Assembly (NCBI GenBank): GCA_964539855.1
Contig: CAZIJR010000001.1
Coordinates: 1-40,116 of the forward strand
From: an uncultured Candidatus Saccharibacteria bacterium
GTDB taxonomy: Bacteria > Patescibacteriota > Minisyncoccia > Minisyncoccales > Staskawiczbacteraceae
DNA length: 40,116 bases
Direction of reading: 5' to 3'
Shown here: positions 1-40,116 of the stretch, in pieces
Layout of the letters: every line of letters begins with the position of its first letter
How positions within the stretch are numbered: the first letter of the stretch is position 1
Translations under genes and position numbers: made by a program
Notes under the pieces: model-generated
The model's input: the letters and a program-made list of their open reading frames with translations, nothing else
Databases searched by the model: none
Told to the model about the DNA's origin: nothing

Positions 1-53
1 AACTCGCGTCTCCGCAATGCGAATGCGGCGTACTACCACTGTACTATAAGCCC
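1..53 (-). tRNA. tRNA-Ala (anticodon CGC), 5' portion only; the T arm and 3' end lie beyond the window edge
   Basis: Reverse complement folds as GGGCTTA/TA/GTAC-AGTGGTA-GTAC/G/CCGCA-TTCGCAT-TGCGG/AGAC/GCGAGTT..., with anticodon loop U33-CGC-A37. Identity rests on the anticodon alone (G3 is present, U70 is not visible). Confidence 0.6.
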
Positions 54-132
54 AAGCCAGATTTTGCTTACGCAAAACTGGAATCTTCAATTTACAATTT
101 ACAATTTTCAATCAATTTCTAAATTCTTCAAT

Positions 133-987
133 TTATAAACCAGAGTAATCCGGCTTATCTGTAAAAAACCTTTTTCTGACTTCTTCATTTGGTAAAGAAA
201 AAAGTTTTTTCCAATTGTGGATCTTATCCATATCAATTTTTAATGCCATTTCATATCCTCGTTGATGCGCCACATTATCTCTTCTGAATTTTTTTGAGTT
301 TTCTTCTACTTCTTTTATCATTTGTTGATAGAACTCTTTTGCCTCGGTAAAATCGATATCTTCACTAGACTTTTTAATTTCTAATATATAAAAATCAGTC
401 GCCTTTTTCATCGCCCGTTTTGCTTTTAGAAAATCTTTTTTTGACTCAATCACATGTTCCGCGTCGCTTTTTAATAAATCCAAAAAACCAAATTCTTTCT
501 GAGATGCTTTTTCCCACAATCTTTTGCCTAAAAAACCAAAAAACTCGCTGGTTATTAGTTCTTCTTCTGACTGCGGTTCAAAATGGCAACGATAGAAGTG
601 TGCCAATTCCTCACCCATAGTATTGCCGTTCAAAATCTCATTTATCCTACCTATAAAAATAATATCTAAGGGCTTCTCTTCTTCGCCATCTTTTAGCATA
701 CATTTAGCAAAAGAAGCGTGCCCCTTATCGTATACGGCGACTTCTGGCAAATTTTCTGCGGAGACGGAGAGTCCATATTCCTTGCCAAATAATTGGTTCA
801 TGTCGCATAAAAACTTTTTGCCCATAATACGCATAAAGGTTTCGTCATTCCAATCATATCCTTGTCCTTCAGCCCATTCCATAAATGCTTTTGTATTTTC
901 GTCTGCGGTTTCTATACTTCTCTGTCTTCTTTCATTATATAGTTTTACTTTTTCATCTTCCGGTTGTTCTTTAAATTGTTCCGGCAT
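133..987 (-). CDS. hypothetical protein (charged, no TM segments)
   Basis: 284-aa ORF between two minus-strand tRNA genes. Opposite-strand ORFs have F/S/L-rich shadow composition. EELAHxxxxH only loosely resembles a HExxH metal site, so no function is assigned. Confidence 0.6.
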   Translation of the reverse strand: MPEQFKEQPEDEKVKLYNERRQRSIETADENTKAFMEWAEGQGYDWNDETFMRIMGKKFLCDMNQLFGKEYGLSVSAENLPEVAVYDKGHASFAKCMLKDGEEEKPLDIIFIGRINEILNGNTMGEELAHFYRCHFEPQSEEELITSEFFGFLGKRLWEKASQKEFGFLDLLKSDAEHVIESKKDFLKAKRAMKKATDFYILEIKKSSEDIDFTEAKEFYQQMIKEVEENSKKFRRDNVAHQRGYEMALKIDMDKIHNWKKLFSLPNEEVRKRFFTDKPDYSGL

Positions 988-1010
988 AATTTTTATTATA
1001 TTTTTACTTG

Positions 1011-1081
1011 TCGGGGTGGCCGAAATCGAATCGGCGCCACCGAGTCCCGAACCCGGCGTACTACCACTATACTACACCCCG
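1011..1081 (-). tRNA. tRNA-Pro (anticodon CGG), no encoded CCA
   Basis: Reverse complement is CGGGGTG/TA/GTAT-AGTGGTA-GTAC/G/CCGGG-TTCGGGA-CTCGG/TGGC/GCCGA-TTCGATT-TCGGC/CACCCCG/A, a complete 71-nt cloverleaf. The discriminator A is followed by CAAG, not CCA. Confidence 0.9.
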
Positions 1082-1128
1082 TTATTGTTTTTCGTCTTTC
1101 TTTGTTTCTACCTCCATTTATATGCTTT

Positions 1129-1722
1129 TTATTTACCAGAATTTAAGTGCTTTACCATACTAACACGGTCTGCCGGCTTATTATCCCATTCATCAACTCC
1201 TTTTTGAATTTCTTTTTCTTTAAAGCCTAGTTTGTTATAAAGCGAGACCGCATTTTTATTTTGCGCAATAACACTAAGCTCTATATTTTTAACATTAAAT
1301 CTATTTTGCGCTTCAGAAATACAGGATTCCATCAATTCTTTGCCGAGCTTTTTCCCCTGATATTTCTCTAGCACGGTTATTGCATGTACAAATGCCGTGT
1401 CACCGCCATACCATCCAAGCTCAACATACCCGCAAACCAGGTCTTCAATTTCCGAAACAAGGACTATAAATTTATCCCGTTCATCAATCCTTCTAGAAGC
1501 TTCCAACATTTCATCATCGGCAGGTTTTTCTGGTAATTTGTGGTCTCTTTCAGCGCGCAACCTACGCTGATCTTCAAATATATCTGCAACAGCTTGATAG
1601 TCTTCTTGCGAGGCATATCTTACGTCAGCTTCTTTTCCCTCAACCTCGAAACACCTTACAATTATACTTTCTTGCTCGCGCGATTCCTTCTGCTGCGGAT
1701 TTCTTTCAAATTTTTCTGTCAT
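1129..1722 (-). CDS. GNAT family N-acetyltransferase
   Basis: Acetyl-CoA binding signature in ...ITVLEKYQGKKLGKELMESCI... (Q/RxxGxG/A motif), followed by the typical ...LYNKLGFKE... C-terminal segment. Confidence 0.8.
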   Translation of the reverse strand: MTEKFERNPQQKESREQESIIVRCFEVEGKEADVRYASQEDYQAVADIFEDQRRLRAERDHKLPEKPADDEMLEASRRIDERDKFIVLVSEIEDLVCGYVELGWYGGDTAFVHAITVLEKYQGKKLGKELMESCISEAQNRFNVKNIELSVIAQNKNAVSLYNKLGFKEKEIQKGVDEWDNKPADRVSMVKHLNSGK

Positions 1723-1738
1723 AATATTTTTAAATTTA

Positions 1739-3196
1739 TTATGTTACCCAGTATTTTTGCTTGGTCATCTCGTCTTTCTTGGTCTCAACTTCCATCTTCT
1801 CGCCCTCTGCTTTTTCTGCCATTTTTTGCAGTTCTTTATCGCTCATTTTACCCAATTTTGCAACTTCTGCCTCTAAAAAATCTTTGGTATTCTTTTTGGG
1901 ATCATCCAAAACATAGCTCAAAAGGATATCTAAAATCTGGCCTATTTTTGGCCCTGGTTTTATGCCTAAAATCTTCATAATATCTCCGCCATTTACCTTT
2001 AGCATTTTAGCAGAAATAGGATCTTGGCTAACTTTGTCAATTAAGTATTTTAAATGCCTTAACTTATATGGCTCGGCTTTGGGTACGCCAGAGCCAATGC
2101 GATCTGCCATTCTAACTTGCAACAGCTCTTCTATGTTTTCTGGCCCCACATTTTTTACCAGTCTTCTTACAGAAGATTCTGTGACTTCTCCCACGTTATA
2201 GTAAAACAAATGAAACCTCACTAATTTTGTGATTTTTTCAACATCTTTTTTAGAAAACTTCAGTCTATTTAGGATTTGAAAAGCCATTTTAGCCCCCACA
2301 ACTTCGTGGTTATAAAATGTGGCTTCTTCTCCCTCACCAACTTTAACTTTTGGTTTGGCTATATCGTGGAGAAGAGAAGCCAATCTTACCTGCATATTAA
2401 ACTTTTTCTTCCCTGCGTATTCCAAAGACTTTATCGCGTGCTGATAACAATCATATATGTGATGCTTATTTTGTGGAATTCCATAATTATCTAATAATTC
2501 GGGCACAATATATTTTAACAGCCCCAATTCTCTCAAAAGCTCAATCCCGAATGCCGGGCTTTCGGACATAATAATTTTCAAAAATTCATCTCTTATTCTT
2601 TCTTTTGAAATAGCTTCTATCCAAATACTATTTTTTTTAATTGCCTCGGCGGTTTCTTTTTCTATTGTAAAACCAAGCGTAGTAGCAAACCTCACGGCTC
2701 TTAGCATTCTTAAAGCGTCTTCAGCAAACCTTTCCTTTGGGTTCCCAACTGTTTTTATTCTTTTATTTTTTAAGTCTTTTTTTCCTTCAAACAAATCTAC
2801 CAGCTCGTTTTTAGCCTGCCCTGAGCCAGGTCGAAGGGCCATGGCGTTTATTGTAAAATCCCTTCTGCTCAAATCTTCTTGTAAAGTTTTGGCATATTTT
2901 ACCTCATCGGGGTGGCGCTTATCAGAATATTTTGCTTCTACTCTATAGGTGGTAATTTCTATCTCGGGAATTTTAGCGTTTTCTGTGCGTACGGTAACTG
3001 TTAAAAAGTTGTTTTCATAAAAACTGTCTGGAAAAACTTTTTGGATTTCCTCTGGCTTAGCATTTGTGGTAACATCCCAGTCATTTGGATTTTTATCCAT
3101 CAAAAAATCACGCACGCACCCGCCCACGATAGCAGCCTCAAAACCGGCCTTTTGCAGATTTTTCAAAACAGATTTTACCTCTTTTGGTATAATCAT
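1739..3196 (-). CDS. cca: CCA-adding tRNA nucleotidyltransferase (class II, with HD domain)
   Basis: N-terminal GGCVRDFLM...DWDV nucleotidyltransferase motif, RRDFTINAM, and an HD-domain region (LLHDIAKP). Confidence 0.9.
   Translation of the reverse strand: MIIPKEVKSVLKNLQKAGFEAAIVGGCVRDFLMDKNPNDWDVTTNAKPEEIQKVFPDSFYENNFLTVTVRTENAKIPEIEITTYRVEAKYSDKRHPDEVKYAKTLQEDLSRRDFTINAMALRPGSGQAKNELVDLFEGKKDLKNKRIKTVGNPKERFAEDALRMLRAVRFATTLGFTIEKETAEAIKKNSIWIEAISKERIRDEFLKIIMSESPAFGIELLRELGLLKYIVPELLDNYGIPQNKHHIYDCYQHAIKSLEYAGKKKFNMQVRLASLLHDIAKPKVKVGEGEEATFYNHEVVGAKMAFQILNRLKFSKKDVEKITKLVRFHLFYYNVGEVTESSVRRLVKNVGPENIEELLQVRMADRIGSGVPKAEPYKLRHLKYLIDKVSQDPISAKMLKVNGGDIMKILGIKPGPKIGQILDILLSYVLDDPKKNTKDFLEAEVAKLGKMSDKELQKMAEKAEGEKMEVETKKDEMTKQKYWVT
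2545..2566. repeat. degenerate copy of the 23-nt REP-like palindrome, lying inside the cca coding sequence
   Basis: tcccgaatgccgggctttcgga versus tcccgaaagccgggctttcggga at 10334 and 11094: one substitution and one deletion. It encodes SESPAFGIE in cca. Confidence 0.5.
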
Positions 3197-3203
3197 AATA
3201 TAG

Positions 3204-3275
3204 TGCCCCCAGGAAGATTCGAACTCCCAACTTTTGGTTCGAAGCCAAATATGATGTCCATTTCACTATGGGGGC
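3204..3275 (-). tRNA. tRNA-Arg (anticodon TCG), no encoded CCA
   Basis: Reverse complement is GCCCCCA/TA/GTGA-AATGGACA-TCAT/A/TTTGG-CTTCGAA-CCAAA/AGTT/GGGAG-TTCGAAT-CTTCC/TGGGGGC/A (72 nt). Confidence 0.85.
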
Positions 3276-3298
3276 ATTTTTGAATTCTACCATTTTTT

Positions 3299-3308
3299 GT
3301 GCTATAAT
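3299..3308 (+). promoter_or_regulatory. extended -10 promoter element GTGCTATAAT
   Basis: TGnTATAAT consensus 22 nt upstream of the 3331 ATG. The identical 10-mer recurs at 9490 and 15475, each time just upstream of a plus-strand start codon. Confidence 0.5.
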
Positions 3309-3330
3309 CAAGAAATTAAGCTAAAATCAA

Positions 3331-3714
3331 ATGAAAAAGCCTTTACTAATCTTATTATTTTTGGTATTATTTTTAATTCCCGCTTTAGCCAGCGCCGCGG
3401 GACTAGTACCTTGCGGAGGAGCAGGAGAGCCGGTTTGTAGTATTGGATGTTTTTTTGTAATGCTTGCCAATATCTATAATTTTCTTGTAGGAAAAATTGC
3501 CCCAGCCTTAGCAATATTGGCCTTAACAATAGGTGGAATAATCCTTGTAGTTTCTGCTGGAAATCCAAGCGCAGTGGGTTTGGGCAAAAAAATTATATAT
3601 TCTGCGATTATAGGATTAGTTTTGGTTTATTGCTCATGGCTGATTATAAACGTAATTTTAACAACCATCGGGTTTAATTTGGGATCATGGTTTAACCCAA
3701 ATATGAGCTGTTAA
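3331..3714 (+). CDS. small secreted VirB2/TrbC-like 'T4SS pilin' type protein (signal peptide, Cys motif, two-TM hairpin)
   Basis: Signal peptide ending ALASAA, then GLVPCGGAGEPVCSIGC. Two hydrophobic helices (ALAILALTIGGIILVV and AIIGLVLVYCSWLIINVIL) are joined by a short basic loop, an architecture typical of small CPR pilin-like proteins. Confidence 0.65.
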   Translation: MKKPLLILLFLVLFLIPALASAAGLVPCGGAGEPVCSIGCFFVMLANIYNFLVGKIAPALAILALTIGGIILVVSAGNPSAVGLGKKIIYSAIIGLVLVYCSWLIINVILTTIGFNLGSWFNPNMSC

Positions 3715-3724
3715 ATAAAATCTC

Positions 3725-3797
3725 GCCCCCGTAGCTCAATTGGTAGAGCAGTTCCCTCTTAAGGAATTGGTTCTGAGTTCGAGTCTCAGTGGGGGCA
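3725..3797 (+). tRNA. tRNA-Lys (anticodon CTT), no encoded CCA
   Basis: GCCCCCG/TA/GCTC-AATTGGTA-GAGC/A/GTTCC-CTCTTAA-GGAAT/TGGTT/CTGAG-TTCGAGT-CTCAG/TGGGGGC/A (73 nt), followed by CAA. Confidence 0.9.
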
Positions 3798-3858
3798 CAA
3801 ATATGGACAAACTAAATAAAATAGAGTATACTATATTATTATAAGTAAAAAAGAGAGT

Positions 3859-4128
3859 ATGAGTTTAAAAACTAAAGAAAAAGCAAAAATTATAAAAGAA
3901 GTTGCAACTAGTGAAAAAGACACTGGGTCTTCTGAAGTACAAGTTGCTTTGCTATCAAAAGAAATAGACAGGTTGGCGTTACATTTAAAAAAACACGCCC
4001 AAGACATCCACTCAAAAAGGGGGCTAATAAGAATGGTTATACAAAGGAAGAAATTGCTGGCTTATCTAAAAAAATCCTCTGAAAAAAGATACTTGGCCAT
4101 TGTTAAAAAAATAGGACTTAAAAAATAA
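3859..4128 (+). CDS. rpsO: 30S ribosomal protein uS15
   Basis: 89 aa. ...DTGSSEVQVALLSKEIDRLALHLKKHAQDIHSKRGLIRMVIQRKKLLAYL... matches the S15 pattern. Confidence 0.95.
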   Translation: MSLKTKEKAKIIKEVATSEKDTGSSEVQVALLSKEIDRLALHLKKHAQDIHSKRGLIRMVIQRKKLLAYLKKSSEKRYLAIVKKIGLKK

Positions 4129-4136
4129 CACTCGCG

Positions 4137-4640
4137 ATGCAGCCAAAACCAAAAGAACAGAGAGTAGAGGTGCTGATTGATGTGCAAAATCTATATCATT
4201 CGGCAAAAAATCTTTATCACGCAAGGGTAAATTATCAGGAAGTTTTAAAACAGGCAGTTGCCGGAAGAAAGTTTATTAGGGCTTTTGGCTATGTGGTGCG
4301 CACAAAAACTGGCGAAGAAACGCCTTTTTTTGATGCCTTGAGCAAAATTGGTATTGAGACAAGAGTAAGAGATTTACAAGAATGGTATGGAGGCGCCAAA
4401 AAAGCAGACTGGGATGTAGGCATAGTTATAGATGCTATTAGAACATCTCCAGGCTTAGATGTAATTGTCTTGGTTTCTGGAGACGGTGATTTTATTGCTC
4501 TTGTAGAATATTTAAAAAACCAGGGAAAGCGCGTGGAAGTAATGGCTTTTGGAAAAACAACCTCAGGCAAACTAAAAGAAATTGCAGACGAGTTTATAGA
4601 CCTGGACGAAGGCCTCCCCAAATTCCTCCTAAAAAAATAA
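4137..4640 (+). CDS. NYN domain (LabA-like) protein, predicted RNase fold
   Basis: VLIDVQNLYHSAK at the N-terminus and VLVSGDGDFIALVEYLKNQGKRVEVMAF are characteristic NYN/LabA motifs. The gene starts 8 nt after the rpsO stop. Confidence 0.8.
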   Translation: MQPKPKEQRVEVLIDVQNLYHSAKNLYHARVNYQEVLKQAVAGRKFIRAFGYVVRTKTGEETPFFDALSKIGIETRVRDLQEWYGGAKKADWDVGIVIDAIRTSPGLDVIVLVSGDGDFIALVEYLKNQGKRVEVMAFGKTTSGKLKEIADEFIDLDEGLPKFLLKK

Positions 4641-4673
4641 AATAAACGGGCGCGATACTGATTTACAAATAAC

Positions 4674-4725
4674 ATACCAATCATACTAATTTAGTCATTA
4701 GTGTAATCGGCATGATATTTGGTAT
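4674..4725 (+). promoter_or_regulatory. candidate pnp leader stem-loop
   Basis: ataccaatcat (4674-4684) pairs with atga...tttggtat (4712-4725). An inner 6-bp hairpin is formed by actaat/attagt (4685-4702). Confidence 0.3.
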
Positions 4726-4747
4726 CTTAGTATTGCTCTCAAAATAA

Positions 4748-6880
4748 ATGGCAGTAAAAGATACGTTTGAGGTAAACATAAGCGAGAAAACTATTTCCGT
4801 CAAAACAACAAATTGGACCGAGCAAGCCTCTGGTTCTTGTTTAGTTCAGCTGGGAGAAACCGTGGTTTTAGTAACCGCAGTTATTTCCCCACACTCCAGA
4901 CCAGATATAGATTATTTTCCTTTGATGGTAGAATACGAAGAAAGATTTTATGCTGCAGGAAAAATTTATGGGTCTCGCTTTGTAAAAAGAGAAAGCAGGC
5001 CATCAGATGAGGCTATTTTAACAGCTCGCATGATAGACAGGGCAATAAGGCCTTTGTTCCCAAAAGACTTTAAAAAAGAGGTTCAGGTTGTGGTAACCTG
5101 CCTTTCGTGGGATGGAGAAAATGACCCAGATATTTTAGGAATGATTGGAGCATCCTTTGCTCTATCTACTTCTCAAATCCCTTGGAATGGACCCTTGGGG
5201 GCTATAAGAATAGGCAGGGTAAATGGAGAGCTTATTTTTAACCCCACCTATAAACAAAGAGAAGAAGGAGACATGGATTTGACTTTATCAGCCATAGAAA
5301 GAGATGGGGATATTTTAATCAATATGATTGAAATGGGAGCAAAAGAAATTGCAGAAGATGATGTTCTAAAAGCTTATGATGCTGTAAAAAAAGAACTGCA
5401 ACAAGTTATTGATTTTCAAGTAAAAGCAGTCAAAAAAATTGGAAAGGAAAAGGATGAATTTTCACCCGCAGTAGAACTGGAAATTGAAAAAGAAATAAAA
5501 GAATTTTTAGGTGATAAAGTGGAAAAAGCCATTAATGATGCGCCGAAAGGAGAAAAAAATCTGGGAGCTGCTGAACTTCTAAAAGAAGATTTGGTAAAAT
5601 ACTTAGATGAAAAATATCCTAATGAGGGCAAGACCAAGCAGGCACTTCCATATTTTGAAAAGGAAATTGAAAGAATAATTATAAAAAATATAATTGAAAG
5701 AGATTACAGACCAGACGGTAGAAAGCCAGAAGAAATAAGGCCATTATCTTGCGAAGTAGGAGTTTTACCAAGAGCCCATGGCTCTGGAGTTTTCCACAGA
5801 GGACTTACAAAAGTGCTTTCTGTGCTAACTTTGGGAGGTCCTGGTGACCAACAAATAATAGAAGGCATGGAAGTGGTGATGAAAAAAAGATTTTTACATC
5901 ACTATAACTTTGCTGCATTTTCTTCAGGAGAAGTCTCTCCTATGAGAGGACCAAAAAGAAGAGAAATTGGCCACGGACATTTAGCTGAAAAAGCCTTGTC
6001 TCCGGTTATTCCAGATATAAAAGATTTTCCTTATACTATAAGAATAGTGTCTGAATCTGTGTCCTCAAATGGATCTACTTCAATGGCCTCCACTTGTGCA
6101 GCTTGTATCGCATTAATGGATGCTGGCGTGCCTATAAAGGAACCTGTGGCAGGAATTTCTGTGGGATTGGCAAAAGATGAGGAAACTGGCAAATACAAAG
6201 TCCTAACAGACATTCAGGGTCCAGAAGACCATTATGGAGATATGGACTTTAAAGTGGCAGGAAGCAAAAACGGAATTACAGCCATTCAAATGGATATTAA
6301 AATAGATGGCATAGACAGAAAGATAATAGAAGAAGCTTTAGAAAGGGCAAAAGATGCAAGATTTAAAATACTTGATATAATAAAGAAACAGATACCCGAA
6401 CCTAGAAAATCATTGTCACCTTATGCTCCAAAAATCTTTTCCATGATGATTAACCCTGCTAAGATTGGAGAGGTTGTAGGACCAAAAGGAAGCGTTATAA
6501 ACAAAATCATTGAAGAGTGCGGAGGCGTGGCAATTGATATAGAAGATTCAGGATTTGTGGCTGTAACAGGACAAAATCAGGAAGACGTAGACAAAGCCGC
6601 AAACTGGATTAAGGGGATTGTAAAAGAAATTGAAATTGGAGAAATTTACACAGGAACCGTCAGAAAAATTATGGACTTTGGAGCATTTGTAGATATTTTA
6701 CCAGGACAATCAGGACTGGTACACATATCAAAGTTTGTAAAAGACAGGATAGATAAGGTTTCAGAAGTTGTAAAAGAGGGAGATATAATTCCGGTAAAAG
6801 TAGTGGAAATTGACAGCATGGGCAGAATAAACCTTTCTGCCATAGATGCTGGGTTCAAACCTAAGCCTAAAAATAAATAA
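4748..6880 (+). CDS. pnp: polyribonucleotide nucleotidyltransferase (PNPase)
   Basis: 710 aa with two RNase PH-like halves. C-terminal KH (KIGEVVGPKGSVINKI) and S1 (GEIYTGTVRKIMDFGAFVDI...GLVHIS) domains. Confidence 0.97.
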   Translation: MAVKDTFEVNISEKTISVKTTNWTEQASGSCLVQLGETVVLVTAVISPHSRPDIDYFPLMVEYEERFYAAGKIYGSRFVKRESRPSDEAILTARMIDRAIRPLFPKDFKKEVQVVVTCLSWDGENDPDILGMIGASFALSTSQIPWNGPLGAIRIGRVNGELIFNPTYKQREEGDMDLTLSAIERDGDILINMIEMGAKEIAEDDVLKAYDAVKKELQQVIDFQVKAVKKIGKEKDEFSPAVELEIEKEIKEFLGDKVEKAINDAPKGEKNLGAAELLKEDLVKYLDEKYPNEGKTKQALPYFEKEIERIIIKNIIERDYRPDGRKPEEIRPLSCEVGVLPRAHGSGVFHRGLTKVLSVLTLGGPGDQQIIEGMEVVMKKRFLHHYNFAAFSSGEVSPMRGPKRREIGHGHLAEKALSPVIPDIKDFPYTIRIVSESVSSNGSTSMASTCAACIALMDAGVPIKEPVAGISVGLAKDEETGKYKVLTDIQGPEDHYGDMDFKVAGSKNGITAIQMDIKIDGIDRKIIEEALERAKDARFKILDIIKKQIPEPRKSLSPYAPKIFSMMINPAKIGEVVGPKGSVINKIIEECGGVAIDIEDSGFVAVTGQNQEDVDKAANWIKGIVKEIEIGEIYTGTVRKIMDFGAFVDILPGQSGLVHISKFVKDRIDKVSEVVKEGDIIPVKVVEIDSMGRINLSAIDAGFKPKPKNK

Positions 6881-6897
6881 AAACTTCGCTTTTATAG

Positions 6898-7875
6898 ATG
6901 CCTACTCAAACAGAAGAACAACAAGCAAAAGATTTTTTGAAAAGGGCTGAAATAAGGACCATGAAAAAGGATTTAAGATCCTTAAGAGAAGGTGATGCTT
7001 TAAAAGAAAGGGACAAAATAGCTAAAATTCAAACGATAGAAGAGCAACAAACAGAGAAGATAAAAAAAGAAGCAGATAGGTCTGGCATGGAAAAAGTCCT
7101 TTCAGCAAATGAAAATGAAGAAAAAATTGCTGAAAAAGATTTAAAAAACTACGCCACAGAAGAAGAACGCCAGCAAATATTTTTACTTGAATCCCAGAGG
7201 CTAAGTTTTGAAAAACAAATAGACGCGATTGACAAAGAAAAAAATCCGGCTTTGAAGCTTGAAAAAAATAAACTTCTCTTACAAAAAAGAGACGTGCAAG
7301 CTAAGCTAACTTCCGTCTTAGAAGAAGAAAAAAGGATAGAGGGAGAGCAGGGCGTAGTAACAGAAAGCGCAAAAACCAGTACAATAGCTTCTCAAAAAAA
7401 ATCCTTAGAACAACGGAGGTGGGATATAGATAAAGATATACAAGAAATAGAAAAAAAACGATGGGCGCTGGAAAAACAAATACAAGACATAGATAGCAAA
7501 ATAACAGAAATAGACCGAAGATCAGAACAGATTACAACTGAAAAGAATGGCTTAAGGGATAAGGTTTTGGGCATGGATAAGTCGTTGAGAGACATATATT
7601 CTGGTGTTATAGCTAAAACAGAGGAAAGAAGAAAGGGCCAAGCGCAGGATCAAATAACACAAAAAGAAGCGCTTTCAAAAACAAGGACAGAAGAAAAAGA
7701 AAAAATACAAAGAGAACAATGGGGGGGATTAGCTGTTCCAAAGAAAAAAGAATTTTTAAAATCAGCTCCCGCCAGCTTTAAAGAAAAACTGGCAGAATCA
7801 ACAGCCAAAGAGGAAGAACAAAGAGCCAAATTTATGCAGAATATAAACCAAATTCCAATACCACGTAAAAAATAA
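6898..7875 (+). CDS. hypothetical K/E/Q-rich coiled-coil protein
   Basis: 325-aa ORF with heptad-like charged composition and no TM segments. Antisense ORFs have shadow composition. Confidence 0.6.
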   Translation: MPTQTEEQQAKDFLKRAEIRTMKKDLRSLREGDALKERDKIAKIQTIEEQQTEKIKKEADRSGMEKVLSANENEEKIAEKDLKNYATEEERQQIFLLESQRLSFEKQIDAIDKEKNPALKLEKNKLLLQKRDVQAKLTSVLEEEKRIEGEQGVVTESAKTSTIASQKKSLEQRRWDIDKDIQEIEKKRWALEKQIQDIDSKITEIDRRSEQITTEKNGLRDKVLGMDKSLRDIYSGVIAKTEERRKGQAQDQITQKEALSKTRTEEKEKIQREQWGGLAVPKKKEFLKSAPASFKEKLAESTAKEEEQRAKFMQNINQIPIPRKK

Positions 7876-7887
7876 TTAATTAAAACT

Positions 7888-8247
7888 ATGGACAAAAAAT
7901 TAGCAGAAGAATTAAAGCAAACATTAGAAAACGAAAAAGTATCTCTAACTACTCAGCTAAAAAGCTTTGCTAAAAAAGACGATTCCCCAAAGGGGGACTG
8001 GGAAACCACATACCCCAACCGCGAAAACGGAAGTATGGAGGAAGAAGCAGATGAAGTGCAAGAGTATGGTAATATGCTTCCTGTGGAACACAGCCTGGAG
8101 CTGAAATTAAGAGACGTGAACATTGCTTTAGAAAAAATCAATTCTGGTAAAGGATATGGAATCTGTGAAAAATGCGGAGCAGAGATCAAGCCGGAAAGAT
8201 TAAAAGCTGTTCCCGAAGCCCGACTCTGTATGAAACACAACAAATAA
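7888..8247 (+). CDS. DksA/TraR family C4-type zinc finger protein
   Basis: C-terminal ...ALEKINSGKGYGICEKCGAEIKPERLKAVPEARLCMKH matches the DksA/TraR zinc-finger pattern, preceded by an acidic coiled-coil region. Confidence 0.8.
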   Translation: MDKKLAEELKQTLENEKVSLTTQLKSFAKKDDSPKGDWETTYPNRENGSMEEEADEVQEYGNMLPVEHSLELKLRDVNIALEKINSGKGYGICEKCGAEIKPERLKAVPEARLCMKHNK

Positions 8248-8250
8248 TAA

Positions 8251-8280
8251 AAAACCGTCCCGGAAGTGGGGCGGTTTTTT
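8251..8280. terminator. bidirectional intrinsic terminator between convergent genes
   Basis: aaaaCCGTCCC-ggaagt-GGGGCGGtttttt: a GC-rich stem flanked by an A-run and a T-run. Confidence 0.7.
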
Positions 8281-8288
8281 TATGTATT

Positions 8289-9419
8289 TTATTTATAGCT
8301 TATATTTGCTCCGACTGCGTATTTTGCCAGAGGGTTTGTTGATCCCACAACCTGAAAGTGCAAATGGCACCCTGTTGGTCCAACTACGTTTCCTGTATTA
8401 CCTACTGACCCAATTCTCTCGCTACGCGTAATTTGAGCTCCTGGTTTTACATAAACATAAGAAAGATGACCATAGTAAGTAACTGTTCCATTAGAGTGCA
8501 AAATGGTCACATAATTTCCCATACCTAAATTCCACGCATTGTTAAATACAGCCCTCTGAACCACGCCAGAAGCTGCAGCATAAACAGGGGTTCCGCACTT
8601 ATTGGCAACATCAACGGCATTATAATAGTGAAGGCCTTGGGTTATTTTTCCTTCAACGGGGAATATAAAATAATTATCCGCCAACGGAATTTTGTTTACA
8701 GAAGGCGCCACTTTGGGCATTACTCCCCCAGGAACAACTAAAATATCTCCAATAAAAATATCTCCCTGATTGACAAGGTTGTTAAAGGCAATTATATCAC
8801 TTTGCTTGGATTTATAGGTTTGTGCAATCCCCGAAACAGTATCTCCTGACTTTATAATATGTAAAACCCCGTCAACCGGAAGAATTGCCAAATTCTGTCC
8901 CACTTTAATAACCGAAGGCTTTGTAAGACTATTAGCCAAAAGCAAAGTATCCACAGATATTCCGTATGAGTTTGCAATTGAGGCTAAAGTGTCTCCCGGC
9001 TGTACAGTATATTCCACAATTTCTTTGCTATTTTTGCTTTGCGTGTCGCTTCCAATTATGTCTCCCAAAACCTTTCCTGTGACAAGAGTAGGCGTGGACA
9101 CACCTGCTAGCGTATTATTTTGTATAATTTTTAAATCCGGGCTTTCTGTAGCAGCTGCACTTGCTTGGCTGGAAAATAAACTACTTGCGCTTGCTTCAAA
9201 ATTATTATTAAAAAAAGAATTAAAAAATACTACACGGCTGTTATTTAGCCCGCTTACATTAATAGAGCTTTGGCAAGATCCGCACATCAACCCAAACATA
9301 ATAAATGCGGTGAGCCCAAAATAAAAAGAAGGGTTTTTCAGCAATCCTTTTGAATGTCTTTTTTCCAACCTCCTTGCCGTACTCCTGATATATTTGGTTA
9401 ATTTTTTGGGTAAACCCAT
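8289..9419 (-). CDS. membrane-anchored LysM-domain M23 family metallopeptidase (peptidoglycan hydrolase)
   Basis: N-terminal TM segment. Two LysM repeats (YTVQPGDTLASIANSYGISVDTLLLAN and HIIKSGDTVSGIAQTY). M23 motifs HYYNAVD and GPTGCHLHFQV. Confidence 0.9.
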   Translation of the reverse strand: MGLPKKLTKYIRSTARRLEKRHSKGLLKNPSFYFGLTAFIMFGLMCGSCQSSINVSGLNNSRVVFFNSFFNNNFEASASSLFSSQASAAATESPDLKIIQNNTLAGVSTPTLVTGKVLGDIIGSDTQSKNSKEIVEYTVQPGDTLASIANSYGISVDTLLLANSLTKPSVIKVGQNLAILPVDGVLHIIKSGDTVSGIAQTYKSKQSDIIAFNNLVNQGDIFIGDILVVPGGVMPKVAPSVNKIPLADNYFIFPVEGKITQGLHYYNAVDVANKCGTPVYAAASGVVQRAVFNNAWNLGMGNYVTILHSNGTVTYYGHLSYVYVKPGAQITRSERIGSVGNTGNVVGPTGCHLHFQVVGSTNPLAKYAVGANISYK

Positions 9420-9435
9420 AATTAAAACTTAATTC

Positions 9436-9464
9436 AGTTTAGCACCGCCCAAATACAAGGTCAA
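9436..9464 (-). promoter_or_regulatory. candidate sigma70-type promoter for the M23 peptidase gene
   Basis: The minus strand reads TTGACC, a 17-nt spacer, then (TGc)TAAACT, located 17 nt upstream of the ATG at 9419. Confidence 0.45.
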
Positions 9465-9489
9465 GCTTTTTATGCACAACCTATCCACT

Positions 9490-9499
9490 GTGCTATAAT
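9490..9499 (+). promoter_or_regulatory. extended -10 promoter element GTGCTATAAT; it implies a leaderless or near-leaderless rsmA mRNA
   Basis: Same 10-mer as at 3299 and 15475. Only 8 nt separate the -10 element from the rsmA ATG at 9508. Confidence 0.5.
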
Positions 9500-9507
9500 A
9501 ATTTAAA

Positions 9508-10374
9508 ATGGAGTTAACTTCCCCTAAAATAATAAAGGAGCTTCTCTCAAAAAATGATGCAAAACCCAACAAAATTCTTGGGCAAAATTTTTTGATAGAC
9601 AAGCACATTCTTAAAAAAATTATTGACTCGGCAGACTTAAAATCAACTGACCTTATAATAGAGGTAGGCCCAGGCATTGGCACATTAACTCAAGGGCTGG
9701 CTGAAACCGCAGGCAAAATTATTGCTGTAGAAAAAGATATAAAAATGTTAAATGTTTTATCAGAAACTCTAAGTGCCTTTAAAAATATAGAAATAATAAA
9801 CGCCGACATCTTAAAAATAGATCCTAAGCTCTATACTCAAGGCCCATATAAAATAGTTGCCAACATTCCATATTATTTAACGTCCCCTTTAATTAGAATA
9901 TTTTTAGAATCTGCCAACCCACCAGAAGACATTATTTTGATGCTTCAAAAAGAAGTTGCCCAAAGAATTTGTGCAAAGCCAAATAAAATGAGCTTGTTAG
10001 CGGTGTCTGTGCAGTTTTATGCAGAGCCCAAAATTATTTCTTATGTTTCCAAAAATTGTTTTTGGCCTGCTCCAAAAGTGGATTCTGCCATAATTAGAAT
10101 CACTCCATCTTCTTCCTTGTCATTCCCGCGCAAGCGGGAATCCAGAGAACTTTTCTTTAAAATAGTAAAGGCCGGTTTTTCCCAGCCCAGAAAACAGCTG
10201 GCCGGTAATCTATCTAAATCTCTAAAAATAAAAAAAGACACTGTTGATAGGTGGCTTTTAGAAAATAACATAAAACCCACACAGCGCGCTGAAACGCTAT
10301 CGGTGGGCGACTGGCAAAACCTAACAAAATCCCTCCCGAAAGCCGGGCTTTCGGGAAATAAAATATGCCGATAA
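9508..10374 (+). CDS. rsmA: 16S rRNA (adenine1518/1519-N6)-dimethyltransferase
   Basis: LGQNFLID, EVGPGIGTLT (SAM motif I), NIPYY and PKVDS motifs. The C-terminal 13 aa are encoded by the REP-like palindrome. Confidence 0.93.
   Translation: MELTSPKIIKELLSKNDAKPNKILGQNFLIDKHILKKIIDSADLKSTDLIIEVGPGIGTLTQGLAETAGKIIAVEKDIKMLNVLSETLSAFKNIEIINADILKIDPKLYTQGPYKIVANIPYYLTSPLIRIFLESANPPEDIILMLQKEVAQRICAKPNKMSLLAVSVQFYAEPKIISYVSKNCFWPAPKVDSAIIRITPSSSLSFPRKRESRELFFKIVKAGFSQPRKQLAGNLSKSLKIKKDTVDRWLLENNIKPTQRAETLSVGDWQNLTKSLPKAGLSGNKICR
10119..10145 (+). repeat. 27-nt hairpin repeat inserted in frame in rsmA
   Basis: GTCATTCCCGCGCAAGCGGGAATCCAG: an 8-bp stem with a GCAA loop, encoding SFPRKRES. A second copy lies at 39974..40000. 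Confidence 0.8.
10334..10356. repeat. REP-like 23-nt perfect palindrome (left flank of the RAYT-like gene)
   Basis: TCCCGAAAGCC-G-GGCTTTCGGGA, identical to the copy at 11094..11116. Confidence 0.85.
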
Positions 10375-11093
10375 GAAAAATACAATTTGTGCCAGCTGAA
10401 TTTTATCATATTTTTAACCGTGGCAACGGTAAGCAGAATATTTTTTACCATGACAAAGACAGATATAGATTTCTTCAAGCAATTTATCTATCAAATAATG
10501 TTAATACCTTTCTAGGCATTGAGGAATTAGAAAGAGGTAAAAGTGGCTATGCCCTTGCTGACATCAAAAATATCCTCGAAACAAACATGATTCCCCACGA
10601 TCCATTAGTTAGGATTTGTGCAGACTGTTTAATGCCGAATCATTATCATTTTTTAATTCAAGAAATAAAAGAAGGTGGCATTAGTAAATTTATGCAAAGA
10701 CTGGGCACTAGTTATGCAAAATATTTTGTCACAAAACATAAACGTCCAGGAAGTTTATTTCAGGGACGATTTAAGGCGACACACATAGAAAACGATGACC
10801 AACTAAAATACTTATTGGCCTACGTTAATGCCATTAACCCTGCGCAGCTTGTTGAGCCGAATCTAAAGGAAAGAGGAATTAAAAATCTTAAAAAAGCTTT
10901 AGACCAAGTTAATAATTATAAATGGAGTACCCATTTTGAATTTATGGGAAAAAGAGAATCAATTCTTATAGATAAGGGGTTATTAGGAGAAAATTATCCG
11001 AACGCAAAAATCTATTACGCGTTTATAAAAGATGTATTACAGGGGAAAGAAAATAAAATGTGGACAACAATAGAAAAATTAGCACTTGAATAA
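10365..11093 (+). CDS. IS200/IS605-like HUH (Y1) transposase, REP-associated tyrosine transposase (RAYT)-like
   Basis: HUH motif in CLMPNHYHFLIQ. Also ...GSLFQGRFKA... and a Tyr motif in LKYLLAYVNAINP, as in the TnpA(REP)/IS200 family. Confidence 0.8.
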   Translation: MPIRKIQFVPAEFYHIFNRGNGKQNIFYHDKDRYRFLQAIYLSNNVNTFLGIEELERGKSGYALADIKNILETNMIPHDPLVRICADCLMPNHYHFLIQEIKEGGISKFMQRLGTSYAKYFVTKHKRPGSLFQGRFKATHIENDDQLKYLLAYVNAINPAQLVEPNLKERGIKNLKKALDQVNNYKWSTHFEFMGKRESILIDKGLLGENYPNAKIYYAFIKDVLQGKENKMWTTIEKLALE

Positions 11094-11132
11094 TCCCGAA
11101 AGCCGGGCTTTCGGGAAGAAGGGCTTTCGGGA
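11094..11132. repeat. REP-like 23-nt palindrome plus an extra half-repeat (right flank)
   Basis: tcccgaaagccgggctttcggga-agaa-gggctttcggga. Confidence 0.85.
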
Positions 11133-11182
11133 GGAATAAAAAGTTTTCCACAGTTGACCCATAACGCTTAACCTTTCGCTTA

Positions 11183-11191
11183 TGGTATAAT
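11183..11191 (+). promoter_or_regulatory. extended -10 element TGGTATAAT upstream of the T4SS-like cluster
   Basis: TGnTATAAT located 44 nt upstream of the 11236 ATG. Confidence 0.4.
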
Positions 11192-11235
11192 ATAAGAATT
11201 TAAATTAATTTTATTTACAAAATAACAAAACTGCT

Positions 11236-11544
11236 ATGGCTGAAGGCAACCTTACTGGACCAGAAGGAATATTGATGTTGTGTGTGGCTGGAATATTAGA
11301 TGGTATAGGCCTTATCCTTTTTTGCCTCTCTTGGCTAGGAATAGACGACTATGCCATATTAGACGTTTTGGGAATGCTTATAATAGGCGGGTGGATGTTT
11401 TTTAGGGGTGGCGGACTAAACGAAAAAATTATCAAAAGAGGCCTAAGAAGGTTTGGAATAGCCACCGTTGTAGAACTAGTACCATTTTTAGGCGGCATTG
11501 CCCCCTCTTGGACCATACTCGTCTGGAAAGAGCTTAAAGATTAG
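11236..11544 (+). CDS. small integral membrane protein (3 predicted TM segments), first gene of the T4SS-like cluster
   Basis: 102 aa with hydrophobic segments ILMLCVAGILDGIGLILFCL, VLGMLIIGGWMFF and VELVPFLGGIAPSWTILVW. No family recognised. Confidence 0.6.
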   Translation: MAEGNLTGPEGILMLCVAGILDGIGLILFCLSWLGIDDYAILDVLGMLIIGGWMFFRGGGLNEKIIKRGLRRFGIATVVELVPFLGGIAPSWTILVWKELKD

Positions 11545-11556
11545 CTTTATAAAAGT

Positions 11557-13503
11557 ATGTTAAATTATTTTTTAAAAATCCTCAAAAACAAAAAAATACT
11601 ATTTTTTGTCTTTTTGTCTATTGTCATTTTTTGTTTTGGTTTTTTTTCAACATCAATTCAAAAAGTGCATGCAGTTAGTGGAGGTGATCCATCGCAGTAT
11701 GATGCTTGCGAGCGAGGCTGTCATACAAATTATACGGGGGATGAACTGGACGATTGCATTTCGGCTTGTATGTGGGAACTTGGGCACCAAACAGACAGTT
11801 TTACAAAAATATTGGGAGAGGAGTTGGCGCGAGAGTATGGAAAAATGGCCGAGGTGATGGCTGTTCCATTTGCTACTTTTGTTTTTGCGATAGGGGCCGT
11901 TATTATCAGTATAGGAGGATCGCTTTCTGTACTAGCTTCTACTATTTTGGTAACAGTGCTTGGTATGCTTGACAGTGTAGGTTGTTATACATGTATGACT
12001 AATACTGCTGTGGCAGCGGGTTGGCCCATGGTTAGAGACTTGGCCAACATGTTTGTAGTACTGGGGTTTGTGGTTATAGGATTAGCTACTATATTAAGAT
12101 TTAGAGAATATGAGGCAAAAAAACTTCTACCAAAACTAATAATAGTTGCTCTTTTGATAAATTTTTCACTCCCCATTTGCGGTATATTTATTGACGCTTC
12201 AAATATAACTGCAAAATATTTTTTAAAAAGCGGAGGGTTTTTTGCAAACAGTTGGGGGCAAACATTGGACGGCCAATTAAAGATACTCTTTAACGCCTGG
12301 AAAATTGACGATTACATTAAGGCCTCTATACAATTATTAGGTTCAATAGGGGGTATAACATTTTATAATATAATGGCTATGGTAATTTTTTTACTTTATG
12401 CCTTTTTGTATATTTTTAGAATTATTGCTCTTTGGATATTAGTTATTTTATCTCCGTTGGCCTTTGTTTTTTATGTTTTTCCGTTTACAAAAAAGTTTTT
12501 TGATATGTGGTGGAGCAACTTTTTGGGATGGTGTATTATTATTGTTCCTATATCCTTTTTTGTTTGGATAGCTGATAAAATAATGGCGGGTATAGTCCTC
12601 ACAAGTACAACCCCCGGCGAACCCCCGAGCTTTTTCAGTTATTTAATCCCTGGGTCATTTATGATAATCGGATTTCTTTTTTCAATACGAATGTCAGCGA
12701 TGGGAGCGAGCGCTGCGGTTGGGGCGGCAAAATGGACTGGCGGCAAAATCACCGGCGCCACTGGAGGAACTCTAAAAGGATTAGCTAATACAAGAGCTGG
12801 ACAAAAAATTAGCAGGGGAGCTGTGCTGGCAGGTGAAAAAATGGGTCTTGTTGCGCCAGGCACAACCAACTTGATGAAGCAAAAACATATGAAAGAACAC
12901 GAAAGCGAAAAGAGGGTTTCCACCCTGCCAGACGACCAAGTGATGAAAGGCGGATTTACGGGCAGAACACCTATAAGCAAGAGGGGGAGGAACGACAAAT
13001 TTGAATTTATAAAACAATCTGTTGAAAGTGGCAAAGCAGGAGAATGGCTGAACAAGGGTGAAATTACCCAAGATCAGTATGATAAAGGAGTAGCATACTA
13101 CAAATCACACGGTGGTCCAATAGGCGCGCTGGCTGAAAAAGATTACCGCGTAGCGGGACACGGAGCAGCTAATCCAACAATTGCCCAAACAAAAAAAAAT
13201 GTACAATTTTCAGAAAATCTTTCAAAAGGTATGTCTGGCAAACAGCTTAGGGGCATAAGCGCAGATGATATGGATAGAGCGCTTAATCCTGATATGCACG
13301 ATATAATTAAAGAACAGTTCACTCCAAATACCGCGAAACAATTTAAAACTTCTGATCCAACATTAAAAACTGCTTTGAGAACCCACCTTGGGGCAGTTGG
13401 CACGGCCGGAACGCTGGCAAACGACATTCATATAGCAACCGATCCGAAAGAAAAGGCTAAGCTCCAAAAAGTATATGATGCACTAGACAAAGCAACTATT
13501 TAA
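11557..13503 (+). CDS. VirB6/TrbL-like polytopic membrane protein with a roughly 250-aa soluble C-terminal extension
   Basis: Signal/anchor segment plus a 4-Cys segment, then about 7-8 TM helices. ILSPLAFVFYVFPFTKKFFDMWWSNFLGWCIII resembles the conserved TrbL/VirB6 core (xPlxxxxxxFxxTxxxFxxW). Confidence 0.55.
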   Translation: MLNYFLKILKNKKILFFVFLSIVIFCFGFFSTSIQKVHAVSGGDPSQYDACERGCHTNYTGDELDDCISACMWELGHQTDSFTKILGEELAREYGKMAEVMAVPFATFVFAIGAVIISIGGSLSVLASTILVTVLGMLDSVGCYTCMTNTAVAAGWPMVRDLANMFVVLGFVVIGLATILRFREYEAKKLLPKLIIVALLINFSLPICGIFIDASNITAKYFLKSGGFFANSWGQTLDGQLKILFNAWKIDDYIKASIQLLGSIGGITFYNIMAMVIFLLYAFLYIFRIIALWILVILSPLAFVFYVFPFTKKFFDMWWSNFLGWCIIIVPISFFVWIADKIMAGIVLTSTTPGEPPSFFSYLIPGSFMIIGFLFSIRMSAMGASAAVGAAKWTGGKITGATGGTLKGLANTRAGQKISRGAVLAGEKMGLVAPGTTNLMKQKHMKEHESEKRVSTLPDDQVMKGGFTGRTPISKRGRNDKFEFIKQSVESGKAGEWLNKGEITQDQYDKGVAYYKSHGGPIGALAEKDYRVAGHGAANPTIAQTKKNVQFSENLSKGMSGKQLRGISADDMDRALNPDMHDIIKEQFTPNTAKQFKTSDPTLKTALRTHLGAVGTAGTLANDIHIATDPKEKAKLQKVYDALDKATI

Positions 13504-13519
13504 AAATAATTACAAACCC

Positions 13520-14113
13520 ATGGAAGAACAAAAAAATAACATCCGCGTTCTTTTATCAGATAAGGCAGAACTTATTCTTGGCGAAATACTAAAGAATTTT
13601 GGTTTGGAAGATAAAAATGTTATTGTGGACCGCATTATAAAAAACTTTGCGCGGGAAAACCTATCTGAGAATAGCCTAGTTAACTCTCTGCAAAAGGACT
13701 TGGAAGTCACCCAGCAAATGGCCACTGATGTTGCAAAAGAACTTATAAGCAAAGTTATGCCGTTATTAGAAAAATATCCGGAAGAAAAATTTAGCGACCC
13801 TGTTTTTAGAGAGCAGGTTTCAGAAAAACTTTTTGGTCCTGAAAAAAAGGAAAATAAAACCAAACCAGAAGACATTTTTTCTAAAATAAAAACGCCGATA
13901 GGCGTGGAAAATGCCTTGCAGAAAAAACAATCAAATCCTCCTGAAGCAAAGACTATAGAATCTCCGCAAGACGAAAAGATTGTTGCTCCTGCGCCAAAAA
14001 GAAAATCGCGATTGCCACGTAAGCCAGCTACTAAAACTACTAAAGAATCCGTGTCAGAACAACCCAAAAAACAAAACAGTGGGCCAGACAAATATAGGGA
14101 ACCCATAGGATAA
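13520..14113 (+). CDS. hypothetical protein with a K/E/P-rich, probably disordered C-terminal half
   Basis: 197-aa ORF. The overlapping antisense ORF 13510..14148 is S/F-rich shadow and runs through the terminator hairpin. Confidence 0.6.
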   Translation: MEEQKNNIRVLLSDKAELILGEILKNFGLEDKNVIVDRIIKNFARENLSENSLVNSLQKDLEVTQQMATDVAKELISKVMPLLEKYPEEKFSDPVFREQVSEKLFGPEKKENKTKPEDIFSKIKTPIGVENALQKKQSNPPEAKTIESPQDEKIVAPAPKRKSRLPRKPATKTTKESVSEQPKKQNSGPDKYREPIG

Positions 14114-14130
14114 TAATTTTTTGTAAATAA

Positions 14131-14166
14131 AGAGGGGAGTGGTCTCATGTGAGACCACTCCCCTTT
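14131..14166. terminator. long bidirectional terminator hairpin between convergent genes
   Basis: agaGGGGAGTGGTCTCa-tg-tGAGACCACTCCCCttt: a stem of about 15-17 bp (the two innermost pairs close a 2-nt turn and probably stay open), with T-rich runs on both strands. Confidence 0.8.
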
Positions 14167-14186
14167 ATTTTGCCATCCTCGATGGC

Positions 14187-15347
14187 CTATTTGCCCTGCT
14201 TAAAAGCAGCGAGAACATCTTTGCCCAAGCCTGTCGAAGCGCCAATCACCTCTATTACAGACTTATTAACCTTACCGCGCTCCGTCTGAACCAGCCGAAT
14301 CGCTTCCTCAATCGACATTTCCTTGTGACGTTCACGTAGCTCAGCAATTCGGTCAGAGACGTTTTTTAGTTCGGTAATGTCAGCTTCTTGCTCATTCCGC
14401 TCTTTTTCTGCCTTGTCAGCGGCCTCTGCAACAGAGCCTCCCACCATCAGTTCGTTAACAGTAAACTGATGTATGGTAATCCCTAAGGACGGATGTCCAA
14501 AATTGGCCGTACCTTCTCGCAGATTTTTGATGTCTTGCCTCCTTTTCTCAATTTGTTTTTCCAGCTCCTCTTTTTCAGCATCAGAGTAAGCATTAAAAAT
14601 GGCCATTAATCCATCCCAGTTTGCTTTGCCGTCGGGGTCCTTAGAAACCCATTCTGAGTGCTTAATATCATAAACAGCAGGCTCCGACTGTGGTTTGTCA
14701 AAAAACCGCATCCATGTGCTCGTGGGAATCGGGCTTCTTTTTCCCTTAACCGTAACATCTGGCAAAACAGTCCCCAAAAGCGCCTTTGCCAACACTGCGT
14801 GGGCGCTATCCCGCAAGCTCTGAGCCTCTTCCCAATTTGCAGGCCCTTCTTTGTTGGAGCTGGCCCAGGTTTTGATTCGGTCTTCAATCACGTTGCGCAT
14901 GATTTTTTTGACTCCCACTTCTCCGCCACAGTTCAAATACATAAGATATGAACTTGGCTCCTCGGCAATCCCAGGCGTCCATGTAACACTAGATGTCATT
15001 GTGACAAGCGCTCGATCTGGTGTCCTGACTTCTTGCCGAGGAATCTCATCGCTTACTTTCTCAGTTTTGATGAGAATAAAGTCAAAAACAAAGGGACGAA
15101 GTGGAAAAAAATTCCATCCTTCTTTCAGGACAACTTCTTGCCTTCTCCCTAAAAATGTCAACAAGCCTTTGTGAATCGGGTCTGCGGGAATTTTATTAAG
15201 GCCGTTGACCACAAACAAGGCTCCAAGCGAAATTGCCATGGCCAACATTAGCCATAAACTGCCCGCGCTGAAAAAGCTTGAAACCAACACAATCACTATC
15301 AAAACCAGCTCTGTACAAAGAATTCTCATAGTGCACCATCCTTTCAA
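14187..15347 (-). CDS. SPFH/band 7 (prohibitin/flotillin-like) domain membrane protein; the probable true start is the ATG at 15329
   Basis: N-terminal TM segments, then IPADPIHKGLLTFLGRRQEVVLKEGWNFFPLRPF...EVRTPDRALVTMTSSVTW, the SPFH pattern, and a coiled-coil C-terminus. The track ORF begins with TTG at 15347. The ATG at 15329 has AAAGGA 9 nt upstream. Confidence 0.7.
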   Translation of the reverse strand: MKGWCTMRILCTELVLIVIVLVSSFFSAGSLWLMLAMAISLGALFVVNGLNKIPADPIHKGLLTFLGRRQEVVLKEGWNFFPLRPFVFDFILIKTEKVSDEIPRQEVRTPDRALVTMTSSVTWTPGIAEEPSSYLMYLNCGGEVGVKKIMRNVIEDRIKTWASSNKEGPANWEEAQSLRDSAHAVLAKALLGTVLPDVTVKGKRSPIPTSTWMRFFDKPQSEPAVYDIKHSEWVSKDPDGKANWDGLMAIFNAYSDAEKEELEKQIEKRRQDIKNLREGTANFGHPSLGITIHQFTVNELMVGGSVAEAADKAEKERNEQEADITELKNVSDRIAELRERHKEMSIEEAIRLVQTERGKVNKSVIEVIGASTGLGKDVLAAFKQGK

Positions 15348-15474
15348 ATTAGAAAACGGTTAGTTAATGGCCCGGAATGAGCCATATTTGGCAATGTGCC
15401 CTATTATTAATCATATCATATTTTAAGACATATGTCAAGATGTTAAAAACTCTTGTTTTTCTGTATTTTTATAC

Positions 15475-15484
15475 GTGCTATAAT
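15475..15484 (+). promoter_or_regulatory. extended -10 promoter element GTGCTATAAT for the virB3/virB4-like operon
   Basis: Third copy of the identical 10-mer, 21 nt upstream of the 15506 ATG. Confidence 0.5.
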
Positions 15485-15505
15485 AAATGAATTTAATATC
15501 AAAAC

Positions 15506-15913
15506 ATGGAAAGATATCCTATACCACAGTTTATTGAACAAGAAGGAAAAATTGCTTTCTTTATTTCCTTCAGACAATTTTTTTACCTTGTTGGGGCAGG
15601 AGTGGTTTGTTTTCTATTATATTACGTTTTGCCGTTTTTCCTTTTTGTTGTCATAAGCATTGCAATTTTTGGAGGAGCTGTTGCTTTGGCTTTTGTGACT
15701 ATAAATGGAGTCCCCGTACTAAATATGATTTTGGGTTCTATAGGTTTTGCAGTGGGAGGTAAAAATTACACATGGAAAAAGAAAGAATCTCCTTATCCTT
15801 TCAAACCTATATCCAGAACTAAAATAAAAAAATTAGATCAAGGTCCTGTTTTACAAGCGCAGAAAAGCCAGCTGAGAAAAATGCAAACAAAAGTTGAAAC
15901 ACAAGAAAAATAA
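15506..15913 (+). CDS. PrgI-family / VirB3-like small membrane protein
   Basis: N-terminal ...IPQFIEQEGKIAFFISFRQFFYLVGAGVV... followed by two TM helices, located immediately upstream of the VirB4 homolog as in Gram-positive T4SS loci. Confidence 0.55.
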   Translation: MERYPIPQFIEQEGKIAFFISFRQFFYLVGAGVVCFLLYYVLPFFLFVVISIAIFGGAVALAFVTINGVPVLNMILGSIGFAVGGKNYTWKKKESPYPFKPISRTKIKKLDQGPVLQAQKSQLRKMQTKVETQEK

Positions 15914-15916
15914 ATT

Positions 15917-16594
15917 ATGGCCGAATCCGCAACACAACAATTTTTGGAAATACAAGATATAAGAGAGGGGGTTTTGTTGCTAAAAAATAACCAGATAAGG
16001 GGAGTTTTGATGGTCTCTTCTATAAATTTTGCTTTAAAATCAGAGGATGAACAAACTGCCATTATTTATGCTTTCCAAAGCTTTTTAAACTCTTTAGATT
16101 TTTCATGCCAGATTGTAATCCAATCCAGAAATATAAATATAACTCCGTACCTGGACAGCTTAAAAGATTTGGAGGAAAGGCAGCCTAATGAATTACTAAG
16201 AGAACAAACCAAATCTTACCGCGAGTTTATAAAAAATATGGTAGTAGGGGATACTGTTATGACCAAAAACTTTTATGTGGTAGTGCCTTACAACTTGATG
16301 GAAGTTTTTGGAATGAAGGGCGCTGGAAAACAATTTAATTTTTTAAAACAATTTTCAGGAGGACAAAACGGACCCGGAGGCACTCCACAGCCCATGAAGG
16401 ATGATGATTTTCAAAGATGTAAAACCCAGCTTTGGCAAAGAATGGAATATCTGGCCATGGGGTTACGAAGGTGCGGGCTAGAAGCAATGCCTTTGACCAC
16501 CCCCGAGCTTATAGAACTTTTTTGGGCAATACATCATCCCGAGCAAGCAGAAGTGGGATACTACCCAGAAATTTTACCCGAACTATTAAAATAA
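15917..16594 (+). CDS. VirB4 N-terminal region (CagE/TrbE/VirB-like) encoded as a separate ORF
   Basis: QQFLEIQDIREGVLLLKNNQIRGVLMVSSINFALKSEDEQTAIIYAFQSFLNSLDFSCQIVIQS follows the pattern at the start of Gram-positive VirB4 homologs. The ORF is in the same frame as the next ORF, separated by TAA ACT. Confidence 0.5.
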   Translation: MAESATQQFLEIQDIREGVLLLKNNQIRGVLMVSSINFALKSEDEQTAIIYAFQSFLNSLDFSCQIVIQSRNINITPYLDSLKDLEERQPNELLREQTKSYREFIKNMVVGDTVMTKNFYVVVPYNLMEVFGMKGAGKQFNFLKQFSGGQNGPGGTPQPMKDDDFQRCKTQLWQRMEYLAMGLRRCGLEAMPLTTPELIELFWAIHHPEQAEVGYYPEILPELLK

Positions 16595-16597
16595 ACT

Positions 16598-18409
16598 ATG
16601 GCTTTAGATTTTTTAAACAATCTTTTTGGAAAAAAACAGGAAAATCTGGCTGACAATAAAATCTTCGAGGAAGAACAATTTGATGTAAGAGATATTATTG
16701 CCCCACCATATATTGGAGTAATGCAAGACAAAATAAAACTTGGCGAAAGGTTTGCCAAATCGTTTTTTGTATTTTCCTATCCCAGGTATTTAAATACCGG
16801 CTGGTTCTCGCCCGTAATTGATTTAAACACTCCAATGGATATTTCCTTTTTTATACATCCTGTAAGTTCAGAACTTATTTTAAAAAAATTAAGAAAAAAG
16901 GTAACCGAGGTTTCTTCAGAAATAATGGAAAGAGAAGAAAAGGGATTAATCAGAGACCCTGCGCTACAAACAGCCTACCAAGATATTGAAGCTCTTCGCG
17001 ACAATTTAATGACGGCCCAAGAAAAAATGTTTCGCTTTGGGGTTTACATCACAATTTATGAAAACTCCGAAAAAGAATTGCGCGACACAGAACTTACTTT
17101 AAGATCAATTTTTGAATCCAGACTAATTTACATCAAACCGGCTTTATTTAAACAAAAGGAAGGATTTATTTCCTGCAGCCCTTATGGCATGGACTTAATA
17201 GATGTACACACTCCCATGGACACGGCTCCACTTTCCACTTCTTTCCCTTTTATTTCCTTTGATTTAAGCTCTAATGAAGGAATTTTATATGGAATAAACA
17301 GGCACAATAATTCTTTGGTTTTGTTTGACAGGTTTAGTTTGGAAAACGCCAATATGGTTTGTTTTGCAAAATCAGGCTCAGGAAAATCTTACGCAATAAA
17401 ACTAGAAATTTTAAGATACTTGATGCAGGGGGTAGATGTAATTGTTATTGACCCTGAAAATGAATATGAATTTTTGGCTGATGCTGTGGGTGGAGCGTTC
17501 TTTAAAATTTCTTTGACTTCCCAAAATCACGTTAATCCTTTCGACTTACCCATTCCCGGTCCCGACGATAATCCTGATGACATTTTAAGGTCAAATATTA
17601 TAAACTTAGTGGGACTTTTAAGAATTATGCTGGGCGGATTGAGCGCGGAAGAAGACAGCGTTTTAGACGAAGCACTATCTGAAACCTATGCTGTTAGAGA
17701 TATAACCGGACAATCAGATCCAAAAACCTGGCAAAATAATATTCCCTTAATGTCTGACTTTGAAGAAATTTTAGAAAGCATGACAGGGACTGAATCATTA
17801 GTAAAAAGAATAAAAAAATATACAAAAGGAACTTTTTCCGATTTTTTCAACCAACACTCAAATATTTCCATAGACAAAAGCTTTGCTGTTTTTGGAATAA
17901 GAGACATGGAAGACTCTCTAAGACCCATTGCGCTTTATATTATTATGCGTCATGTCTGGAATACTGTTAGAACACAGCTAAAAAAGAGAATTTTGGTTAT
18001 TGACGAGGCGTGGTGGCTTATGCAGTCAGATGACGGAGCATCGTTTTTGTTTGGAATGGCAAAACGAGGTAGAAAATACTGGCTAGGGCTTACCACAATA
18101 ACCCAGAACGTCTCTGACTTTATGGGTTCAGATTACGGAAGAGCAATTATTACCAACTCTTCACTTCAACTTTTAATGAAGCAATCTACTGGTGATATTG
18201 AGCTCGTACAAAAAACTTTCAACTTAACAGAACAAGAAAAATATTTGCTTCTTGAAGCTGCTGTGGGTGAGGGTTTATTTTTTGCGGGAAGAAAACACGT
18301 GGCAATTTCTGTAGTTGCCAGCCAGACAGAAAATGAAATTATAACCACAAGTCCCGCAGAGGTCTTAAAAATGAGAGAAGACAAAAGAAAGCTCTCTGAA
18401 AATATATAA
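16598..18409 (+). CDS. VirB4-family T4SS ATPase (middle and ATPase domains)
   Basis: Walker A in FAKSGSGKSYAIK and Walker B in RILVIDEAWWL. Also ...ITQNVSDF... and the VirB4-type region upstream of the P-loop (FAKSFFVFSYPRYLNTGW...). Confidence 0.85.
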   Translation: MALDFLNNLFGKKQENLADNKIFEEEQFDVRDIIAPPYIGVMQDKIKLGERFAKSFFVFSYPRYLNTGWFSPVIDLNTPMDISFFIHPVSSELILKKLRKKVTEVSSEIMEREEKGLIRDPALQTAYQDIEALRDNLMTAQEKMFRFGVYITIYENSEKELRDTELTLRSIFESRLIYIKPALFKQKEGFISCSPYGMDLIDVHTPMDTAPLSTSFPFISFDLSSNEGILYGINRHNNSLVLFDRFSLENANMVCFAKSGSGKSYAIKLEILRYLMQGVDVIVIDPENEYEFLADAVGGAFFKISLTSQNHVNPFDLPIPGPDDNPDDILRSNIINLVGLLRIMLGGLSAEEDSVLDEALSETYAVRDITGQSDPKTWQNNIPLMSDFEEILESMTGTESLVKRIKKYTKGTFSDFFNQHSNISIDKSFAVFGIRDMEDSLRPIALYIIMRHVWNTVRTQLKKRILVIDEAWWLMQSDDGASFLFGMAKRGRKYWLGLTTITQNVSDFMGSDYGRAIITNSSLQLLMKQSTGDIELVQKTFNLTEQEKYLLLEAAVGEGLFFAGRKHVAISVVASQTENEIITTSPAEVLKMREDKRKLSENI

Positions 18410-18425
18410 TTGCTTTAGGCAAAGA

Positions 18426-21400
18426 ATGCTAAAAAAAACAAAAATAAAAACTTTTTTGCAGCTGGCTGTTGTTAGCTTGTTTTTGACTACCGCAAAATTC
18501 GCGCATGCTCTTGAAGCAAGTTATCCTACAATATTTGGCCTGTCTTTGGGCGACAGCCCTTCGCTTCCCGAATATGCAAAATACTTTTTTAATATTGGCA
18601 TAATCTCAGCGGGAATTTTGGCCGCTCTAGTAATTGCGTTTGGCGGAATTTATTATTTAGTAGATTTTGGCAGGGGAAAGTTCAAAAGCGAAGGAATGGA
18701 GTGGATAAAAGCTGGCACGCTCGGACTTTTGCTTATAATGTGTGCCTACTTAATTGTTTACACTATAAACCCCTACTTGGTTATTTTTGATTTGAAAGGA
18801 CTGGCCCCTCTTGCCTTTCTTTCCAATTTATTTAGCTCTCCGTCATCTTCTCTGCCAGTTGAAGTTTATACAGAAATACCCATAGGAATATTGACTGAAA
18901 ACCTTTTAACCCGAACTATGGACTGCTATAATTTTGACGGCAATGGCGACCCTATTGAAGGAGAGCCCCTAACCGTAGACGATGGTAGAAAATTATACGG
19001 CCCCACCTATTTAAAACACGACCAGGCAGACTGCTTCTTAAAGCTGGCTGAGGCTATTGAAAAAAAGTCAGACATAGCCAACCAATTATCAATAAAAATT
19101 GCCGAGTTAATGCAACAATGCCAATGTTCTGAAGGCACTTGCGATACGCAATGGAACTCTAAATGCCCGGAAAAGCCACCTTGCAACAAGGCCAAAGGTA
19201 TATGCAAGCCCATTTTAGATGAAAGTTGCTGTCCTGCTGACGTAAAAAAACAAATTGAGGAGGGCCTCATAACTCTTGACCAAAATGAGGGAGGGACTTC
19301 CTGCCCGGGCTCTGAGAAAAAATATACGGGCCTAGAAGAATTTAGGTCAAAACAATTTGGTAGTAACTATTTTGCTATAAAAACTTTTGTAGAGATTCAA
19401 CCTCCAGCGAAAGTAAACGGTAAAGATATCTGGATAATAAATAACGGGAATTGCCAAGTCTGCATTTATAATTGCCCGGCAACATGCACGGAAGGTGATA
19501 ACCAGTGTTTAAATAAAAAACAAAACTGTGAAGAGCAACAATCAGAATGCCTAGTAGGAAGACAAAAATGCCTACAAAAAAACAGCCCTTGGTATAAATT
19601 AAAACTTATAGACCAGCTCACATATCTTAGAGGACGAGCCGAAGAAATAAAACAAAAAGTTCAGCAAGACATAAATAATTTAACAAGCGCTGAAGACTTA
19701 TTGGGAAAATGTTACTTGGCAGACGCTTATGTAGATTTTTTTAAGGTGTACGAAAAAACCGATAAAAAAGAAAAAACTATCCTTGTTCAAAAAACCTTTT
19801 CGGACCCGGAAACTCAAAAAATTGTTAATCCTGCCAAGTATTGCGAAGGTTTCCAATATAATAATTCAAGCTGTTATAGTCAATGTCAAAAAGTTTGTCC
19901 TGGTACGAGCAGTCAAGAAGTTGGTTATTACAAAAAAGCTCAGAGTTGCAATAATATAGCTCTAAAAGAAAGACAAAAGTGTCTGGAGCAACAGGCAAAA
20001 TATATAAAAGAAATTTATGACAATCGCTCGTGCATTGCAGGCGCTAGCCCTTTCAAAACTTTTCCCGAGTGTATGGATAACTGTAACCAAAATTGCTTGA
20101 GTTCTTGTGAAAAATCCTGCCTAAGCGCCGAAGAACTAAAAAAATGCCAGGATAAATGCAACAATGATTCAAAATGCCTGCTGGACAATGAAGACAAATG
20201 CCTAATAAACTTTAACAGGCTAAAAGATTGCTCTGATTCCACAGCCTGTGTTGCAGGATGCAGTGGCGATAATGACTGCATACAAAAATGTAATGTCCAA
20301 TATAATGACATTAATTTTGTAAAAAATTGCATAGAAAATTCTGCCTCACTTTGCACTTATTGTTCAGACCAGTATGCTGGTTATCCTGAATGCCTAACGC
20401 CTTCATATTATAATCAGGGCAACTATTCTTCCTCTTTTTTGTGTAGTGATCCTAATTCCCAGCTCTGCAAATATGGAATTACAACAACAGATGTAAATGG
20501 AAATACAGTTAGCCAAACCGCTGATAGTTGCACGGTTCAAAACCTGGAAACTTCAAAATGTCCAGTAAACTCTAAATGCCCAGAATGCCCGTGCGACATC
20601 GTCAGCGACCAGCCTACAGAAAACAGTTATGCTGGTCAAACAGAAGAACCAACGGGCACAGATTGCTCTGATGCAAATAAAAACAACGGAGAAGACACAG
20701 CATACAGGGTGTGCAGCCCGACTTGTGACAACTACGCTTTTAATGATGACCCATTAACCTTTTACTGTAATCAAACCTGGTGGAAAAAAGATGAAACAAA
20801 AAATACAGAACCTCTTGGAAGTTCAAAAATCTGCCCTAAAAATAAAGAAATACCTGTAGGCAGGACCGTGGACGATGCAGAAGCCTGGGGACAAGCATTT
20901 ATGCAAGTCATAAATGATTTTACCCAAAAAGCAGACGAAATGATAAATTATATTAAAAAAATTGGGGATGAAAAAAAATACTGTCAGTGCGACAGCACTT
21001 GCGGAGGGTCAGAACTTGTTTGCAAACCAGAATGCGAAGACTTTACAGTTTTTGATGAAGATAACAAAAAAATTGGGGAAGGTTGTGCTCAAAGTCCATG
21101 TTCGGGAAATCCTTGCCAAAAAATGATCAATCTTCTTTTAGGAAAAGAGGCGGGAAATGAATTTACAGACAACGACCCAGATGCTTGTCCAGCAGGACAA
21201 AATAGCGGATTTGAAGGCGTAAATTGGTATTTAGAACAAGTAAAAGATGGACTTAAAGAAGTAGAAGATTTTGTGCTAAAAGACAAAAGATCAGACATAT
21301 TAAAGGAACTTGAATATTCACGACAAGGCATAAATACTTGCAGTACAAACTATGACAAAGAAACAAGTATTTTAAGCTGTACAAGAGTGGAAGATGAAAT

Positions 21401-21551
21401 TATGCCACCCTTGATAGCAACTTCAAACCCGGCTAAAACAATTGTTGGCACAAATAAACCTGTAGCTTCATATTGCTACGGACAAGAGTTGGGAAAAATA
21501 TTAGGCACAGAACCTTTGGCCGACAATTGGTTTTGCTGTCAAACAAAATAA
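18426..21551 (+). CDS. giant cysteine-rich surface protein with an N-terminal VirB2-like (pilin-type) membrane hairpin
   Basis: Signal peptide (..FAHA|LEASYP), LPEYAKYFF, and two TM helices ending in YTINPYL. About 900 aa follow, holding nearly all of the protein's about 72 Cys by my hand count (CxC and CxxxC clusters). Confidence 0.7.
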   Translation: MLKKTKIKTFLQLAVVSLFLTTAKFAHALEASYPTIFGLSLGDSPSLPEYAKYFFNIGIISAGILAALVIAFGGIYYLVDFGRGKFKSEGMEWIKAGTLGLLLIMCAYLIVYTINPYLVIFDLKGLAPLAFLSNLFSSPSSSLPVEVYTEIPIGILTENLLTRTMDCYNFDGNGDPIEGEPLTVDDGRKLYGPTYLKHDQADCFLKLAEAIEKKSDIANQLSIKIAELMQQCQCSEGTCDTQWNSKCPEKPPCNKAKGICKPILDESCCPADVKKQIEEGLITLDQNEGGTSCPGSEKKYTGLEEFRSKQFGSNYFAIKTFVEIQPPAKVNGKDIWIINNGNCQVCIYNCPATCTEGDNQCLNKKQNCEEQQSECLVGRQKCLQKNSPWYKLKLIDQLTYLRGRAEEIKQKVQQDINNLTSAEDLLGKCYLADAYVDFFKVYEKTDKKEKTILVQKTFSDPETQKIVNPAKYCEGFQYNNSSCYSQCQKVCPGTSSQEVGYYKKAQSCNNIALKERQKCLEQQAKYIKEIYDNRSCIAGASPFKTFPECMDNCNQNCLSSCEKSCLSAEELKKCQDKCNNDSKCLLDNEDKCLINFNRLKDCSDSTACVAGCSGDNDCIQKCNVQYNDINFVKNCIENSASLCTYCSDQYAGYPECLTPSYYNQGNYSSSFLCSDPNSQLCKYGITTTDVNGNTVSQTADSCTVQNLETSKCPVNSKCPECPCDIVSDQPTENSYAGQTEEPTGTDCSDANKNNGEDTAYRVCSPTCDNYAFNDDPLTFYCNQTWWKKDETKNTEPLGSSKICPKNKEIPVGRTVDDAEAWGQAFMQVINDFTQKADEMINYIKKIGDEKKYCQCDSTCGGSELVCKPECEDFTVFDEDNKKIGEGCAQSPCSGNPCQKMINLLLGKEAGNEFTDNDPDACPAGQNSGFEGVNWYLEQVKDGLKEVEDFVLKDKRSDILKELEYSRQGINTCSTNYDKETSILSCTRVEDEIMPPLIATSNPAKTIVGTNKPVASYCYGQELGKILGTEPLADNWFCCQTK

Positions 21552-21568
21552 AATTATATTTGTAAAAT

Positions 21569-23017
21569 ATGTTCAAAAAATTTAAGCGCGTAATAATATC
21601 CCTTATAATTATTTTATTCTTTTTTGGTGCTCACTCCGCGCTTGCGCTTGAAAGAAAATATCCTTCACTTCCCATGATAGGAAGTCCAGAAAATTGCACT
21701 GGAAGCGGGTGTTTGCCTTTGTTTGTTTCATATTGGTTTACATTAGCCATTATTGCGGCTTGTATTTTAGCGCTTATCTCTTTTACGGTTGGAGCTATTG
21801 GGCTAATAAACCCGAATCCAGACTCTCACAATAATGCCAAAGATAGAATGAAGGGCTCTATTTTGGGGCTGGTTCTGTGCCTTTCAGCCTTAATATTATT
21901 ACAAACTATAAACCCAAATATCGTGGGCCTGCAACTGACCCCTTTGCCAGGCGCTCCTGGGATTTATTATGCCAAGGGGAGTGAACTGACAGCTGTCGCT
22001 TTTTCTGTGAATGATTTTACCAACTCCCAGGCGCGCCAAGACGGCTACAACGCAATAAAATACAAGTGTAGCGCAGAAGGCGGAGGAACAGGACCCAATC
22101 TTTTGATTTGGAAATTCCCCAATCCCGGACTCGAAGGAAATAACGACTTAAACAGTGTCACTATGGCGGTAAAAAGTTGTGGTCAATCAGAACCACTTGG
22201 AGGCGTAGGATCATTTAAAATGGCCTTTGAAGCTCCTGGCGTATATTATTATGCCAACACAGGATGTTCTGGCTATATGTCTTATGCAAACACCTCAACC
22301 CAAAATTCAATATCAGCTCCTTTTATAGGTGTGATAAAATCAGTAAAAATTGTTAACGACCCGGAAAACAATGATTATTACGGTGCTATTTTTCACGGAG
22401 TACCGGATGCCTCAAAGGGCAGCGATTGCACCAACCCAATTTTCACTGCCGACGGCGGTTGTAAAAATTTATCTGACTATTTGCTTTCTCCTAATTTTGG
22501 TGCATTTTCCGCCAACATCTTTAAATGGGCGAAAAACAAATCTTCCTCATCGGGAGATGGAGTTTGGTTTTACAGCGACAGCAACGGCTGGGACAGCGGA
22601 AACAAATCTGGGGTATTTTATATAAATTCACAAAATATTGGTACCTACGCATCCCAAAAAGCCGCGGATTTAAAGTTTAATTATGCGGGGGTTGATAGCG
22701 CCCAAGCCATAACCTGTACTTCTTATCCTTCGTGCAGGGATATTGATTGGGAAAATAATGAGTATCCAGATTGTTGTGGATGCTCTTCGCCAAAAGATTG
22801 GAGCGCTGGAGAGGGCAACAAGTGTGCAGGATCTATAAAGTTTGGGGGGAACGGATATTTAGTAAGTCTTTATATTACTTATAGCGATATAGACGGCAAT
22901 GACAGATTGTTTTGCCAAACCTTTGAAAAAGATACTCCCAACCTAAGCACGGCATGGTCTGCTTCTCCTGGAGGCGCAGAATTAGACCACATTGATATAA
23001 TTCCAATAGTTCAATAA
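21569..23017 (+). CDS. pilin-hairpin fusion protein, paralog 1
   Basis: Signal peptide (ALA|LERKYPSLP), a two-TM hairpin ending QTINPNI, PLPG, then about 360 aa extracellular. C-terminus ...HIDIIPIVQ. Confidence 0.7.
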   Translation: MFKKFKRVIISLIIILFFFGAHSALALERKYPSLPMIGSPENCTGSGCLPLFVSYWFTLAIIAACILALISFTVGAIGLINPNPDSHNNAKDRMKGSILGLVLCLSALILLQTINPNIVGLQLTPLPGAPGIYYAKGSELTAVAFSVNDFTNSQARQDGYNAIKYKCSAEGGGTGPNLLIWKFPNPGLEGNNDLNSVTMAVKSCGQSEPLGGVGSFKMAFEAPGVYYYANTGCSGYMSYANTSTQNSISAPFIGVIKSVKIVNDPENNDYYGAIFHGVPDASKGSDCTNPIFTADGGCKNLSDYLLSPNFGAFSANIFKWAKNKSSSSGDGVWFYSDSNGWDSGNKSGVFYINSQNIGTYASQKAADLKFNYAGVDSAQAITCTSYPSCRDIDWENNEYPDCCGCSSPKDWSAGEGNKCAGSIKFGGNGYLVSLYITYSDIDGNDRLFCQTFEKDTPNLSTAWSASPGGAELDHIDIIPIVQ

Positions 23018-23034
23018 TAAAACCACTTATAAAA

Positions 23035-24372
23035 GTGCATAAAAACTATTATAAACATTTTGCTTTTCTGTATACTACCGTTTTGCTGTTTTTTTTGAAC
23101 AGTTCCTTTGCTTTTGCGCTTGAAACAACTTACCCTTCTTTGCCTGGATTTCCGGCAGTTACAGATAAAAGCAATCTACCAGAGTATGTTGCCTATTTTT
23201 TTGGATTGGCAATAGCAGTAGCTGCAATTTTAGCCGTTATCTTTTTAGCAATAGGTGGGCTACGATTAATAACGTCTATAAGCAGTCCTTCTGCCCATAC
23301 TGACGCGTGGAATACGATAAAGGGCGCTATCTTAGGGTTATTATTATTAATGGCTGCTTTCTTAATTTTGCGAACAATAAATCCTGATTTTATAGAGCCC
23401 GTTTTAACTCCTTTGCCTGATGTTGATGGAATTTTTTACTATGATGGAACCAATAAACTGCCCTCCCCTATGTCAGAATCAAATACGCGCAATGTGCCCG
23501 AAGGGTATGACCGGTTAATTTATGTATGTAGTTCTGGTCCATCTTTGTTTGTATGGAAGTTTCCTGAAACAAATTTTCAAGGGATTGATGGCGCCTACAC
23601 ACAAGCTATAAACTGCGGAGATTCTATTAATATTACAGATGCCAGATCTTTTAATTTAGCGTTTGAGTCCACGGGTATTTATTATTGTATGGGAGGTTGC
23701 AGTGAAACAGGGACAATATGCTCTGGGCTTATGTCTAAAACAAACACATCAAGTGGACAAATATCCGAGCCTTTTAAAAACAATGTGAAATCGGTACTGT
23801 TTGTAAACGATCCTACACAAGCTCTACAATATGGCGCTGTTTTCCATTTTTTTGATGACCCAAAGCAATCAGGTCCATGCTCTTTTATTTATAACCTAAC
23901 GAGCACAGACAAAAAAAGAAGTTGTTTTAATATGGGGAGTAGTCCTTCCTCGTCAGTTAGTGTTTTTGCTTGGAACTATAAAACCCCTGAAACATCTGGA
24001 GCGGGGGCAAACTTTTATAGTGAACCATGGGGGAATGCCGTAGGCGCCCGCGCTGGAAATTATTTTCTCAGTAGTGGCAACATAAAAAATTATTTTCATA
24101 TTCCTACTAATAAAATAATTTTTAATTATTCTGGTATTAATAGGCCCACCAACTATATCAGCCTTTACCAAAGTTTTTTGCAACGCCCAGGGTCAATTTA
24201 TTTAGAAGGAAATTACCTTTTTGTTCTAAACAATCTCATCTCTACCAACGATCATGGAGAAAAATTGTTTGTTTGCCAAATTTTTTATAGTGATATTTTT
24301 AATATAAAAGAAACTGAGTTTTTTGCAAAAGAAAATAAAATTGAAAACATTGAAATACTGCCGATAAAATAA
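23035..24372 (+). CDS. pilin-hairpin fusion protein, paralog 2 (GTG start)
   Basis: FAFA|LETTYPSLPG, LPEYVAYFF, RTINPDF, PLP. It shares WKFP, AFExxGxYY, KSVxxVNDP and YGAxFH with the preceding gene. C-terminus ...NIEILPIK. Confidence 0.7.
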   Translation: MHKNYYKHFAFLYTTVLLFFLNSSFAFALETTYPSLPGFPAVTDKSNLPEYVAYFFGLAIAVAAILAVIFLAIGGLRLITSISSPSAHTDAWNTIKGAILGLLLLMAAFLILRTINPDFIEPVLTPLPDVDGIFYYDGTNKLPSPMSESNTRNVPEGYDRLIYVCSSGPSLFVWKFPETNFQGIDGAYTQAINCGDSINITDARSFNLAFESTGIYYCMGGCSETGTICSGLMSKTNTSSGQISEPFKNNVKSVLFVNDPTQALQYGAVFHFFDDPKQSGPCSFIYNLTSTDKKRSCFNMGSSPSSSVSVFAWNYKTPETSGAGANFYSEPWGNAVGARAGNYFLSSGNIKNYFHIPTNKIIFNYSGINRPTNYISLYQSFLQRPGSIYLEGNYLFVLNNLISTNDHGEKLFVCQIFYSDIFNIKETEFFAKENKIENIEILPIK

Positions 24373-24374
24373 TT

Positions 24375-25562
24375 ATGCCAAAAAATCATACAATATCTTT
24401 TATAATTTTATTCTTTATTATATCAGCCGGGTTTTTTTTCCTGCCTCAAAATAAAGTTTTTTCCGCCGACTTACAACTTGAAGTTGCGTATCCTGTTTTG
24501 GGAACAGGAGCAAAAATAACAGCACAGTCAGATTTAACCGAATATCTAAAATATGTTTTTGACTTTGGAATAATGATAGGATTTTTCTTTGTTTTTCTTT
24601 CTTTGGCCTGGGCCGGAGCTCTTTATTTTTTATCTCCGGCAATTCCGGGAGCATTAAATGACGTAAAAGACAGGATTTCGGGCGCTATAACAGGAATGGT
24701 TATTTTAGTACTTTTGTATTTAATTATTGTAACAATAAACCCATACCTGGCTATTTTTAAGCTTGGCGAGATAGAACCCGTACCACTGCCAGAGCCTAAT
24801 ACTTCTTACCCGGGGGTTACTTTATATGAATCTGAAAATTGTTCTGGCACTTCAAACACTTACACCAACAACGTATCTGATTTGGGAAGCTTAAACAATA
24901 AGGTGCAGTCTGTAGGCATTTCACAAAACCCAGAGGAAAAGCTTTATTATATAGCTGTTTTATATGATATAAACGGTAATTGGGGAAAATGCCAATATAT
25001 AAACCCAAACAACCCTTGCGCGCCAAAAATAGATCCATTTGCCGCATCAGCTTCCATTTACCAATATGATTTTTATCCAAAAGGTGATGGCATTTACTTA
25101 TACCGCAAACCGTTTGATCAAATCCCAGGGAAAGAAGAAAATAAAAAAGGGGGATATTTAAAAATCACTAATTCCCAGATTGGTAAAGGAACTTTGCTAT
25201 ATCTTCCTAATCTGCGCTTTACGGGCATGTCTTCTAATTATAATAATTTAAGAGATTGCTCTGTTCCTGAAGAAGAGCAAGATTGCGCGAAATACGACGA
25301 AAAAGGAAAGTGTACACAAAAAGAATGTCCTAAATTATCAGAAAAAAACATATCCTCAATATATATATCAGGAGATTATCTAGTTTTGCTTGTATATTTT
25401 GCACCCGGCGACAATCCACAAGGGCCTTGGACTTATTGCCAGGCCTATGCCTCTAACAATGACGTGAACAAAGAAGGGCCGGAGCAAATAAAATGGGATG
25501 CTGTAAGGAATCAGGGGAAAGACCCGAATTGGATAGCTATTATTCCAATAAAAGAAAAATAA
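24375..25562 (+). CDS. pilin-hairpin fusion protein, paralog 3 (more divergent)
   Basis: LEVAYPVL, LTEYLKYVF, VTINPYL, PLPEP. VQSVGISQNPEEKLYYIAVLYD aligns with the KSVKIVNDPENNDYYGAIFH motif of paralog 1. C-terminus ...WIAIIPIKEK. Confidence 0.7.
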   Translation: MPKNHTISFIILFFIISAGFFFLPQNKVFSADLQLEVAYPVLGTGAKITAQSDLTEYLKYVFDFGIMIGFFFVFLSLAWAGALYFLSPAIPGALNDVKDRISGAITGMVILVLLYLIIVTINPYLAIFKLGEIEPVPLPEPNTSYPGVTLYESENCSGTSNTYTNNVSDLGSLNNKVQSVGISQNPEEKLYYIAVLYDINGNWGKCQYINPNNPCAPKIDPFAASASIYQYDFYPKGDGIYLYRKPFDQIPGKEENKKGGYLKITNSQIGKGTLLYLPNLRFTGMSSNYNNLRDCSVPEEEQDCAKYDEKGKCTQKECPKLSEKNISSIYISGDYLVLLVYFAPGDNPQGPWTYCQAYASNNDVNKEGPEQIKWDAVRNQGKDPNWIAIIPIKEK

Positions 25563-25571
25563 ACTTAAAAC

Positions 25572-25596
25572 AAAAACGGCTATACCAGCCGTTTTT
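25572..25596. terminator. bidirectional intrinsic terminator
   Basis: aaaaaCGGCT-atacc-AGCCGttttt between the convergent genes ending at 25562 (+) and 25600 (-). Confidence 0.75.
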
Positions 25597-25599
25597 GTT

Positions 25600-26073
25600 T
25601 TAGTTGGGCTTTATGATAATATGCCTGTCCAAGCCATTTCCAAGGCTCTCTGTAGAGACATCTGGCCGCTTGGAAAGCTCTGCGTGTATAATTCTTCTTT
25701 CATAAGACGGCATAGGTAAAAGATTTTTTTCCTCTTTTTTTAGTGCCACCTCATCAGCAAGTTCTTTGGCTAAATTTTTTAGATAATTTTCTTTTTTGTT
25801 TTTATAATCATTAATATCCAAGTTTAAATAAAAAATGCTTTCCATTTTATTATTTAACATCATTCTTAACAAACGCTGAATCTCAAAAAGAGTTTGGCCT
25901 CCTTGCCCAATCAAAATTTGGGGCTCCTCTATCTGAATATTCAAGTCCACAACATCTTTTTCTGCAGAATCAGTAAAAACATTAACATCCATTTTTACAA
26001 CGGGCACGGTCATTTTTGAAAAAAATTCTTCTACTGCCTCTTTTATTTTTCTTTTTTGATTTTGGTTAATCAT
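25600..26073 (-). CDS. Jag/KhpB-like RNA-binding protein (KH and R3H domains)
   Basis: ILIGQGGQTLFEIQRLLR (KH-like) and a C-terminal R3H region, YERRIIHAELS...ESLGNGLDRHIIIKP. Conserved position downstream of yidC. Confidence 0.85.
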   Translation of the reverse strand: MINQNQKRKIKEAVEEFFSKMTVPVVKMDVNVFTDSAEKDVVDLNIQIEEPQILIGQGGQTLFEIQRLLRMMLNNKMESIFYLNLDINDYKNKKENYLKNLAKELADEVALKKEEKNLLPMPSYERRIIHAELSKRPDVSTESLGNGLDRHIIIKPN

Positions 26074-26785
26074 GCTTTAATATAAAATATTGCTGGATTA
26101 TAGAAAAAATTCCACTGGCCGTCCAGTATAGCCCTAGCGCAGAGGGCAAACCTAAAAGTATTATTACTGTAAACCCTGGCAAAAAATAAACCATTTGTTT
26201 TTGCATAACTTGAGAAAAATCTGATGTTTTCCCATCTTTTTTTTTCTCTAAAGATGCTTTGGGAATCAACATTTTGGTTTGGAAATATTGCACCACCCCA
26301 GCCAAAACCGCCATGACAATATTTGCCTTAGACAAGTCTATTATGCCCAAAAACATCGGGTTTAAGTGGCCAGGGTTTAAAACAAATTGATATAAATTAA
26401 CCAACTCACTTGGATTTAAGCCGTTCCAAAAAACCCTATAAAGAGCGATTAAAATCGGGATTTGAATTAAGGACAGTAATATTCCTGAAAACGGATTTAT
26501 TTTTTCATTTTTATAAAGCTCTAAAGTTTCCTTTGCCTGTTTTTCTCTGTCGTCTTTGTATTTTTTTTGGATTTCGCTAATTCTAGGCTGTAATTTTTGT
26601 AGACTTTTTTGAGAAGTGACTGCCTTTACAGAGACTGGATAAAGTATAAACCTTATAACCAGCGTTAATGTTATAATAGCCACCCCAAAATCATTTCCCG
26701 GAATATAATCATAAAACAACACAAGAGCATTAAAAAGCGGCTGGTATAATATAATATAAAAAAAATGTATTATTGTGTCAAACAT
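26066..26785 (-). CDS. yidC: membrane protein insertase YidC (short Gram-positive/Oxa1 type)
   Basis: GVAIITLTLVIRFILYPVS...QKLQPRISEIQKKYKDDREKQAKETLELYKNEKINPFSG...IQIPILIALY is the typical YidC core. Confidence 0.93.
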   Translation of the reverse strand: MFDTIIHFFYIILYQPLFNALVLFYDYIPGNDFGVAIITLTLVIRFILYPVSVKAVTSQKSLQKLQPRISEIQKKYKDDREKQAKETLELYKNEKINPFSGILLSLIQIPILIALYRVFWNGLNPSELVNLYQFVLNPGHLNPMFLGIIDLSKANIVMAVLAGVVQYFQTKMLIPKASLEKKKDGKTSDFSQVMQKQMVYFLPGFTVIILLGLPSALGLYWTASGIFSIIQQYFILKHD

Positions 26786-27114
26786 TTTGCTTTTATTAAA
26801 ATGCTTTTTATTTCTACCCTTAGCTGTCCAAAATCTTTGTTTTTTACCTCTGGCAAAGAAACAAAAACCAAATCCAATCCTTTTTTAGTGTTTTTAAAAT
26901 TATTTTTTATAATTTCCGATAACCTTCTCCTTATTTTATTTCTTTCCACTGCCTTTTTTGATACTTTTTGACTGACAACAAAACCAAATCTGCTATACTC
27001 CAGGCCGTTTTTTAAAACCTTTAAAATAAATGAGGAGTTTTTAAAACCTGCCCCTTTTTTGAATATTATTTCAAAGTCCTTTTTTTTCTTGATTCGATTG
27101 TTTTGGGGCAGCAT
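26770..27114 (-). CDS. rnpA: ribonuclease P protein component
   Basis: 114-aa basic protein (...RIKKKKDFEIIFKKG...SRFGFVVSQKVSKKAVERNKIRRRL...) in the conserved rpmH-rnpA-yidC order. Confidence 0.9.
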   Translation of the reverse strand: MLPQNNRIKKKKDFEIIFKKGAGFKNSSFILKVLKNGLEYSRFGFVVSQKVSKKAVERNKIRRRLSEIIKNNFKNTKKGLDLVFVSLPEVKNKDFGQLRVEIKSILIKAKCLTQ

Positions 27115-27126
27115 AGATCTTTAGGG

Positions 27127-27261
27127 TTATACCACAACCTTTTTTCTGCCTTTTCTGCGGCGATTTTTTAAAACCTGCCTTCCAGTTTTTGTTGTTTTGC
27201 GCTTCAAAAAACCGTGAGTTCTCGCTCTTTTTTTCTTTTTAGGCTTATAAGTAAAGCTCAT
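27127..27261 (-). CDS. rpmH: 50S ribosomal protein bL34 (44 aa; below the ORF-track length cut-off)
   Basis: Manual translation of the minus strand gives [44 protein letters not shown], the classic L34 sequence, 12 nt upstream of rnpA. Confidence 0.93.
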
Positions 27262-27294
27262 TGTATTAAATATTTATCTTAGTATAATGTAATC

Positions 27295-27323
27295 ATTATA
27301 ACCTAAAAAAGGCCTAATTACAA
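27295..27323 (-). promoter_or_regulatory. candidate sigma70-type promoter for rpmH-rnpA-yidC-jag
   Basis: The minus strand reads TTGTAA, a 17-nt spacer, then TATAAT, about 34 nt upstream of the rpmH ATG. Confidence 0.5.
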
Positions 27324-27366
27324 GCACTTATCTATTGTGCGTCTGCATTAAAATAAACCTAACAAG

Positions 27367-27375
27367 TTATCCACA
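27367..27375 (+). promoter_or_regulatory. perfect DnaA box TTATCCACA in the rpmH-dnaA intergenic region
   Basis: Exact 9-mer consensus. It lies in the 25-nt spacer between a perfect 10-bp inverted repeat, AAATAAACCT (27351-27360) and AGGTTTATTT (27386-27395). Confidence 0.7.
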
Positions 27376-27464
27376 CTTTAATAACAGGTTTATTTTTTCC
27401 CAACCTATTTGACAATCAGGGAATAAAAAGGAAAAATACAGTATTACTTAAAAATTATTTTTAA

Positions 27465-28820
27465 ATGAACAATATTGAACTTTGGCAATCTGTTTTGGCT
27501 CAAATGCAATTTCACATCTCCAAGGCAAATTTTGCCACCTGGTTCCAAAACACTGAAATATCCTCCAGGGATGATGAAAAAATAATTATTTCTGTTCCAA
27601 ATGCTTTCTCCAAAGAGTGGCTCAGCAATAAATATAATAAAACCATACTGAAAATACTACGAGAAGTAGACGACTCTATAAAAGATTTGGCTTTTATAAT
27701 AAAACCTCAACAGATAAAAAATATTGATTTAAAGGCAATTCAAGATACGGGAAGGTCAGAAGAAATACAACTTAAGTTTGATGAATTTAAGATAAACAAG
27801 GACACTAATTTAAATCCGCGCTATACTTTTGATAATTTTGTAGTAGGATCTTTTAACGAGTTGGCGCATGCGTCCGCTTTAGCCGTTTCAGACAACCCGG
27901 GATTCACATATAACCCTCTTTTTATTTATGGAGGAACAGGACTAGGCAAAACACATCTCATACAATCCATTGGGAATAAAATATCAGAAGAATCTAAAAA
28001 AAAGAAGGTAAAATATATTTCTTCAGAAAAATTTGTTTCAGGTATTGTTTCTGCTATTAGAACCAATAGCATGGAGGCTTTTAAAGCCAGCTTGGCTCCC
28101 ATTGATGTTTTAATTTTAGATGACATACAATTTTTAGCCGGCAAAACTAAAAGCCAAGAGGAATTTTTTCATGTTTTTAATTCTTTGTATGAGAAAAATA
28201 AACAAATAATCCTTTCCTCGGATAGGCCCCCAAACGCTATTGCAGAACTTGAAGAAAGGTTAAAATCCAGGTTTGAAGGTGGTATGATAGCCGATGTGAG
28301 CTTACCAGATTACGAAACCAGGCTTGTTATTTTAAAAACTAAACTCCAGGAAAAAAACATGGAACTCCCGGAGGAAATTTTAGACTATGTTGCTACAAAT
28401 GTAAAAAAAAATATAAGAGAGTTAGAGGGTGCCCTAAATAAGCTGTTAGTGTATGGCAAGATTAATCAAACCCTTGATTTAGAAACCGTAAAAAAGTTAC
28501 TAAAAGGATTTATTTTTTCTCCTTTTGACGTGGCAAATTACAAAAAAATTATTGAAACTGTTGCTAAATTTTATAACTTAGACGAAAAAAACCTATTTGA
28601 TCCTACTAGGCGAAAAGAAATTGTACGGCCAAGACAGGTTGCTATGTTTTTAATGAGGAAAGAGTTAAAATATTCTTTTCCTGCAATAGCCAGAAAATTT
28701 GGAGGAAAAGACCATACAACAGCCATATATGCTTATAAAAAAATACTTCAAGAAAACGAAGAAAATAATAAACTAACCGAAGAAATTAATTTAATAAAAC
28801 AAAGAATTTACAGTGGTTGA
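27465..28820 (+). CDS. dnaA: chromosomal replication initiator protein DnaA
   Basis: AAA+ Walker A GGTGLGKTHL, Walker B LILDDIQF, and a C-terminal DNA-binding domain (...RPRQVAMFLMRKELKYSFPAIARKFGGKDHTTAIYA...). Confidence 0.97.
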   Translation: MNNIELWQSVLAQMQFHISKANFATWFQNTEISSRDDEKIIISVPNAFSKEWLSNKYNKTILKILREVDDSIKDLAFIIKPQQIKNIDLKAIQDTGRSEEIQLKFDEFKINKDTNLNPRYTFDNFVVGSFNELAHASALAVSDNPGFTYNPLFIYGGTGLGKTHLIQSIGNKISEESKKKKVKYISSEKFVSGIVSAIRTNSMEAFKASLAPIDVLILDDIQFLAGKTKSQEEFFHVFNSLYEKNKQIILSSDRPPNAIAELEERLKSRFEGGMIADVSLPDYETRLVILKTKLQEKNMELPEEILDYVATNVKKNIRELEGALNKLLVYGKINQTLDLETVKKLLKGFIFSPFDVANYKKIIETVAKFYNLDEKNLFDPTRRKEIVRPRQVAMFLMRKELKYSFPAIARKFGGKDHTTAIYAYKKILQENEENNKLTEEINLIKQRIYSG

Positions 28821-29088
28821 TTATGTGTGGATAAATAGTGTTAAAAGGCGTGTTTAAAACCATAATAACAATCTAATAAGTTTTATACTAAAAGAATCAC
28901 CCAAAAATTTTCACTTTGCTATTAATTATCCCCTCACAACTTATACACAGCCAAAACAGAACAAAAACAAGTATTTTCCCCTCGTAGATCAAAACATTTT
29001 TAAAAAACTTAGTTCAAAAAACAGCCTACATAATAACAATAATTTAATAATATATTAATAATTAATAGTTAATTAAAAGCTTAAAAAA
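28821..29088. other. candidate oriC segment (dnaA-dnaN intergenic): DnaA boxes plus an AT-rich unwinding region
   Basis: Perfect reverse box TGTGGATAA at 28826..28834. Near-consensus boxes TTATCCCCT (28926..28934) and TTATACACA (28941..28949). The stretch from about 29029 to 29088 is almost pure A/T. Confidence 0.6.
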
Positions 29089-30213
29089 ATGAAGGTAGAA
29101 ATTTTAAAGGAAAATTTAAAAAACGGATTGAGTATTGTTGAAAAAATCGTTGGTAAAAATTTATCTTTACCGATTTTAGACAACGTTTTAATCAGTACAG
29201 AAGATAGTTTTTTAAGTTTAAGTTCTACTGATTTAGAAACGGCCATAAAGCTTTGGATTTTAACAAAAATTGTAAAAAAGGGGAAAGTTGTGGTTCCTGC
29301 AAAATTTCTTTCCAGTCTTGTGGCACTCCTTCCTAATGAAAAGATCATCCTCGAGGAAAAAAATCAAGGGCTATACGTTGAGTGTAAAAACTTTAAGAAT
29401 CAAGTTCAGGGTTTTAGTCCTGAGGAGTTTCCAATAATTCCAGAATTTAAAAATACGGATTTTTTGGAGGTTGATAATCAAAAATTTTGCCAAGGCCTTT
29501 CTCAAATTGTAGATGTGGCCTCTCCCTCTCAATCAAGGCCAGAAATTTCTGGAATTTATTTTATGTTTTCAAAAAATGTAATTAAAATAGTTGCCACAGA
29601 CAGCTTTAGACTAGCAGAAAAAAACATTTTATTGGAAGCGCCAGTAAAAAAGGATGTTTCTTTTATCCTTCCCCAAAAACCGGCCAGGGAGATAATAAAT
29701 ATTTTAAGCGAAAAAAACGGGAAACTAAAAATATATTTTTCTCCTAATCAAACAATGTTTGAATTTCCAATGAAAGAATCTCCACACCCAGAAGCCCAGG
29801 TTGTTTCAAGGCTAATTGAAGGGGAATACCCAAATTACGAAGAAATTATTCCTAAAAAATTTAAAACACATATTATTATTAAGCGAGATGAATTTCTAAG
29901 CCAAATAAAAACAGCCTCTCTTTTTGCCGGTAAAATTAATGAGGTAAAAATAACAGTTAATATGCAGTCAAAAAACATTGAGATATTCGCCAAAGACCCG
30001 GATATAGGCGAGAGTCGGTCTAATATTTCTGCAAAAATTGAAGGGGAAGAAATGGAGGTTTCTTTTAACCATAAATTTCTTATAGATGGACTGCAAAATA
30101 TAAAAAGCTCAGAGGTTGTATTTGATATGAGCAAAGAAGAGGGGCCGTGTGTTTTAAAGCCCGTGGGGGATCCTAGTTATATTTATGTTGTAATGCCTAT
30201 AAAAGCTACCTAA
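29089..30213 (+). CDS. dnaN: DNA polymerase III beta sliding clamp
   Basis: 374 aa directly after dnaA. N-terminus MKVEILKENLKNGLSIVEKIV...LPILDNVLI and the VATDSFRLAEK motif are typical of DnaN. Confidence 0.95.
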   Translation: MKVEILKENLKNGLSIVEKIVGKNLSLPILDNVLISTEDSFLSLSSTDLETAIKLWILTKIVKKGKVVVPAKFLSSLVALLPNEKIILEEKNQGLYVECKNFKNQVQGFSPEEFPIIPEFKNTDFLEVDNQKFCQGLSQIVDVASPSQSRPEISGIYFMFSKNVIKIVATDSFRLAEKNILLEAPVKKDVSFILPQKPAREIINILSEKNGKLKIYFSPNQTMFEFPMKESPHPEAQVVSRLIEGEYPNYEEIIPKKFKTHIIIKRDEFLSQIKTASLFAGKINEVKITVNMQSKNIEIFAKDPDIGESRSNISAKIEGEEMEVSFNHKFLIDGLQNIKSSEVVFDMSKEEGPCVLKPVGDPSYIYVVMPIKAT

Positions 30214-30222
30214 TTTTTATAT

Positions 30223-30251
30223 AAAAATCCCCGTATGTCCGGGGATTTTTT
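30223..30251. terminator. bidirectional intrinsic terminator
   Basis: aaaaaTCCCCG-tatgtc-CGGGGAtttttt between dnaN (+) and the PBP gene (-). Confidence 0.75.
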
Positions 30252-30269
30252 ATTAATATTTGTTTATCT

Positions 30270-32474
30270 TTAAAGACTTTTCTGGGCATCCGAAAATTCA
30301 ACATATTTTCCAGATTGTATAAGCCAGTTGTTGATTCCAATTTGCCAAAAAGGATATTGTATATCAATAGCAGGATTTTGTGGTTGTGGCCCTAAGGGGT
30401 TATTTTTATCTACATAATATAAAATAGTGTTGATGTCGTTTATTGGTAGTTGGCCTAAAATTGCGGGGCTTCTGTTCGTAATAGTATCGGGAGGATTAAA
30501 ATTTTCAACAGAGTGGTCGCCTAATATTTTTTTCATAACTTCGTTCCACATAGGAGCAGCTATGCCAACACCCTCGTCTTCTGTAGGGGTGTTGTCGTTA
30601 TTCCCTGTCCAAACTCCCACAACTGCAAAAGGTGTGTACCCCATTGTCCATCCGTCTTTATAGCTTTGAGTAGTTCCGGTTTTGGCTGCTACTTGGTATC
30701 CGGGAATATATAGTGGAGAGTTGTAGCCAAATATAGGTGCTCGATTATTGTTGTCAGACAAAATATTATTAATTTGTCTTGCAACTTGGGTGTCCAAAAC
30801 TTTAGTTGGGTTTATATTATTTTGTTCAATAACATTCCCATTGGAGTCTTCTATTTTTAAAATACTTACGGGTGGCGTGTACATGCCTTCTGTAGCAAAA
30901 ACTCCATATGCGGAAGTCATTTCCAGTAAGTTTATATCTCCTCCGCCCAATACCAGGGAAAGCCCGTAATTATTAATATCAGTTAAGGTTGTAATTCCAA
31001 AATCTTTTGCTGTTTTTAATGAATCTGGTATGCCGGCTAAATAAAGAACCTTAACAGATGGAATGTTTAATGAGCCACCCAAGGCCTCTTTAAAGGGCAC
31101 AGGACCCCTGTTGTTGCCGTCATAGTCTTGTGGATGATAACAGTCTAGTCCATAAATATCCGTTTTTCCATCTCCGCTTGGATCACAGTTGGGGTTAAAC
31201 TCTGTTTTTACATCCCAAAGTATGGTGTCTGGCGTGAATCCTTTTTTGAGGGCTGTTGCGTAAACAAAGGGCTTAAAAGATGACCCTGGTTGTCTTTGTC
31301 CCATGGTGGCTACATCATATTTTGGATCAAATAAACAATTACCTGGACCCAAATCGTCACATCCTTCAGGGTATGGATCGGCAAAATAATCTTTTGAACC
31401 TATCAAAGATAAAATTTCTCCCGTTTTAGGATCTAAAATAACCATTGCCGAATTGTTAGAATTTTTGGCACGGTTGGCCTGGTCGTTGTCTCTTATAACT
31501 TGCTCTGCGTGTTCTTGTAAATCATAATCCAAACTAGTGTATACGCGCAAACCTTTTTCTTTTAAATAATCTTCGCCGTACTTATTGTCCAGATATTTTT
31601 TTACATAAAGAACAAAGTCGGGAGCTTTTATAGAAGTTGTGATTTCAGCAAACTCTAATTTTTCATTTTTTGCATCCTCTAATTGAACAGCTGTAATATA
31701 TCCGAGTTTTTGCATTCTTCCCAAAACAGTATTTTTTTTCTGTAAAAGCTCGGACTTGTAAGGGCCATAAGGAGAATAGTGGCTTGGCGCAGGTAGCAAG
31801 GCCGTCAAAGTTGCAGCTTCAGCTAAAGATAAGTCGGAAGCGGGTTTATTAAAATAGGTTTGACTTGCAGCCTCAACCCCATAGGCGTTTTCGCCAAAAG
31901 GAACTGCGTTTAAATACCAGTCAAAAATTTGGTCTTTTGAGTACCTTTTTTCGAGCTCTATACTTAAAACAACCTCCCTTACTTTTCTTGCAATACTTTT
32001 TTGATTGGTTAAATAAACAGTTCGTATGAGTTGTTGGGTTATAGTAGAAGCTCCCTGGCTCTTAGATTGTAGTTTCAAATCCACCAATATTGCTCTTAAA
32101 ATACCTTCAAAATCTATTCCTCCGTGCTGGTAAAAACGCTCATCTTCTGAAGCTAAAACAGCGTGTTTCAAATTATCAGATATTTTTTCAAAAGAAACTA
32201 TCTGTCTTTTTTCTTCCCCATAGATATCATATAAAAGAACCTTTCCCGTTCTATCGTAAATTTTTGTTGATTGTATAAATCTGGCCTCTGTAAATTTTTC
32301 TGGTCTTGGTAAGTCATAGGTATAATATATAAACAACATTAATAACAATAAACAGCCGGCTAAAAATAAAAAAGCCAGATATTTCCCAATGGTTAATATG
32401 CTTCCCCGTGCCCCCTTTTTTCCCCAGGTATCCTTTATATGTTTTAGCAAAGACTTAAAAGATTTTATTTTCAT
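30270..32474 (-). CDS. class A penicillin-binding protein (glycosyltransferase GT51 plus transpeptidase)
   Basis: N-terminal TM segment. GT51 motifs EDERFYQHGGID and GASTITQQL. Transpeptidase motifs SSFKP (SxxK) and KTGTT. Confidence 0.93.
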   Translation of the reverse strand: MKIKSFKSLLKHIKDTWGKKGARGSILTIGKYLAFLFLAGCLLLLMLFIYYTYDLPRPEKFTEARFIQSTKIYDRTGKVLLYDIYGEEKRQIVSFEKISDNLKHAVLASEDERFYQHGGIDFEGILRAILVDLKLQSKSQGASTITQQLIRTVYLTNQKSIARKVREVVLSIELEKRYSKDQIFDWYLNAVPFGENAYGVEAASQTYFNKPASDLSLAEAATLTALLPAPSHYSPYGPYKSELLQKKNTVLGRMQKLGYITAVQLEDAKNEKLEFAEITTSIKAPDFVLYVKKYLDNKYGEDYLKEKGLRVYTSLDYDLQEHAEQVIRDNDQANRAKNSNNSAMVILDPKTGEILSLIGSKDYFADPYPEGCDDLGPGNCLFDPKYDVATMGQRQPGSSFKPFVYATALKKGFTPDTILWDVKTEFNPNCDPSGDGKTDIYGLDCYHPQDYDGNNRGPVPFKEALGGSLNIPSVKVLYLAGIPDSLKTAKDFGITTLTDINNYGLSLVLGGGDINLLEMTSAYGVFATEGMYTPPVSILKIEDSNGNVIEQNNINPTKVLDTQVARQINNILSDNNNRAPIFGYNSPLYIPGYQVAAKTGTTQSYKDGWTMGYTPFAVVGVWTGNNDNTPTEDEGVGIAAPMWNEVMKKILGDHSVENFNPPDTITNRSPAILGQLPINDINTILYYVDKNNPLGPQPQNPAIDIQYPFWQIGINNWLIQSGKYVEFSDAQKSL

Positions 32475-32532
32475 ATTTATTCATTTTAATCTTAAATTAA
32501 CAAAAAAAGCAAGACCAGACGTTATGTCTCTT

Positions 32533-32569
32533 ACCAACTAAAAACCCCGTGTAGGGGTTTTTAGTTGGT
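32533..32569 (-). terminator. strong terminator hairpin downstream of the acidic-protein gene
   Basis: ACCAACTAAAAACCCC-gtgta-GGGGTTTTTAGTTGGT: a perfect 16-bp stem starting 13 nt past the stop at 32582. Confidence 0.75.
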
Positions 32570-32581
32570 TTGTTCTAAAGT

Positions 32582-32818
32582 TTATTCGCCGTCAGTCGCC
32601 ACATCATCATTATCATCGTCTAAGTCTTCATCGTCTGTTTCTTCTTCTTCTTCTGTTTCTGCGTCGTCGGTATCGTCGTCTACACTATCTTCAAAATCGT
32701 CATCCGCGTTTATAAGCCTGGTTAAAAATTCGTCTTGCATTTTTTTTAACTTAACCTTTTTGTAAACGCAGTTGTCCTCTGGGTTTATCAAAAAAATGTT
32801 AAGCTTATTTATATTCAA
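32582..32818 (-). CDS. tiny, extremely acidic protein; the track ORF starts at a TTG, and the likely start is the ATG at 32740 (52 aa)
   Basis: ...MQDEFLTRLINADDDFEDSVDDDTDDAETEEEEETDDEDLDDDNDDVATDGE. A near-consensus promoter lies just upstream and a 16-bp hairpin downstream. The TTG at 32818 sits only about 9 nt from the -10 element. Confidence 0.5.
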   Translation of the reverse strand: MNINKLNIFLINPEDNCVYKKVKLKKMQDEFLTRLINADDDFEDSVDDDTDDAETEEEEETDDEDLDDDNDDVATDGE

Positions 32819-32826
32819 TTGTCCTT

Positions 32827-32854
32827 ATTATATTTTTTAAAAAACTATTGTCAA
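32827..32854 (-). promoter_or_regulatory. near-consensus sigma70 promoter (TTGACA, 16-nt spacer, TATAAT)
   Basis: The minus strand reads cTTGACAatagttttttaaaaaaTATAATaagg, lying between the ruvC stop (32873) and the acidic ORF. Confidence 0.65.
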
Positions 32855-32872
32855 GCCTCACTTTTACACAGG

Positions 32873-33370
32873 CTAGTATGCCTTTATTGAAGCACAAAGT
32901 GCCACGCCCAATGCGTCATAAGCATCGTCTTTTTTTCTGTTGTTTTCTTTTAAATCAAAACCGTCTAAACAGACAACCCTTTTTATCATTTCCTGGACTT
33001 GCTTTTTTTCTGCGCGGCCATATCCTGCAATCGCCATTTTTATTTGCAAGGGAGTAAATTCCATTACCGGAAGTTTTTTTTCTGCAGCTGCCAGCAAAAT
33101 AACACCCTTTGTTTGGCTTACAGGCATAACTGTCTTTAAATTTTTAAAAAAGAAAAGCGTTTCAATAGACATTATGTTTGGCCGGTGTTTTTTTATAAGG
33201 CCTGTAATATCTTTATTTATTTTTTTTAACCTTTCTCCCGTTGTGGCAAAGCTATCTGTTATTATACATCCAAAATCAATAACCTCGGGGCTATTTTTTC
33301 TGGCGTTTTCTGTTTTAATAATCGCGTATCCTGTGATTACAGACCCAGGATCTATCCCCAAAATAATCAT
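32873..33370 (-). CDS. ruvC: crossover junction endodeoxyribonuclease RuvC
   Basis: MIILGIDPGSVITGYAII... N-terminus and ...DAYDALGVALC near the C-terminus. Conserved yebC-ruvC order. Confidence 0.93.
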   Translation of the reverse strand: MIILGIDPGSVITGYAIIKTENARKNSPEVIDFGCIITDSFATTGERLKKINKDITGLIKKHRPNIMSIETLFFFKNLKTVMPVSQTKGVILLAAAEKKLPVMEFTPLQIKMAIAGYGRAEKKQVQEMIKRVVCLDGFDLKENNRKKDDAYDALGVALCASIKAY

Positions 33371-33384
33371 ATACCAAATTATAG

Positions 33385-33416
33385 CACAAAAAATCCGCGA
33401 GAGCGGATTTTTTGTG
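33385..33416 (-). terminator. terminator hairpin between yebC and ruvC
   Basis: CACAAAAAATCCGC-gaga-GCGGATTTTTTGTG: a 14-bp stem with a GAGA loop, 8 nt after the yebC stop. Confidence 0.65.
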
Positions 33417-33423
33417 TTTAAGG

Positions 33424-34146
33424 TTAGTTTTTGAGGTTGTTGTAAACGTTGTTTACTGCGTCATTTTCGTCCAATGCTTCAAATAATTTTTCTGATTGCT
33501 CTTTTTCTCTTTCGGTTATTTCTACTTCTTCTTTGGCGATAAAGCTTAAAGATGAAGACTCTATTTTAAATTCTTTTTCCTCTAAAGTTTTTTTTACTTT
33601 TTCCAAGTCTTCTGGTTTTGTATAAACATAAATTTCCCCGTCTCCCCATTGTATATCATCTGCTCCTGCGTCTATGGCTGTCAGCTCAAACTCGTCTTTA
33701 TTAATAGTTTTATCTTCGTTATTTATTACAATATCCCCTTTTCTTTCAAACATCCATTTTACAGCCCCCTCTCCTGCCAGCTTGCCGTTGTTTTGGTTTA
33801 GGGTTACCTTTACCTCGCTTAAGGTTCTGTTTGTGTTGTCTGTAATCCCTTCAATTATCAGGGCTATTCCTCCTGGGCCAAACCCTTCAAAAATTACTTC
33901 TTCAAGGCTTTCTCCTGCCAATTCTCCTGTGCCTTTTTTAATAGCCCTATCAATATTTTCTTTGGGCATATCAAAACTTTTTGCCTGGTCTATGGCAGCT
34001 TTTAGCTTTGAGTTTTTATTTGGGTCTCCGCCGTCTTTTGCCGCAATTGTAATTAAGCGCCCCATTTTAGAAAAAATCTTCCCTTTCTTTGCGGCATTGG
34101 CCATTTTTGTGGCCATCACTGTTTTTGCATGACTATGTCCTGACAT
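33424..34146 (-). CDS. YebC/PmpR family DNA-binding transcriptional regulator
   Basis: MSGHSHAKTVMATKMANAAKKGKIFSKMGRLITIAAKDGGDPNKNSKLKAAIDQAKSFDMPKENIDRAIKKG is the canonical family N-terminus. Confidence 0.93.
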   Translation of the reverse strand: MSGHSHAKTVMATKMANAAKKGKIFSKMGRLITIAAKDGGDPNKNSKLKAAIDQAKSFDMPKENIDRAIKKGTGELAGESLEEVIFEGFGPGGIALIIEGITDNTNRTLSEVKVTLNQNNGKLAGEGAVKWMFERKGDIVINNEDKTINKDEFELTAIDAGADDIQWGDGEIYVYTKPEDLEKVKKTLEEKEFKIESSSLSFIAKEEVEITEREKEQSEKLFEALDENDAVNNVYNNLKN

Positions 34147-35068
34147 TGGTTTTGTTTAACTTAAATTTAATAAATAATACTGCTGTGGCTAAAATTATGG
34201 TTAGCGCCAAAACTATAAAAAATAAAAACCAAGGATTATTATTTTTAATTTTTTCTTGGTTTTCTACAATATTCTGACTTATACTTGCTAATCCCGCCTC
34301 GGCATTATTATTCTTAACAGAATTTTCCTCTTTTGGCAAGTCTTTTGAGTCTGTTTTAGCCTGGTTAAGCGCGATAATATTTTTTGTACCTGGCGTCAAA
34401 TTTGTGCTCCATTGCCAATCAGAACCCATTCTATTATAAGATTGGTTTAGATTCGCTTTGGGATATGAAGCCGAATCAACTTTTTTGTCTGCTGGAGTTA
34501 AAAGGGTTATAGCGTCTTCATCGTTATTTAAGGTTATGTTTGTTTCGGGGCGAGAAAAAACCAAGTACCCATCAGCAGAAATAATTTTTCCAGTAGGAAC
34601 AATATATGTTGTTTGTGTTCCCGCAGAATCTTGTATTTTCCATCCAGCTAAATCAACATCAAAGGTATTAGAATTAAATAGTTCTATCCATTCGTTTTCC
34701 TCGTCAGCCCCCTCTGCAGACGGCAAAATTTCATTGATAAAAATACCAGAGGGATAAACTATTTTAAGCTCTGTGTTGGGAATAAGAGAGTCTTCTTTTT
34801 GGATTTGTTCGCCTTGGCAGCTTACACAGGCCAGTCCCTGGTCTTTAATTTTTTGCAGAGTTTTTTCTCCAATTCCGCTTACTTTAATTAAATCATCTAC
34901 AGAAGAAAAAGGACGGGCGTCAATTATCGCTTGCGCCTTTACTGCTCCTATCCCAGTTAGTGTTTCTATCTGTGCTAGTGAAGCAATATTAATGTCTATT
35001 GTGCCTTGAGCAAAAACACAAAAAGGTGGAAACAAAAATAATGTTAAAAGTAATAAAAGCTTTTTCAT
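34133..35068 (-). CDS. ComEA-like helix-hairpin-helix DNA-binding protein fused to a lamin-tail domain, with a C-terminal TM anchor
   Basis: Signal peptide. HhH pair IDINIASLAQIETLTGIGAVKAQAIIDARPFSSVDDLIKVSGIGEKTLQKI. LTD-like INEILPSAEGADEENEWIELFNSNTFDVDLAGWKIQD. C-terminal hydrophobic helix FLFFIVLALTIILATAVLFI. Confidence 0.75.
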   Translation of the reverse strand: MKKLLLLLTLFLFPPFCVFAQGTIDINIASLAQIETLTGIGAVKAQAIIDARPFSSVDDLIKVSGIGEKTLQKIKDQGLACVSCQGEQIQKEDSLIPNTELKIVYPSGIFINEILPSAEGADEENEWIELFNSNTFDVDLAGWKIQDSAGTQTTYIVPTGKIISADGYLVFSRPETNITLNNDEDAITLLTPADKKVDSASYPKANLNQSYNRMGSDWQWSTNLTPGTKNIIALNQAKTDSKDLPKEENSVKNNNAEAGLASISQNIVENQEKIKNNNPWFLFFIVLALTIILATAVLFIKFKLNKTNVRT

Positions 35069-35135
35069 AAATGCGTTATTGTATTTTATAATAAAAAATG
35101 TATAAATAGAAATACTAATATAATATTTTAATTAT

Positions 35136-35810
35136 ATGGAAAAGAAAAAAATCTTATTTCTAATAATTTTTACTATTTTAGGCTTATTGGCCTTTCAAAT
35201 AGTTGTTAGCCCAATAATCGGTTCGGGCCAAAACTTTACCTTATTTGAATTTTTGGGACCAATTGGGGGAATGTTTTTAGGTCCTATATTTGGAGCTGTT
35301 TCTGTTTTTTTTGTAAGAGGCTTTAATATAATTGCTTTTCATCAAAAATTAGATATTTTAACAATAATAAGATTTTTACCGGCTATGCTTGCAGCAGTTT
35401 ATTTTGGATTAAAAACCAAAAAAACAGCAATAATATTTCCAATATGTATTGCGTTGTTTTTATTAAATCCAATTGGCAGGCAGGCGTGGGCGTATTCCCT
35501 TATTTGGTTGATTCCGTTTATGGCAACGTTTTTCAAAAAGAAATTAATCTTAAATAGTTTGGGAGCTACATTTACAGCCCATGCAGTAGGCTCTGTAATT
35601 TTCCTTTATGCTTTTGGATTAACTCCAGCCGTGTGGGTTTCTTTAATTCCAATTGTTCTTATTGAGCGCGGAGTTTTTACAGTTGGGATTTATGGTAGTT
35701 GCTTATTGTTTAATTTTCTTTTAGACAAAATAACTAACTTTAAGTTTGCTTCCTCTTTTAAGCCGTTAGTAAACATAGAGTTTTTGCCAAATGCTAGTAA
35801 GGGCAATTAA
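35136..35810 (+). CDS. polytopic membrane protein (about 6 TM); possibly an ECF-transporter S component (vitamin/folate type)
   Basis: 224 aa and hydrophobic throughout. It overlaps the CofE-like gene by 20 nt. The S-component call rests on architecture and context only. Confidence 0.4.
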   Translation: MEKKKILFLIIFTILGLLAFQIVVSPIIGSGQNFTLFEFLGPIGGMFLGPIFGAVSVFFVRGFNIIAFHQKLDILTIIRFLPAMLAAVYFGLKTKKTAIIFPICIALFLLNPIGRQAWAYSLIWLIPFMATFFKKKLILNSLGATFTAHAVGSVIFLYAFGLTPAVWVSLIPIVLIERGVFTVGIYGSCLLFNFLLDKITNFKFASSFKPLVNIEFLPNASKGN

Positions 35811-36531
35811 AACAAGGTCTATATTACCTCCAAAAGATGATTTGCTTTCGGCAATAACCGAAAGCTTTTCTAATATAAAGCTAAAAGAAAAATCTATAAT
35901 TGTCATAACCTCAAAAGTGGTTTCTATTTGGCAGGGCAGATGTTTAAAAATAGATAATAAAATAAATAAAGATAAATTTATAAAAAAAGAAGCAGACCTT
36001 TATTTAGACAGGGTAAGGCCAAACGACGTAATGCTCACTATCAAAGATGGAGTTTTAATACCCACAGCTGGCATAGATGAGAGCAATGCAAATGGATATT
36101 ATGTTTTGTGGCCAAAAGACTTATTTAAAACAGCAAAAGAAATGTATGGTTTTATACAGAAAAAATTTAAACTTAAAAGCTTTGGCATAATAATTTCAGA
36201 TAGCCACACTACCCCCATGACAACCGGCATTATGGGCTTGGGAATTTCTTTTTATGGGTTTTACCCATTGAGGGATTACAGGGGTAAAAAAGATATTTTT
36301 AAAAGAAAAATAAAAATGTCTCAAACAAACATAGTAGATTCTCTGGCAGCTGCCGCAGTTTATGAAATGGGGGAAGGAGCAGAACAAACCCCCATAGCCA
36401 TAATAGAAGAAGTAGGAGATATAAAATTTGGGAAGTTTAATTTTTTAAAAACAAATCCTTTGGAAATAAAAATGCAGGACGATATTTATTATCCCTTGCT
36501 AAAGAGTATAAACTGGAAAAAAAAGATTTAA
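35791..36531 (+). CDS. CofE-like gamma-glutamyl ligase family protein (F420-0:gamma-glutamyl ligase fold)
   Basis: [60 protein letters not shown] and [25 protein letters not shown] follow the CofE family pattern. Confidence 0.7.
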
Positions 36532-37541
36532 ATTAGTTGGTTTTGGGAGTTTGGAGATTTTATGCCCAGGTGTTCATATGCTAGACGGGAAGCTACTCTC
36601 CCGCGCGGAGTACGTTCTAAAAATCCCATTTGCATTAAATAAGGTTCATACATATCTAAAATAGTGTCTTCTTCTTCCATAGCAGCAGCAGCCAGACTCT
36701 GAAGTCCTACTGGTCCCCCATCAAATTTTTCTATTAAAGCTAATAGAATTTTTTTGTCTCCTGGTTCTAATCCCATTTGATCTACTTCTAAAAAACTTAA
36801 AGCATGCTCAGCAATTTCTTTTGTAACTCTACCGTCGCCTTTAACTTCCGCAAAGTCTCTTATTCTTTTTAATAATCTGTTGGCCACTCTTGGTGTGAAA
36901 CGAGACCTGCCGGCAATTATTTTTAAAGCCTCAGGTTCTACTTTAATTTTTAAAAGTTCAGAGGATTTTTTAATTATTTTTTCCATATCTTCGTTAGTGT
37001 AAAAATTTAGCTGAAGCACGGCTCCAAATCTATTTCTTAAGGGTGCCGACAACAAAGCAGGTCTTGTAGTAGCCCCTATTAAAGTAAATTTAGGTAGGTT
37101 TAGTTCCATAGTACGCGCCATAGGTCCTTTTCCTAAAATTAGGTTTAGTTTATAATCTTCCATTGCTGGATAAATATATTCTTCTACTGTTCTGCTCACG
37201 CGATGAATTTCATCTATAAACAAAATGTCACCTTCATTTAAATTTGTTAAGATTGCAGCCAAATCACCGGCCCTTTCTATGGCAGGTCCTGCCGTGATTC
37301 TAATTTCTTTACCCATTTCCAAAGCAATTAGTTGGGCCAAAGTGGTTTTTCCTAAACCCGAGTTGCCGTAAAGTAATAAATGGTCGGGGCTCTGGTTTCT
37401 TTGTTTGGCTGCTGTTATAATAACCCGTATATTTTCTTTTACTTTTTCTTGGCCTACATAATCAGACCATTTTTTGGGCCTTAGGGCAGAATCCAATACT
37501 TCGTCTTCGGCGTTAGGTTTTTTGTCTAAGATACTTGACAT
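36528..37541 (-). CDS. ruvB: Holliday junction branch migration helicase RuvB
   Basis: [19 protein letters not shown], Walker [12 protein letters not shown], Walker [10 protein letters not shown], and the C-terminal winged-helix region. Confidence 0.97.
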
Positions 37542-37586
37542 AAGCTATGTAAGCTGATATAATGACAATATTGAAAGCTTTTAGTG

Positions 37587-37722
37587 AAACGGCTCTGGAG
37601 TTGGAGGTATTTATTTGGATTTGTCTCAGCTTCGGATAATCTTGCTCCGGCTCGATTATTCCTCAGACAAATCTTTCTTTATGTCCCAGACATAAAAATT
37701 ACCTCCAACCCCAGAGCCGTTT
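37587..37722 (-). ncRNA. candidate structured RNA or MITE-like palindromic element (136 nt, rod-like fold)
   Basis: 23-nt arms AAACGGCTCTGGAGTTGGAGGTA (37587-37609) and TACCTCCAACCCCAGAGCCGTTT (37700-37722) pair fully apart from one A.C, which becomes G.U in a minus-strand transcript. Inner stems lie at 37618-37626/37665-37673 and 37634-37641/37654-37662. The apical GC-UCCG-GC hairpin is at 37644-37651 and a side hairpin at 37681-37693. Confidence 0.4.
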
Positions 37723-37732
37723 TAATTTGCTC

Positions 37733-39082
37733 TTAAATATTTTTTTCGGGGGCTTCTATTTGGGTTTCTTCTTCCTCTTCAACAACTCTTTGCACTTCTT
37801 CCATTGTTGTGATTCCATTTGCAACGTCTATTAAACCGGATTGGTACATTGTTACCATTCCTTTTTTTATTGCTTTTTCTCTTATTGAAGAAACGGGTGG
37901 GTTGGTCAAAATAAATTTTTCCATATCAGAGTCAATTAAAAACGCTTCAAACAACCCTTGTCTGCCCCTATATCCCGTAAAATTGCAGGCCTGGCAACCA
38001 TCCTTGCTTGGCTTCATTAAGTGTACTTTATTTAAATCGGGAAGTTTTATATCTTTAGGCAAGGTTTTTAAGCCTTTTTTAATTTCTGCTAATTCGGCTG
38101 TTGTTGGTTTTGCAGGAATTGAACATTTTTTACATACTTTTCTGACCAAGCGTTGTGCTACGGCCATTTTTAAAGCCGGGGCAATTGAAGAAGCATCTGT
38201 ACCTAGGTCCACAAGTCTTGGGATGGTTCCAGCTGCATCATTGGTGTGTAATGTACTTAACACCAAGTGACCAGTCAAAGCTGCCTGCAAGGCTATTTTA
38301 GCGGTTTGAAGGTCTCTTATCTCGCCCACCAGAATAACGTCTGGGTCTTGTCTTACAATTGATCTTAGTCCTTCTGCAAAAGTATATCCTTTTTCTGGAG
38401 CCACTTGGGTTTGAGAAACTCCGCCTAAGTGGTATTCAATAGGATCTTCAATAGTTATTATTTTTATTTCAGAGTTTTGTATTTTTTTTAAAAAAGCATA
38501 AAGCGTTGTTGTTTTACCAGACCCAGTAGGGCCTGTAACAATTATCATGCCGTTTGGCTTTGCTATTTCTTTTTGAAAAATTTTCAGGAGGTCAGGCCTT
38601 AATCCCAAGTCATCCAAGCTAATTAAGCTTTTTGGATTTAAAATTCTCATCACAATCGATTCCCCATATTCAGCGGGCAAGCTGGAAGTTCTTATTTCTA
38701 TTAATAAATCTTCCAGTCCAATTGTAAATCTGCCGTCTTGAGGTTTGTCTGTAATATTAAGTTTTAGTTTTGAAAGCAGCTTTAAGCGGCTCAGCAAATG
38801 ATGGTAAGTTTTATGGTCAAAAAAAACAACATCCTGTAAGATGCCGTCCAGCCTCACCCTTAATCTTGCGTTTTTTTCTTCCGGTTCAATGTGTATATCA
38901 GAAGCATTGAGCAAAATGGCTCCGAACAATGCAACATCTAATAGTTCTGTAATGCTTTGGGAAAGATATTCTTCAATCTTTTTTTTAAATCCCGCGATAT
39001 CTTTAATGTTGTTTTTTCCCTCCTCTACGATTTTAGTAGAGATTGTCACAGACCCTAATATTCTTTTTGTTTCCTCTGGCAT
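37733..39082 (-). CDS. GspE/PilB-family type II secretion / type IV pilus assembly ATPase
   Basis: ASDIHIEP, Walker A GPTGSGKTTTLYA, GEIRD, and a C-terminal Cys cluster (CKKCS...CQACNFTGYRGRQGLFE). Confidence 0.9.
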   Translation of the reverse strand: MPEETKRILGSVTISTKIVEEGKNNIKDIAGFKKKIEEYLSQSITELLDVALFGAILLNASDIHIEPEEKNARLRVRLDGILQDVVFFDHKTYHHLLSRLKLLSKLKLNITDKPQDGRFTIGLEDLLIEIRTSSLPAEYGESIVMRILNPKSLISLDDLGLRPDLLKIFQKEIAKPNGMIIVTGPTGSGKTTTLYAFLKKIQNSEIKIITIEDPIEYHLGGVSQTQVAPEKGYTFAEGLRSIVRQDPDVILVGEIRDLQTAKIALQAALTGHLVLSTLHTNDAAGTIPRLVDLGTDASSIAPALKMAVAQRLVRKVCKKCSIPAKPTTAELAEIKKGLKTLPKDIKLPDLNKVHLMKPSKDGCQACNFTGYRGRQGLFEAFLIDSDMEKFILTNPPVSSIREKAIKKGMVTMYQSGLIDVANGITTMEEVQRVVEEEEETQIEAPEKNI

Positions 39083-39106
39083 TATTTTATGTGGCGCGTT
39101 TTTTAA

Positions 39107-39856
39107 TTACGCGCTATAAATTTGTTGTTTTGTATAAATATGGCTTGCTATCTCTTTTAGGTCGGCTCCTTTTTTCATCAAACTGCCAGCTATTTCAAAA
39201 ATATCAGCCGTTATGTTATTTTTAAAATTTTCCGTATAAATGACAAGGCCCGACAAAAGACAACTGGCCAACTCTTTTTTTATCGAATCTTCGTCAGTAT
39301 TTTTTATAAGGGTAAAAATTGTTTCCGTTAGAGAAGATTCTGCCAGTAAATTAATTTTACCAAATTTTTTGTTTTCTGTCGCGTCTATTGTATTATCTAT
39401 GTTTAAAATTGGGGAATCCAGCAAAAACCCAAAAGAGTTTAATTTGTTTTTAAGCTGTTCGGAATAATCTTTTATGCCTACGGTTATAACTAGGTCGGGT
39501 TTTGTTTCTGAAAAGTAAAAAGAAATATCTTCTTTTTTTATACTTCCACTTTCCAATGTCAAAAATATTTTAACGGCTTCGCTATTTTTTTCATAATGGA
39601 TTTGTGAAACATCAGCAATTCTGTTTGGGACTGAAATTACAAAGTTTTTAGGGTAAGAAATAAAGTCTAAGGATGGGGTTAAAAATTTTAAATTTTCGGG
39701 TACGGCATCTATAATTAAGTTTACATTTTTACCCATTTCTTTTAAAGTATAAAAAAGAGCCAGCGTGGAGGTCACAGCCTCTGGAACATCAGAGGGTATA
39801 AGACAAATATTTTTTGCTTCGGCAATAATTTGATTAGATTCTTGTATGTTTTCCAT
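39107..39856 (-). CDS. DHH-family (NrnA-like) homolog with degenerate catalytic motifs
   Basis: The layout follows NrnA, but motif I reads ICLIPSDVPEAVTS instead of the H..D.D pattern. The DHH motif reads LNIDNTIDATENKKFG, that is DNT in place of DHH. Confidence 0.4.
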   Translation of the reverse strand: MENIQESNQIIAEAKNICLIPSDVPEAVTSTLALFYTLKEMGKNVNLIIDAVPENLKFLTPSLDFISYPKNFVISVPNRIADVSQIHYEKNSEAVKIFLTLESGSIKKEDISFYFSETKPDLVITVGIKDYSEQLKNKLNSFGFLLDSPILNIDNTIDATENKKFGKINLLAESSLTETIFTLIKNTDEDSIKKELASCLLSGLVIYTENFKNNITADIFEIAGSLMKKGADLKEIASHIYTKQQIYSA

Positions 39857-39902
39857 GATTTTATAATTACTATACCCTATTCGATTTTTAAAAATAAATC
39901 AA

Positions 39903-40116
39903 GTGCAAAAAAAATACATTACAAAAAATTTTAAAGAAACTCAAAAATTTGGCAGAGAATTTGCCCGCTATTTGTCATCCCCGCGAAAACGGGGATCCAG
40001 CGCGTTAGTTTTAGGTTTGTCAGGAAATTTAGGCGGAGGTAAAACTACTTTTCTTCAGGGCCTTGCAAAAGGGCTTGGAATAAAAGAAAAGATTTTAAGC
40101 CCCACTTTTGTAATAA
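39903..40116 (+). CDS. tsaE: tRNA t6A37 biosynthesis ATPase TsaE, 5' part only (runs off the window; GTG start)
   Basis: Manual translation gives [71 protein letters not shown]..., with the TsaE P-loop G.LG.GKT and SPTF motifs. Confidence 0.8.
39974..40000 (+). repeat. 27-nt hairpin repeat inserted in frame in tsaE
   Basis: GTCATCCCCGCGAAAACGGGGATCCAG matches the rsmA copy at 23 of 27 positions. One stem pair is changed in a compensatory way (T-A to C-G). It encodes SSPRKRGS. Confidence 0.8.

What the first reader, a model, noticed from the sequence alone, without database searches (positions are those of the whole stretch)
11183..25596. Stripped-down type IV secretion-like locus dominated by VirB2-like modules, with no recognisable DNA-transfer genes
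About 14 kb of co-oriented genes sit between a promoter-like TGGTATAAT and a terminator hairpin. They encode a 3-TM miniprotein, a VirB6/TrbL-like channel protein with a long soluble tail, a disordered K/E/P-rich protein and a PrgI/VirB3-like protein. These are followed by a VirB4 ATPase and four consecutive proteins whose N-termini are signal peptide plus two-TM 'pilin' hairpins. A fifth, stand-alone pilin-type gene sits at 3331..3714. By eye I see no VirD4-type coupling ATPase, relaxase, VirB11 or VirB8/9/10-like genes in the window. This looks like a VirB4-powered surface-filament or adhesion machine rather than a conjugation system. In an organism with this gene content it is a candidate cell-cell attachment or exchange apparatus. 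The LysM/M23 hydrolase at 8289..9419 could supply wall remodelling, but that link is speculative.
Basis: partly seen in the sequence, partly recalled or inferred. Interest (0 to 1): 0.8.

Follow-up and report, generated by a model that had tools for sequence, protein, structure and literature searches.

The report
Patescibacteria chromosomal type IV secretion locus

Summary
The gene calls are largely right. Profile searches support a VirB6/TrbL-like protein, a PrgI/VirB3-like protein, a CD1110-type VirB4 ATPase, four proteins with N-terminal T4SS-pilin hairpins, and a fifth small pilin at 3331-3714. No coupling protein, relaxase, VirB11 or VirB8/9/10 was found in the window.

Two points are wrong or missed. 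The genes are not all co-oriented: an SPFH/Band-7 gene (14187-15347) lies on the minus strand with its own promoter-like site and a terminator hairpin. The 225-aa gene at 15917-16594 is a TrsD-like, detached VirB4 N-domain.

The window is from a Candidatus Staskawiczbacteria (Paceibacteria) metagenome contig. The locus lies between ksgA and jag-yidC-rnpA|dnaA-dnaN. The same gene order recurs in dozens of related genomes.

This is the "Patescibacteria T4SS" surveyed in 2,417 genomes by Quinonero-Coronel et al. 2025 and shown essential for epibiotic growth in a Saccharibacterium by Wang et al. 2023. Its function is still unknown.

Three details go beyond those papers' text. The hairpins carry 270-916-aa ectodomains (weakly betagamma-crystallin-like, or a Cys-rich fold with no known match). 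Relatives fuse the hairpin to M23 or SLT hydrolase domains. The ATPase is as conserved as DnaA, whereas the envelope parts are far more variable.

Verdict: new member of a known kind, moderate-to-low interest.

The parts
11183..11191 (+). Extended -10-like promoter motif TGGTATAAT upstream of the first plus-strand unit
   Evidence: Read directly from the sequence. There is no -35 element at canonical spacing, and function was not tested.
11236..11544 (+). 102-aa membrane miniprotein (~3 TM), a conserved accessory of unknown role
   Evidence: Hydrophobic segments. No Pfam or NCBIfam hit. Homologues occur in 32 loci, usually directly downstream of virB4; here and in L012 the gene sits upstream of virB6.
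11557..13503 (+). VirB6/TrbL-like polytopic membrane protein with a ~250-aa hydrophilic C-terminal tail
   Evidence: Pfam TrbL E 1.7e-5, 25.1 bits (cutoff 25.9), profile positions 2-209 of 215. Precomputed TrbL_3 annotation. At least 6 hydrophobic segments. Homologues of its TM region occur in 48 loci, mostly upstream of PrgI/VirB4.
13520..14113 (+). 197-aa soluble protein: ~95-aa helical N-domain plus a K/E/P-rich tail; conserved partner of VirB6, function unknown
   Evidence: No TM segment; tail composition K19 E12 P13 in 102 residues. Family found in 40 loci immediately after virB6. No Pfam hit. The longer antisense ORF 13510-14148 is not conserved.
14133..14164 (.). Bidirectional terminator-like hairpin (14-bp stem, 9 GC pairs) between convergent genes
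14187..15347 (-). SPFH/Band-7 (stomatin/flotillin-like) membrane protein on the opposite strand. Start is uncertain: TTG 15347, ATG 15329 or ATG 15239.
   Evidence: Pfam Band_7 36.3 bits, above the cutoff of 23.6. Five of six minus-strand genes tested at this position in relatives are also Band_7. Present between virB6/KEP and prgI in 18 of 44 loci, always on the minus strand.
15410..15438 (-). Best sigma-70-like match in the region (TTGACA-17-TATGAT with TG); candidate promoter of the SPFH gene
   Evidence: 11 of 12 positions match.
15477..15485 (+). Second extended -10-like motif TGCTATAAT, 20 nt upstream of prgI
   Evidence: Read from the sequence.
15506..15913 (+). PrgI/VirB3-like two-TM protein
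   Evidence: Pfam PrgI 31.5 bits, above the cutoff of 27. Found in 70 loci just upstream of TrsD-VirB4.
15917..16594 (+). TrsD-like protein, a detached VirB4 N-terminal domain
   Evidence: NCBIfam: VirB4_plasma positions 106-233 (E 1e-9), TrsD (E 1.5e-6), CD1110 VirB4 positions 2-118 (E 2e-5), all below cutoff. The next gene matches positions 160-733 of the same CD1110 model. Precomputed Pfam annotation is TraC-like. Found in 78 loci.
16598..18409 (+). VirB4-type ATPase (CD1110 / MPF-FATA type)
   Evidence: NCBIfam conju_CD1110 356.8 bits, above the cutoff of 325. Pfam P-loop_TraG 89 bits. PDB 4ag5 5e-43. Walker A at residue 257 and Walker B at 465. More than 120 homologues at 84-90% identity.
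18426..21551 (+). 1041-aa protein: signal peptide plus T4SS-pilin hairpin plus a 916-aa Cys-rich (72 Cys) ectodomain with no fold match in the PDB or viral libraries
   Evidence: Hairpin HMM E 1.5e-36. Alignment. AF2 pLDDT 79.8, pTM 0.75. Foldseek against PDB and BFVD found nothing below E=1. Many homologues carry an M23 domain inserted near residue 285 that is absent here.
21569..23017 (+). 482-aa hairpin protein with an all-beta ectodomain (paralogue 1)
   Evidence: Pfam T4SS_pilin 31.1 bits, above the cutoff of 26.6. Paralogy with the next two genes.
23035..24372 (+). 445-aa hairpin protein with an all-beta ectodomain (paralogue 2; modelled)
   Evidence: Pfam T4SS_pilin 28.0 bits. AF2 pLDDT 87.4: helices 48-83 and 85-115, then beta domain 132-443. 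Foldseek gives only weak betagamma-crystallin hits (best E 4.5e-3).
24375..25562 (+). 395-aa hairpin protein with an all-beta ectodomain (paralogue 3)
   Evidence: Hairpin HMM E 2.3e-33. Weak Pfam Crystall hit, E 0.0085. Shares the C-terminal CQ...I.IIPIK motif.
25566..25602 (.). Terminator-like hairpin between the last gene and convergent jag
3331..3714 (+). Stand-alone 127-aa T4SS-type pilin; candidate shaft subunit
   Evidence: Pfam T4SS_pilin 34.1 bits, above the cutoff of 26.6; TrbC/VirB2 E 9e-4. Flanked by tRNA-Arg and tRNA-Lys, next to rpsO. The link to the locus is inferred only.
8289..9419 (-). LysM x2 + M23 peptidase; possible VirB1-type wall remodeller (association uncertain)
   Evidence: Pfam LysM and Peptidase_M23. 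Syntenic two genes upstream of virB6 in most Paceibacteria loci. Its orthologues in relatives (L033, L034, L039) are the only hits recovered by jackhmmer from pCF10 PrgK.

Best explanation
[quoted passage not shown] It derives from the monoderm (MPF-FATA) conjugation machinery but is no longer a DNA-transfer element.

Shown here:
- The locus has a VirB6-like channel protein and a PrgI/VirB3-like anchor.
- Its VirB4 ATPase is split into a TrsD-like N-domain and a 603-aa motor with intact Walker motifs.
- Five proteins carry a signal peptide followed by a VirB2-type helical hairpin.
- The locus comprises at least two plus-strand units (11236-14113 and 15506-25562), separated by an antisense SPFH gene.

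Inferred mechanism:
- The hairpin proteins are inserted by Sec/YidC and cleaved after AxA.
- They sit with both ends outside the membrane.
- The VirB4/TrsD motor, docked on PrgI and VirB6, extracts or assembles them into a surface appendage.
- The small 127-aa pilin would form any shaft.
- The four large hairpin proteins would be minor, tip or base subunits that display fast-evolving ectodomains. In relatives these ectodomains include M23 or SLT wall hydrolases. They would bind or breach the host envelope.
- The apparatus then serves host attachment and exchange or uptake of macromolecules, in a direction that is unknown.
For: - Family assignments.
- Chromosomal core context next to dnaA/dnaN.
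- Organism: the nearest VirB4s (84-90% identity) are Candidatus Staskawiczbacteria.
- Conserved order ksgA-VirB6-KEP-(SPFH)-PrgI-TrsD-VirB4-(mini3TM)-hairpin proteins-jag-yidC-rnpA|dnaA across Paceibacteria loci.
- Gaps of 2-17 nt between genes within each unit.
- No coupling protein or relaxase in the window or in up to 10 kb either side of virB4 in 80 related genome loci.
- In 14 close relatives the motor is as conserved as DnaA (VirB4 85%, TrsD 81%, DnaA 83% median identity). VirB6 (30%), KEP (34%) and the hairpin proteins (35-43%) diverge more than typical housekeeping genes (52-68%).
- The hairpin is N-terminal in 119 neighbouring ORFs of 133-2095 aa, some fused to Peptidase_M23 or SLT.
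- Literature: the same system was surveyed in 2,417 of 3,035 Patescibacteria genomes, with TrsD, PrgI, VirB6 and VirB2 arrays, no relaxase, and a position near dnaA/dnaN/rnpA/ksgA (PMC12102498). It is essential for epibiotic growth of Southlakia epibionticum (PMC10633639). Tubular structures 'that may be T4SS pili' were seen at a parasite-host interface in a cultivated relative (bioRxiv 10.64898/2026.06.21.733656).
Against: - No direct evidence for a filament, for VirB4-dependent extraction of the hairpin proteins, or for any substrate.
- Ectodomains of 270-916 aa on each hairpin are sterically awkward for a canonical VirB2 helical shaft.
- No VirB8-like scaffold and no hydrolase lie inside the operons of this genome.
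- The TrbL hit is marginally below Pfam's cutoff, and the TrsD hits are below NCBIfam cutoffs.
- A coupling protein could be encoded elsewhere in the genome. The contig is only 41 kb, and the published survey finds distal T4CP homologues in many Patescibacteria.
- The function is called 'completely unknown' even in the genetically tractable relative.
Confidence: 0.7

Rival explanations
1. The hairpin is only a membrane anchor. The four large proteins are ordinary surface-anchored adhesins or wall-active proteins that never polymerise. The VirB4/VirB6/PrgI core is a pilus-less translocon, as in Gram-positive T4SSs, that exports or imports something else.
For: - Ectodomains are large: the hairpin proteins of related loci range from 133 to 2095 aa, median about 450.
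- Relatives fuse the hairpin to M23 and SLT hydrolases, like membrane-anchored PrgK/VirB1 analogues.
- The 1041-aa gene occupies the position that prgK holds after prgJ in pCF10.
- Some proteins carry 4-6 covalently linked hairpins, which do not fit a classical filament subunit.
Against: - The hairpin matches Pfam T4SS_pilin, and weakly TrbC/VirB2.
- The hairpin genes keep a strict operon position after virB4.
- A small stand-alone pilin exists in the window.
- Pilin arrays are essential in Southlakia.
- Tubular structures were reported in a cultivated relative.
Confidence: 0.25
2. The locus is a nucleic-acid import machine, analogous to H. pylori ComB or the archaeal Ced system, that feeds a nucleotide-auxotrophic parasite.
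For: - Import precedents and this proposal appear in the literature. An RNA-feeding model links the system to tubular structures.
- PNPase lies 4.7 kb upstream in a conserved block.
- The VirB4 has weak similarity to CedB (E 2e-13, far below cutoff).
Against: - The CedB and CedD hits are generic P-loop similarity, far below cutoff.
- No DNA- or RNA-binding component was recognised inside the locus.
- ComEA-like and PilB-type genes for conventional competence are present elsewhere in the window.
Confidence: 0.2
3. The locus is an ordinary conjugative element, or a remnant of one, whose coupling protein and relaxase lie outside the window.
For: - The VirB4 belongs to the conjugative CD1110 family.
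- T4CP homologues exist at distal sites in many Patescibacteria genomes.
- A RAYT-like Y1 transposase lies next to the locus.
Against: - The locus is fixed between ksgA and the oriC gene block in dozens of genomes from several candidate orders.
- No integrase, relaxase or T4CP lies within up to 10 kb of virB4 in 80 related genome loci.
- VirB4 evolves as slowly as DnaA and tracks taxonomy.
- GC content is not distinct from the flanks.
Confidence: 0.05

Closest known systems
Patescibacteria-clade T4SS (Quinonero-Coronel et al. 2025, PMC12102498; Southlakia epibionticum SEML1_0006-0019, Wang et al. 2023, PMC10633639)
   Same: - MPF-FATA-type VirB4 preceded by TrsD and PrgI, with a VirB6 homologue and an array of divergent PF18895 pilin-type genes.
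- No relaxase, and no coupling protein nearby.
- Position next to dnaA/dnaN/rnpA/ksgA, as reported for Paceibacteria.
- Staskawiczbacteria genomes are in that paper's dataset.
   Different: - Here every pilin-type gene in the array encodes a 395-1041-aa protein in which the hairpin is only the N-terminal 125 residues.
- An antisense SPFH gene, a conserved 3-TM miniprotein and a K/E/P-tailed VirB6 partner are part of the locus.
- None of these is mentioned in the text of that paper.
- No peptidase or lysozyme gene follows virB4, unlike in Southlakia.
Gram-positive conjugative T4SS of the MPF-FATA class (pCF10 Prg/Pcf; CTn2 CD1110 type; pGO1 Trs with TrsD+TrsE)
   Same: - VirB4 scores above the CD1110 equivalog cutoff.
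- PrgI and a VirB6-like protein are present.
- The order PrgI-VirB4-large envelope protein mirrors prgI-prgJ-prgK.
- A separate TrsD-like N-domain occurs, as in pGO1.
- There are no outer-membrane components.
   Different: - No PcfC/VirD4 coupling protein, relaxase, PrgL/VirB8-like protein or PrgB-type adhesin.
- The locus is chromosomal and not mobile.
- VirB2-type hairpins are present, which Gram-positive systems are said to lack.
VirB2/TraA/TrbC conjugative pilins of Gram-negative T4SSs
   Same: - Signal peptide followed by two hydrophobic helices joined by a short loop.
- Pfam T4SS_pilin match, and a weak TrbC match for the 127-aa protein.
   Different: - Canonical pilins are about 70-120 aa with no appended domain.
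- Four of the five here carry 270-916-aa ectodomains.
- No VirB5 tip protein and no TraX- or TraF-type maturation genes.
Mycoplasma ICE T4SS (Mbov_0395 pilin-like protein; Mbov_0397 VirB4)
   Same: - The TrsD-like protein's best NCBIfam hit is the N-terminal region of the Mbov_0397-type VirB4 (E 1e-9).
- The 445-aa protein's hairpin weakly matches the Mbov_0395 'pilin-like conjugal transfer protein' model (E 2e-4).
   Different: - All of these hits are below the curated cutoffs.
- The mycoplasma system is a mobile ICE with DNA-processing genes.

Membership tests
Type IV secretion system (VirB4-defined superfamily) | VirB4-family ATPase with intact nucleotide-binding motifs | tested here: met
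   conju_CD1110 356.8 bits, above the cutoff of 325. PDB 4ag5 5e-43. Walker A AKSGSGKS and Walker B ILVIDE present.
MPF-FATA (monoderm) T4SS class | VirB4 of the FATA type with PrgI/TrsC-type VirB3 and a VirB6 homologue, and no VirB7/9/10 outer-membrane core | tested here: met
   The best VirB4 models are CD1110 and the mycoplasma ICE type. PrgI scores above cutoff; TrbL scores 25.1 against a cutoff of 25.9. No VirB9/10 family hit was found in any window ORF scanned. No VirB4 phylogeny was built here.
Patescibacteria-clade T4SS | VirB4 whose nearest relatives are Patescibacteria; TrsD-like gene adjacent; PF18895 pilin array; no relaxase nearby; in Paceibacteria, close to dnaA/dnaN/rnpA/ksgA | tested here: met
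   Staskawiczbacteria neighbours; TrsD; pilin hairpins; origin genes; no relaxase or T4CP. Criteria are taken from PMC12102498. Clade membership was judged by similarity, not by a tree.
Conjugative element (plasmid or ICE) | Relaxase plus type IV coupling protein (VirD4 or TcpA type) associated with the mating-pair formation genes | tested here: not met
   None was found in the 40-kb window by Pfam or NCBIfam. None was found in 82 loci by jackhmmer from pCF10 PcfC and PcfG. The rest of the genome could not be examined.
Conjugative element (plasmid or ICE) | Mobility signature: integrase or attachment sites, variable insertion site, composition differing from the host | tested here: not met
   The locus has a fixed position between ksgA and the oriC gene block across many genomes. 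GC is 0.35-0.41, like the flanks. The only nearby mobility-type gene is a weak RAYT-like Y1 transposase.
VirB2/T4SS pilin (Pfam PF18895 / PF04956) | Signal peptide plus two-helix hydrophobic hairpin matching the family profile | tested here: met
   PF18895 scores above cutoff for 3331-3714, 21569-23017 and 23035-24372. The other two match a locus-derived hairpin HMM at E 1e-33 to 1e-36 and align throughout. The AF2 model shows the helical hairpin.
VirB2/T4SS pilin (Pfam PF18895 / PF04956) | Polymerises into an extracellular pilus | not testable with these tools
   No multimer prediction or imaging was available. The large ectodomains argue against a role as a major shaft subunit.
TrsD / VirB4 N-terminal domain | Sequence homology to the N-terminal ~150-230 residues of FATA VirB4s, encoded directly upstream of the ATPase | tested here: met
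   NCBIfam hits to N-terminal regions of the VirB4_plasma, TrsD and CD1110 models (E 1e-9 to 2e-5, all below curated cutoffs), complementary to the region matched by the 603-aa ATPase. A PDB profile search was uninformative, with 0 hits.
VirB8-like scaffold (PrgL/TraM/TcpC) | N-terminal TM helix plus an NTF2-like domain, encoded in the locus | tested here: not met
   No Pfam or NCBIfam hit. jackhmmer from PrgL gave only one marginal hit elsewhere. Neither unassigned small protein has that architecture.

The most novel reading that the evidence does not exclude
In Paceibacteria the VirB2-type hairpin may not be a filament subunit. It may instead be a portable N-terminal module that hands diverse ectodomains to the VirB4 machine for surface display or insertion at the host contact site. 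The ectodomains include betagamma-crystallin-like binders, a 900-aa Cys-rich fold with no match in the libraries searched, and M23 and SLT wall hydrolases. The result would be a T4SS-dependent, modular 'pilin-anchored effector/adhesin' system whose hypervariable cargo sets host range. The conserved antisense SPFH protein could organise the membrane microdomain where this happens.
Probability: 0.3. Interest if true: 0.65.

Novelty: new member of a known kind. Interest (0 to 1): 0.35.

Why it matters
Patescibacteria make up a large share of bacterial diversity and live as obligate epibionts. Their T4SS is nearly universal, and it is essential for epibiotic growth in the one species tested, Southlakia epibionticum. 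Its function is nevertheless unknown.

This window adds no new system. It does give a clean Paceibacteria example with three useful features:
- The ATPase motor is as conserved as DnaA.
- The membrane and surface parts evolve much faster than housekeeping genes.
- The "pilins" are really anchors for large ectodomains.

That pattern points to the ectodomains as the host-specific interface. It therefore suggests concrete targets for antibodies, binding assays and cryo-ET labelling in the few cultivated relatives.

Tried and rejected
- hhalign of the locus family alignments (mini3TM, KEP, PrgI, TrsD, VirB6) against single pCF10 proteins was uninformative. Only PrgI against PrgI reached 20% probability, and even TrsD against PrgJ failed, so the negatives carry no weight.
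- PDB sequence searches found nothing for the 225-aa protein alone, for a 38-sequence TrsD profile, or for VirB6.
- Foldseek of the 445-aa model gave only weak betagamma-crystallin matches: best E 4.5e-3, target TM-score about 0.6 for single microbial crystallin domains. I treat the crystallin likeness as a lead, not an assignment.
- Foldseek of the 1041-aa model against PDB and the viral library found nothing below E=1. The BabA and NheA rows are noise.
- The idea that the 1041-aa protein is a PrgK-type hydrolase was rejected for this genome. Homologues have an M23 insert near residue 285, but the window protein runs straight across that site without it.
- VirB11 was rejected for 37733-39082, which is GspE/PilB-type (444 bits against 56).
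- The longer antisense ORF 13510-14148 was rejected in favour of the plus-strand 197-aa gene, because only the latter is conserved.
- Alternative genetic code was considered and dropped. All the genes discussed here read as uninterrupted ORFs under table 11.

Full report
**What is in the sequence**

The window is low-GC (about 0.31-0.41) and reads cleanly in table 11. Between 11236 and 25562 there are eleven real genes, not ten, and one of them is on the minus strand.

Plus-strand unit 1:
- 11236-11544 encodes a 102-aa protein with about 3 TM segments.
- 11557-13503 encodes a VirB6/TrbL-like protein.
- 13520-14113 encodes a 197-aa soluble protein with a K/E/P-rich tail.
- The gaps between these genes are 12 and 16 nt.
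- The unit ends at a strong bidirectional hairpin at 14133-14164.

The minus-strand gene:
- 14187-15347 is an SPFH/Band_7 gene (Pfam 36.3 bits).
- The best promoter-like match in the whole region lies at 15438-15410 on the minus strand.

Plus-strand unit 2 begins after a TGCTATAAT motif at 15477-15485. Its genes, separated by 2-17 nt, are:
- PrgI at 15506-15913.
- A 225-aa gene at 15917-16594.
- VirB4 at 16598-18409.
- Four hairpin proteins at 18426-21551, 21569-23017, 23035-24372 and 24375-25562.

The unit ends at the hairpin at 25566-25602.

**Family assignments**

| Gene | Evidence |
|---|---|
| VirB4 (16598-18409) | Above the curated cutoff of NCBIfam's CD1110 equivalog (356.8 vs 325 bits, model positions 160-733); PDB 4ag5, the Thermoanaerobacter VirB4 C-domain, at 5e-43; Walker A and B present |
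| 225-aa protein (15917-16594) | Matches positions 2-118 of the same CD1110 model, the TrsD family, and the N-terminal region of the mycoplasma-ICE VirB4 model (E 2e-5 to 1e-9, all below cutoff); precomputed annotation is 'TraC-like' |
| PrgI (15506-15913) | Above the Pfam cutoff |
| VirB6-like (11557-13503) | TrbL 0.8 bit below cutoff, but covering the whole profile; precomputed annotation is TrbL_3 |

The 225-aa protein is therefore a detached VirB4 N-domain of the TrsD type.

All four large downstream proteins and the 127-aa protein at 3331-3714 share three features. Each has a signal peptide ending AxA. Each has a conserved 'LE..YP' start to the mature protein. Each has two hydrophobic helices ending in TINP. 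Three of them pass the Pfam T4SS_pilin cutoff. All five match a hairpin HMM built from related loci (E 6e-16 to 1e-39), and no other ORF in the window does.

**What is absent**

Pfam and NCBIfam scans of the window's ORFs found no VirD4/TcpA coupling protein, relaxase, VirB8, VirB9, VirB10 or VirB11. The T2SSE ATPase at 37733-39082 is GspE/PilB-type (444 bits) rather than VirB11 (56 bits).

**Where it comes from**

The VirB4 sequence occurs on a 41-kb JGI metagenome contig (3300028299, Ga0268276_1000602), which holds virtually the whole window. More than 120 cluster representatives are 84-90% identical, and those with names are Candidatus Staskawiczbacteria or Parcubacteria.

The locus lies between ksgA (plus a RAYT-like Y1 transposase) and jag-yidC-rnpA-rpmH | dnaA-dnaN. 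That places it at the chromosomal origin.

**Synteny**

I fetched 80 genome loci around VirB4 relatives at 51-87% identity. I labelled their ORFs by BLAST and by iterated HMM searches seeded with the window's proteins. Staskawiczbacteria, Nealsonbacteria and other Paceibacteria repeat one gene order:

(PNPase - coiled-coil protein - DksA - LysM/M23) - ksgA - VirB6 - KEP - [SPFH, minus strand] - PrgI - TrsD - VirB4 - [mini3TM] - 1 to 4 hairpin proteins - jag yidC rnpA | dnaA dnaN

Details of that order:
- The SPFH gene lies between VirB6/KEP and PrgI in 18 of 44 loci that contain both flanks, always on the minus strand.
- Five of six such minus-strand genes tested are Band_7 by Pfam.
- The miniprotein usually follows virB4. 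Here and in L012 it precedes virB6, and in this window it lies next to the Y1 transposase.
- jackhmmer seeded with pCF10 PcfC (T4CP) and PcfG (relaxase) found nothing in any locus. PrgJ recovered all 84 VirB4s.

**The hairpin proteins**

In the related loci, 119 ORFs carry the hairpin. It is almost always N-terminal, and the proteins are 133-2095 aa long, with a median near 450.

Of 81 of these ORFs scanned against Pfam, 54 hit T4SS_pilin. C-terminal domains were recognised in only a few: Peptidase_M23 (3), SLT (1), LTD (1), Peptidase_C39_2 (1) and Crystall (1).

Many homologues of the 1041-aa protein carry an M23 domain inserted near residue 285. The window protein lacks it.

An exhaustive profile search with the five window hairpins found 32,116 representative proteins at E<=1e-3. 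The best 150 are mostly 400-1400 aa with the hairpin at the N-terminus. Some contain 3-6 tandem hairpins. P0305 is six hairpins in a row. P0242 is four hairpins plus an SLT-like domain.

**Structure predictions**

The 445-aa protein (28-sequence alignment):
- Confidence is pLDDT 87.4.
- The model shows a signal helix, a helical hairpin (48-83 and 85-115) and an all-beta ectodomain (132-443) with pLDDT above 90.
- Foldseek against the PDB found nothing at E<=1e-3.
- The best matches are gamma-crystallin and microbial betagamma-crystallin domains (E 4.5e-3 and weaker).
- This agrees with sub-threshold Pfam Crystall hits.

The 1041-aa protein (46-sequence alignment):
- Confidence is pLDDT 79.8, pTM 0.75.
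- It is a mixed alpha/beta protein with 72 cysteines.
- It has no match below E=1 in the PDB or the viral structure library.

**Evolutionary rates**

Median identity to the window's proteins in 14 close relatives (VirB4 at least 80% identical) is shown below.

| Protein | Median identity (%) |
|---|---|
| VirB4 | 85 |
| DnaA | 83 |
| TrsD | 81 |
| PrgI | 68 |
| YidC | 68 |
| KsgA | 64 |
| RnpA | 52 |
| Miniprotein | 50 |
| Hairpin proteins | 35-43 |
| KEP | 34 |
| VirB6 | 30 |

The motor is under housekeeping-grade constraint. The membrane and surface parts diverge faster than ordinary core genes.

**Comparison with the literature**

Quinonero-Coronel et al. 2025 (PMC12102498):
- They found VirB4 in 2,417 of 3,035 Patescibacteria genomes, almost all in one clade nested in MPF-FATA.
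- TrsD was the most frequent neighbour. PrgI/VirB3 and VirB6 were also common.
- VirB2-like pilins (PF18895/PF04956) occurred in arrays of 2-11 genes with about 25% identity.
- VirB8 was almost never found, and most genomes lacked a relaxase.
- In Paceibacteria and Microgenomatia the locus lies near dnaA, dnaN, rnpA, ksgA and rpmH.
- Staskawiczbacteria genomes are in their dataset.

Wang et al. 2023 (PMC10633639) showed that the homologous cluster, including its pilin series, is essential for epibiotic growth of a Saccharibacterium. They noted that it lacks coupling and relaxase proteins.

Two reviews call the function unknown. They speculate about effector delivery, nucleotide uptake or a pilus conduit.

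A 2026 preprint reports tubular structures 'that may be T4SS pili' at the host interface of a cultivated relative, and proposes host-RNA feeding.

I could not find several points in the text or held supplements of those papers:
- The hairpins are fused to large ectodomains.
- The SPFH gene recurs on the antisense strand.
- The miniprotein and the KEP protein are conserved parts of the locus.
- The motor and the envelope parts evolve at very different rates.

These are refinements, not a new kind of system.

**Mechanism**

Shown:
- The component set.
- The two-unit organisation.
- The fixed chromosomal position.
- The lack of nearby DNA-processing genes.

Inferred from established T4SS biology:
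- VirB3 and VirB6 dock VirB4 at the membrane.
- VirB4 energises pilin extraction and assembly.
- VirB2 has both termini outside the membrane.

On that basis I propose the following model. The hairpin proteins are Sec/YidC-inserted, signal-peptidase-cleaved substrates of the TrsD+VirB4 motor. The small pilin at 3331-3714 would be the shaft subunit, if a shaft exists. The four large proteins would be minor, tip or base subunits that display variable host-binding ectodomains, or wall-active ones in relatives. The SPFH protein may scaffold the membrane patch.

The main rival is that the hairpin is merely an anchor and no filament forms. Import of nucleic acid is a compatible functional variant. 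An ordinary conjugative element is very unlikely.

**Verdict**

This is a new member of a known kind. Interest is 0.35.

Noticed in passing
window 14187-15347 (-); relatives e.g. L006:7570-8724, L033:7246-8667, L043:6959-8239: A divergent SPFH/Band-7 gene lies on the opposite strand inside the T4SS locus, between the VirB6/KEP unit and PrgI. It occurs there in 18 of 44 related loci, always on the minus strand. It is not mentioned in the text or held supplements of the 2025 survey.
   Followed up: partly
window 10365-11093 (+), 11094-11132, 11236-11544: A weak REP-associated-tyrosine-transposase-like (Y1_Tnp) gene overlaps the end of ksgA. It is followed by repeated perfect hairpins (TCCCGAAAGCC/GGCTTTCGGGA). 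The 3-TM miniprotein, which follows virB4 in most relatives, sits right after this element here, which suggests a local rearrangement. L026 has a Y1 homologue inside its T4SS locus.
   Followed up: partly
window 3203-3798: The stand-alone 127-aa pilin gene (3331-3714) is wedged between tRNA-Arg(tcg) on the minus strand and tRNA-Lys(ctt), which starts 11 nt after its stop codon. It lies just upstream of rpsO. This context hints at strong constitutive expression.
   Followed up: no
proteins P0305, P0242, P0273, P0318: Some database proteins consist of 3-6 tandem T4SS-pilin hairpins in one polypeptide. P0305 has six. P0242 has four plus a C-terminal SLT-like lytic transglycosylase. These covalent 'polypilins' are hard to reconcile with a classical pilus subunit.
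   Followed up: partly
window 18426-21551 vs P0157, P0168, P0218: Many orthologues of the 1041-aa Cys-rich hairpin protein carry a ~200-aa insert with a Peptidase_M23 domain near residue 285. The window protein lacks the insert. In Nealsonbacteria (L033:12260-13819) a 519-aa hairpin protein ends in a full M23 domain.
   Followed up: yes
window 23035-24372 and 15917-16594: Two weak NCBIfam hits link this locus to mycoplasma ICE models. The hairpin matches the Mbov_0395 'pilin-like conjugal transfer protein' (E 2e-4). The TrsD-like protein matches the N-terminal region of the Mbov_0397 VirB4 (E 1e-9). This hints that pilin-like hairpins exist within the monoderm MPF-FATA class, which the 2025 survey describes as lacking VirB2-like pilins.
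   Followed up: no
window 4748-11093 and related loci: The block PNPase - coiled-coil protein - DksA/TraR zinc finger - LysM/M23 - ksgA precedes the T4SS locus in many Paceibacteria. PNPase next to the T4SS is notable given a 2026 preprint proposing host-RNA feeding. It may equally be plain conservation of origin-proximal gene order.
   Followed up: no
window 34133-35068 (-) and 37733-39082 (-): A ComEA-type helix-hairpin-helix protein fused to a lamin-tail domain and a GspE/PilB-type ATPase show that a separate type IV pilus or competence apparatus is encoded nearby.
   Followed up: partly
window 25600-30213: The window contains the chromosomal origin block: jag, yidC, rnpA and rpmH on the minus strand, then dnaA and dnaN on the plus strand, with AT-rich spacers (GC about 0.31-0.32).
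   Followed up: no

What the first reader, a model, noticed from the sequence alone, without database searches (positions are those of the whole stretch)
18426..21551. 1041-aa protein with about 72 cysteines fused to a VirB2-like membrane hairpin
After signal-peptide cleavage (FAHA|LE), the two-TM hairpin (…AGILAALVIAFGGIYYLV… and …LGLLLIMCAYLIVYTINPYL) predicts that the roughly 900-aa C-terminal region is extracellular. That region holds nearly all of the protein's about 72 Cys (about 7% of the protein by hand count), in CxC, CxxxC and CC clusters. An example is MDNCNQNCLSSCEKSCLSAEELKKCQDKCNNDSKCLLDNEDKC. A helical segment followed by a CQC motif occurs twice: ...IKIAELMQQCQCSEGTCD near residue 230 and ...YIKKIGDEKKYCQCDSTCGG near residue 855. 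This suggests an internal duplication. A disulfide-knotted giant domain covalently attached to a pilin-type module is not a standard T4SS component. It could be a tip or shaft adhesin, or a host-contact protein.
Basis: partly seen in the sequence, partly recalled or inferred. Interest (0 to 1): 0.7.

Follow-up and report, generated by a model that had tools for sequence, protein, structure and literature searches.

The report
Giant disulfide-rich T4SS pilin fusion
This gene from an uncultivated ultrasmall (Patescibacteria) bacterium joins a type IV secretion pilin-type membrane hairpin to a roughly 900-residue, disulfide-stapled outer domain whose fold matches nothing known, making it a candidate surface or host-contact part of a secretion machine that is essential in related bacteria but has no known function.

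Summary
ORF 18426-21551 (+) encodes 1041 aa with exactly 72 Cys (6.9% against 1.03% in the window's other ORFs), and 71 of them lie after an AxA signal peptide and a two-helix hairpin.

The hairpin is a specific pilin-family module (Pfam PF18895), not a generic anchor. It is homologous to three downstream paralogs and to a 127-aa stand-alone pilin in the window. The positive-inside rule places the Cys-rich region outside the cell. Cysteines are far better conserved than other residues, and variable ones are gained and lost in pairs across many independent events, which indicates disulfides.

The gene sits directly after virB4 in a chromosomal, origin-proximal T4SS operon with no coupling protein or relaxase in the window. 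That matches the published Patescibacteria T4SS with pilin arrays. The ectodomain family (about 250 clusters at 50% identity) was found only in Ca. Staskawiczbacteria and related bins, and always fused to the module. A confident AlphaFold model (pLDDT 85) has no match in PDB or BFVD, and Pfam gives nothing.

The internal duplication is suggestive only. The adhesin or host-contact role is plausible but untested. I rate it a new variant of a known kind, of moderate-to-high interest.

The parts
18426..21551 (+). Whole gene: 1041-aa pilin-module protein with a Cys-rich ectodomain (stop codon included)
   Evidence: ORF; 72 Cys; 91 homologs at E<=1e-98; 247 representatives at 50% identity reach E<=1e-30
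18426..18509 (+). Signal peptide, residues 1-28, with predicted cleavage at AHA|LE
   Evidence: K-rich n-region (4 K/R in residues 1-8), then a hydrophobic core and an AxA site. A28 and E30 are conserved in 86% and 98% of the family. The cleavage itself is inferred.
18510..18788 (+). T4SS_pilin-type (PF18895, VirB2-like) module, residues 29-121: LE..YP motif, TM helix 1, basic loop 80-96, TM helix 2 ending in the invariant TINP
   Evidence: AF2 helices 47-82 and 89-114. It is the best-conserved part of the protein (identity 0.59-0.64). PF18895 scores 17.6-19.4 bits for the target and is matched by 13 of 14 family modules. The module profile hits the paralogs and the short pilin only. hhalign against the paralog modules gives probability 99.8%, E 1e-28.
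18789..18845 (+). Flexible linker, residues 122-140 (Ser/Pro-rich)
   Evidence: pLDDT below 50 for residues 123-140; low conservation, identity 0.34
18846..21548 (+). Extracellular Cys-rich ectodomain, residues 141-1041, of novel fold
   Evidence: 71 Cys, 48 of them conserved in >=80% of the family. Pairwise coupled Cys gain and loss. AF2 pLDDT 85.4, pTM 0.81. No Foldseek match in PDB or BFVD. No match by Pfam, NCBIfam, PHROGs or PDB sequence.
18870..19406 (+). Putative repeat unit 1, residues 149-327: EIPIG motif, long helix 200-229, CQC 232/234, beta hairpin
   Evidence: hhalign aligns 201-327 with 822-955 at E 0.0011, and the EIP[IV]G motif is collinear. The score exceeds 240 of 240 shuffles, but a reversed control is close.
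19452..19571 (+). Variable Cys-ladder insert, residues 343-382 (8 Cys, 3/4/7-residue spacing)
   Evidence: The outer four Cys are present in about 46% of the family and the inner four in about 34%. Their presence or absence is perfectly coupled in a nested way (343/346 with 375/382; 350/354 with 361/368).
19869..20405 (+).
   Evidence: A run of short helices in the AF2 model; 9 of the 14 CxxxC motifs lie here; C483-C553 and C602-C635 are coupled
20844..21290 (+). Putative repeat unit 2, residues 807-955: EIPVG motif, long helix 811-847, CQC 853/855, beta hairpin
21569..23017 (+). Paralog 1 (482 aa): pilin module plus a beta-rich ectodomain
   Evidence: PF18895 at 31.1 bits. AF2 pLDDT 88.3. The best fold match is a betagamma-crystallin, 3hz2: probability 0.98, TM 0.75, E 0.27.
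23035..24372 (+). Paralog 2 (445 aa): pilin module plus an ectodomain
   Evidence: PF18895 at 28 bits; NCBIfam Mbov_0395 pilin-like at E 2e-4; module profile 81.6 bits
24375..25562 (+). Paralog 3 (395 aa): pilin module plus an ectodomain
   Evidence: Module profile 65.5 bits; weak Pfam Crystall hit at E 0.0085
16598..18409 (+). VirB4-type ATPase, ending 16 nt before the target gene
   Evidence: NCBIfam conju_CD1110 at 356.8 bits, above its cutoff of 325; Pfam P-loop_TraG. VirB4 lies upstream on the same strand in 34 of 36 related loci.
15917..16594 (+). TrsD/TraC-like protein, equivalent to the VirB4 N-terminal domain
   Evidence: NF045975, NF041427 and NF045971 match N-terminal positions; labelled PF26593 TraC-like in syntenic loci
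15506..15913 (+). PrgI (VirB3-like)
   Evidence: PF12666 at 31.5 bits
11557..13503 (+). VirB6/TrbL-like polytopic membrane protein
   Evidence: PF04610 at 25.1 bits, just under its cutoff of 25.9; a syntenic 697-700-aa gene is present in homolog loci
3331..3714 (+). Stand-alone short pilin (127 aa), a candidate major pilin
   Evidence: PF18895 at 34.1 bits and TrbC at 19.8 bits, sub-threshold; module profile E 4e-10
25566..25602 (.). Palindromic hairpin with a 17-bp stem that closes the pilin array, between it and the convergent jag gene

Best explanation
The gene encodes a lineage-specific subunit of the chromosomal, origin-proximal type IV secretion system of a Candidatus Staskawiczbacteria (Parcubacteria, Patescibacteria) bacterium.

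Shown here:
- A Sec-type signal peptide is followed by a PF18895 (VirB2-like) two-helix pilin module and a short flexible linker.
- A roughly 900-residue ectodomain of previously unseen fold follows. It is predicted to lie outside the membrane and is held together by about 24 or more conserved disulfides, including helix-to-helix CxxxC ladders.

Inferred:
- After Sec insertion with both termini outside, the pilin module is handled by the VirB4/VirB3/VirB6 machinery in the same way as the other pilin-module proteins of the operon.
- A 900-residue head cannot fit on every subunit of a VirB2-type filament. The protein is therefore most likely a minor subunit present in one or a few copies, at the tip or at the machine-proximal end. 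The four ectodomain-bearing paralogs would form an adaptor or tip set, and the 127-aa pilin would form any shaft.
- The rigid, oxidation-stabilised head serves as the surface or host-contact platform (adhesion, or envelope engagement) of a T4SS that lacks a coupling protein and a relaxase.
- In about 10% of orthologs the same scaffold carries an inserted M23-type peptidoglycan-peptidase half-domain. This suggests that the head operates at or within a cell wall.
For: ORF and Cys count.

Topology: the inter-helix loop has 4 K/R against 0-1 in each flanking segment. AF2 gives two long helices and a disordered linker at 123-140.

Pilin module:
- The family N-terminal profile hits the three paralogs (82, 66 and 49 bits) and the 127-aa PF18895 pilin (31 bits, E 4e-10). 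YidC, VirB6-like and PrgI all score <=2.4 bits.
- PF18895 is matched by 13 of 14 module sequences, and some orthologs pass the Pfam threshold.
- hhalign module against module gives 99.8%.
- The module is the best-conserved part of the protein.

Disulfides:
- Cys column identity is 0.78 against 0.35, and 48 of 72 Cys are conserved in >=80% of homologs.
- Gain and loss are strictly pairwise between distant sites and repeat on independent branches: C803-C1038 share 11 of 11/13 events, C508-C519 share 15 of 15/16, C483-C553 share 3 of 3, and C646-C763 share 4 of 4/5. Control pairs share 0-2.
- CPR genomes are enriched in MdbA-like oxidoreductase and VKOR (bioRxiv 10.1101/335083).

T4SS membership:
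- There is a 16-nt gap after virB4, and gaps of 2-17 nt continue through the four pilin genes.
- VirB4 is upstream in 34 of 36 related loci, and a pilin-module gene is directly downstream in 33 of 35.
- The whole locus is syntenic in two diverged genomes.
- The locus matches the published Patescibacteria T4SS near dnaA, with pilin arrays and no relaxase (PMC12102498). Pilin arrays are essential in Southlakia (PMC10633639).

Novel fold: AF2 pLDDT 85.4 and pTM 0.81, with no match in any library.

The ectodomain is always fused to the module. M23-like inserts occur at three different sites.
Against: - Nothing here shows polymerisation, extraction from the membrane, surface exposure or binding.
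- The target alone is below Pfam's PF18895 gathering score (17.6-19.4 against 26.6 bits).
- No sequence link to structurally solved VirB2/TraA pilins was found. PF18895's relation to VirB2 therefore rests on architecture, gene context and the literature.
- The total number of ectodomain Cys is even in only 37 of 85 family members, so not every Cys can sit in an intramolecular disulfide.
- I could not obtain model coordinates, so the co-varying Cys pairs were not checked for spatial proximity.
- The window encodes no Dsb, MdbA or VKOR enzyme.
- With only an 18-residue linker, a membrane-retained protein would sit inside the cell envelope, not at a host surface. The host-contact role therefore depends on extrusion, which is unproven.
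Confidence: 0.55

Rival explanations
1. The protein is a membrane-retained structural subunit. The pilin-type hairpin never polymerises; it only docks the protein to the VirB3/VirB4/VirB6 membrane complex. The rigid ectodomain then forms part of the wall-spanning stalk, cap or channel of this monoderm T4SS, filling the place of the missing VirB8/9/10-type or PrgB-type parts. It does not contact a host.
For: The linker is short, about 18 residues. The hairpin is the most conserved segment, as expected for a machine-docking element. The protein is typically single-copy in each locus and sits at a fixed position next to virB4. No VirB8-like or adhesin protein was recognised in the window. Published surveys also found VirB8 and adhesins to be scarce in Patescibacteria (PMC12102498). 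M23-like inserts suggest activity within a wall.
Against: The same module sits on a 127-aa stand-alone pilin and on three paralogs with unrelated ectodomains. That looks more like a family of interchangeable filament or tip subunits than a fixed channel part. The ectodomain is restricted to one lineage, whereas the T4SS core occurs across the CPR, which is unexpected for a core structural element.
Confidence: 0.28
2. The protein is a cell-wall remodelling factor, a VirB1 analogue. The ectodomain would be, or would carry, a peptidoglycan-acting activity that opens the producer's or the host's wall for the T4SS.
For: About ten orthologs carry a Peptidase_M23 segment inserted in the ectodomain, and it retains the Y.HMD and GPHLHF (HxH) motifs. 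Most Patescibacteria with VirB2-like genes lack VirB1, and in Southlakia a peptidase and a lysozyme homologue downstream of virB4 are essential (PMC12102498).
Against: The target has no M23 segment and no hydrolase match of any kind. The inserts cover only profile positions 42-87 of 96 and lack the N-terminal HxxxD zinc-ligand half. They sit at three different sites in a minority of members, so they are accessories and not the core function. A complete LysM-M23 protein is encoded separately at 8289-9419.
Confidence: 0.1
3. The cysteines are metal or cluster ligands, or redox-active thiols, making this a metalloprotein or electron-transfer protein and not a disulfide-stapled scaffold.
For: Dense CxxxC, CxxC and CxC motifs. 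The Cys total is odd in about half of the family. The window encodes no disulfide-forming enzyme.
Against: Variable Cys are gained and lost strictly in twos, not in threes or fours, and between sites up to 235 residues apart, on many independent branches. The predicted location is extracytoplasmic. His is almost absent, at 2 of 1041 residues. No metal-binding or cytochrome family matched.
Confidence: 0.04
4. The hairpin is a generic membrane anchor and the protein is an unrelated surface protein that merely lies next to the T4SS genes.
For: The target alone is below Pfam's PF18895 threshold, and no link to solved VirB2 structures was found.
Against: The module profile is specific to pilin-family proteins and ignores other membrane proteins. 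PF18895 is matched by 13 of 14 modules. LE..YP and TINP are invariant across paralogs. Synteny with virB4 holds in 34 of 36 loci.
Confidence: 0.03

Closest known systems
VirB2-like pilin arrays of the Patescibacteria T4SS (PF18895 T4SS_pilin; Quinonero-Coronel et al. 2025, PMC12102498; Wang et al. 2023, PMC10633639)
   Same: Both have the same module: a signal peptide followed by a two-helix hairpin. Both form a tandem array of divergent paralogs next to virB4, prgI and trsD (28-35% identity here, against a 25% average in the paper). Both are chromosomal and close to dnaA, dnaN, rnpA and ksgA, with no relaxase or coupling protein nearby.
   Different: The papers treat these as small pilins and mention no large C-terminal domains or cysteine richness. 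Here the module carries a 900-residue disulfide-rich head of novel fold. In this lineage 170 of 180 module-bearing ORFs exceed 200 aa.
Canonical VirB2/TrbC/TraA conjugative pilins (PF04956) of Gram-negative T4SS
   Same: Both have a signal peptide, two hydrophobic helices joined by a short basic loop that is predicted to be cytoplasmic before assembly, both termini outside, and a gene next to virB3/virB4. From general knowledge of F-pilus structures and of epitope fusions to F-pilin, the C-terminus faces the outside of the filament, so a C-terminal fusion is compatible with external display.
   Different: The target has no significant sequence match to PF04956, and the window's short pilin reaches only 19.8 bits against a cutoff of 27.9. 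There is no hit to solved pilins. Canonical pilins are 70-130 aa with no added domain. The host here is a monoderm.
Mbov_0395 / ICE_MMCAP2_0565 pilin-like conjugal transfer protein of Mycoplasma ICEs (NCBIfam NF045849)
   Same: Paralog 2 gives a weak match in the hairpin (E 2e-4, 20.9 bits). The VirB4 here also matches the mycoplasma VirB4_plasma model (308.6 bits), which points to the same MPF-FATA-type lineage.
   Different: All these matches are below the curated cutoffs, the target itself does not match, and the Mycoplasma proteins are about 80 aa with no ectodomain.
TraN (and TraU/TraH) of F-type T4SS: Cys-rich mating-pair-stabilisation adhesin
   Same: This is a functional analogy only, from general knowledge. 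TraN is a T4SS-encoded, extracytoplasmic, cysteine-rich protein whose disulfides are needed for function and which contacts the recipient's surface.
   Different: No sequence or fold similarity was detected (no Pfam hit at E<=10; Foldseek PDB). TraN is an outer-membrane protein of diderms and is not fused to a pilin module.
Large cysteine-rich extracellular proteins of Peribacteria, another CPR lineage (Anantharaman et al. 2016, PMC4736985)
   Same: Both are large (about 1000 aa or more), carry a signal peptide, are very Cys-rich, come from CPR bacteria, and have been proposed to mediate attachment.
   Different: Those proteins were not linked to T4SS or pilin modules, and some carry integrin/FG-GAP or Myxococcus Cys-repeat similarity. 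The present family has no such matches and was found only in Staskawiczbacteria-type genomes.
Minor or tip pilins with large C-terminal domains in other filament systems (for example type IV pilus minor pilins and tip adhesins, and VirB5 at T-pilus tips)
   Same: The design principle is the same: a conserved polymerisation module plus a bulky, variable, surface-exposed domain, encoded alongside a small major subunit. This is general knowledge.
   Different: These are different and unrelated polymerisation modules. A tip location for the protein described here is an inference, not an observation.

Membership tests
Pfam PF18895 T4SS_pilin | Score at or above the curated gathering threshold (26.6 bits) | tested here: not met
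   The target reaches 17.6 bits as residues 1-142 and 19.4 bits as the mature module, and gives no hit at full length at E<=0.01. Orthologs P0055, P0074, P0075, P0082 and P0086, and paralogs 1 and 2, do pass.
Pfam PF18895 T4SS_pilin | Demonstrable homology to bona fide members | tested here: met
   The family N-terminal profile hits the window's PF18895 members at E 4e-10 to 8e-26 and hits no other membrane protein. hhalign gives 99.8%, E 1e-28. 13 of 14 modules match PF18895 at E<=0.1, the best at 8e-9.
VirB2/TrbC-type T4SS pilin (functional class) | Signal peptide followed by two hydrophobic helices joined by a short basic loop, with both termini outside | tested here: met
   Hydropathy; AF2 helices 47-82 and 89-114; K/R distribution of 4 in the loop against 0-1 outside
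VirB2/TrbC-type T4SS pilin (functional class) | Sequence match to PF04956 TrbC/VirB2 or to structurally solved pilins | tested here: not met
   The target has no PF04956 hit. The short paralog at 3331-3714 reaches 19.8 bits against a cutoff of 27.9. The module profile against PDB sequences gives a best E of 0.66, to a non-pilin.
VirB2/TrbC-type T4SS pilin (functional class) | Small size (mature protein about 70-130 aa) with no extra domain | tested here: not met
   The mature protein is about 1013 aa, with a 900-aa ectodomain
VirB2/TrbC-type T4SS pilin (functional class) | Encoded with virB3/virB4/virB6 of a T4SS | tested here: met
   PrgI, TrsD-like, VirB4 and VirB6-like genes lie upstream in the same operon. 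VirB4 is upstream in 34 of 36 related loci.
VirB2/TrbC-type T4SS pilin (functional class) | Extracted from the membrane and polymerised into a pilus | not testable with these tools
   Needs filament purification, cryo-ET or multimer modelling
Patescibacteria MPF-FATA-like T4SS locus (PMC12102498) | VirB4 of the monoderm type with PrgI/VirB3, TrsD, VirB6 and VirB2-like pilin array; no relaxase or T4CP nearby; close to dnaA | tested here: met
   NCBIfam conju_CD1110 at 356.8 bits, above its cutoff. PrgI and TrbL. dnaA and dnaN at 27.5-30.2 kb. No relaxase or coupling-protein family among the window's ORFs.
Disulfide-rich extracellular domain | Cys conserved above background and gained or lost in pairs; extracytoplasmic location | tested here: met
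   Caveat: the Cys total is even in only 37 of 85 members, and the bonds themselves were not observed.
Peptidase_M23 (PF01551) / VirB1-like hydrolase | M23 domain with HxxxD and HxH zinc ligands | tested here: not met
   The target has no M23 hit. The inserts in about 10 orthologs cover profile positions 42-87 only and lack HxxxD.
TraN-type Cys-rich T4SS adhesin | Sequence or fold similarity to TraN | tested here: not met
   No Pfam hit even at E<=10. Foldseek against PDB gives a best E of 4.

The most novel reading that the evidence does not exclude
A VirB2-type pilin module is used as a covalent carrier that lets a monoderm T4SS extrude a 900-residue, roughly 24-disulfide 'armoured' head of entirely new fold. 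That head would be the first structural candidate for the host-contact or tip organ of the essential but functionally unexplained Patescibacteria T4SS. The neighbouring paralogs, with betagamma-crystallin-like heads, would form a modular tip set, and the lineage-specific heads would determine host range.
Probability: 0.3. Interest if true: 0.8.

Novelty: new variant of a known kind. Interest (0 to 1): 0.58.

Why it matters
Patescibacteria make up a large share of bacterial diversity and appear to live on other microbes. Their T4SS and its pilin array are essential in the one genetically tractable representative, yet what the machine transports or touches is unknown (PMC10633639, PMC12857230).

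This finding shows that, in at least one lineage, the 'pilins' are mostly carriers of large extracellular domains. One conserved member is a giant disulfide-stapled protein of unknown fold, placed directly after virB4. That gives three things:
- a concrete candidate for the part of the machine that meets the outside world;
- a high-confidence structural model to test;
- a case where disulfide connectivity can be read from natural gain and loss of cysteine pairs.

It also cautions that surveys filtering for small VirB2-like proteins will overlook this architecture.

Tried and rejected
- Ectodomain against family libraries: Pfam at full length and in three pieces at E<=10, NCBIfam and PHROGs all gave nothing.
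- PDB sequence search with the family profile: 0 hits at E<=1.
- Foldseek with the pLDDT-85 model: best E 4 against PDB and 2.4 against BFVD. The trypanosome surface-protein and helical-bundle matches were rejected as noise (TM normalised to the query <=0.08).
- tblastn of the ectodomain against 72,556 plasmids and 50,697 phages: no match. I therefore rejected mobile-element cargo.
- Module profile against PDB sequences, to link it to solved VirB2/TraA: only non-pilin noise.
- Promoter and terminator scans of 15.3-25.7 kb: counts not above the shuffle expectation. Only the hairpin at 25566-25602 is noteworthy.
- Cys parity test: even in 37 of 85, so it does not support 'all Cys paired'.
- First synteny count (VirB4 within 300 nt upstream) gave 18 of 36. 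Inspection showed one small intervening ORF in many loci, and the corrected figure is 34 of 36.
- Giant ectodomain against paralog ectodomains: unrelated, hhalign probability 0.2%.
- Dsb, MdbA or VKOR in the window: none found.
- Literature searches for Cys-rich pilin fusions in CPR or Staskawiczbacteria: nothing specific.
- A disulfide map from the model was not possible, because the tool returns no coordinates.

Full report
OBSERVATION

The ORF at 18426..21551 (+) is real and is 1041 aa long. It contains exactly 72 cysteines (6.92%). 71 of them lie after residue 130, and the only earlier one is C106, in the second membrane helix. The other 35 ORFs of the window average 1.03% Cys, so the enrichment is far beyond chance (binomial P about 1e-35). 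The N-terminus has a lysine-rich n-region, a hydrophobic core and an AxA|LE site. Two hydrophobic helices follow, at about 51-82 and 93-121 by hydropathy and at 47-82 and 89-114 in the AlphaFold model.

WHAT THE N-TERMINAL HAIRPIN IS

- The three ORFs immediately downstream (21569-23017, 23035-24372, 24375-25562) share this N-terminal module at 28-35% identity. The residues E30, Y33-P34 (the LE..YP motif) and T113-I114-N115-P116 are invariant among the four.
- Two of those ORFs pass Pfam's threshold for PF18895 T4SS_pilin, at 31.1 and 28 bits. A stand-alone 127-aa PF18895 pilin lies at 3331-3714, at 34.1 bits.
- The target by itself is sub-threshold, at 17.6-19.4 bits against a cutoff of 26.6.
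- A profile built from the N-terminal module of 87 orthologs hits the three paralogs at 82, 66 and 49 bits and the short pilin at 31 bits (E 4e-10). Every other membrane protein of the window, including YidC, VirB6-like and PrgI, scores 2.4 bits or less.
- Profile-profile comparison of the giant and paralog modules gives probability 99.8%, E 1e-28. 13 of 14 module sequences match PF18895.
- The hairpin is the best-conserved stretch of the whole protein, with identity 0.59-0.64 against 0.35 elsewhere.

What I could not show is a direct sequence link to canonical VirB2/TrbC (PF04956) or to solved pilin structures. 'VirB2-like' rests on architecture, gene context and the literature.

TOPOLOGY AND DISULFIDES

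The loop between the helices carries 4 K/R, against 0 in the mature N-tail and 1 in the 39 residues after helix 2.

Across 87 homologs, Cys columns are 78% identical against 35% for other ectodomain columns. 48 of the 72 Cys are kept in at least 80% of sequences.

The variable cysteines are gained and lost in twos, often far apart in sequence:
- C483-C553: 77 sequences with both, 10 with neither, 0 with one only.
- C646-C763: 34 both, 51 neither, 2 single.
- C803-C1038: 70 both, 15 neither, 2 single.
- C859-C921, C508-C519 and C972-C1037 behave the same way.

On a neighbour-joining tree built from the non-Cys columns these changes recur on the same nodes. C803-C1038 share 11 of 11/13 events, C508-C519 share 15 of 15/16, C483-C553 share 3 of 3, and C646-C763 share 4 of 4/5. 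Control pairs among C247, C268 and C293 share 0-2 of 10-13. This is the pattern expected of disulfide partners, not of 3-4-ligand metal sites. His is nearly absent, at 2 residues.

Two optional inserts behave as nested ladders: 343/346 with 375/382 and, inside it, 350/354 with 361/368; and 608 with 622 and, inside it, 612 with 618.

CPR genomes are reported to be enriched in MdbA-like oxidoreductases and VKOR (bioRxiv 10.1101/335083), which offers a route to oxidation. None is encoded in this window.

There are two caveats. The ectodomain Cys total is even in only 37 of 85 members, so some thiols are unpaired or intermolecular. The tool returns no coordinates, so spatial proximity was not checked.

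THE ECTODOMAIN

A search of 5.8 billion proteins found 91 homologs at E<=1e-98. All are 5-8.5% Cys, and all have the same A|LE..YP start. An exhaustive profile search of 1.84 billion representatives found 247 proteins at E<=1e-30. Every full-length one aligns from profile position about 4-8 at its own residue 1-5, so the ectodomain has not been seen without the pilin module. The 6,764 hits at E<=1e-10 and 21,226 at E<=1e-3 probably reflect the far larger pilin-module superfamily; I did not inspect them.

Among species-representative genomes, full-length matches occur in about 50. Essentially all are Candidatus Staskawiczbacteria or unclassified Patescibacteria bins, apart from a few evidently mislabelled records. 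Other CPR lineages match only residues about 1-150 (lineage).

AlphaFold2 with an 82-sequence alignment gives mean pLDDT 85.4 and pTM 0.81, with a disordered linker at 123-140. The ectodomain is mixed alpha/beta with long helices (200-229, 359-428, 811-847, 932-974) and an all-alpha CxxxC-rich core at about 482-660.

Nothing resembles it. The best Foldseek E-value is 4 against PDB and 2.4 against BFVD. PDB sequences give no hit. Pfam, NCBIfam and PHROGs give no hit, even for pieces at E<=10. Plasmids and phages give no match. AlphaFold DB was not available.

About ten orthologs carry a half-M23 segment (profile positions 42-87 of 96). It keeps Y.HMD and GPHLHF but lacks HxxxD, and it is inserted at three different points, near query residues 237, 285 and 660. 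These are accessories in surface loops of a common scaffold, and the target has none.

INTERNAL DUPLICATION

The two CQC motifs are real. Each is preceded by a conserved EIP[IV]G motif and a long helix, and followed by a beta hairpin. Profile-profile alignment of residues 201-327 with 822-955 gives E 0.0011 but only 21% probability and 14% identity. The score of 32.9 exceeds all 120 column shuffles (mean 15.8, sd 2.9) and all 120 block shuffles of 12 columns (mean 22.1, max 32.0). A reversed control reaches 28.1. I regard the duplication as suggestive and not established.

CONTEXT

The gene starts 16 nt after a VirB4 ATPase (NCBIfam conju_CD1110, 356.8 bits, above its cutoff). Upstream of that are a TrsD/TraC-like protein, PrgI (VirB3-like), an SPFH protein on the opposite strand, and a VirB6/TrbL-like protein. 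The three pilin-module paralogs follow at gaps of 2-17 nt, and a hairpin with a 17-bp stem closes the array. Next come jag, yidC and rnpA, then dnaA and dnaN.

No relaxase or coupling protein was recognised among the window's ORFs.

Synteny:
- The same gene order is found in two diverged genomes.
- Across species representatives, VirB4 lies upstream on the same strand in 34 of 36 loci, either directly or with one small ORF between.
- A pilin-module gene lies directly downstream in 33 of 35.

This is the locus type described by Quinonero-Coronel et al. 2025 (PMC12102498). They report a monoderm-type T4SS in most Patescibacteria, often near dnaA, usually without a relaxase, with arrays of 2-11 divergent VirB2-like pilins. 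The pilin array and T4SS are essential in Southlakia epibionticum (PMC10633639). A 2025 review speculates about a pilus acting as a conduit (PMC12857230). None of these papers mentions large or cysteine-rich pilin fusions. Large Cys-rich exported proteins were noted in Peribacteria, but with no link to T4SS (PMC4736985).

In the 78 loci I fetched, 180 ORFs carry the module. Only 10 are under 200 aa, 122 are 200-600 aa, and 44 are 900 aa or more with 4.7-8.3% Cys.

The ectodomain of paralog 1 is unrelated to the giant one (hhalign 0.2%). It models confidently as a beta-rich domain (pLDDT 88.3). Its best PDB match is a betagamma-crystallin: 3hz2, probability 0.98, TM 0.75 on the target, but E only 0.27. 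That is in line with a weak Pfam Crystall hit on paralog 3.

MECHANISM

Shown: Sec-type signal, pilin-family hairpin, flexible linker, predicted outside location, a disulfide-stabilised head of new fold, and operon membership in a relaxase-less T4SS.

Inferred:
- The module is handled by VirB4/VirB3/VirB6 like other pilins.
- In VirB2-type filaments the C-terminus faces outward (general knowledge from F-pilus structures and from C-terminal epitope display). A 900-residue head cannot decorate every subunit, so this protein is most likely a low-copy tip subunit or machine-proximal subunit. The paralogs would be further adaptor or tip subunits, and the 127-aa pilin would be the candidate shaft.
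- The head is a rigid surface or host-contact platform, and the occasional M23 inserts hint at work in or on a cell wall.

I give this composite reading a confidence of 0.55. Its identity part (pilin-module fusion, extracellular, disulfide-rich, T4SS subunit) stands at about 0.85. The tip or host-contact role stands at about 0.35-0.4.

The main rival, at 0.28, is a membrane-retained structural part of the wall-spanning machine. It is favoured by the short linker and by the high conservation of the hairpin. A hydrolase role (0.10), a metal or redox role (0.04) and an unrelated anchored protein (0.03) are less likely, for the reasons given under each rival.

NOVELTY AND VERDICT

The system (the Patescibacteria T4SS with pilin arrays) is known, and NCBI already labels some orthologs 'pilin'. 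Three things are not described in the literature I could search:
- the module serves mainly as a carrier of ectodomains in this lineage;
- one conserved member, adjacent to virB4, bears a giant, orphan-fold domain with roughly 24 disulfides;
- its disulfide pairing can be read from natural co-variation.

I classify it as a new variant of a known kind, with interest of about 0.58. The structure and family are solid, but the function is inferred and the lineage is uncultivated.

Noticed in passing
window 21569-25562 (+): Three tandem paralogs carry the same pilin module on ectodomains unrelated to the giant one. Paralog 1 models confidently (pLDDT 88.3), and its best PDB match is a betagamma-crystallin domain (3hz2: probability 0.98, TM 0.75, but E 0.27). 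Paralog 3 has a weak Pfam Crystall hit. In this lineage 170 of 180 pilin-module ORFs are longer than 200 aa, so 'pilins' here are mostly domain carriers.
   Followed up: partly
homologs P0008, P0013, P0019, P0030, P0050, P0069 (for example L003:10001-13660): A half Peptidase_M23 segment is inserted into the giant ectodomain at three different positions, near query residues 237, 285 and 660. It keeps Y.HMD and GPHLHF (HxH) but has no HxxxD motif. This implies repeated independent insertion of the same module into surface loops. Whether it is catalytically competent is unknown.
   Followed up: partly
window 3331-3714 (+): A stand-alone 127-aa PF18895 pilin (34.1 bits; 5 Cys, with a C-terminal Cys as the last residue) is encoded about 12 kb away from the T4SS operon, next to the CCA-adding enzyme gene. 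It is a candidate major pilin.
   Followed up: partly
window 15917-16594 and 16598-18409 (+); L004, L029, L034, L049: VirB4 is split here into a 225-aa TrsD/TraC-like N-terminal protein and a 603-aa ATPase. In four related loci a single 1131-1270-aa ORF with a VirB4 match occupies the position, suggesting a fused form, or read-through by my simple ORF caller.
   Followed up: no
L006, L009, L012, L015, L022, L023, L030, L033-L035, L045, L049, L051, L054 (upstream of the giant gene): In about 14 of 36 related loci one extra small ORF (114-283 aa) lies between virB4 and the giant gene. It is absent from this window and was not recognised by the pilin-module profile.
   Followed up: no
window 13510-14148 (-) versus 13520-14113 (+): Two overlapping ORFs lie on opposite strands. 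Syntenic loci have a 161-173-aa gene on the + strand after the VirB6-like gene, so the 197-aa + strand ORF is probably the real gene and the 212-aa - strand ORF (4.25% Cys) is probably spurious. Neither has a Pfam match.
   Followed up: partly
window 25566-25602: A perfect palindromic hairpin with a 17-bp stem and T-runs on both sides sits between the end of the pilin array and the convergent jag (KH-R3H) gene. It is likely a bidirectional terminator.
   Followed up: no
window 25600-30213: This is the replication-origin neighbourhood: jag, yidC and rnpA on the minus strand, then dnaA and dnaN on the plus strand. A low-GC (0.31-0.32) intergenic region at about 27115-27464 is probably oriC and may also hold rpmH. 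The T4SS operon ends about 2 kb from it, as reported for Paceibacteria-type genomes (PMC12102498).
   Followed up: partly
window 10365-11093 (+): An IS200-like Y1 transposase (PF01797, E 1e-7) lies between ksgA and the VirB6-like gene, overlapping the end of ksgA by 10 nt. Such elements are unusual in very small genomes.
   Followed up: no
window 8289-9419 (-) and 7888-8247 (+): A complete LysM-LysM-M23 peptidase and a DksA/TraR-type zinc-finger protein are encoded just upstream of the T4SS region. The LysM-M23 gene is syntenic in L003 and could provide the VirB1-like wall-opening function.
   Followed up: no
window 34133-35068 (-) and 37733-39082 (-): A ComEA-like helix-hairpin-helix protein fused to a Lamin Tail Domain, and a PilB/T2SSE-type ATPase (383.6 bits). 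These are parts of the competence and type IV pilus equipment typical of CPR bacteria.
   Followed up: no
target residues 141-1041 and its homologs: The number of ectodomain cysteines is odd in about half of the family (even in 37 of 85), and in the target it is 71. At least one thiol is therefore unpaired in many members, which could mean intermolecular disulfides (covalent oligomers) or a free reactive Cys. This is unexplained.
   Followed up: partly
L021, L056, L064, L069, L072 (record titles): Some contigs with family or module matches are labelled Gammaproteobacteria, 'uncultured archaeon' or Methanoregula, and many are labelled 'uncultured Candidatus Saccharibacteria'. These are probably mis-binned or generically labelled Patescibacteria contigs and not true occurrences outside the lineage.
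   Followed up: no

Follow-up and report, generated by a model that had tools for sequence, protein, structure and literature searches.

The window (the whole 40,116-nt stretch of DNA analysed) carries on its plus strand a tandem set of genes, each encoding a signal peptide, a pilin hairpin and a large ectodomain. A sequence-only reading had described an array of three such genes, p1 to p3, and these ORFs are indeed present, homologous to one another and separated by gaps of 17 and 2 nt. However, the genes with a pilin module are four, as p0 was overlooked:

18426-21551, plus strand: p0, 1041 aa, with a signal peptide, a pilin hairpin and a ~920-aa Cys-rich ectodomain ending CYG...DNWFCC
21569-23017, plus strand: p1, 482 aa, with a signal peptide (aa 1-26), a VirB2-like pilin hairpin (aa 27-118), a linker and an ectodomain
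23035-24372, plus strand: p2, 445 aa, GTG start, with the architecture of p1 and a duplicate of the middle gene (BLASTP, PF18895, NJ tree)
24375-25562, plus strand: p3, 395 aa, with a signal peptide, a pilin hairpin (aa 34-125) and two crystallin-type domains

They form the distal part of a T4SS operon of the Patescibacteria type, which is chromosomal, lies close to the origin and runs in the order prgI/virB3, trsD-like, virB4, p0, p1, p2 and p3. The PrgI, TrsD-like and VirB4 genes lie directly upstream of p0-p3 on the same strand with gaps of 3-17 nt, a VirB6 gene is found 2 kb upstream, and dnaA is near:

3331-3714, plus strand: plain VirB2-like pilin of 127 aa without ectodomain (PF18895 34.1 bits, cut-off 26.6; weak TrbC/VirB2 match)
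11557-13503, plus strand: VirB6/TrbL-like polytopic membrane protein, T4SS platform (PF04610 TrbL, E 1.7e-5, 25.1 bits, just below the cut-off of 25.9)
15506-15913, plus strand: PrgI/VirB3-like, first gene of the operon (PF12666 PrgI 31.5 bits, cut-off 27)
15917-16594, plus strand: TrsD/TraC-like, resembling the VirB4 N-terminal domain (NCBIfam TrsD, E 1.5e-6; VirB4 N-terminal region, E 1e-9)
16598-18409, plus strand: VirB4-type T4SS ATPase (PF19044 P-loop_TraG 89 bits, AAA_10 45 bits; orthologues 74-89% identical)
25566-25602, bidirectional: terminator-like hairpin (stem of 17 bp) that separates p3 from the convergent jag and marks the operon end

The VirB6/TrbL-like protein has an orthologue in L007 that is syntenic with T4SS genes, the position of PrgI is kept in related loci reaching that far upstream, and the orthologue of the TrsD/TraC-like protein has a precomputed PF26593 TraC-like match. 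The 127-aa plain pilin, whose sequence aligns to the fusion-protein modules, is a candidate for the major pilin of the same system.

The paralogy of p1-p3 seen in the sequence-only reading has statistical support. In BLASTP, p1 and p2 match over their full length (E = 1e-55, 34% identity), while p3 matches p1 both in the pilin module (E = 2e-10) and in the ectodomain (E = 1e-5), and p2 with E = 3e-15. Homologues number 61 for p1 and 106 for p3, and alignments of the p3 family (96 homologues) and the p1/p2 family (52 homologues) were compared profile against profile with hhalign. This comparison relates the pilin modules of the two families (prob 99.6%, E 7e-25), p3 residues 144-233 to p1 residues 223-322 (prob 98.6%, E 8e-16) and p3 residues 234-395 to p1 residues 323-482 (prob 98.8%, E 1e-16). 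No DNA-level repeats were found among p1-p3 except a 25-nt stretch encoding ALE..YP, indicating that the paralogues are old.

The proposed architecture of a pilin hairpin followed by an ectodomain is supported by PF18895 (T4SS_pilin), which scores 31.1 bits for p1 and 28.0 bits for p2 (both above the gathering cut-off of 26.6) and matches 51/52 members of the p1/p2 family and 56/96 of the p3 family. The module of p1 is laid out as follows:

21647-21922, plus strand: p1 pilin module (aa 27-118), LERKYP..., helix 48-80, AKDRMKG loop, helix 84-114 ending TINP

The module features listed earlier fall in columns that vary little or not at all in the 96- and 52-homologue alignments: ALE..YP, which follows the signal peptide, LPEY, the two hydrophobic helices, a KDRxxG loop, TINP and a proline-rich linker. 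Two long helices are seen in the AF2 models of p1 and p3 (pLDDT 88.3 and 88.7, respectively), and p0, which has 72 Cys, has hydrophobic helices at residues 57-75 and 96-114. The p0, p1 and p3 modules are homologous to one another at prob >99.5% (p0 against p1/p3, 99.5-99.6%). Median identity is higher in the pilin module than in the ectodomain, both in the p3 family (62% vs 49-52%) and in the p1 family (52% vs 34-44%). PF04956 has essentially no match, and the solved VirB2, TraA and TraM structures were retrieved neither by the sequence profile of the pilin module nor by Foldseek with p1 and p3; the label 'pilin' therefore follows the Pfam family, which was itself assigned by inference. VirB2 needs its Arg91 to form a pilus, and the loop of VirB2, TraM and TraA is positively charged and lumen-exposed (bioRxiv 10.1101/2022.04.28.489814), a property paralleled by the conserved D-R/K loop of the p-gene modules.

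In p1-p3 the ectodomain is composed of beta/gamma-crystallin (double Greek-key) domains arranged in tandem, in which cysteines are conserved. The p3 ectodomain has two of them, and p1/p2 possess the same two together with an extra N-terminal beta-rich domain:

21950-22234, plus strand: p1 domain A (aa 128-222), rich in beta structure and modelled with seven strands; absent from p3
22235-22534, plus strand: p1 domain B (aa 223-322), of the beta/gamma-crystallin type and a homologue of p3 domain 1 (prob 98.6%, E 8e-16)
22535-23014, plus strand: p1 domain C (aa 323-482), of the crystallin type but carrying insertions, a homologue of p3 domain 2
24804-25073, plus strand: p3 domain 1 (aa 144-233), beta/gamma-crystallin (Foldseek, hhalign, phmmer)
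25074-25559, plus strand: p3 domain 2 (aa 234-395), the second of the crystallin type, containing a Cys-rich insertion

A Greek-key fold had been suggested with low confidence for p3; it is now among the best-supported points and extends to p1 and p2. With Foldseek, the p3 model retrieves gamma-crystallins, Protein S, flavollin, M-crystallin and clostrillin (prob 1.0, E 7e-5 to 1e-3). Two-domain gamma-crystallins of the PDB align with p3 over ~255 columns (prob 1.0, target-normalised TM-score 0.60-0.68), single-domain matches to p3 domain 1 have target-normalised TM-scores of 0.70-0.80 and rmsd of 2.0-2.7, and the p1 model gives a local match to M-crystallin (prob 0.98, target-normalised TM-score 0.73). 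Moreover, a phmmer search started from the p3 ectodomain finds crystallin repeat proteins of the canonical kind (Pfam Crystall 86-238 bits) with E down to 3.6e-12, and hhalign against the canonical crystallin domain profile supports p3 domain 1 (prob 95.1%, E 3e-8) and p1 domain C (prob 84%, E 7e-6). The Pfam Crystall match of p3 domain 1 is weak (16.6 bits); P0268, which occupies the p3 position of a more distant genome, combines the pilin module with a Crystall domain above the Pfam cut-off.

Greek keys 1 and 2 of p3 domain 1 are GVTLYESENCSG...NNKVQSVGI and YYIAVLYDINGNWGKC...SASIY, respectively, and the signature of p1 domain B is GVYYYANTGCSG...IKSVKIVNDP...YGAIFH. The canonical Ca2+-binding motif and the second signature aromatic of crystallins are not retained (NNKVQS; Y-x4-C-x-G). 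Domain A of p1/p2, which has no counterpart in p3, matched neither the other domains nor the crystallin profile significantly in the profile comparisons. Since the ectodomains of p1, p2 and p3 are mutually homologous, the description of divergent ectodomains on a constant module is not supported for them; the p0 ectodomain is unrelated and has its own conserved C-terminus.

Two hydrophobic residues followed by proline and one of I, V, T, L, M or A occur within the last 14 residues of 85/96 p3-family and 45/52 p1/p2-family proteins, mostly 1-3 residues from the end, and the C-terminal motif is thus conserved among orthologues:

22982-23008, plus strand: p1 C-terminal strand (aa 472-480, ...LDHIDIIPI; DSSP strand 472-480)
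25530-25550, plus strand: p3 C-terminal strand (aa 386-392, WIAIIPI; DSSP strand, blocks with pLDDT above 90)

It is a high-confidence strand in the monomer models of p1 and p3 and matches the 'iSS(i/l)xV(P)' strand with which the canonical crystallin domain ends; the p1 stretch ELDHIDI, for instance, aligns with the final 'ND.iSSi.V' strand of canonical crystallins. Most simply, IxI(I/L)P(I/T) would be the last beta-strand of the last Greek key, with pairing partners as suggested by the alignment. Because of this correspondence a folding role accounts for its conservation and no docking strand is required; docking onto a neighbouring subunit, which the sequence-only reading put forward for testing, is not supported.

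We compared 29 related loci, labelled Staskawiczbacteria, 'Patescibacteria group' or (probably mislabelled) Saccharibacteria. The operon order next to jag-yidC-rnpA/dnaA recurs in L001 and in these 29. Copy number varies among these relatives in the middle gene (p1/p2 type), which has one or two copies per complete locus and was duplicated independently several times (the p1/p2 duplication is common to L003 and L009 in the NJ tree), but p0 and p3 are constant at one copy each in fixed positions, which does not bear out interchangeable or variant subunits. Orthologues of p0, 935-1460 aa long, occupy the same position in every related locus covering it. In L032 an M23 peptidase is attached to the same pilin module. 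Over one set of genome pairs, identity is 37-65% for p3, 25-48% for the middle gene and 27-52% for p0, compared with 74-89% for VirB4 and 77-90% for DnaA; the fusion proteins diverge much faster than this core, which we count toward a surface role.

VirB2-like pilin arrays in Patescibacteria are already published; no description of a crystallin domain fused to a membrane pilin hairpin was found in the literature. According to the accessible text of the two reports (Wang et al. 2023, PMC10633639; Quinonero-Coronel et al. 2025, PMC12102498), such arrays adjoin virB4 and dnaA (PMC12102498) and one is essential in Southlakia epibionticum (PMC10633639). As here, tandem PF18895-type genes (2-11) lie by virB4, prgI, trsD and virB6, often near dnaA, with relaxase and coupling protein absent nearby, and the paralogues are strongly divergent (about 25% mean identity). 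In the same text, however, VirB2 is a small protein and extra domains occur only on VirB1 homologues, whereas each member here bears a 270-920-aa extracellular domain, three of them crystallin-fold, in a p0/middle gene/p3 series that is fixed where theirs is variable. Those arrays are described there as most abundant in Microgenomatia and Saccharimonadia, while this lineage belongs to the Parcubacteria group.

With VirB2, TraA, TraM and TrbC of T-, F- and N-pili, the fusion proteins share a signal peptide, two hydrophobic helices, a short positive loop and a VirB4 ATPase neighbour, although the solved pilins lack a detectable sequence match here. Classical pilins have 60-130 aa, whereas p0-p3 carry large folded C-terminal domains and their host is monoderm. 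Among microbial beta/gamma-crystallins, Protein S (1nps/1prr), flavollin (3hzb), M-crystallin (3hz2) and clostrillin (3so0) share the double Greek key with p3 at 20-25% identity, together with tandem domains, the Y-x4-aromatic-x-G ... S pattern and a terminal 'S(I/L)xVP'-like strand. In contrast to these, an invariant Cys replaces the second signature aromatic here, the Ca2+-binding motif N/D-N/D-x-x-S/T-S is degenerate, and long insertions, a Cys-rich hairpin among them, occur in domain 2, the whole being fused to a membrane pilin hairpin. VirB5 at the T-pilus tip, GspH-K and the minor pilins of type IV pili probably initiate or cap their fibres and make contact. Like p0-p3 they form a fixed, small, machinery-encoded set, some with extra globular domains; they have no homology to p0-p3, and the likeness would be functional alone.

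We think it fairly probable that the T4SS works the fusion proteins as pilins, namely as minor, tip or cap subunits with crystallin domains for host contact; the analysis shows gene structure, homology, fold and synteny, and polymerisation, pilus location and adhesion are the parts that we infer. With a Sec signal peptide, a VirB2-like hairpin with a short conserved positive KDR loop and an extracellular C-terminal domain, p0-p3 would enter the membrane with both termini outside. The VirB4/VirB6 machinery would then treat the hairpin like a VirB2 pilin and form a pilus-like or stalk structure, on which the crystallin domains would point outwards because the hairpin loop faces the lumen. Most likely the plain 127-aa pilin would form the fibre and p0-p3 its minor, tip or cap subunits, as their domains are bulky and the p0/middle gene/p3 set is fixed across species. 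They would probably serve as stable, disulfide-braced modules by which this ultrasmall symbiotic member of the Patescibacteria contacts its host cell in an epibiotic lifestyle. T4SS-pilin-domain genes are among the most highly expressed genes of unknown function in methanogen-parasitising Patescibacteria (PMC10936435).

Alternatively, though this seems rather unlikely, p0-p3 never polymerise, the hairpin being a two-helix anchor or T4SS docking element and the crystallin/Cys-rich domains surrounding the secretion channel as a fixed cap, coat or contact pad on the cell surface. The axial rise of a VirB2-type pilus is about 2.5-2.7 Å per subunit, and by rough estimate a 30-100 kDa domain on each subunit would crowd such a helix, so that p0-p3 may never polymerise. 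The very large ectodomains (~920 aa in p0) fit this, distinct orthogroups kept at one copy each suggest a defined hetero-complex and not a fibre, and an M23 peptidase as in L032 would act at the envelope. Protein S, a structural match to p3, is a surface coat protein of Myxococcus spores. A T4SS pilus has also never been observed in any Patescibacterium and is treated in a review as a possibility only (PMC12857230). However, the charged loop, the TINP end and ALE..YP are kept more strongly than the ectodomains, which is unexpected of a simple anchor, the genes share an operon with virB4, and the window also encodes a plain member of this pilin family.

It is improbable that p0-p3 are interchangeable or antigenically variant subunits on a constant module, with the C-terminal strand donated to a neighbour (donor-strand complementation). 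The repeated independent duplication of the middle gene and the fast evolution of the ectodomains would agree with it, and the accessible text of PMC12102498 proposes that pilin arrays elsewhere in Patescibacteria aid adaptation to different hosts. Against it, every complete related locus has a single orthologue each of p0 and p3 in a fixed position, the genes lack DNA repeats, signs of recent gene conversion and cassettes, and the C-terminal strand both aligns with the canonical last Greek-key strand and is confidently modelled in the monomer. Compositional or accidental likeness among ORFs that are not genuine genes, for which nothing was found in favour, has hardly any probability given E-values of 1e-55 and 1e-16 to 1e-25, more than 160 homologues with kept synteny, and the confidently folded p1 and p3 models.

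The array of pilin-hairpin fusion genes comprises four members. A sequence-only reading had described p1, p2 and p3 as tandem genes in which a signal peptide and a pilin hairpin (the module) are followed by a C-terminal outside domain (the ectodomain); all three are real, lie on the + strand as listed here, and an artefact reading of these ORFs is excluded. It did not include p0, although this gene lies upstream of p1 with an equivalent signal peptide and module.

18426-21551, + strand: p0, 1041 aa with 72 Cys, signal peptide and pilin module as in p1 to p3
21569-23017, + strand: p1, 482 aa
23035-24372, + strand: p2, 445 aa, GTG start
24375-25562, + strand: p3, 395 aa

The intergenic gaps are 17 nt (p1/p2) and 2 nt (p2/p3). 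BLASTP aligns p1 with p2 over the full length (34% identity, E = 1e-55), and p3 matches p1 and p2 in the N-terminal module (E = 2e-10 and 3e-15, respectively) and, more weakly, the p1 ectodomain (E = 1e-5). The proposed paralogy is formally supported by profile-profile comparison of family alignments with 96 homologues of p3 and 52 of p1/p2. The pilin modules of the two families align with a probability of 99.6% (E = 7e-25), residues 144-233 of p3 with 223-322 of p1 (98.6%, E = 8e-16), and residues 234-395 of p3 with 323-482 of p1 (98.8%, E = 1e-16), while residues 128-222 of p1 (domain A) form an extra domain of p1/p2 that is absent from p3. The features said to be shared by the modules are invariant or nearly invariant columns in these alignments, and the p0 module matches those of p1 and p3 with probabilities of 99.5-99.6%. 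The only DNA-level repeat between the genes is 25 nt encoding ALE..YP, so that the paralogues are old; neither cassettes nor conversion tracts turned up when the DNA was searched for repeats.

The p0 ectodomain (~920 aa) is unrelated to those of p1-p3. It has many conserved Cys columns and its own conserved C-terminal motif, CYG...DNWFCC, and gave no match in Pfam, NCBIfam or profile comparison. In the more distant genome locus L032, a protein of 326 aa (6654-7634) ends in ...CYDDNFFCCLLK, resembling the p0 C-terminus, which implies that the C-terminal module of p0 also exists as a separate gene.

The name 'pilin' for the putative pilin hairpin rests on PF18895 (T4SS_pilin; gathering cut-off 26.6 bits) and on gene context. 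Both p1 (31.1 bits) and p2 (28.0 bits) score above this cut-off, p0 lies below it (12.8 bits) and p3 itself has no match at E ≤ 1; among the homologues, PF18895 matches 51 of 52 p1/p2-family members at E ≤ 0.1 and 56 of 96 p3-family members. Hydropathy and the AlphaFold2 models of p1 and p3 (pLDDT 88.3 and 88.7) place a signal-peptide helix before two long hydrophobic helices (48-80 and 84-114 in p1; 54-85 and 93-121 in p3), and the short, positively charged loop between them, KDR..G, has nearly invariant D-R and G in the family alignments. In these respects the hairpin is like the pilins of the solved T-, N- and F-pili, in which a positively charged loop between two hydrophobic helices faces the lumen and, for VirB2, pilus formation depends on Arg91 (bioRxiv 10.1101/2022.04.28.489814). 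If the loop lies inside as in those pili, the C-terminal domain would face outwards. Unlike classical VirB2/TrbC pilins (PF04956), the fusion modules have essentially no sequence match to that family and none to solved pilins: PF04956 gave one weak TrbC match among 52 p1/p2-family members (E = 0.064), a search of PDB sequences with the module profile returned no pilin up to E = 10, and NCBIfam returned only sub-threshold matches to 'pilin-like conjugal transfer protein'. Nor are p0-p3 hairpin-only small proteins, since they have 395-1041 aa and C-terminal domains of 270-920 aa; that description fits only the 127-aa ORF at 3331-3714.

The low-confidence guess of a Greek-key motif in p3 was borne out, as both its fold and its sequence relate to beta/gamma-crystallins. 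In Foldseek, gamma-crystallins with two domains align to the p3 model across ~255 columns (prob 1.0, E = 7e-5 to 5e-4; target-normalised TM-score 0.60-0.68). Single microbial domains match it as well, again with prob 1.0, namely the N-domain of Protein S, flavollin, M-crystallin and clostrillin (20-25% identity at rmsd 2.0-2.7 Å; target-normalised TM-score 0.70-0.80). The whole-chain model of p1 has only one good local match in the PDB, M-crystallin (prob 0.98, target-normalised TM-score 0.73), and was uninformative against the viral library (low TM-scores). A double Greek-key fold is thus found in p3 by Foldseek and in p1 by this local match and because its domains B and C are homologous to domains 1 and 2 of p3. 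Domain A is beta-rich and without a significant match in profile comparisons, and internal repeats between crystallin-type domains within one protein are not significant by sequence.

The ectodomains are also related to canonical crystallin domains at the sequence level. With the p3 ectodomain as query, phmmer returned only 108 clusters from the whole library, nearly all of the same architecture, with Crystall-positive proteins (86-238 bits on Pfam Crystall) in the tail of the list (E = 3.6e-12 to 4e-4). Against a canonical domain profile built from the latter, p3 domain 1 reached a probability of 95.1% in hhalign (E = 3e-8) and p1 domain C one of 84% (E = 7e-6). PDB sequence searches with p1, p3 and the family profiles yielded marginal crystallin matches only (Protein S, E = 0.098; flavollin, E = 0.008, from a family profile). 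On Pfam Crystall (PF00030; gathering cut-off 25 bits) p3 scores 16.6 bits, p1 and p2 do not match, and among the 96 p3-family members only 4 have Crystall and 12 Crystall_3 at E ≤ 0.1; P0268, the gene at the p3 position of a distant relative, passes the cut-off with 26.6 bits. Inspection for the pattern Y/F-x4-Y/F-x-G plus one Ser per Greek key identified Y151-x4-C156-x-G158 ... S180 in p3 and Y227-x4-C233-x-G235 ... S258 in p1; an invariant Cys takes the place of the second aromatic in the p1/p2 and p3 family alignments, and later motifs are more degenerate. Microbial crystallins bind Ca2+ through the motif N/D-N/D-x-x-S/T-S, and by inspection no motif has a canonical site (p3 NNKVQS, family consensus KNxINS; p1 GVIKS).

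The C-terminal strand motif proposed as conserved is present in 85 of 96 p3-family and 45 of 52 p1/p2-family proteins, usually 1-3 residues from the end. In p1, hhalign places 'GSIKF' on a Greek-key Ser strand, 'YLVSLY', 'CQTF' and 'DTPNL' on the following Greek-key motif, and '...ELDHIDI' on the final canonical strand 'ND.iSSi.V'; canonical repeats among the matches end in 'SSIKIPKG' or 'SSLRVP', resembling IxIIPIK. The C-terminal segment also forms a strand of high pLDDT in the p1 and p3 monomer models, so that the motif would most simply be the strand that ends the last Greek key. By inspection, (I/V)KSV(K/L)(I/F)VNDP and SF(K/N)(M/L)AFE appear to hold crystallin Ser strands, and GVYY and YGA(I/V)FH would be the a-strands that follow them. 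Chaperone-usher fibre subunits, in contrast, have an incomplete fold completed by a neighbour's strand. Such donor-strand exchange is not supported for p1-p3, because their C-terminal segment aligns with the last strand of a crystallin domain that is already complete and, in the p1 and p3 monomer models, is itself a strand.

The surroundings of the array include the following elements:

3331-3714: plain PF18895 pilin, 127 aa
11557-13503: VirB6/TrbL-like gene
15506-15913, + strand: PrgI/VirB3-like gene
15917-16594, + strand: TrsD/TraC-like gene
16598-18409, + strand: VirB4 ATPase gene
25566-25602: hairpin with a 17-bp stem in a terminator-type position, at the operon end and before the convergent jag-yidC-rnpA

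The prgI, trsD-like and virB4 genes lie directly upstream of p0 on one strand, with gaps of 3-17 nt, and dnaA and dnaN come after jag-yidC-rnpA. We therefore deduce that p0-p3 are the distal half of a type IV secretion system (T4SS) operon adjoining the replication origin. A position beside virB4 and other T4SS core genes, as for PF18895-type pilins, is common to 30 related loci. The plain pilin gene is ~12 kb away from the operon, flanked by tRNA-Arg (3203-3275, - strand) and tRNA-Lys (3725-3798, + strand). Immediately 5' of the VirB6-like gene, a hydrophobic ORF of 102 aa without a family match (11236-11544) resembles a 185-aa protein of L032 (4606-5163) in the stretch GPEGI(L/I)M...LD..GI...C...L....GILD..GM.I..GWM.FRG, and may be an unrecognised T4SS membrane component.

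We compared the window with L001 and 29 genome loci, all from uncultured Patescibacteria labelled Staskawiczbacteria, 'Patescibacteria group' or Saccharibacteria. Staskawiczbacteria are placed within the Parcubacteria group by NCBI, and the Saccharibacteria label is probably wrong. Wherever the contig is long enough, the order is prgI, trsD-like, virB4, p0, middle gene(s) of p1/p2 type, p3, jag-yidC-rnpA and dnaA. Copy-number variation is found in the middle gene alone, which is single in most loci and double in the window, L001, L003, L009, L014, L020 and L021, whereas p0 (935-1460 aa) and p3 have one copy each in all loci covering their positions. In a rough NJ tree (no bootstrap), the middle gene appears to have been duplicated several times independently. 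The sole rearranged locus seen, L007, has the prgI-virB4-p0 block in the opposite orientation to p3, jag and dnaA, with no middle gene detected beside its p3.

If near-identical copies are set aside, protein identity to the closest relatives is only 57-67%, so that synonymous sites are saturated; divergence was gauged by protein identity relative to VirB4 and DnaA in place of dN/dS. In the same genome pairs, identities are 74-89% for VirB4 and 77-90% for DnaA, against 37-65% for p3, 25-48% for the middle gene and 27-52% for p0, and within the fusion proteins the module is better conserved than the ectodomain. The VirB4 orthologue of L024 (1419-5216) owes its length of 1265 aa to an intein (Intein_splicing 68 bits) that includes a LAGLIDADG homing endonuclease (LAGLIDADG_3 61 bits).

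In L032, the p3 position holds a pilin module with a Crystall domain above the Pfam cut-off. Moreover, in an equivalent origin-proximal T4SS operon of this genome, a gene at 5172-6644 joins a pilin module (local HMM E = 6e-19, PF18895 23 bits) to an M23 peptidoglycan peptidase (62 bits), and a third protein has the p0-like ending ...NFFCC. These fusions imply that the outside domain borne by the module differs between lineages.

Pilin arrays of the T4SS in Patescibacteria are themselves already known. Available excerpts of earlier work report that 383 Patescibacteria assemblies have arrays of 2-11 VirB2-like pilin genes close to virB4 and dnaA (PMC12102498), that an array is essential in Southlakia epibionticum and the T4SS essential for epibiotic growth in the one species tested (PMC10633639), and that T4SS-pilin-domain genes are highly expressed in methanogen-parasitising Patescibacteria (PMC10936435). 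The role of the T4SS has been called completely unknown (PMC11665869). No mention of C-terminal domains on these pilins was found in the available excerpts of the literature on the arrays, and searches for crystallin with Patescibacteria or pilin found nothing relevant; as far as we found, the crystallin-fold fusion and the fixed set of p0, middle gene and p3 are undescribed.

The reading we lean towards, as somewhat probable, is that p1-p3 are pilin-module proteins handled by the T4SS, whose modules would hold stable crystallin-type domains outside the cell. Most plausibly they would be minor or tip subunits on a fibre made of the small pilin, and the displayed domains would function in contact with the host; we infer all three of polymerisation, location and ligand. 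Alternatively, the hairpin may be a mere anchor or docking element and the outside domains a fixed surface cap, which we regard as rather unlikely; the available part of a review treats a pilus of the Patescibacterial T4SS as a possibility only, with none yet shown (PMC12857230). The original observation was thus upheld and extended by p0, the operon and the fold, but its interpretation as variant subunits with a docking strand stands only in part, suiting the duplicated middle gene alone, and is quite improbable as a whole.

Returning to display by the T4SS, we tentatively suggest a broader and doubtful generalisation, in which the VirB2-like hairpin would be a general Patescibacterial carrier module and the T4SS would place varied folded domains on a pilus-like organelle or at its tip, this organelle being the one to touch and open the host envelope. 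Domains found so far on the hairpin are tandem beta/gamma-crystallin, giant Cys-rich and, in another lineage, M23 peptidoglycan peptidase; the crystallin domains may be adhesion domains. If true, this would be a 'decorated' conjugative-type pilus unlike any known from other bacteria, and would give a concrete host-contact role to an essential, functionally unexplained T4SS. If 'pilins' carry outside domains lineage-wide, the search for host-contact proteins in uncultured symbionts narrows to a few candidates. The system's biology is understood in outline, but the fusion offers a concrete, testable way into the question of what this essential T4SS shows to the host; as the ectodomains are soluble, disulfide-braced and confidently predicted, they should be expressible and testable for ligands. 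The contexts of the beta/gamma-crystallin fold also gain a membrane-pilin fusion, and counts of 'VirB2 homologues' in genome surveys mix proteins of very different architecture.

A few other genes of the window were also recorded. A LysM and M23 peptidase gene (8289-9419, - strand) could have a VirB1-like role, and a PilB/T2SSE-type ATPase of type IV pili is encoded at 37733-39082 (- strand). An ORF with an IS200-like Y1 transposase domain (10365-11093; 32 bits) overlaps the end of an rRNA adenine dimethylase gene (RrnaAD/ksgA-type) by 10 nt.
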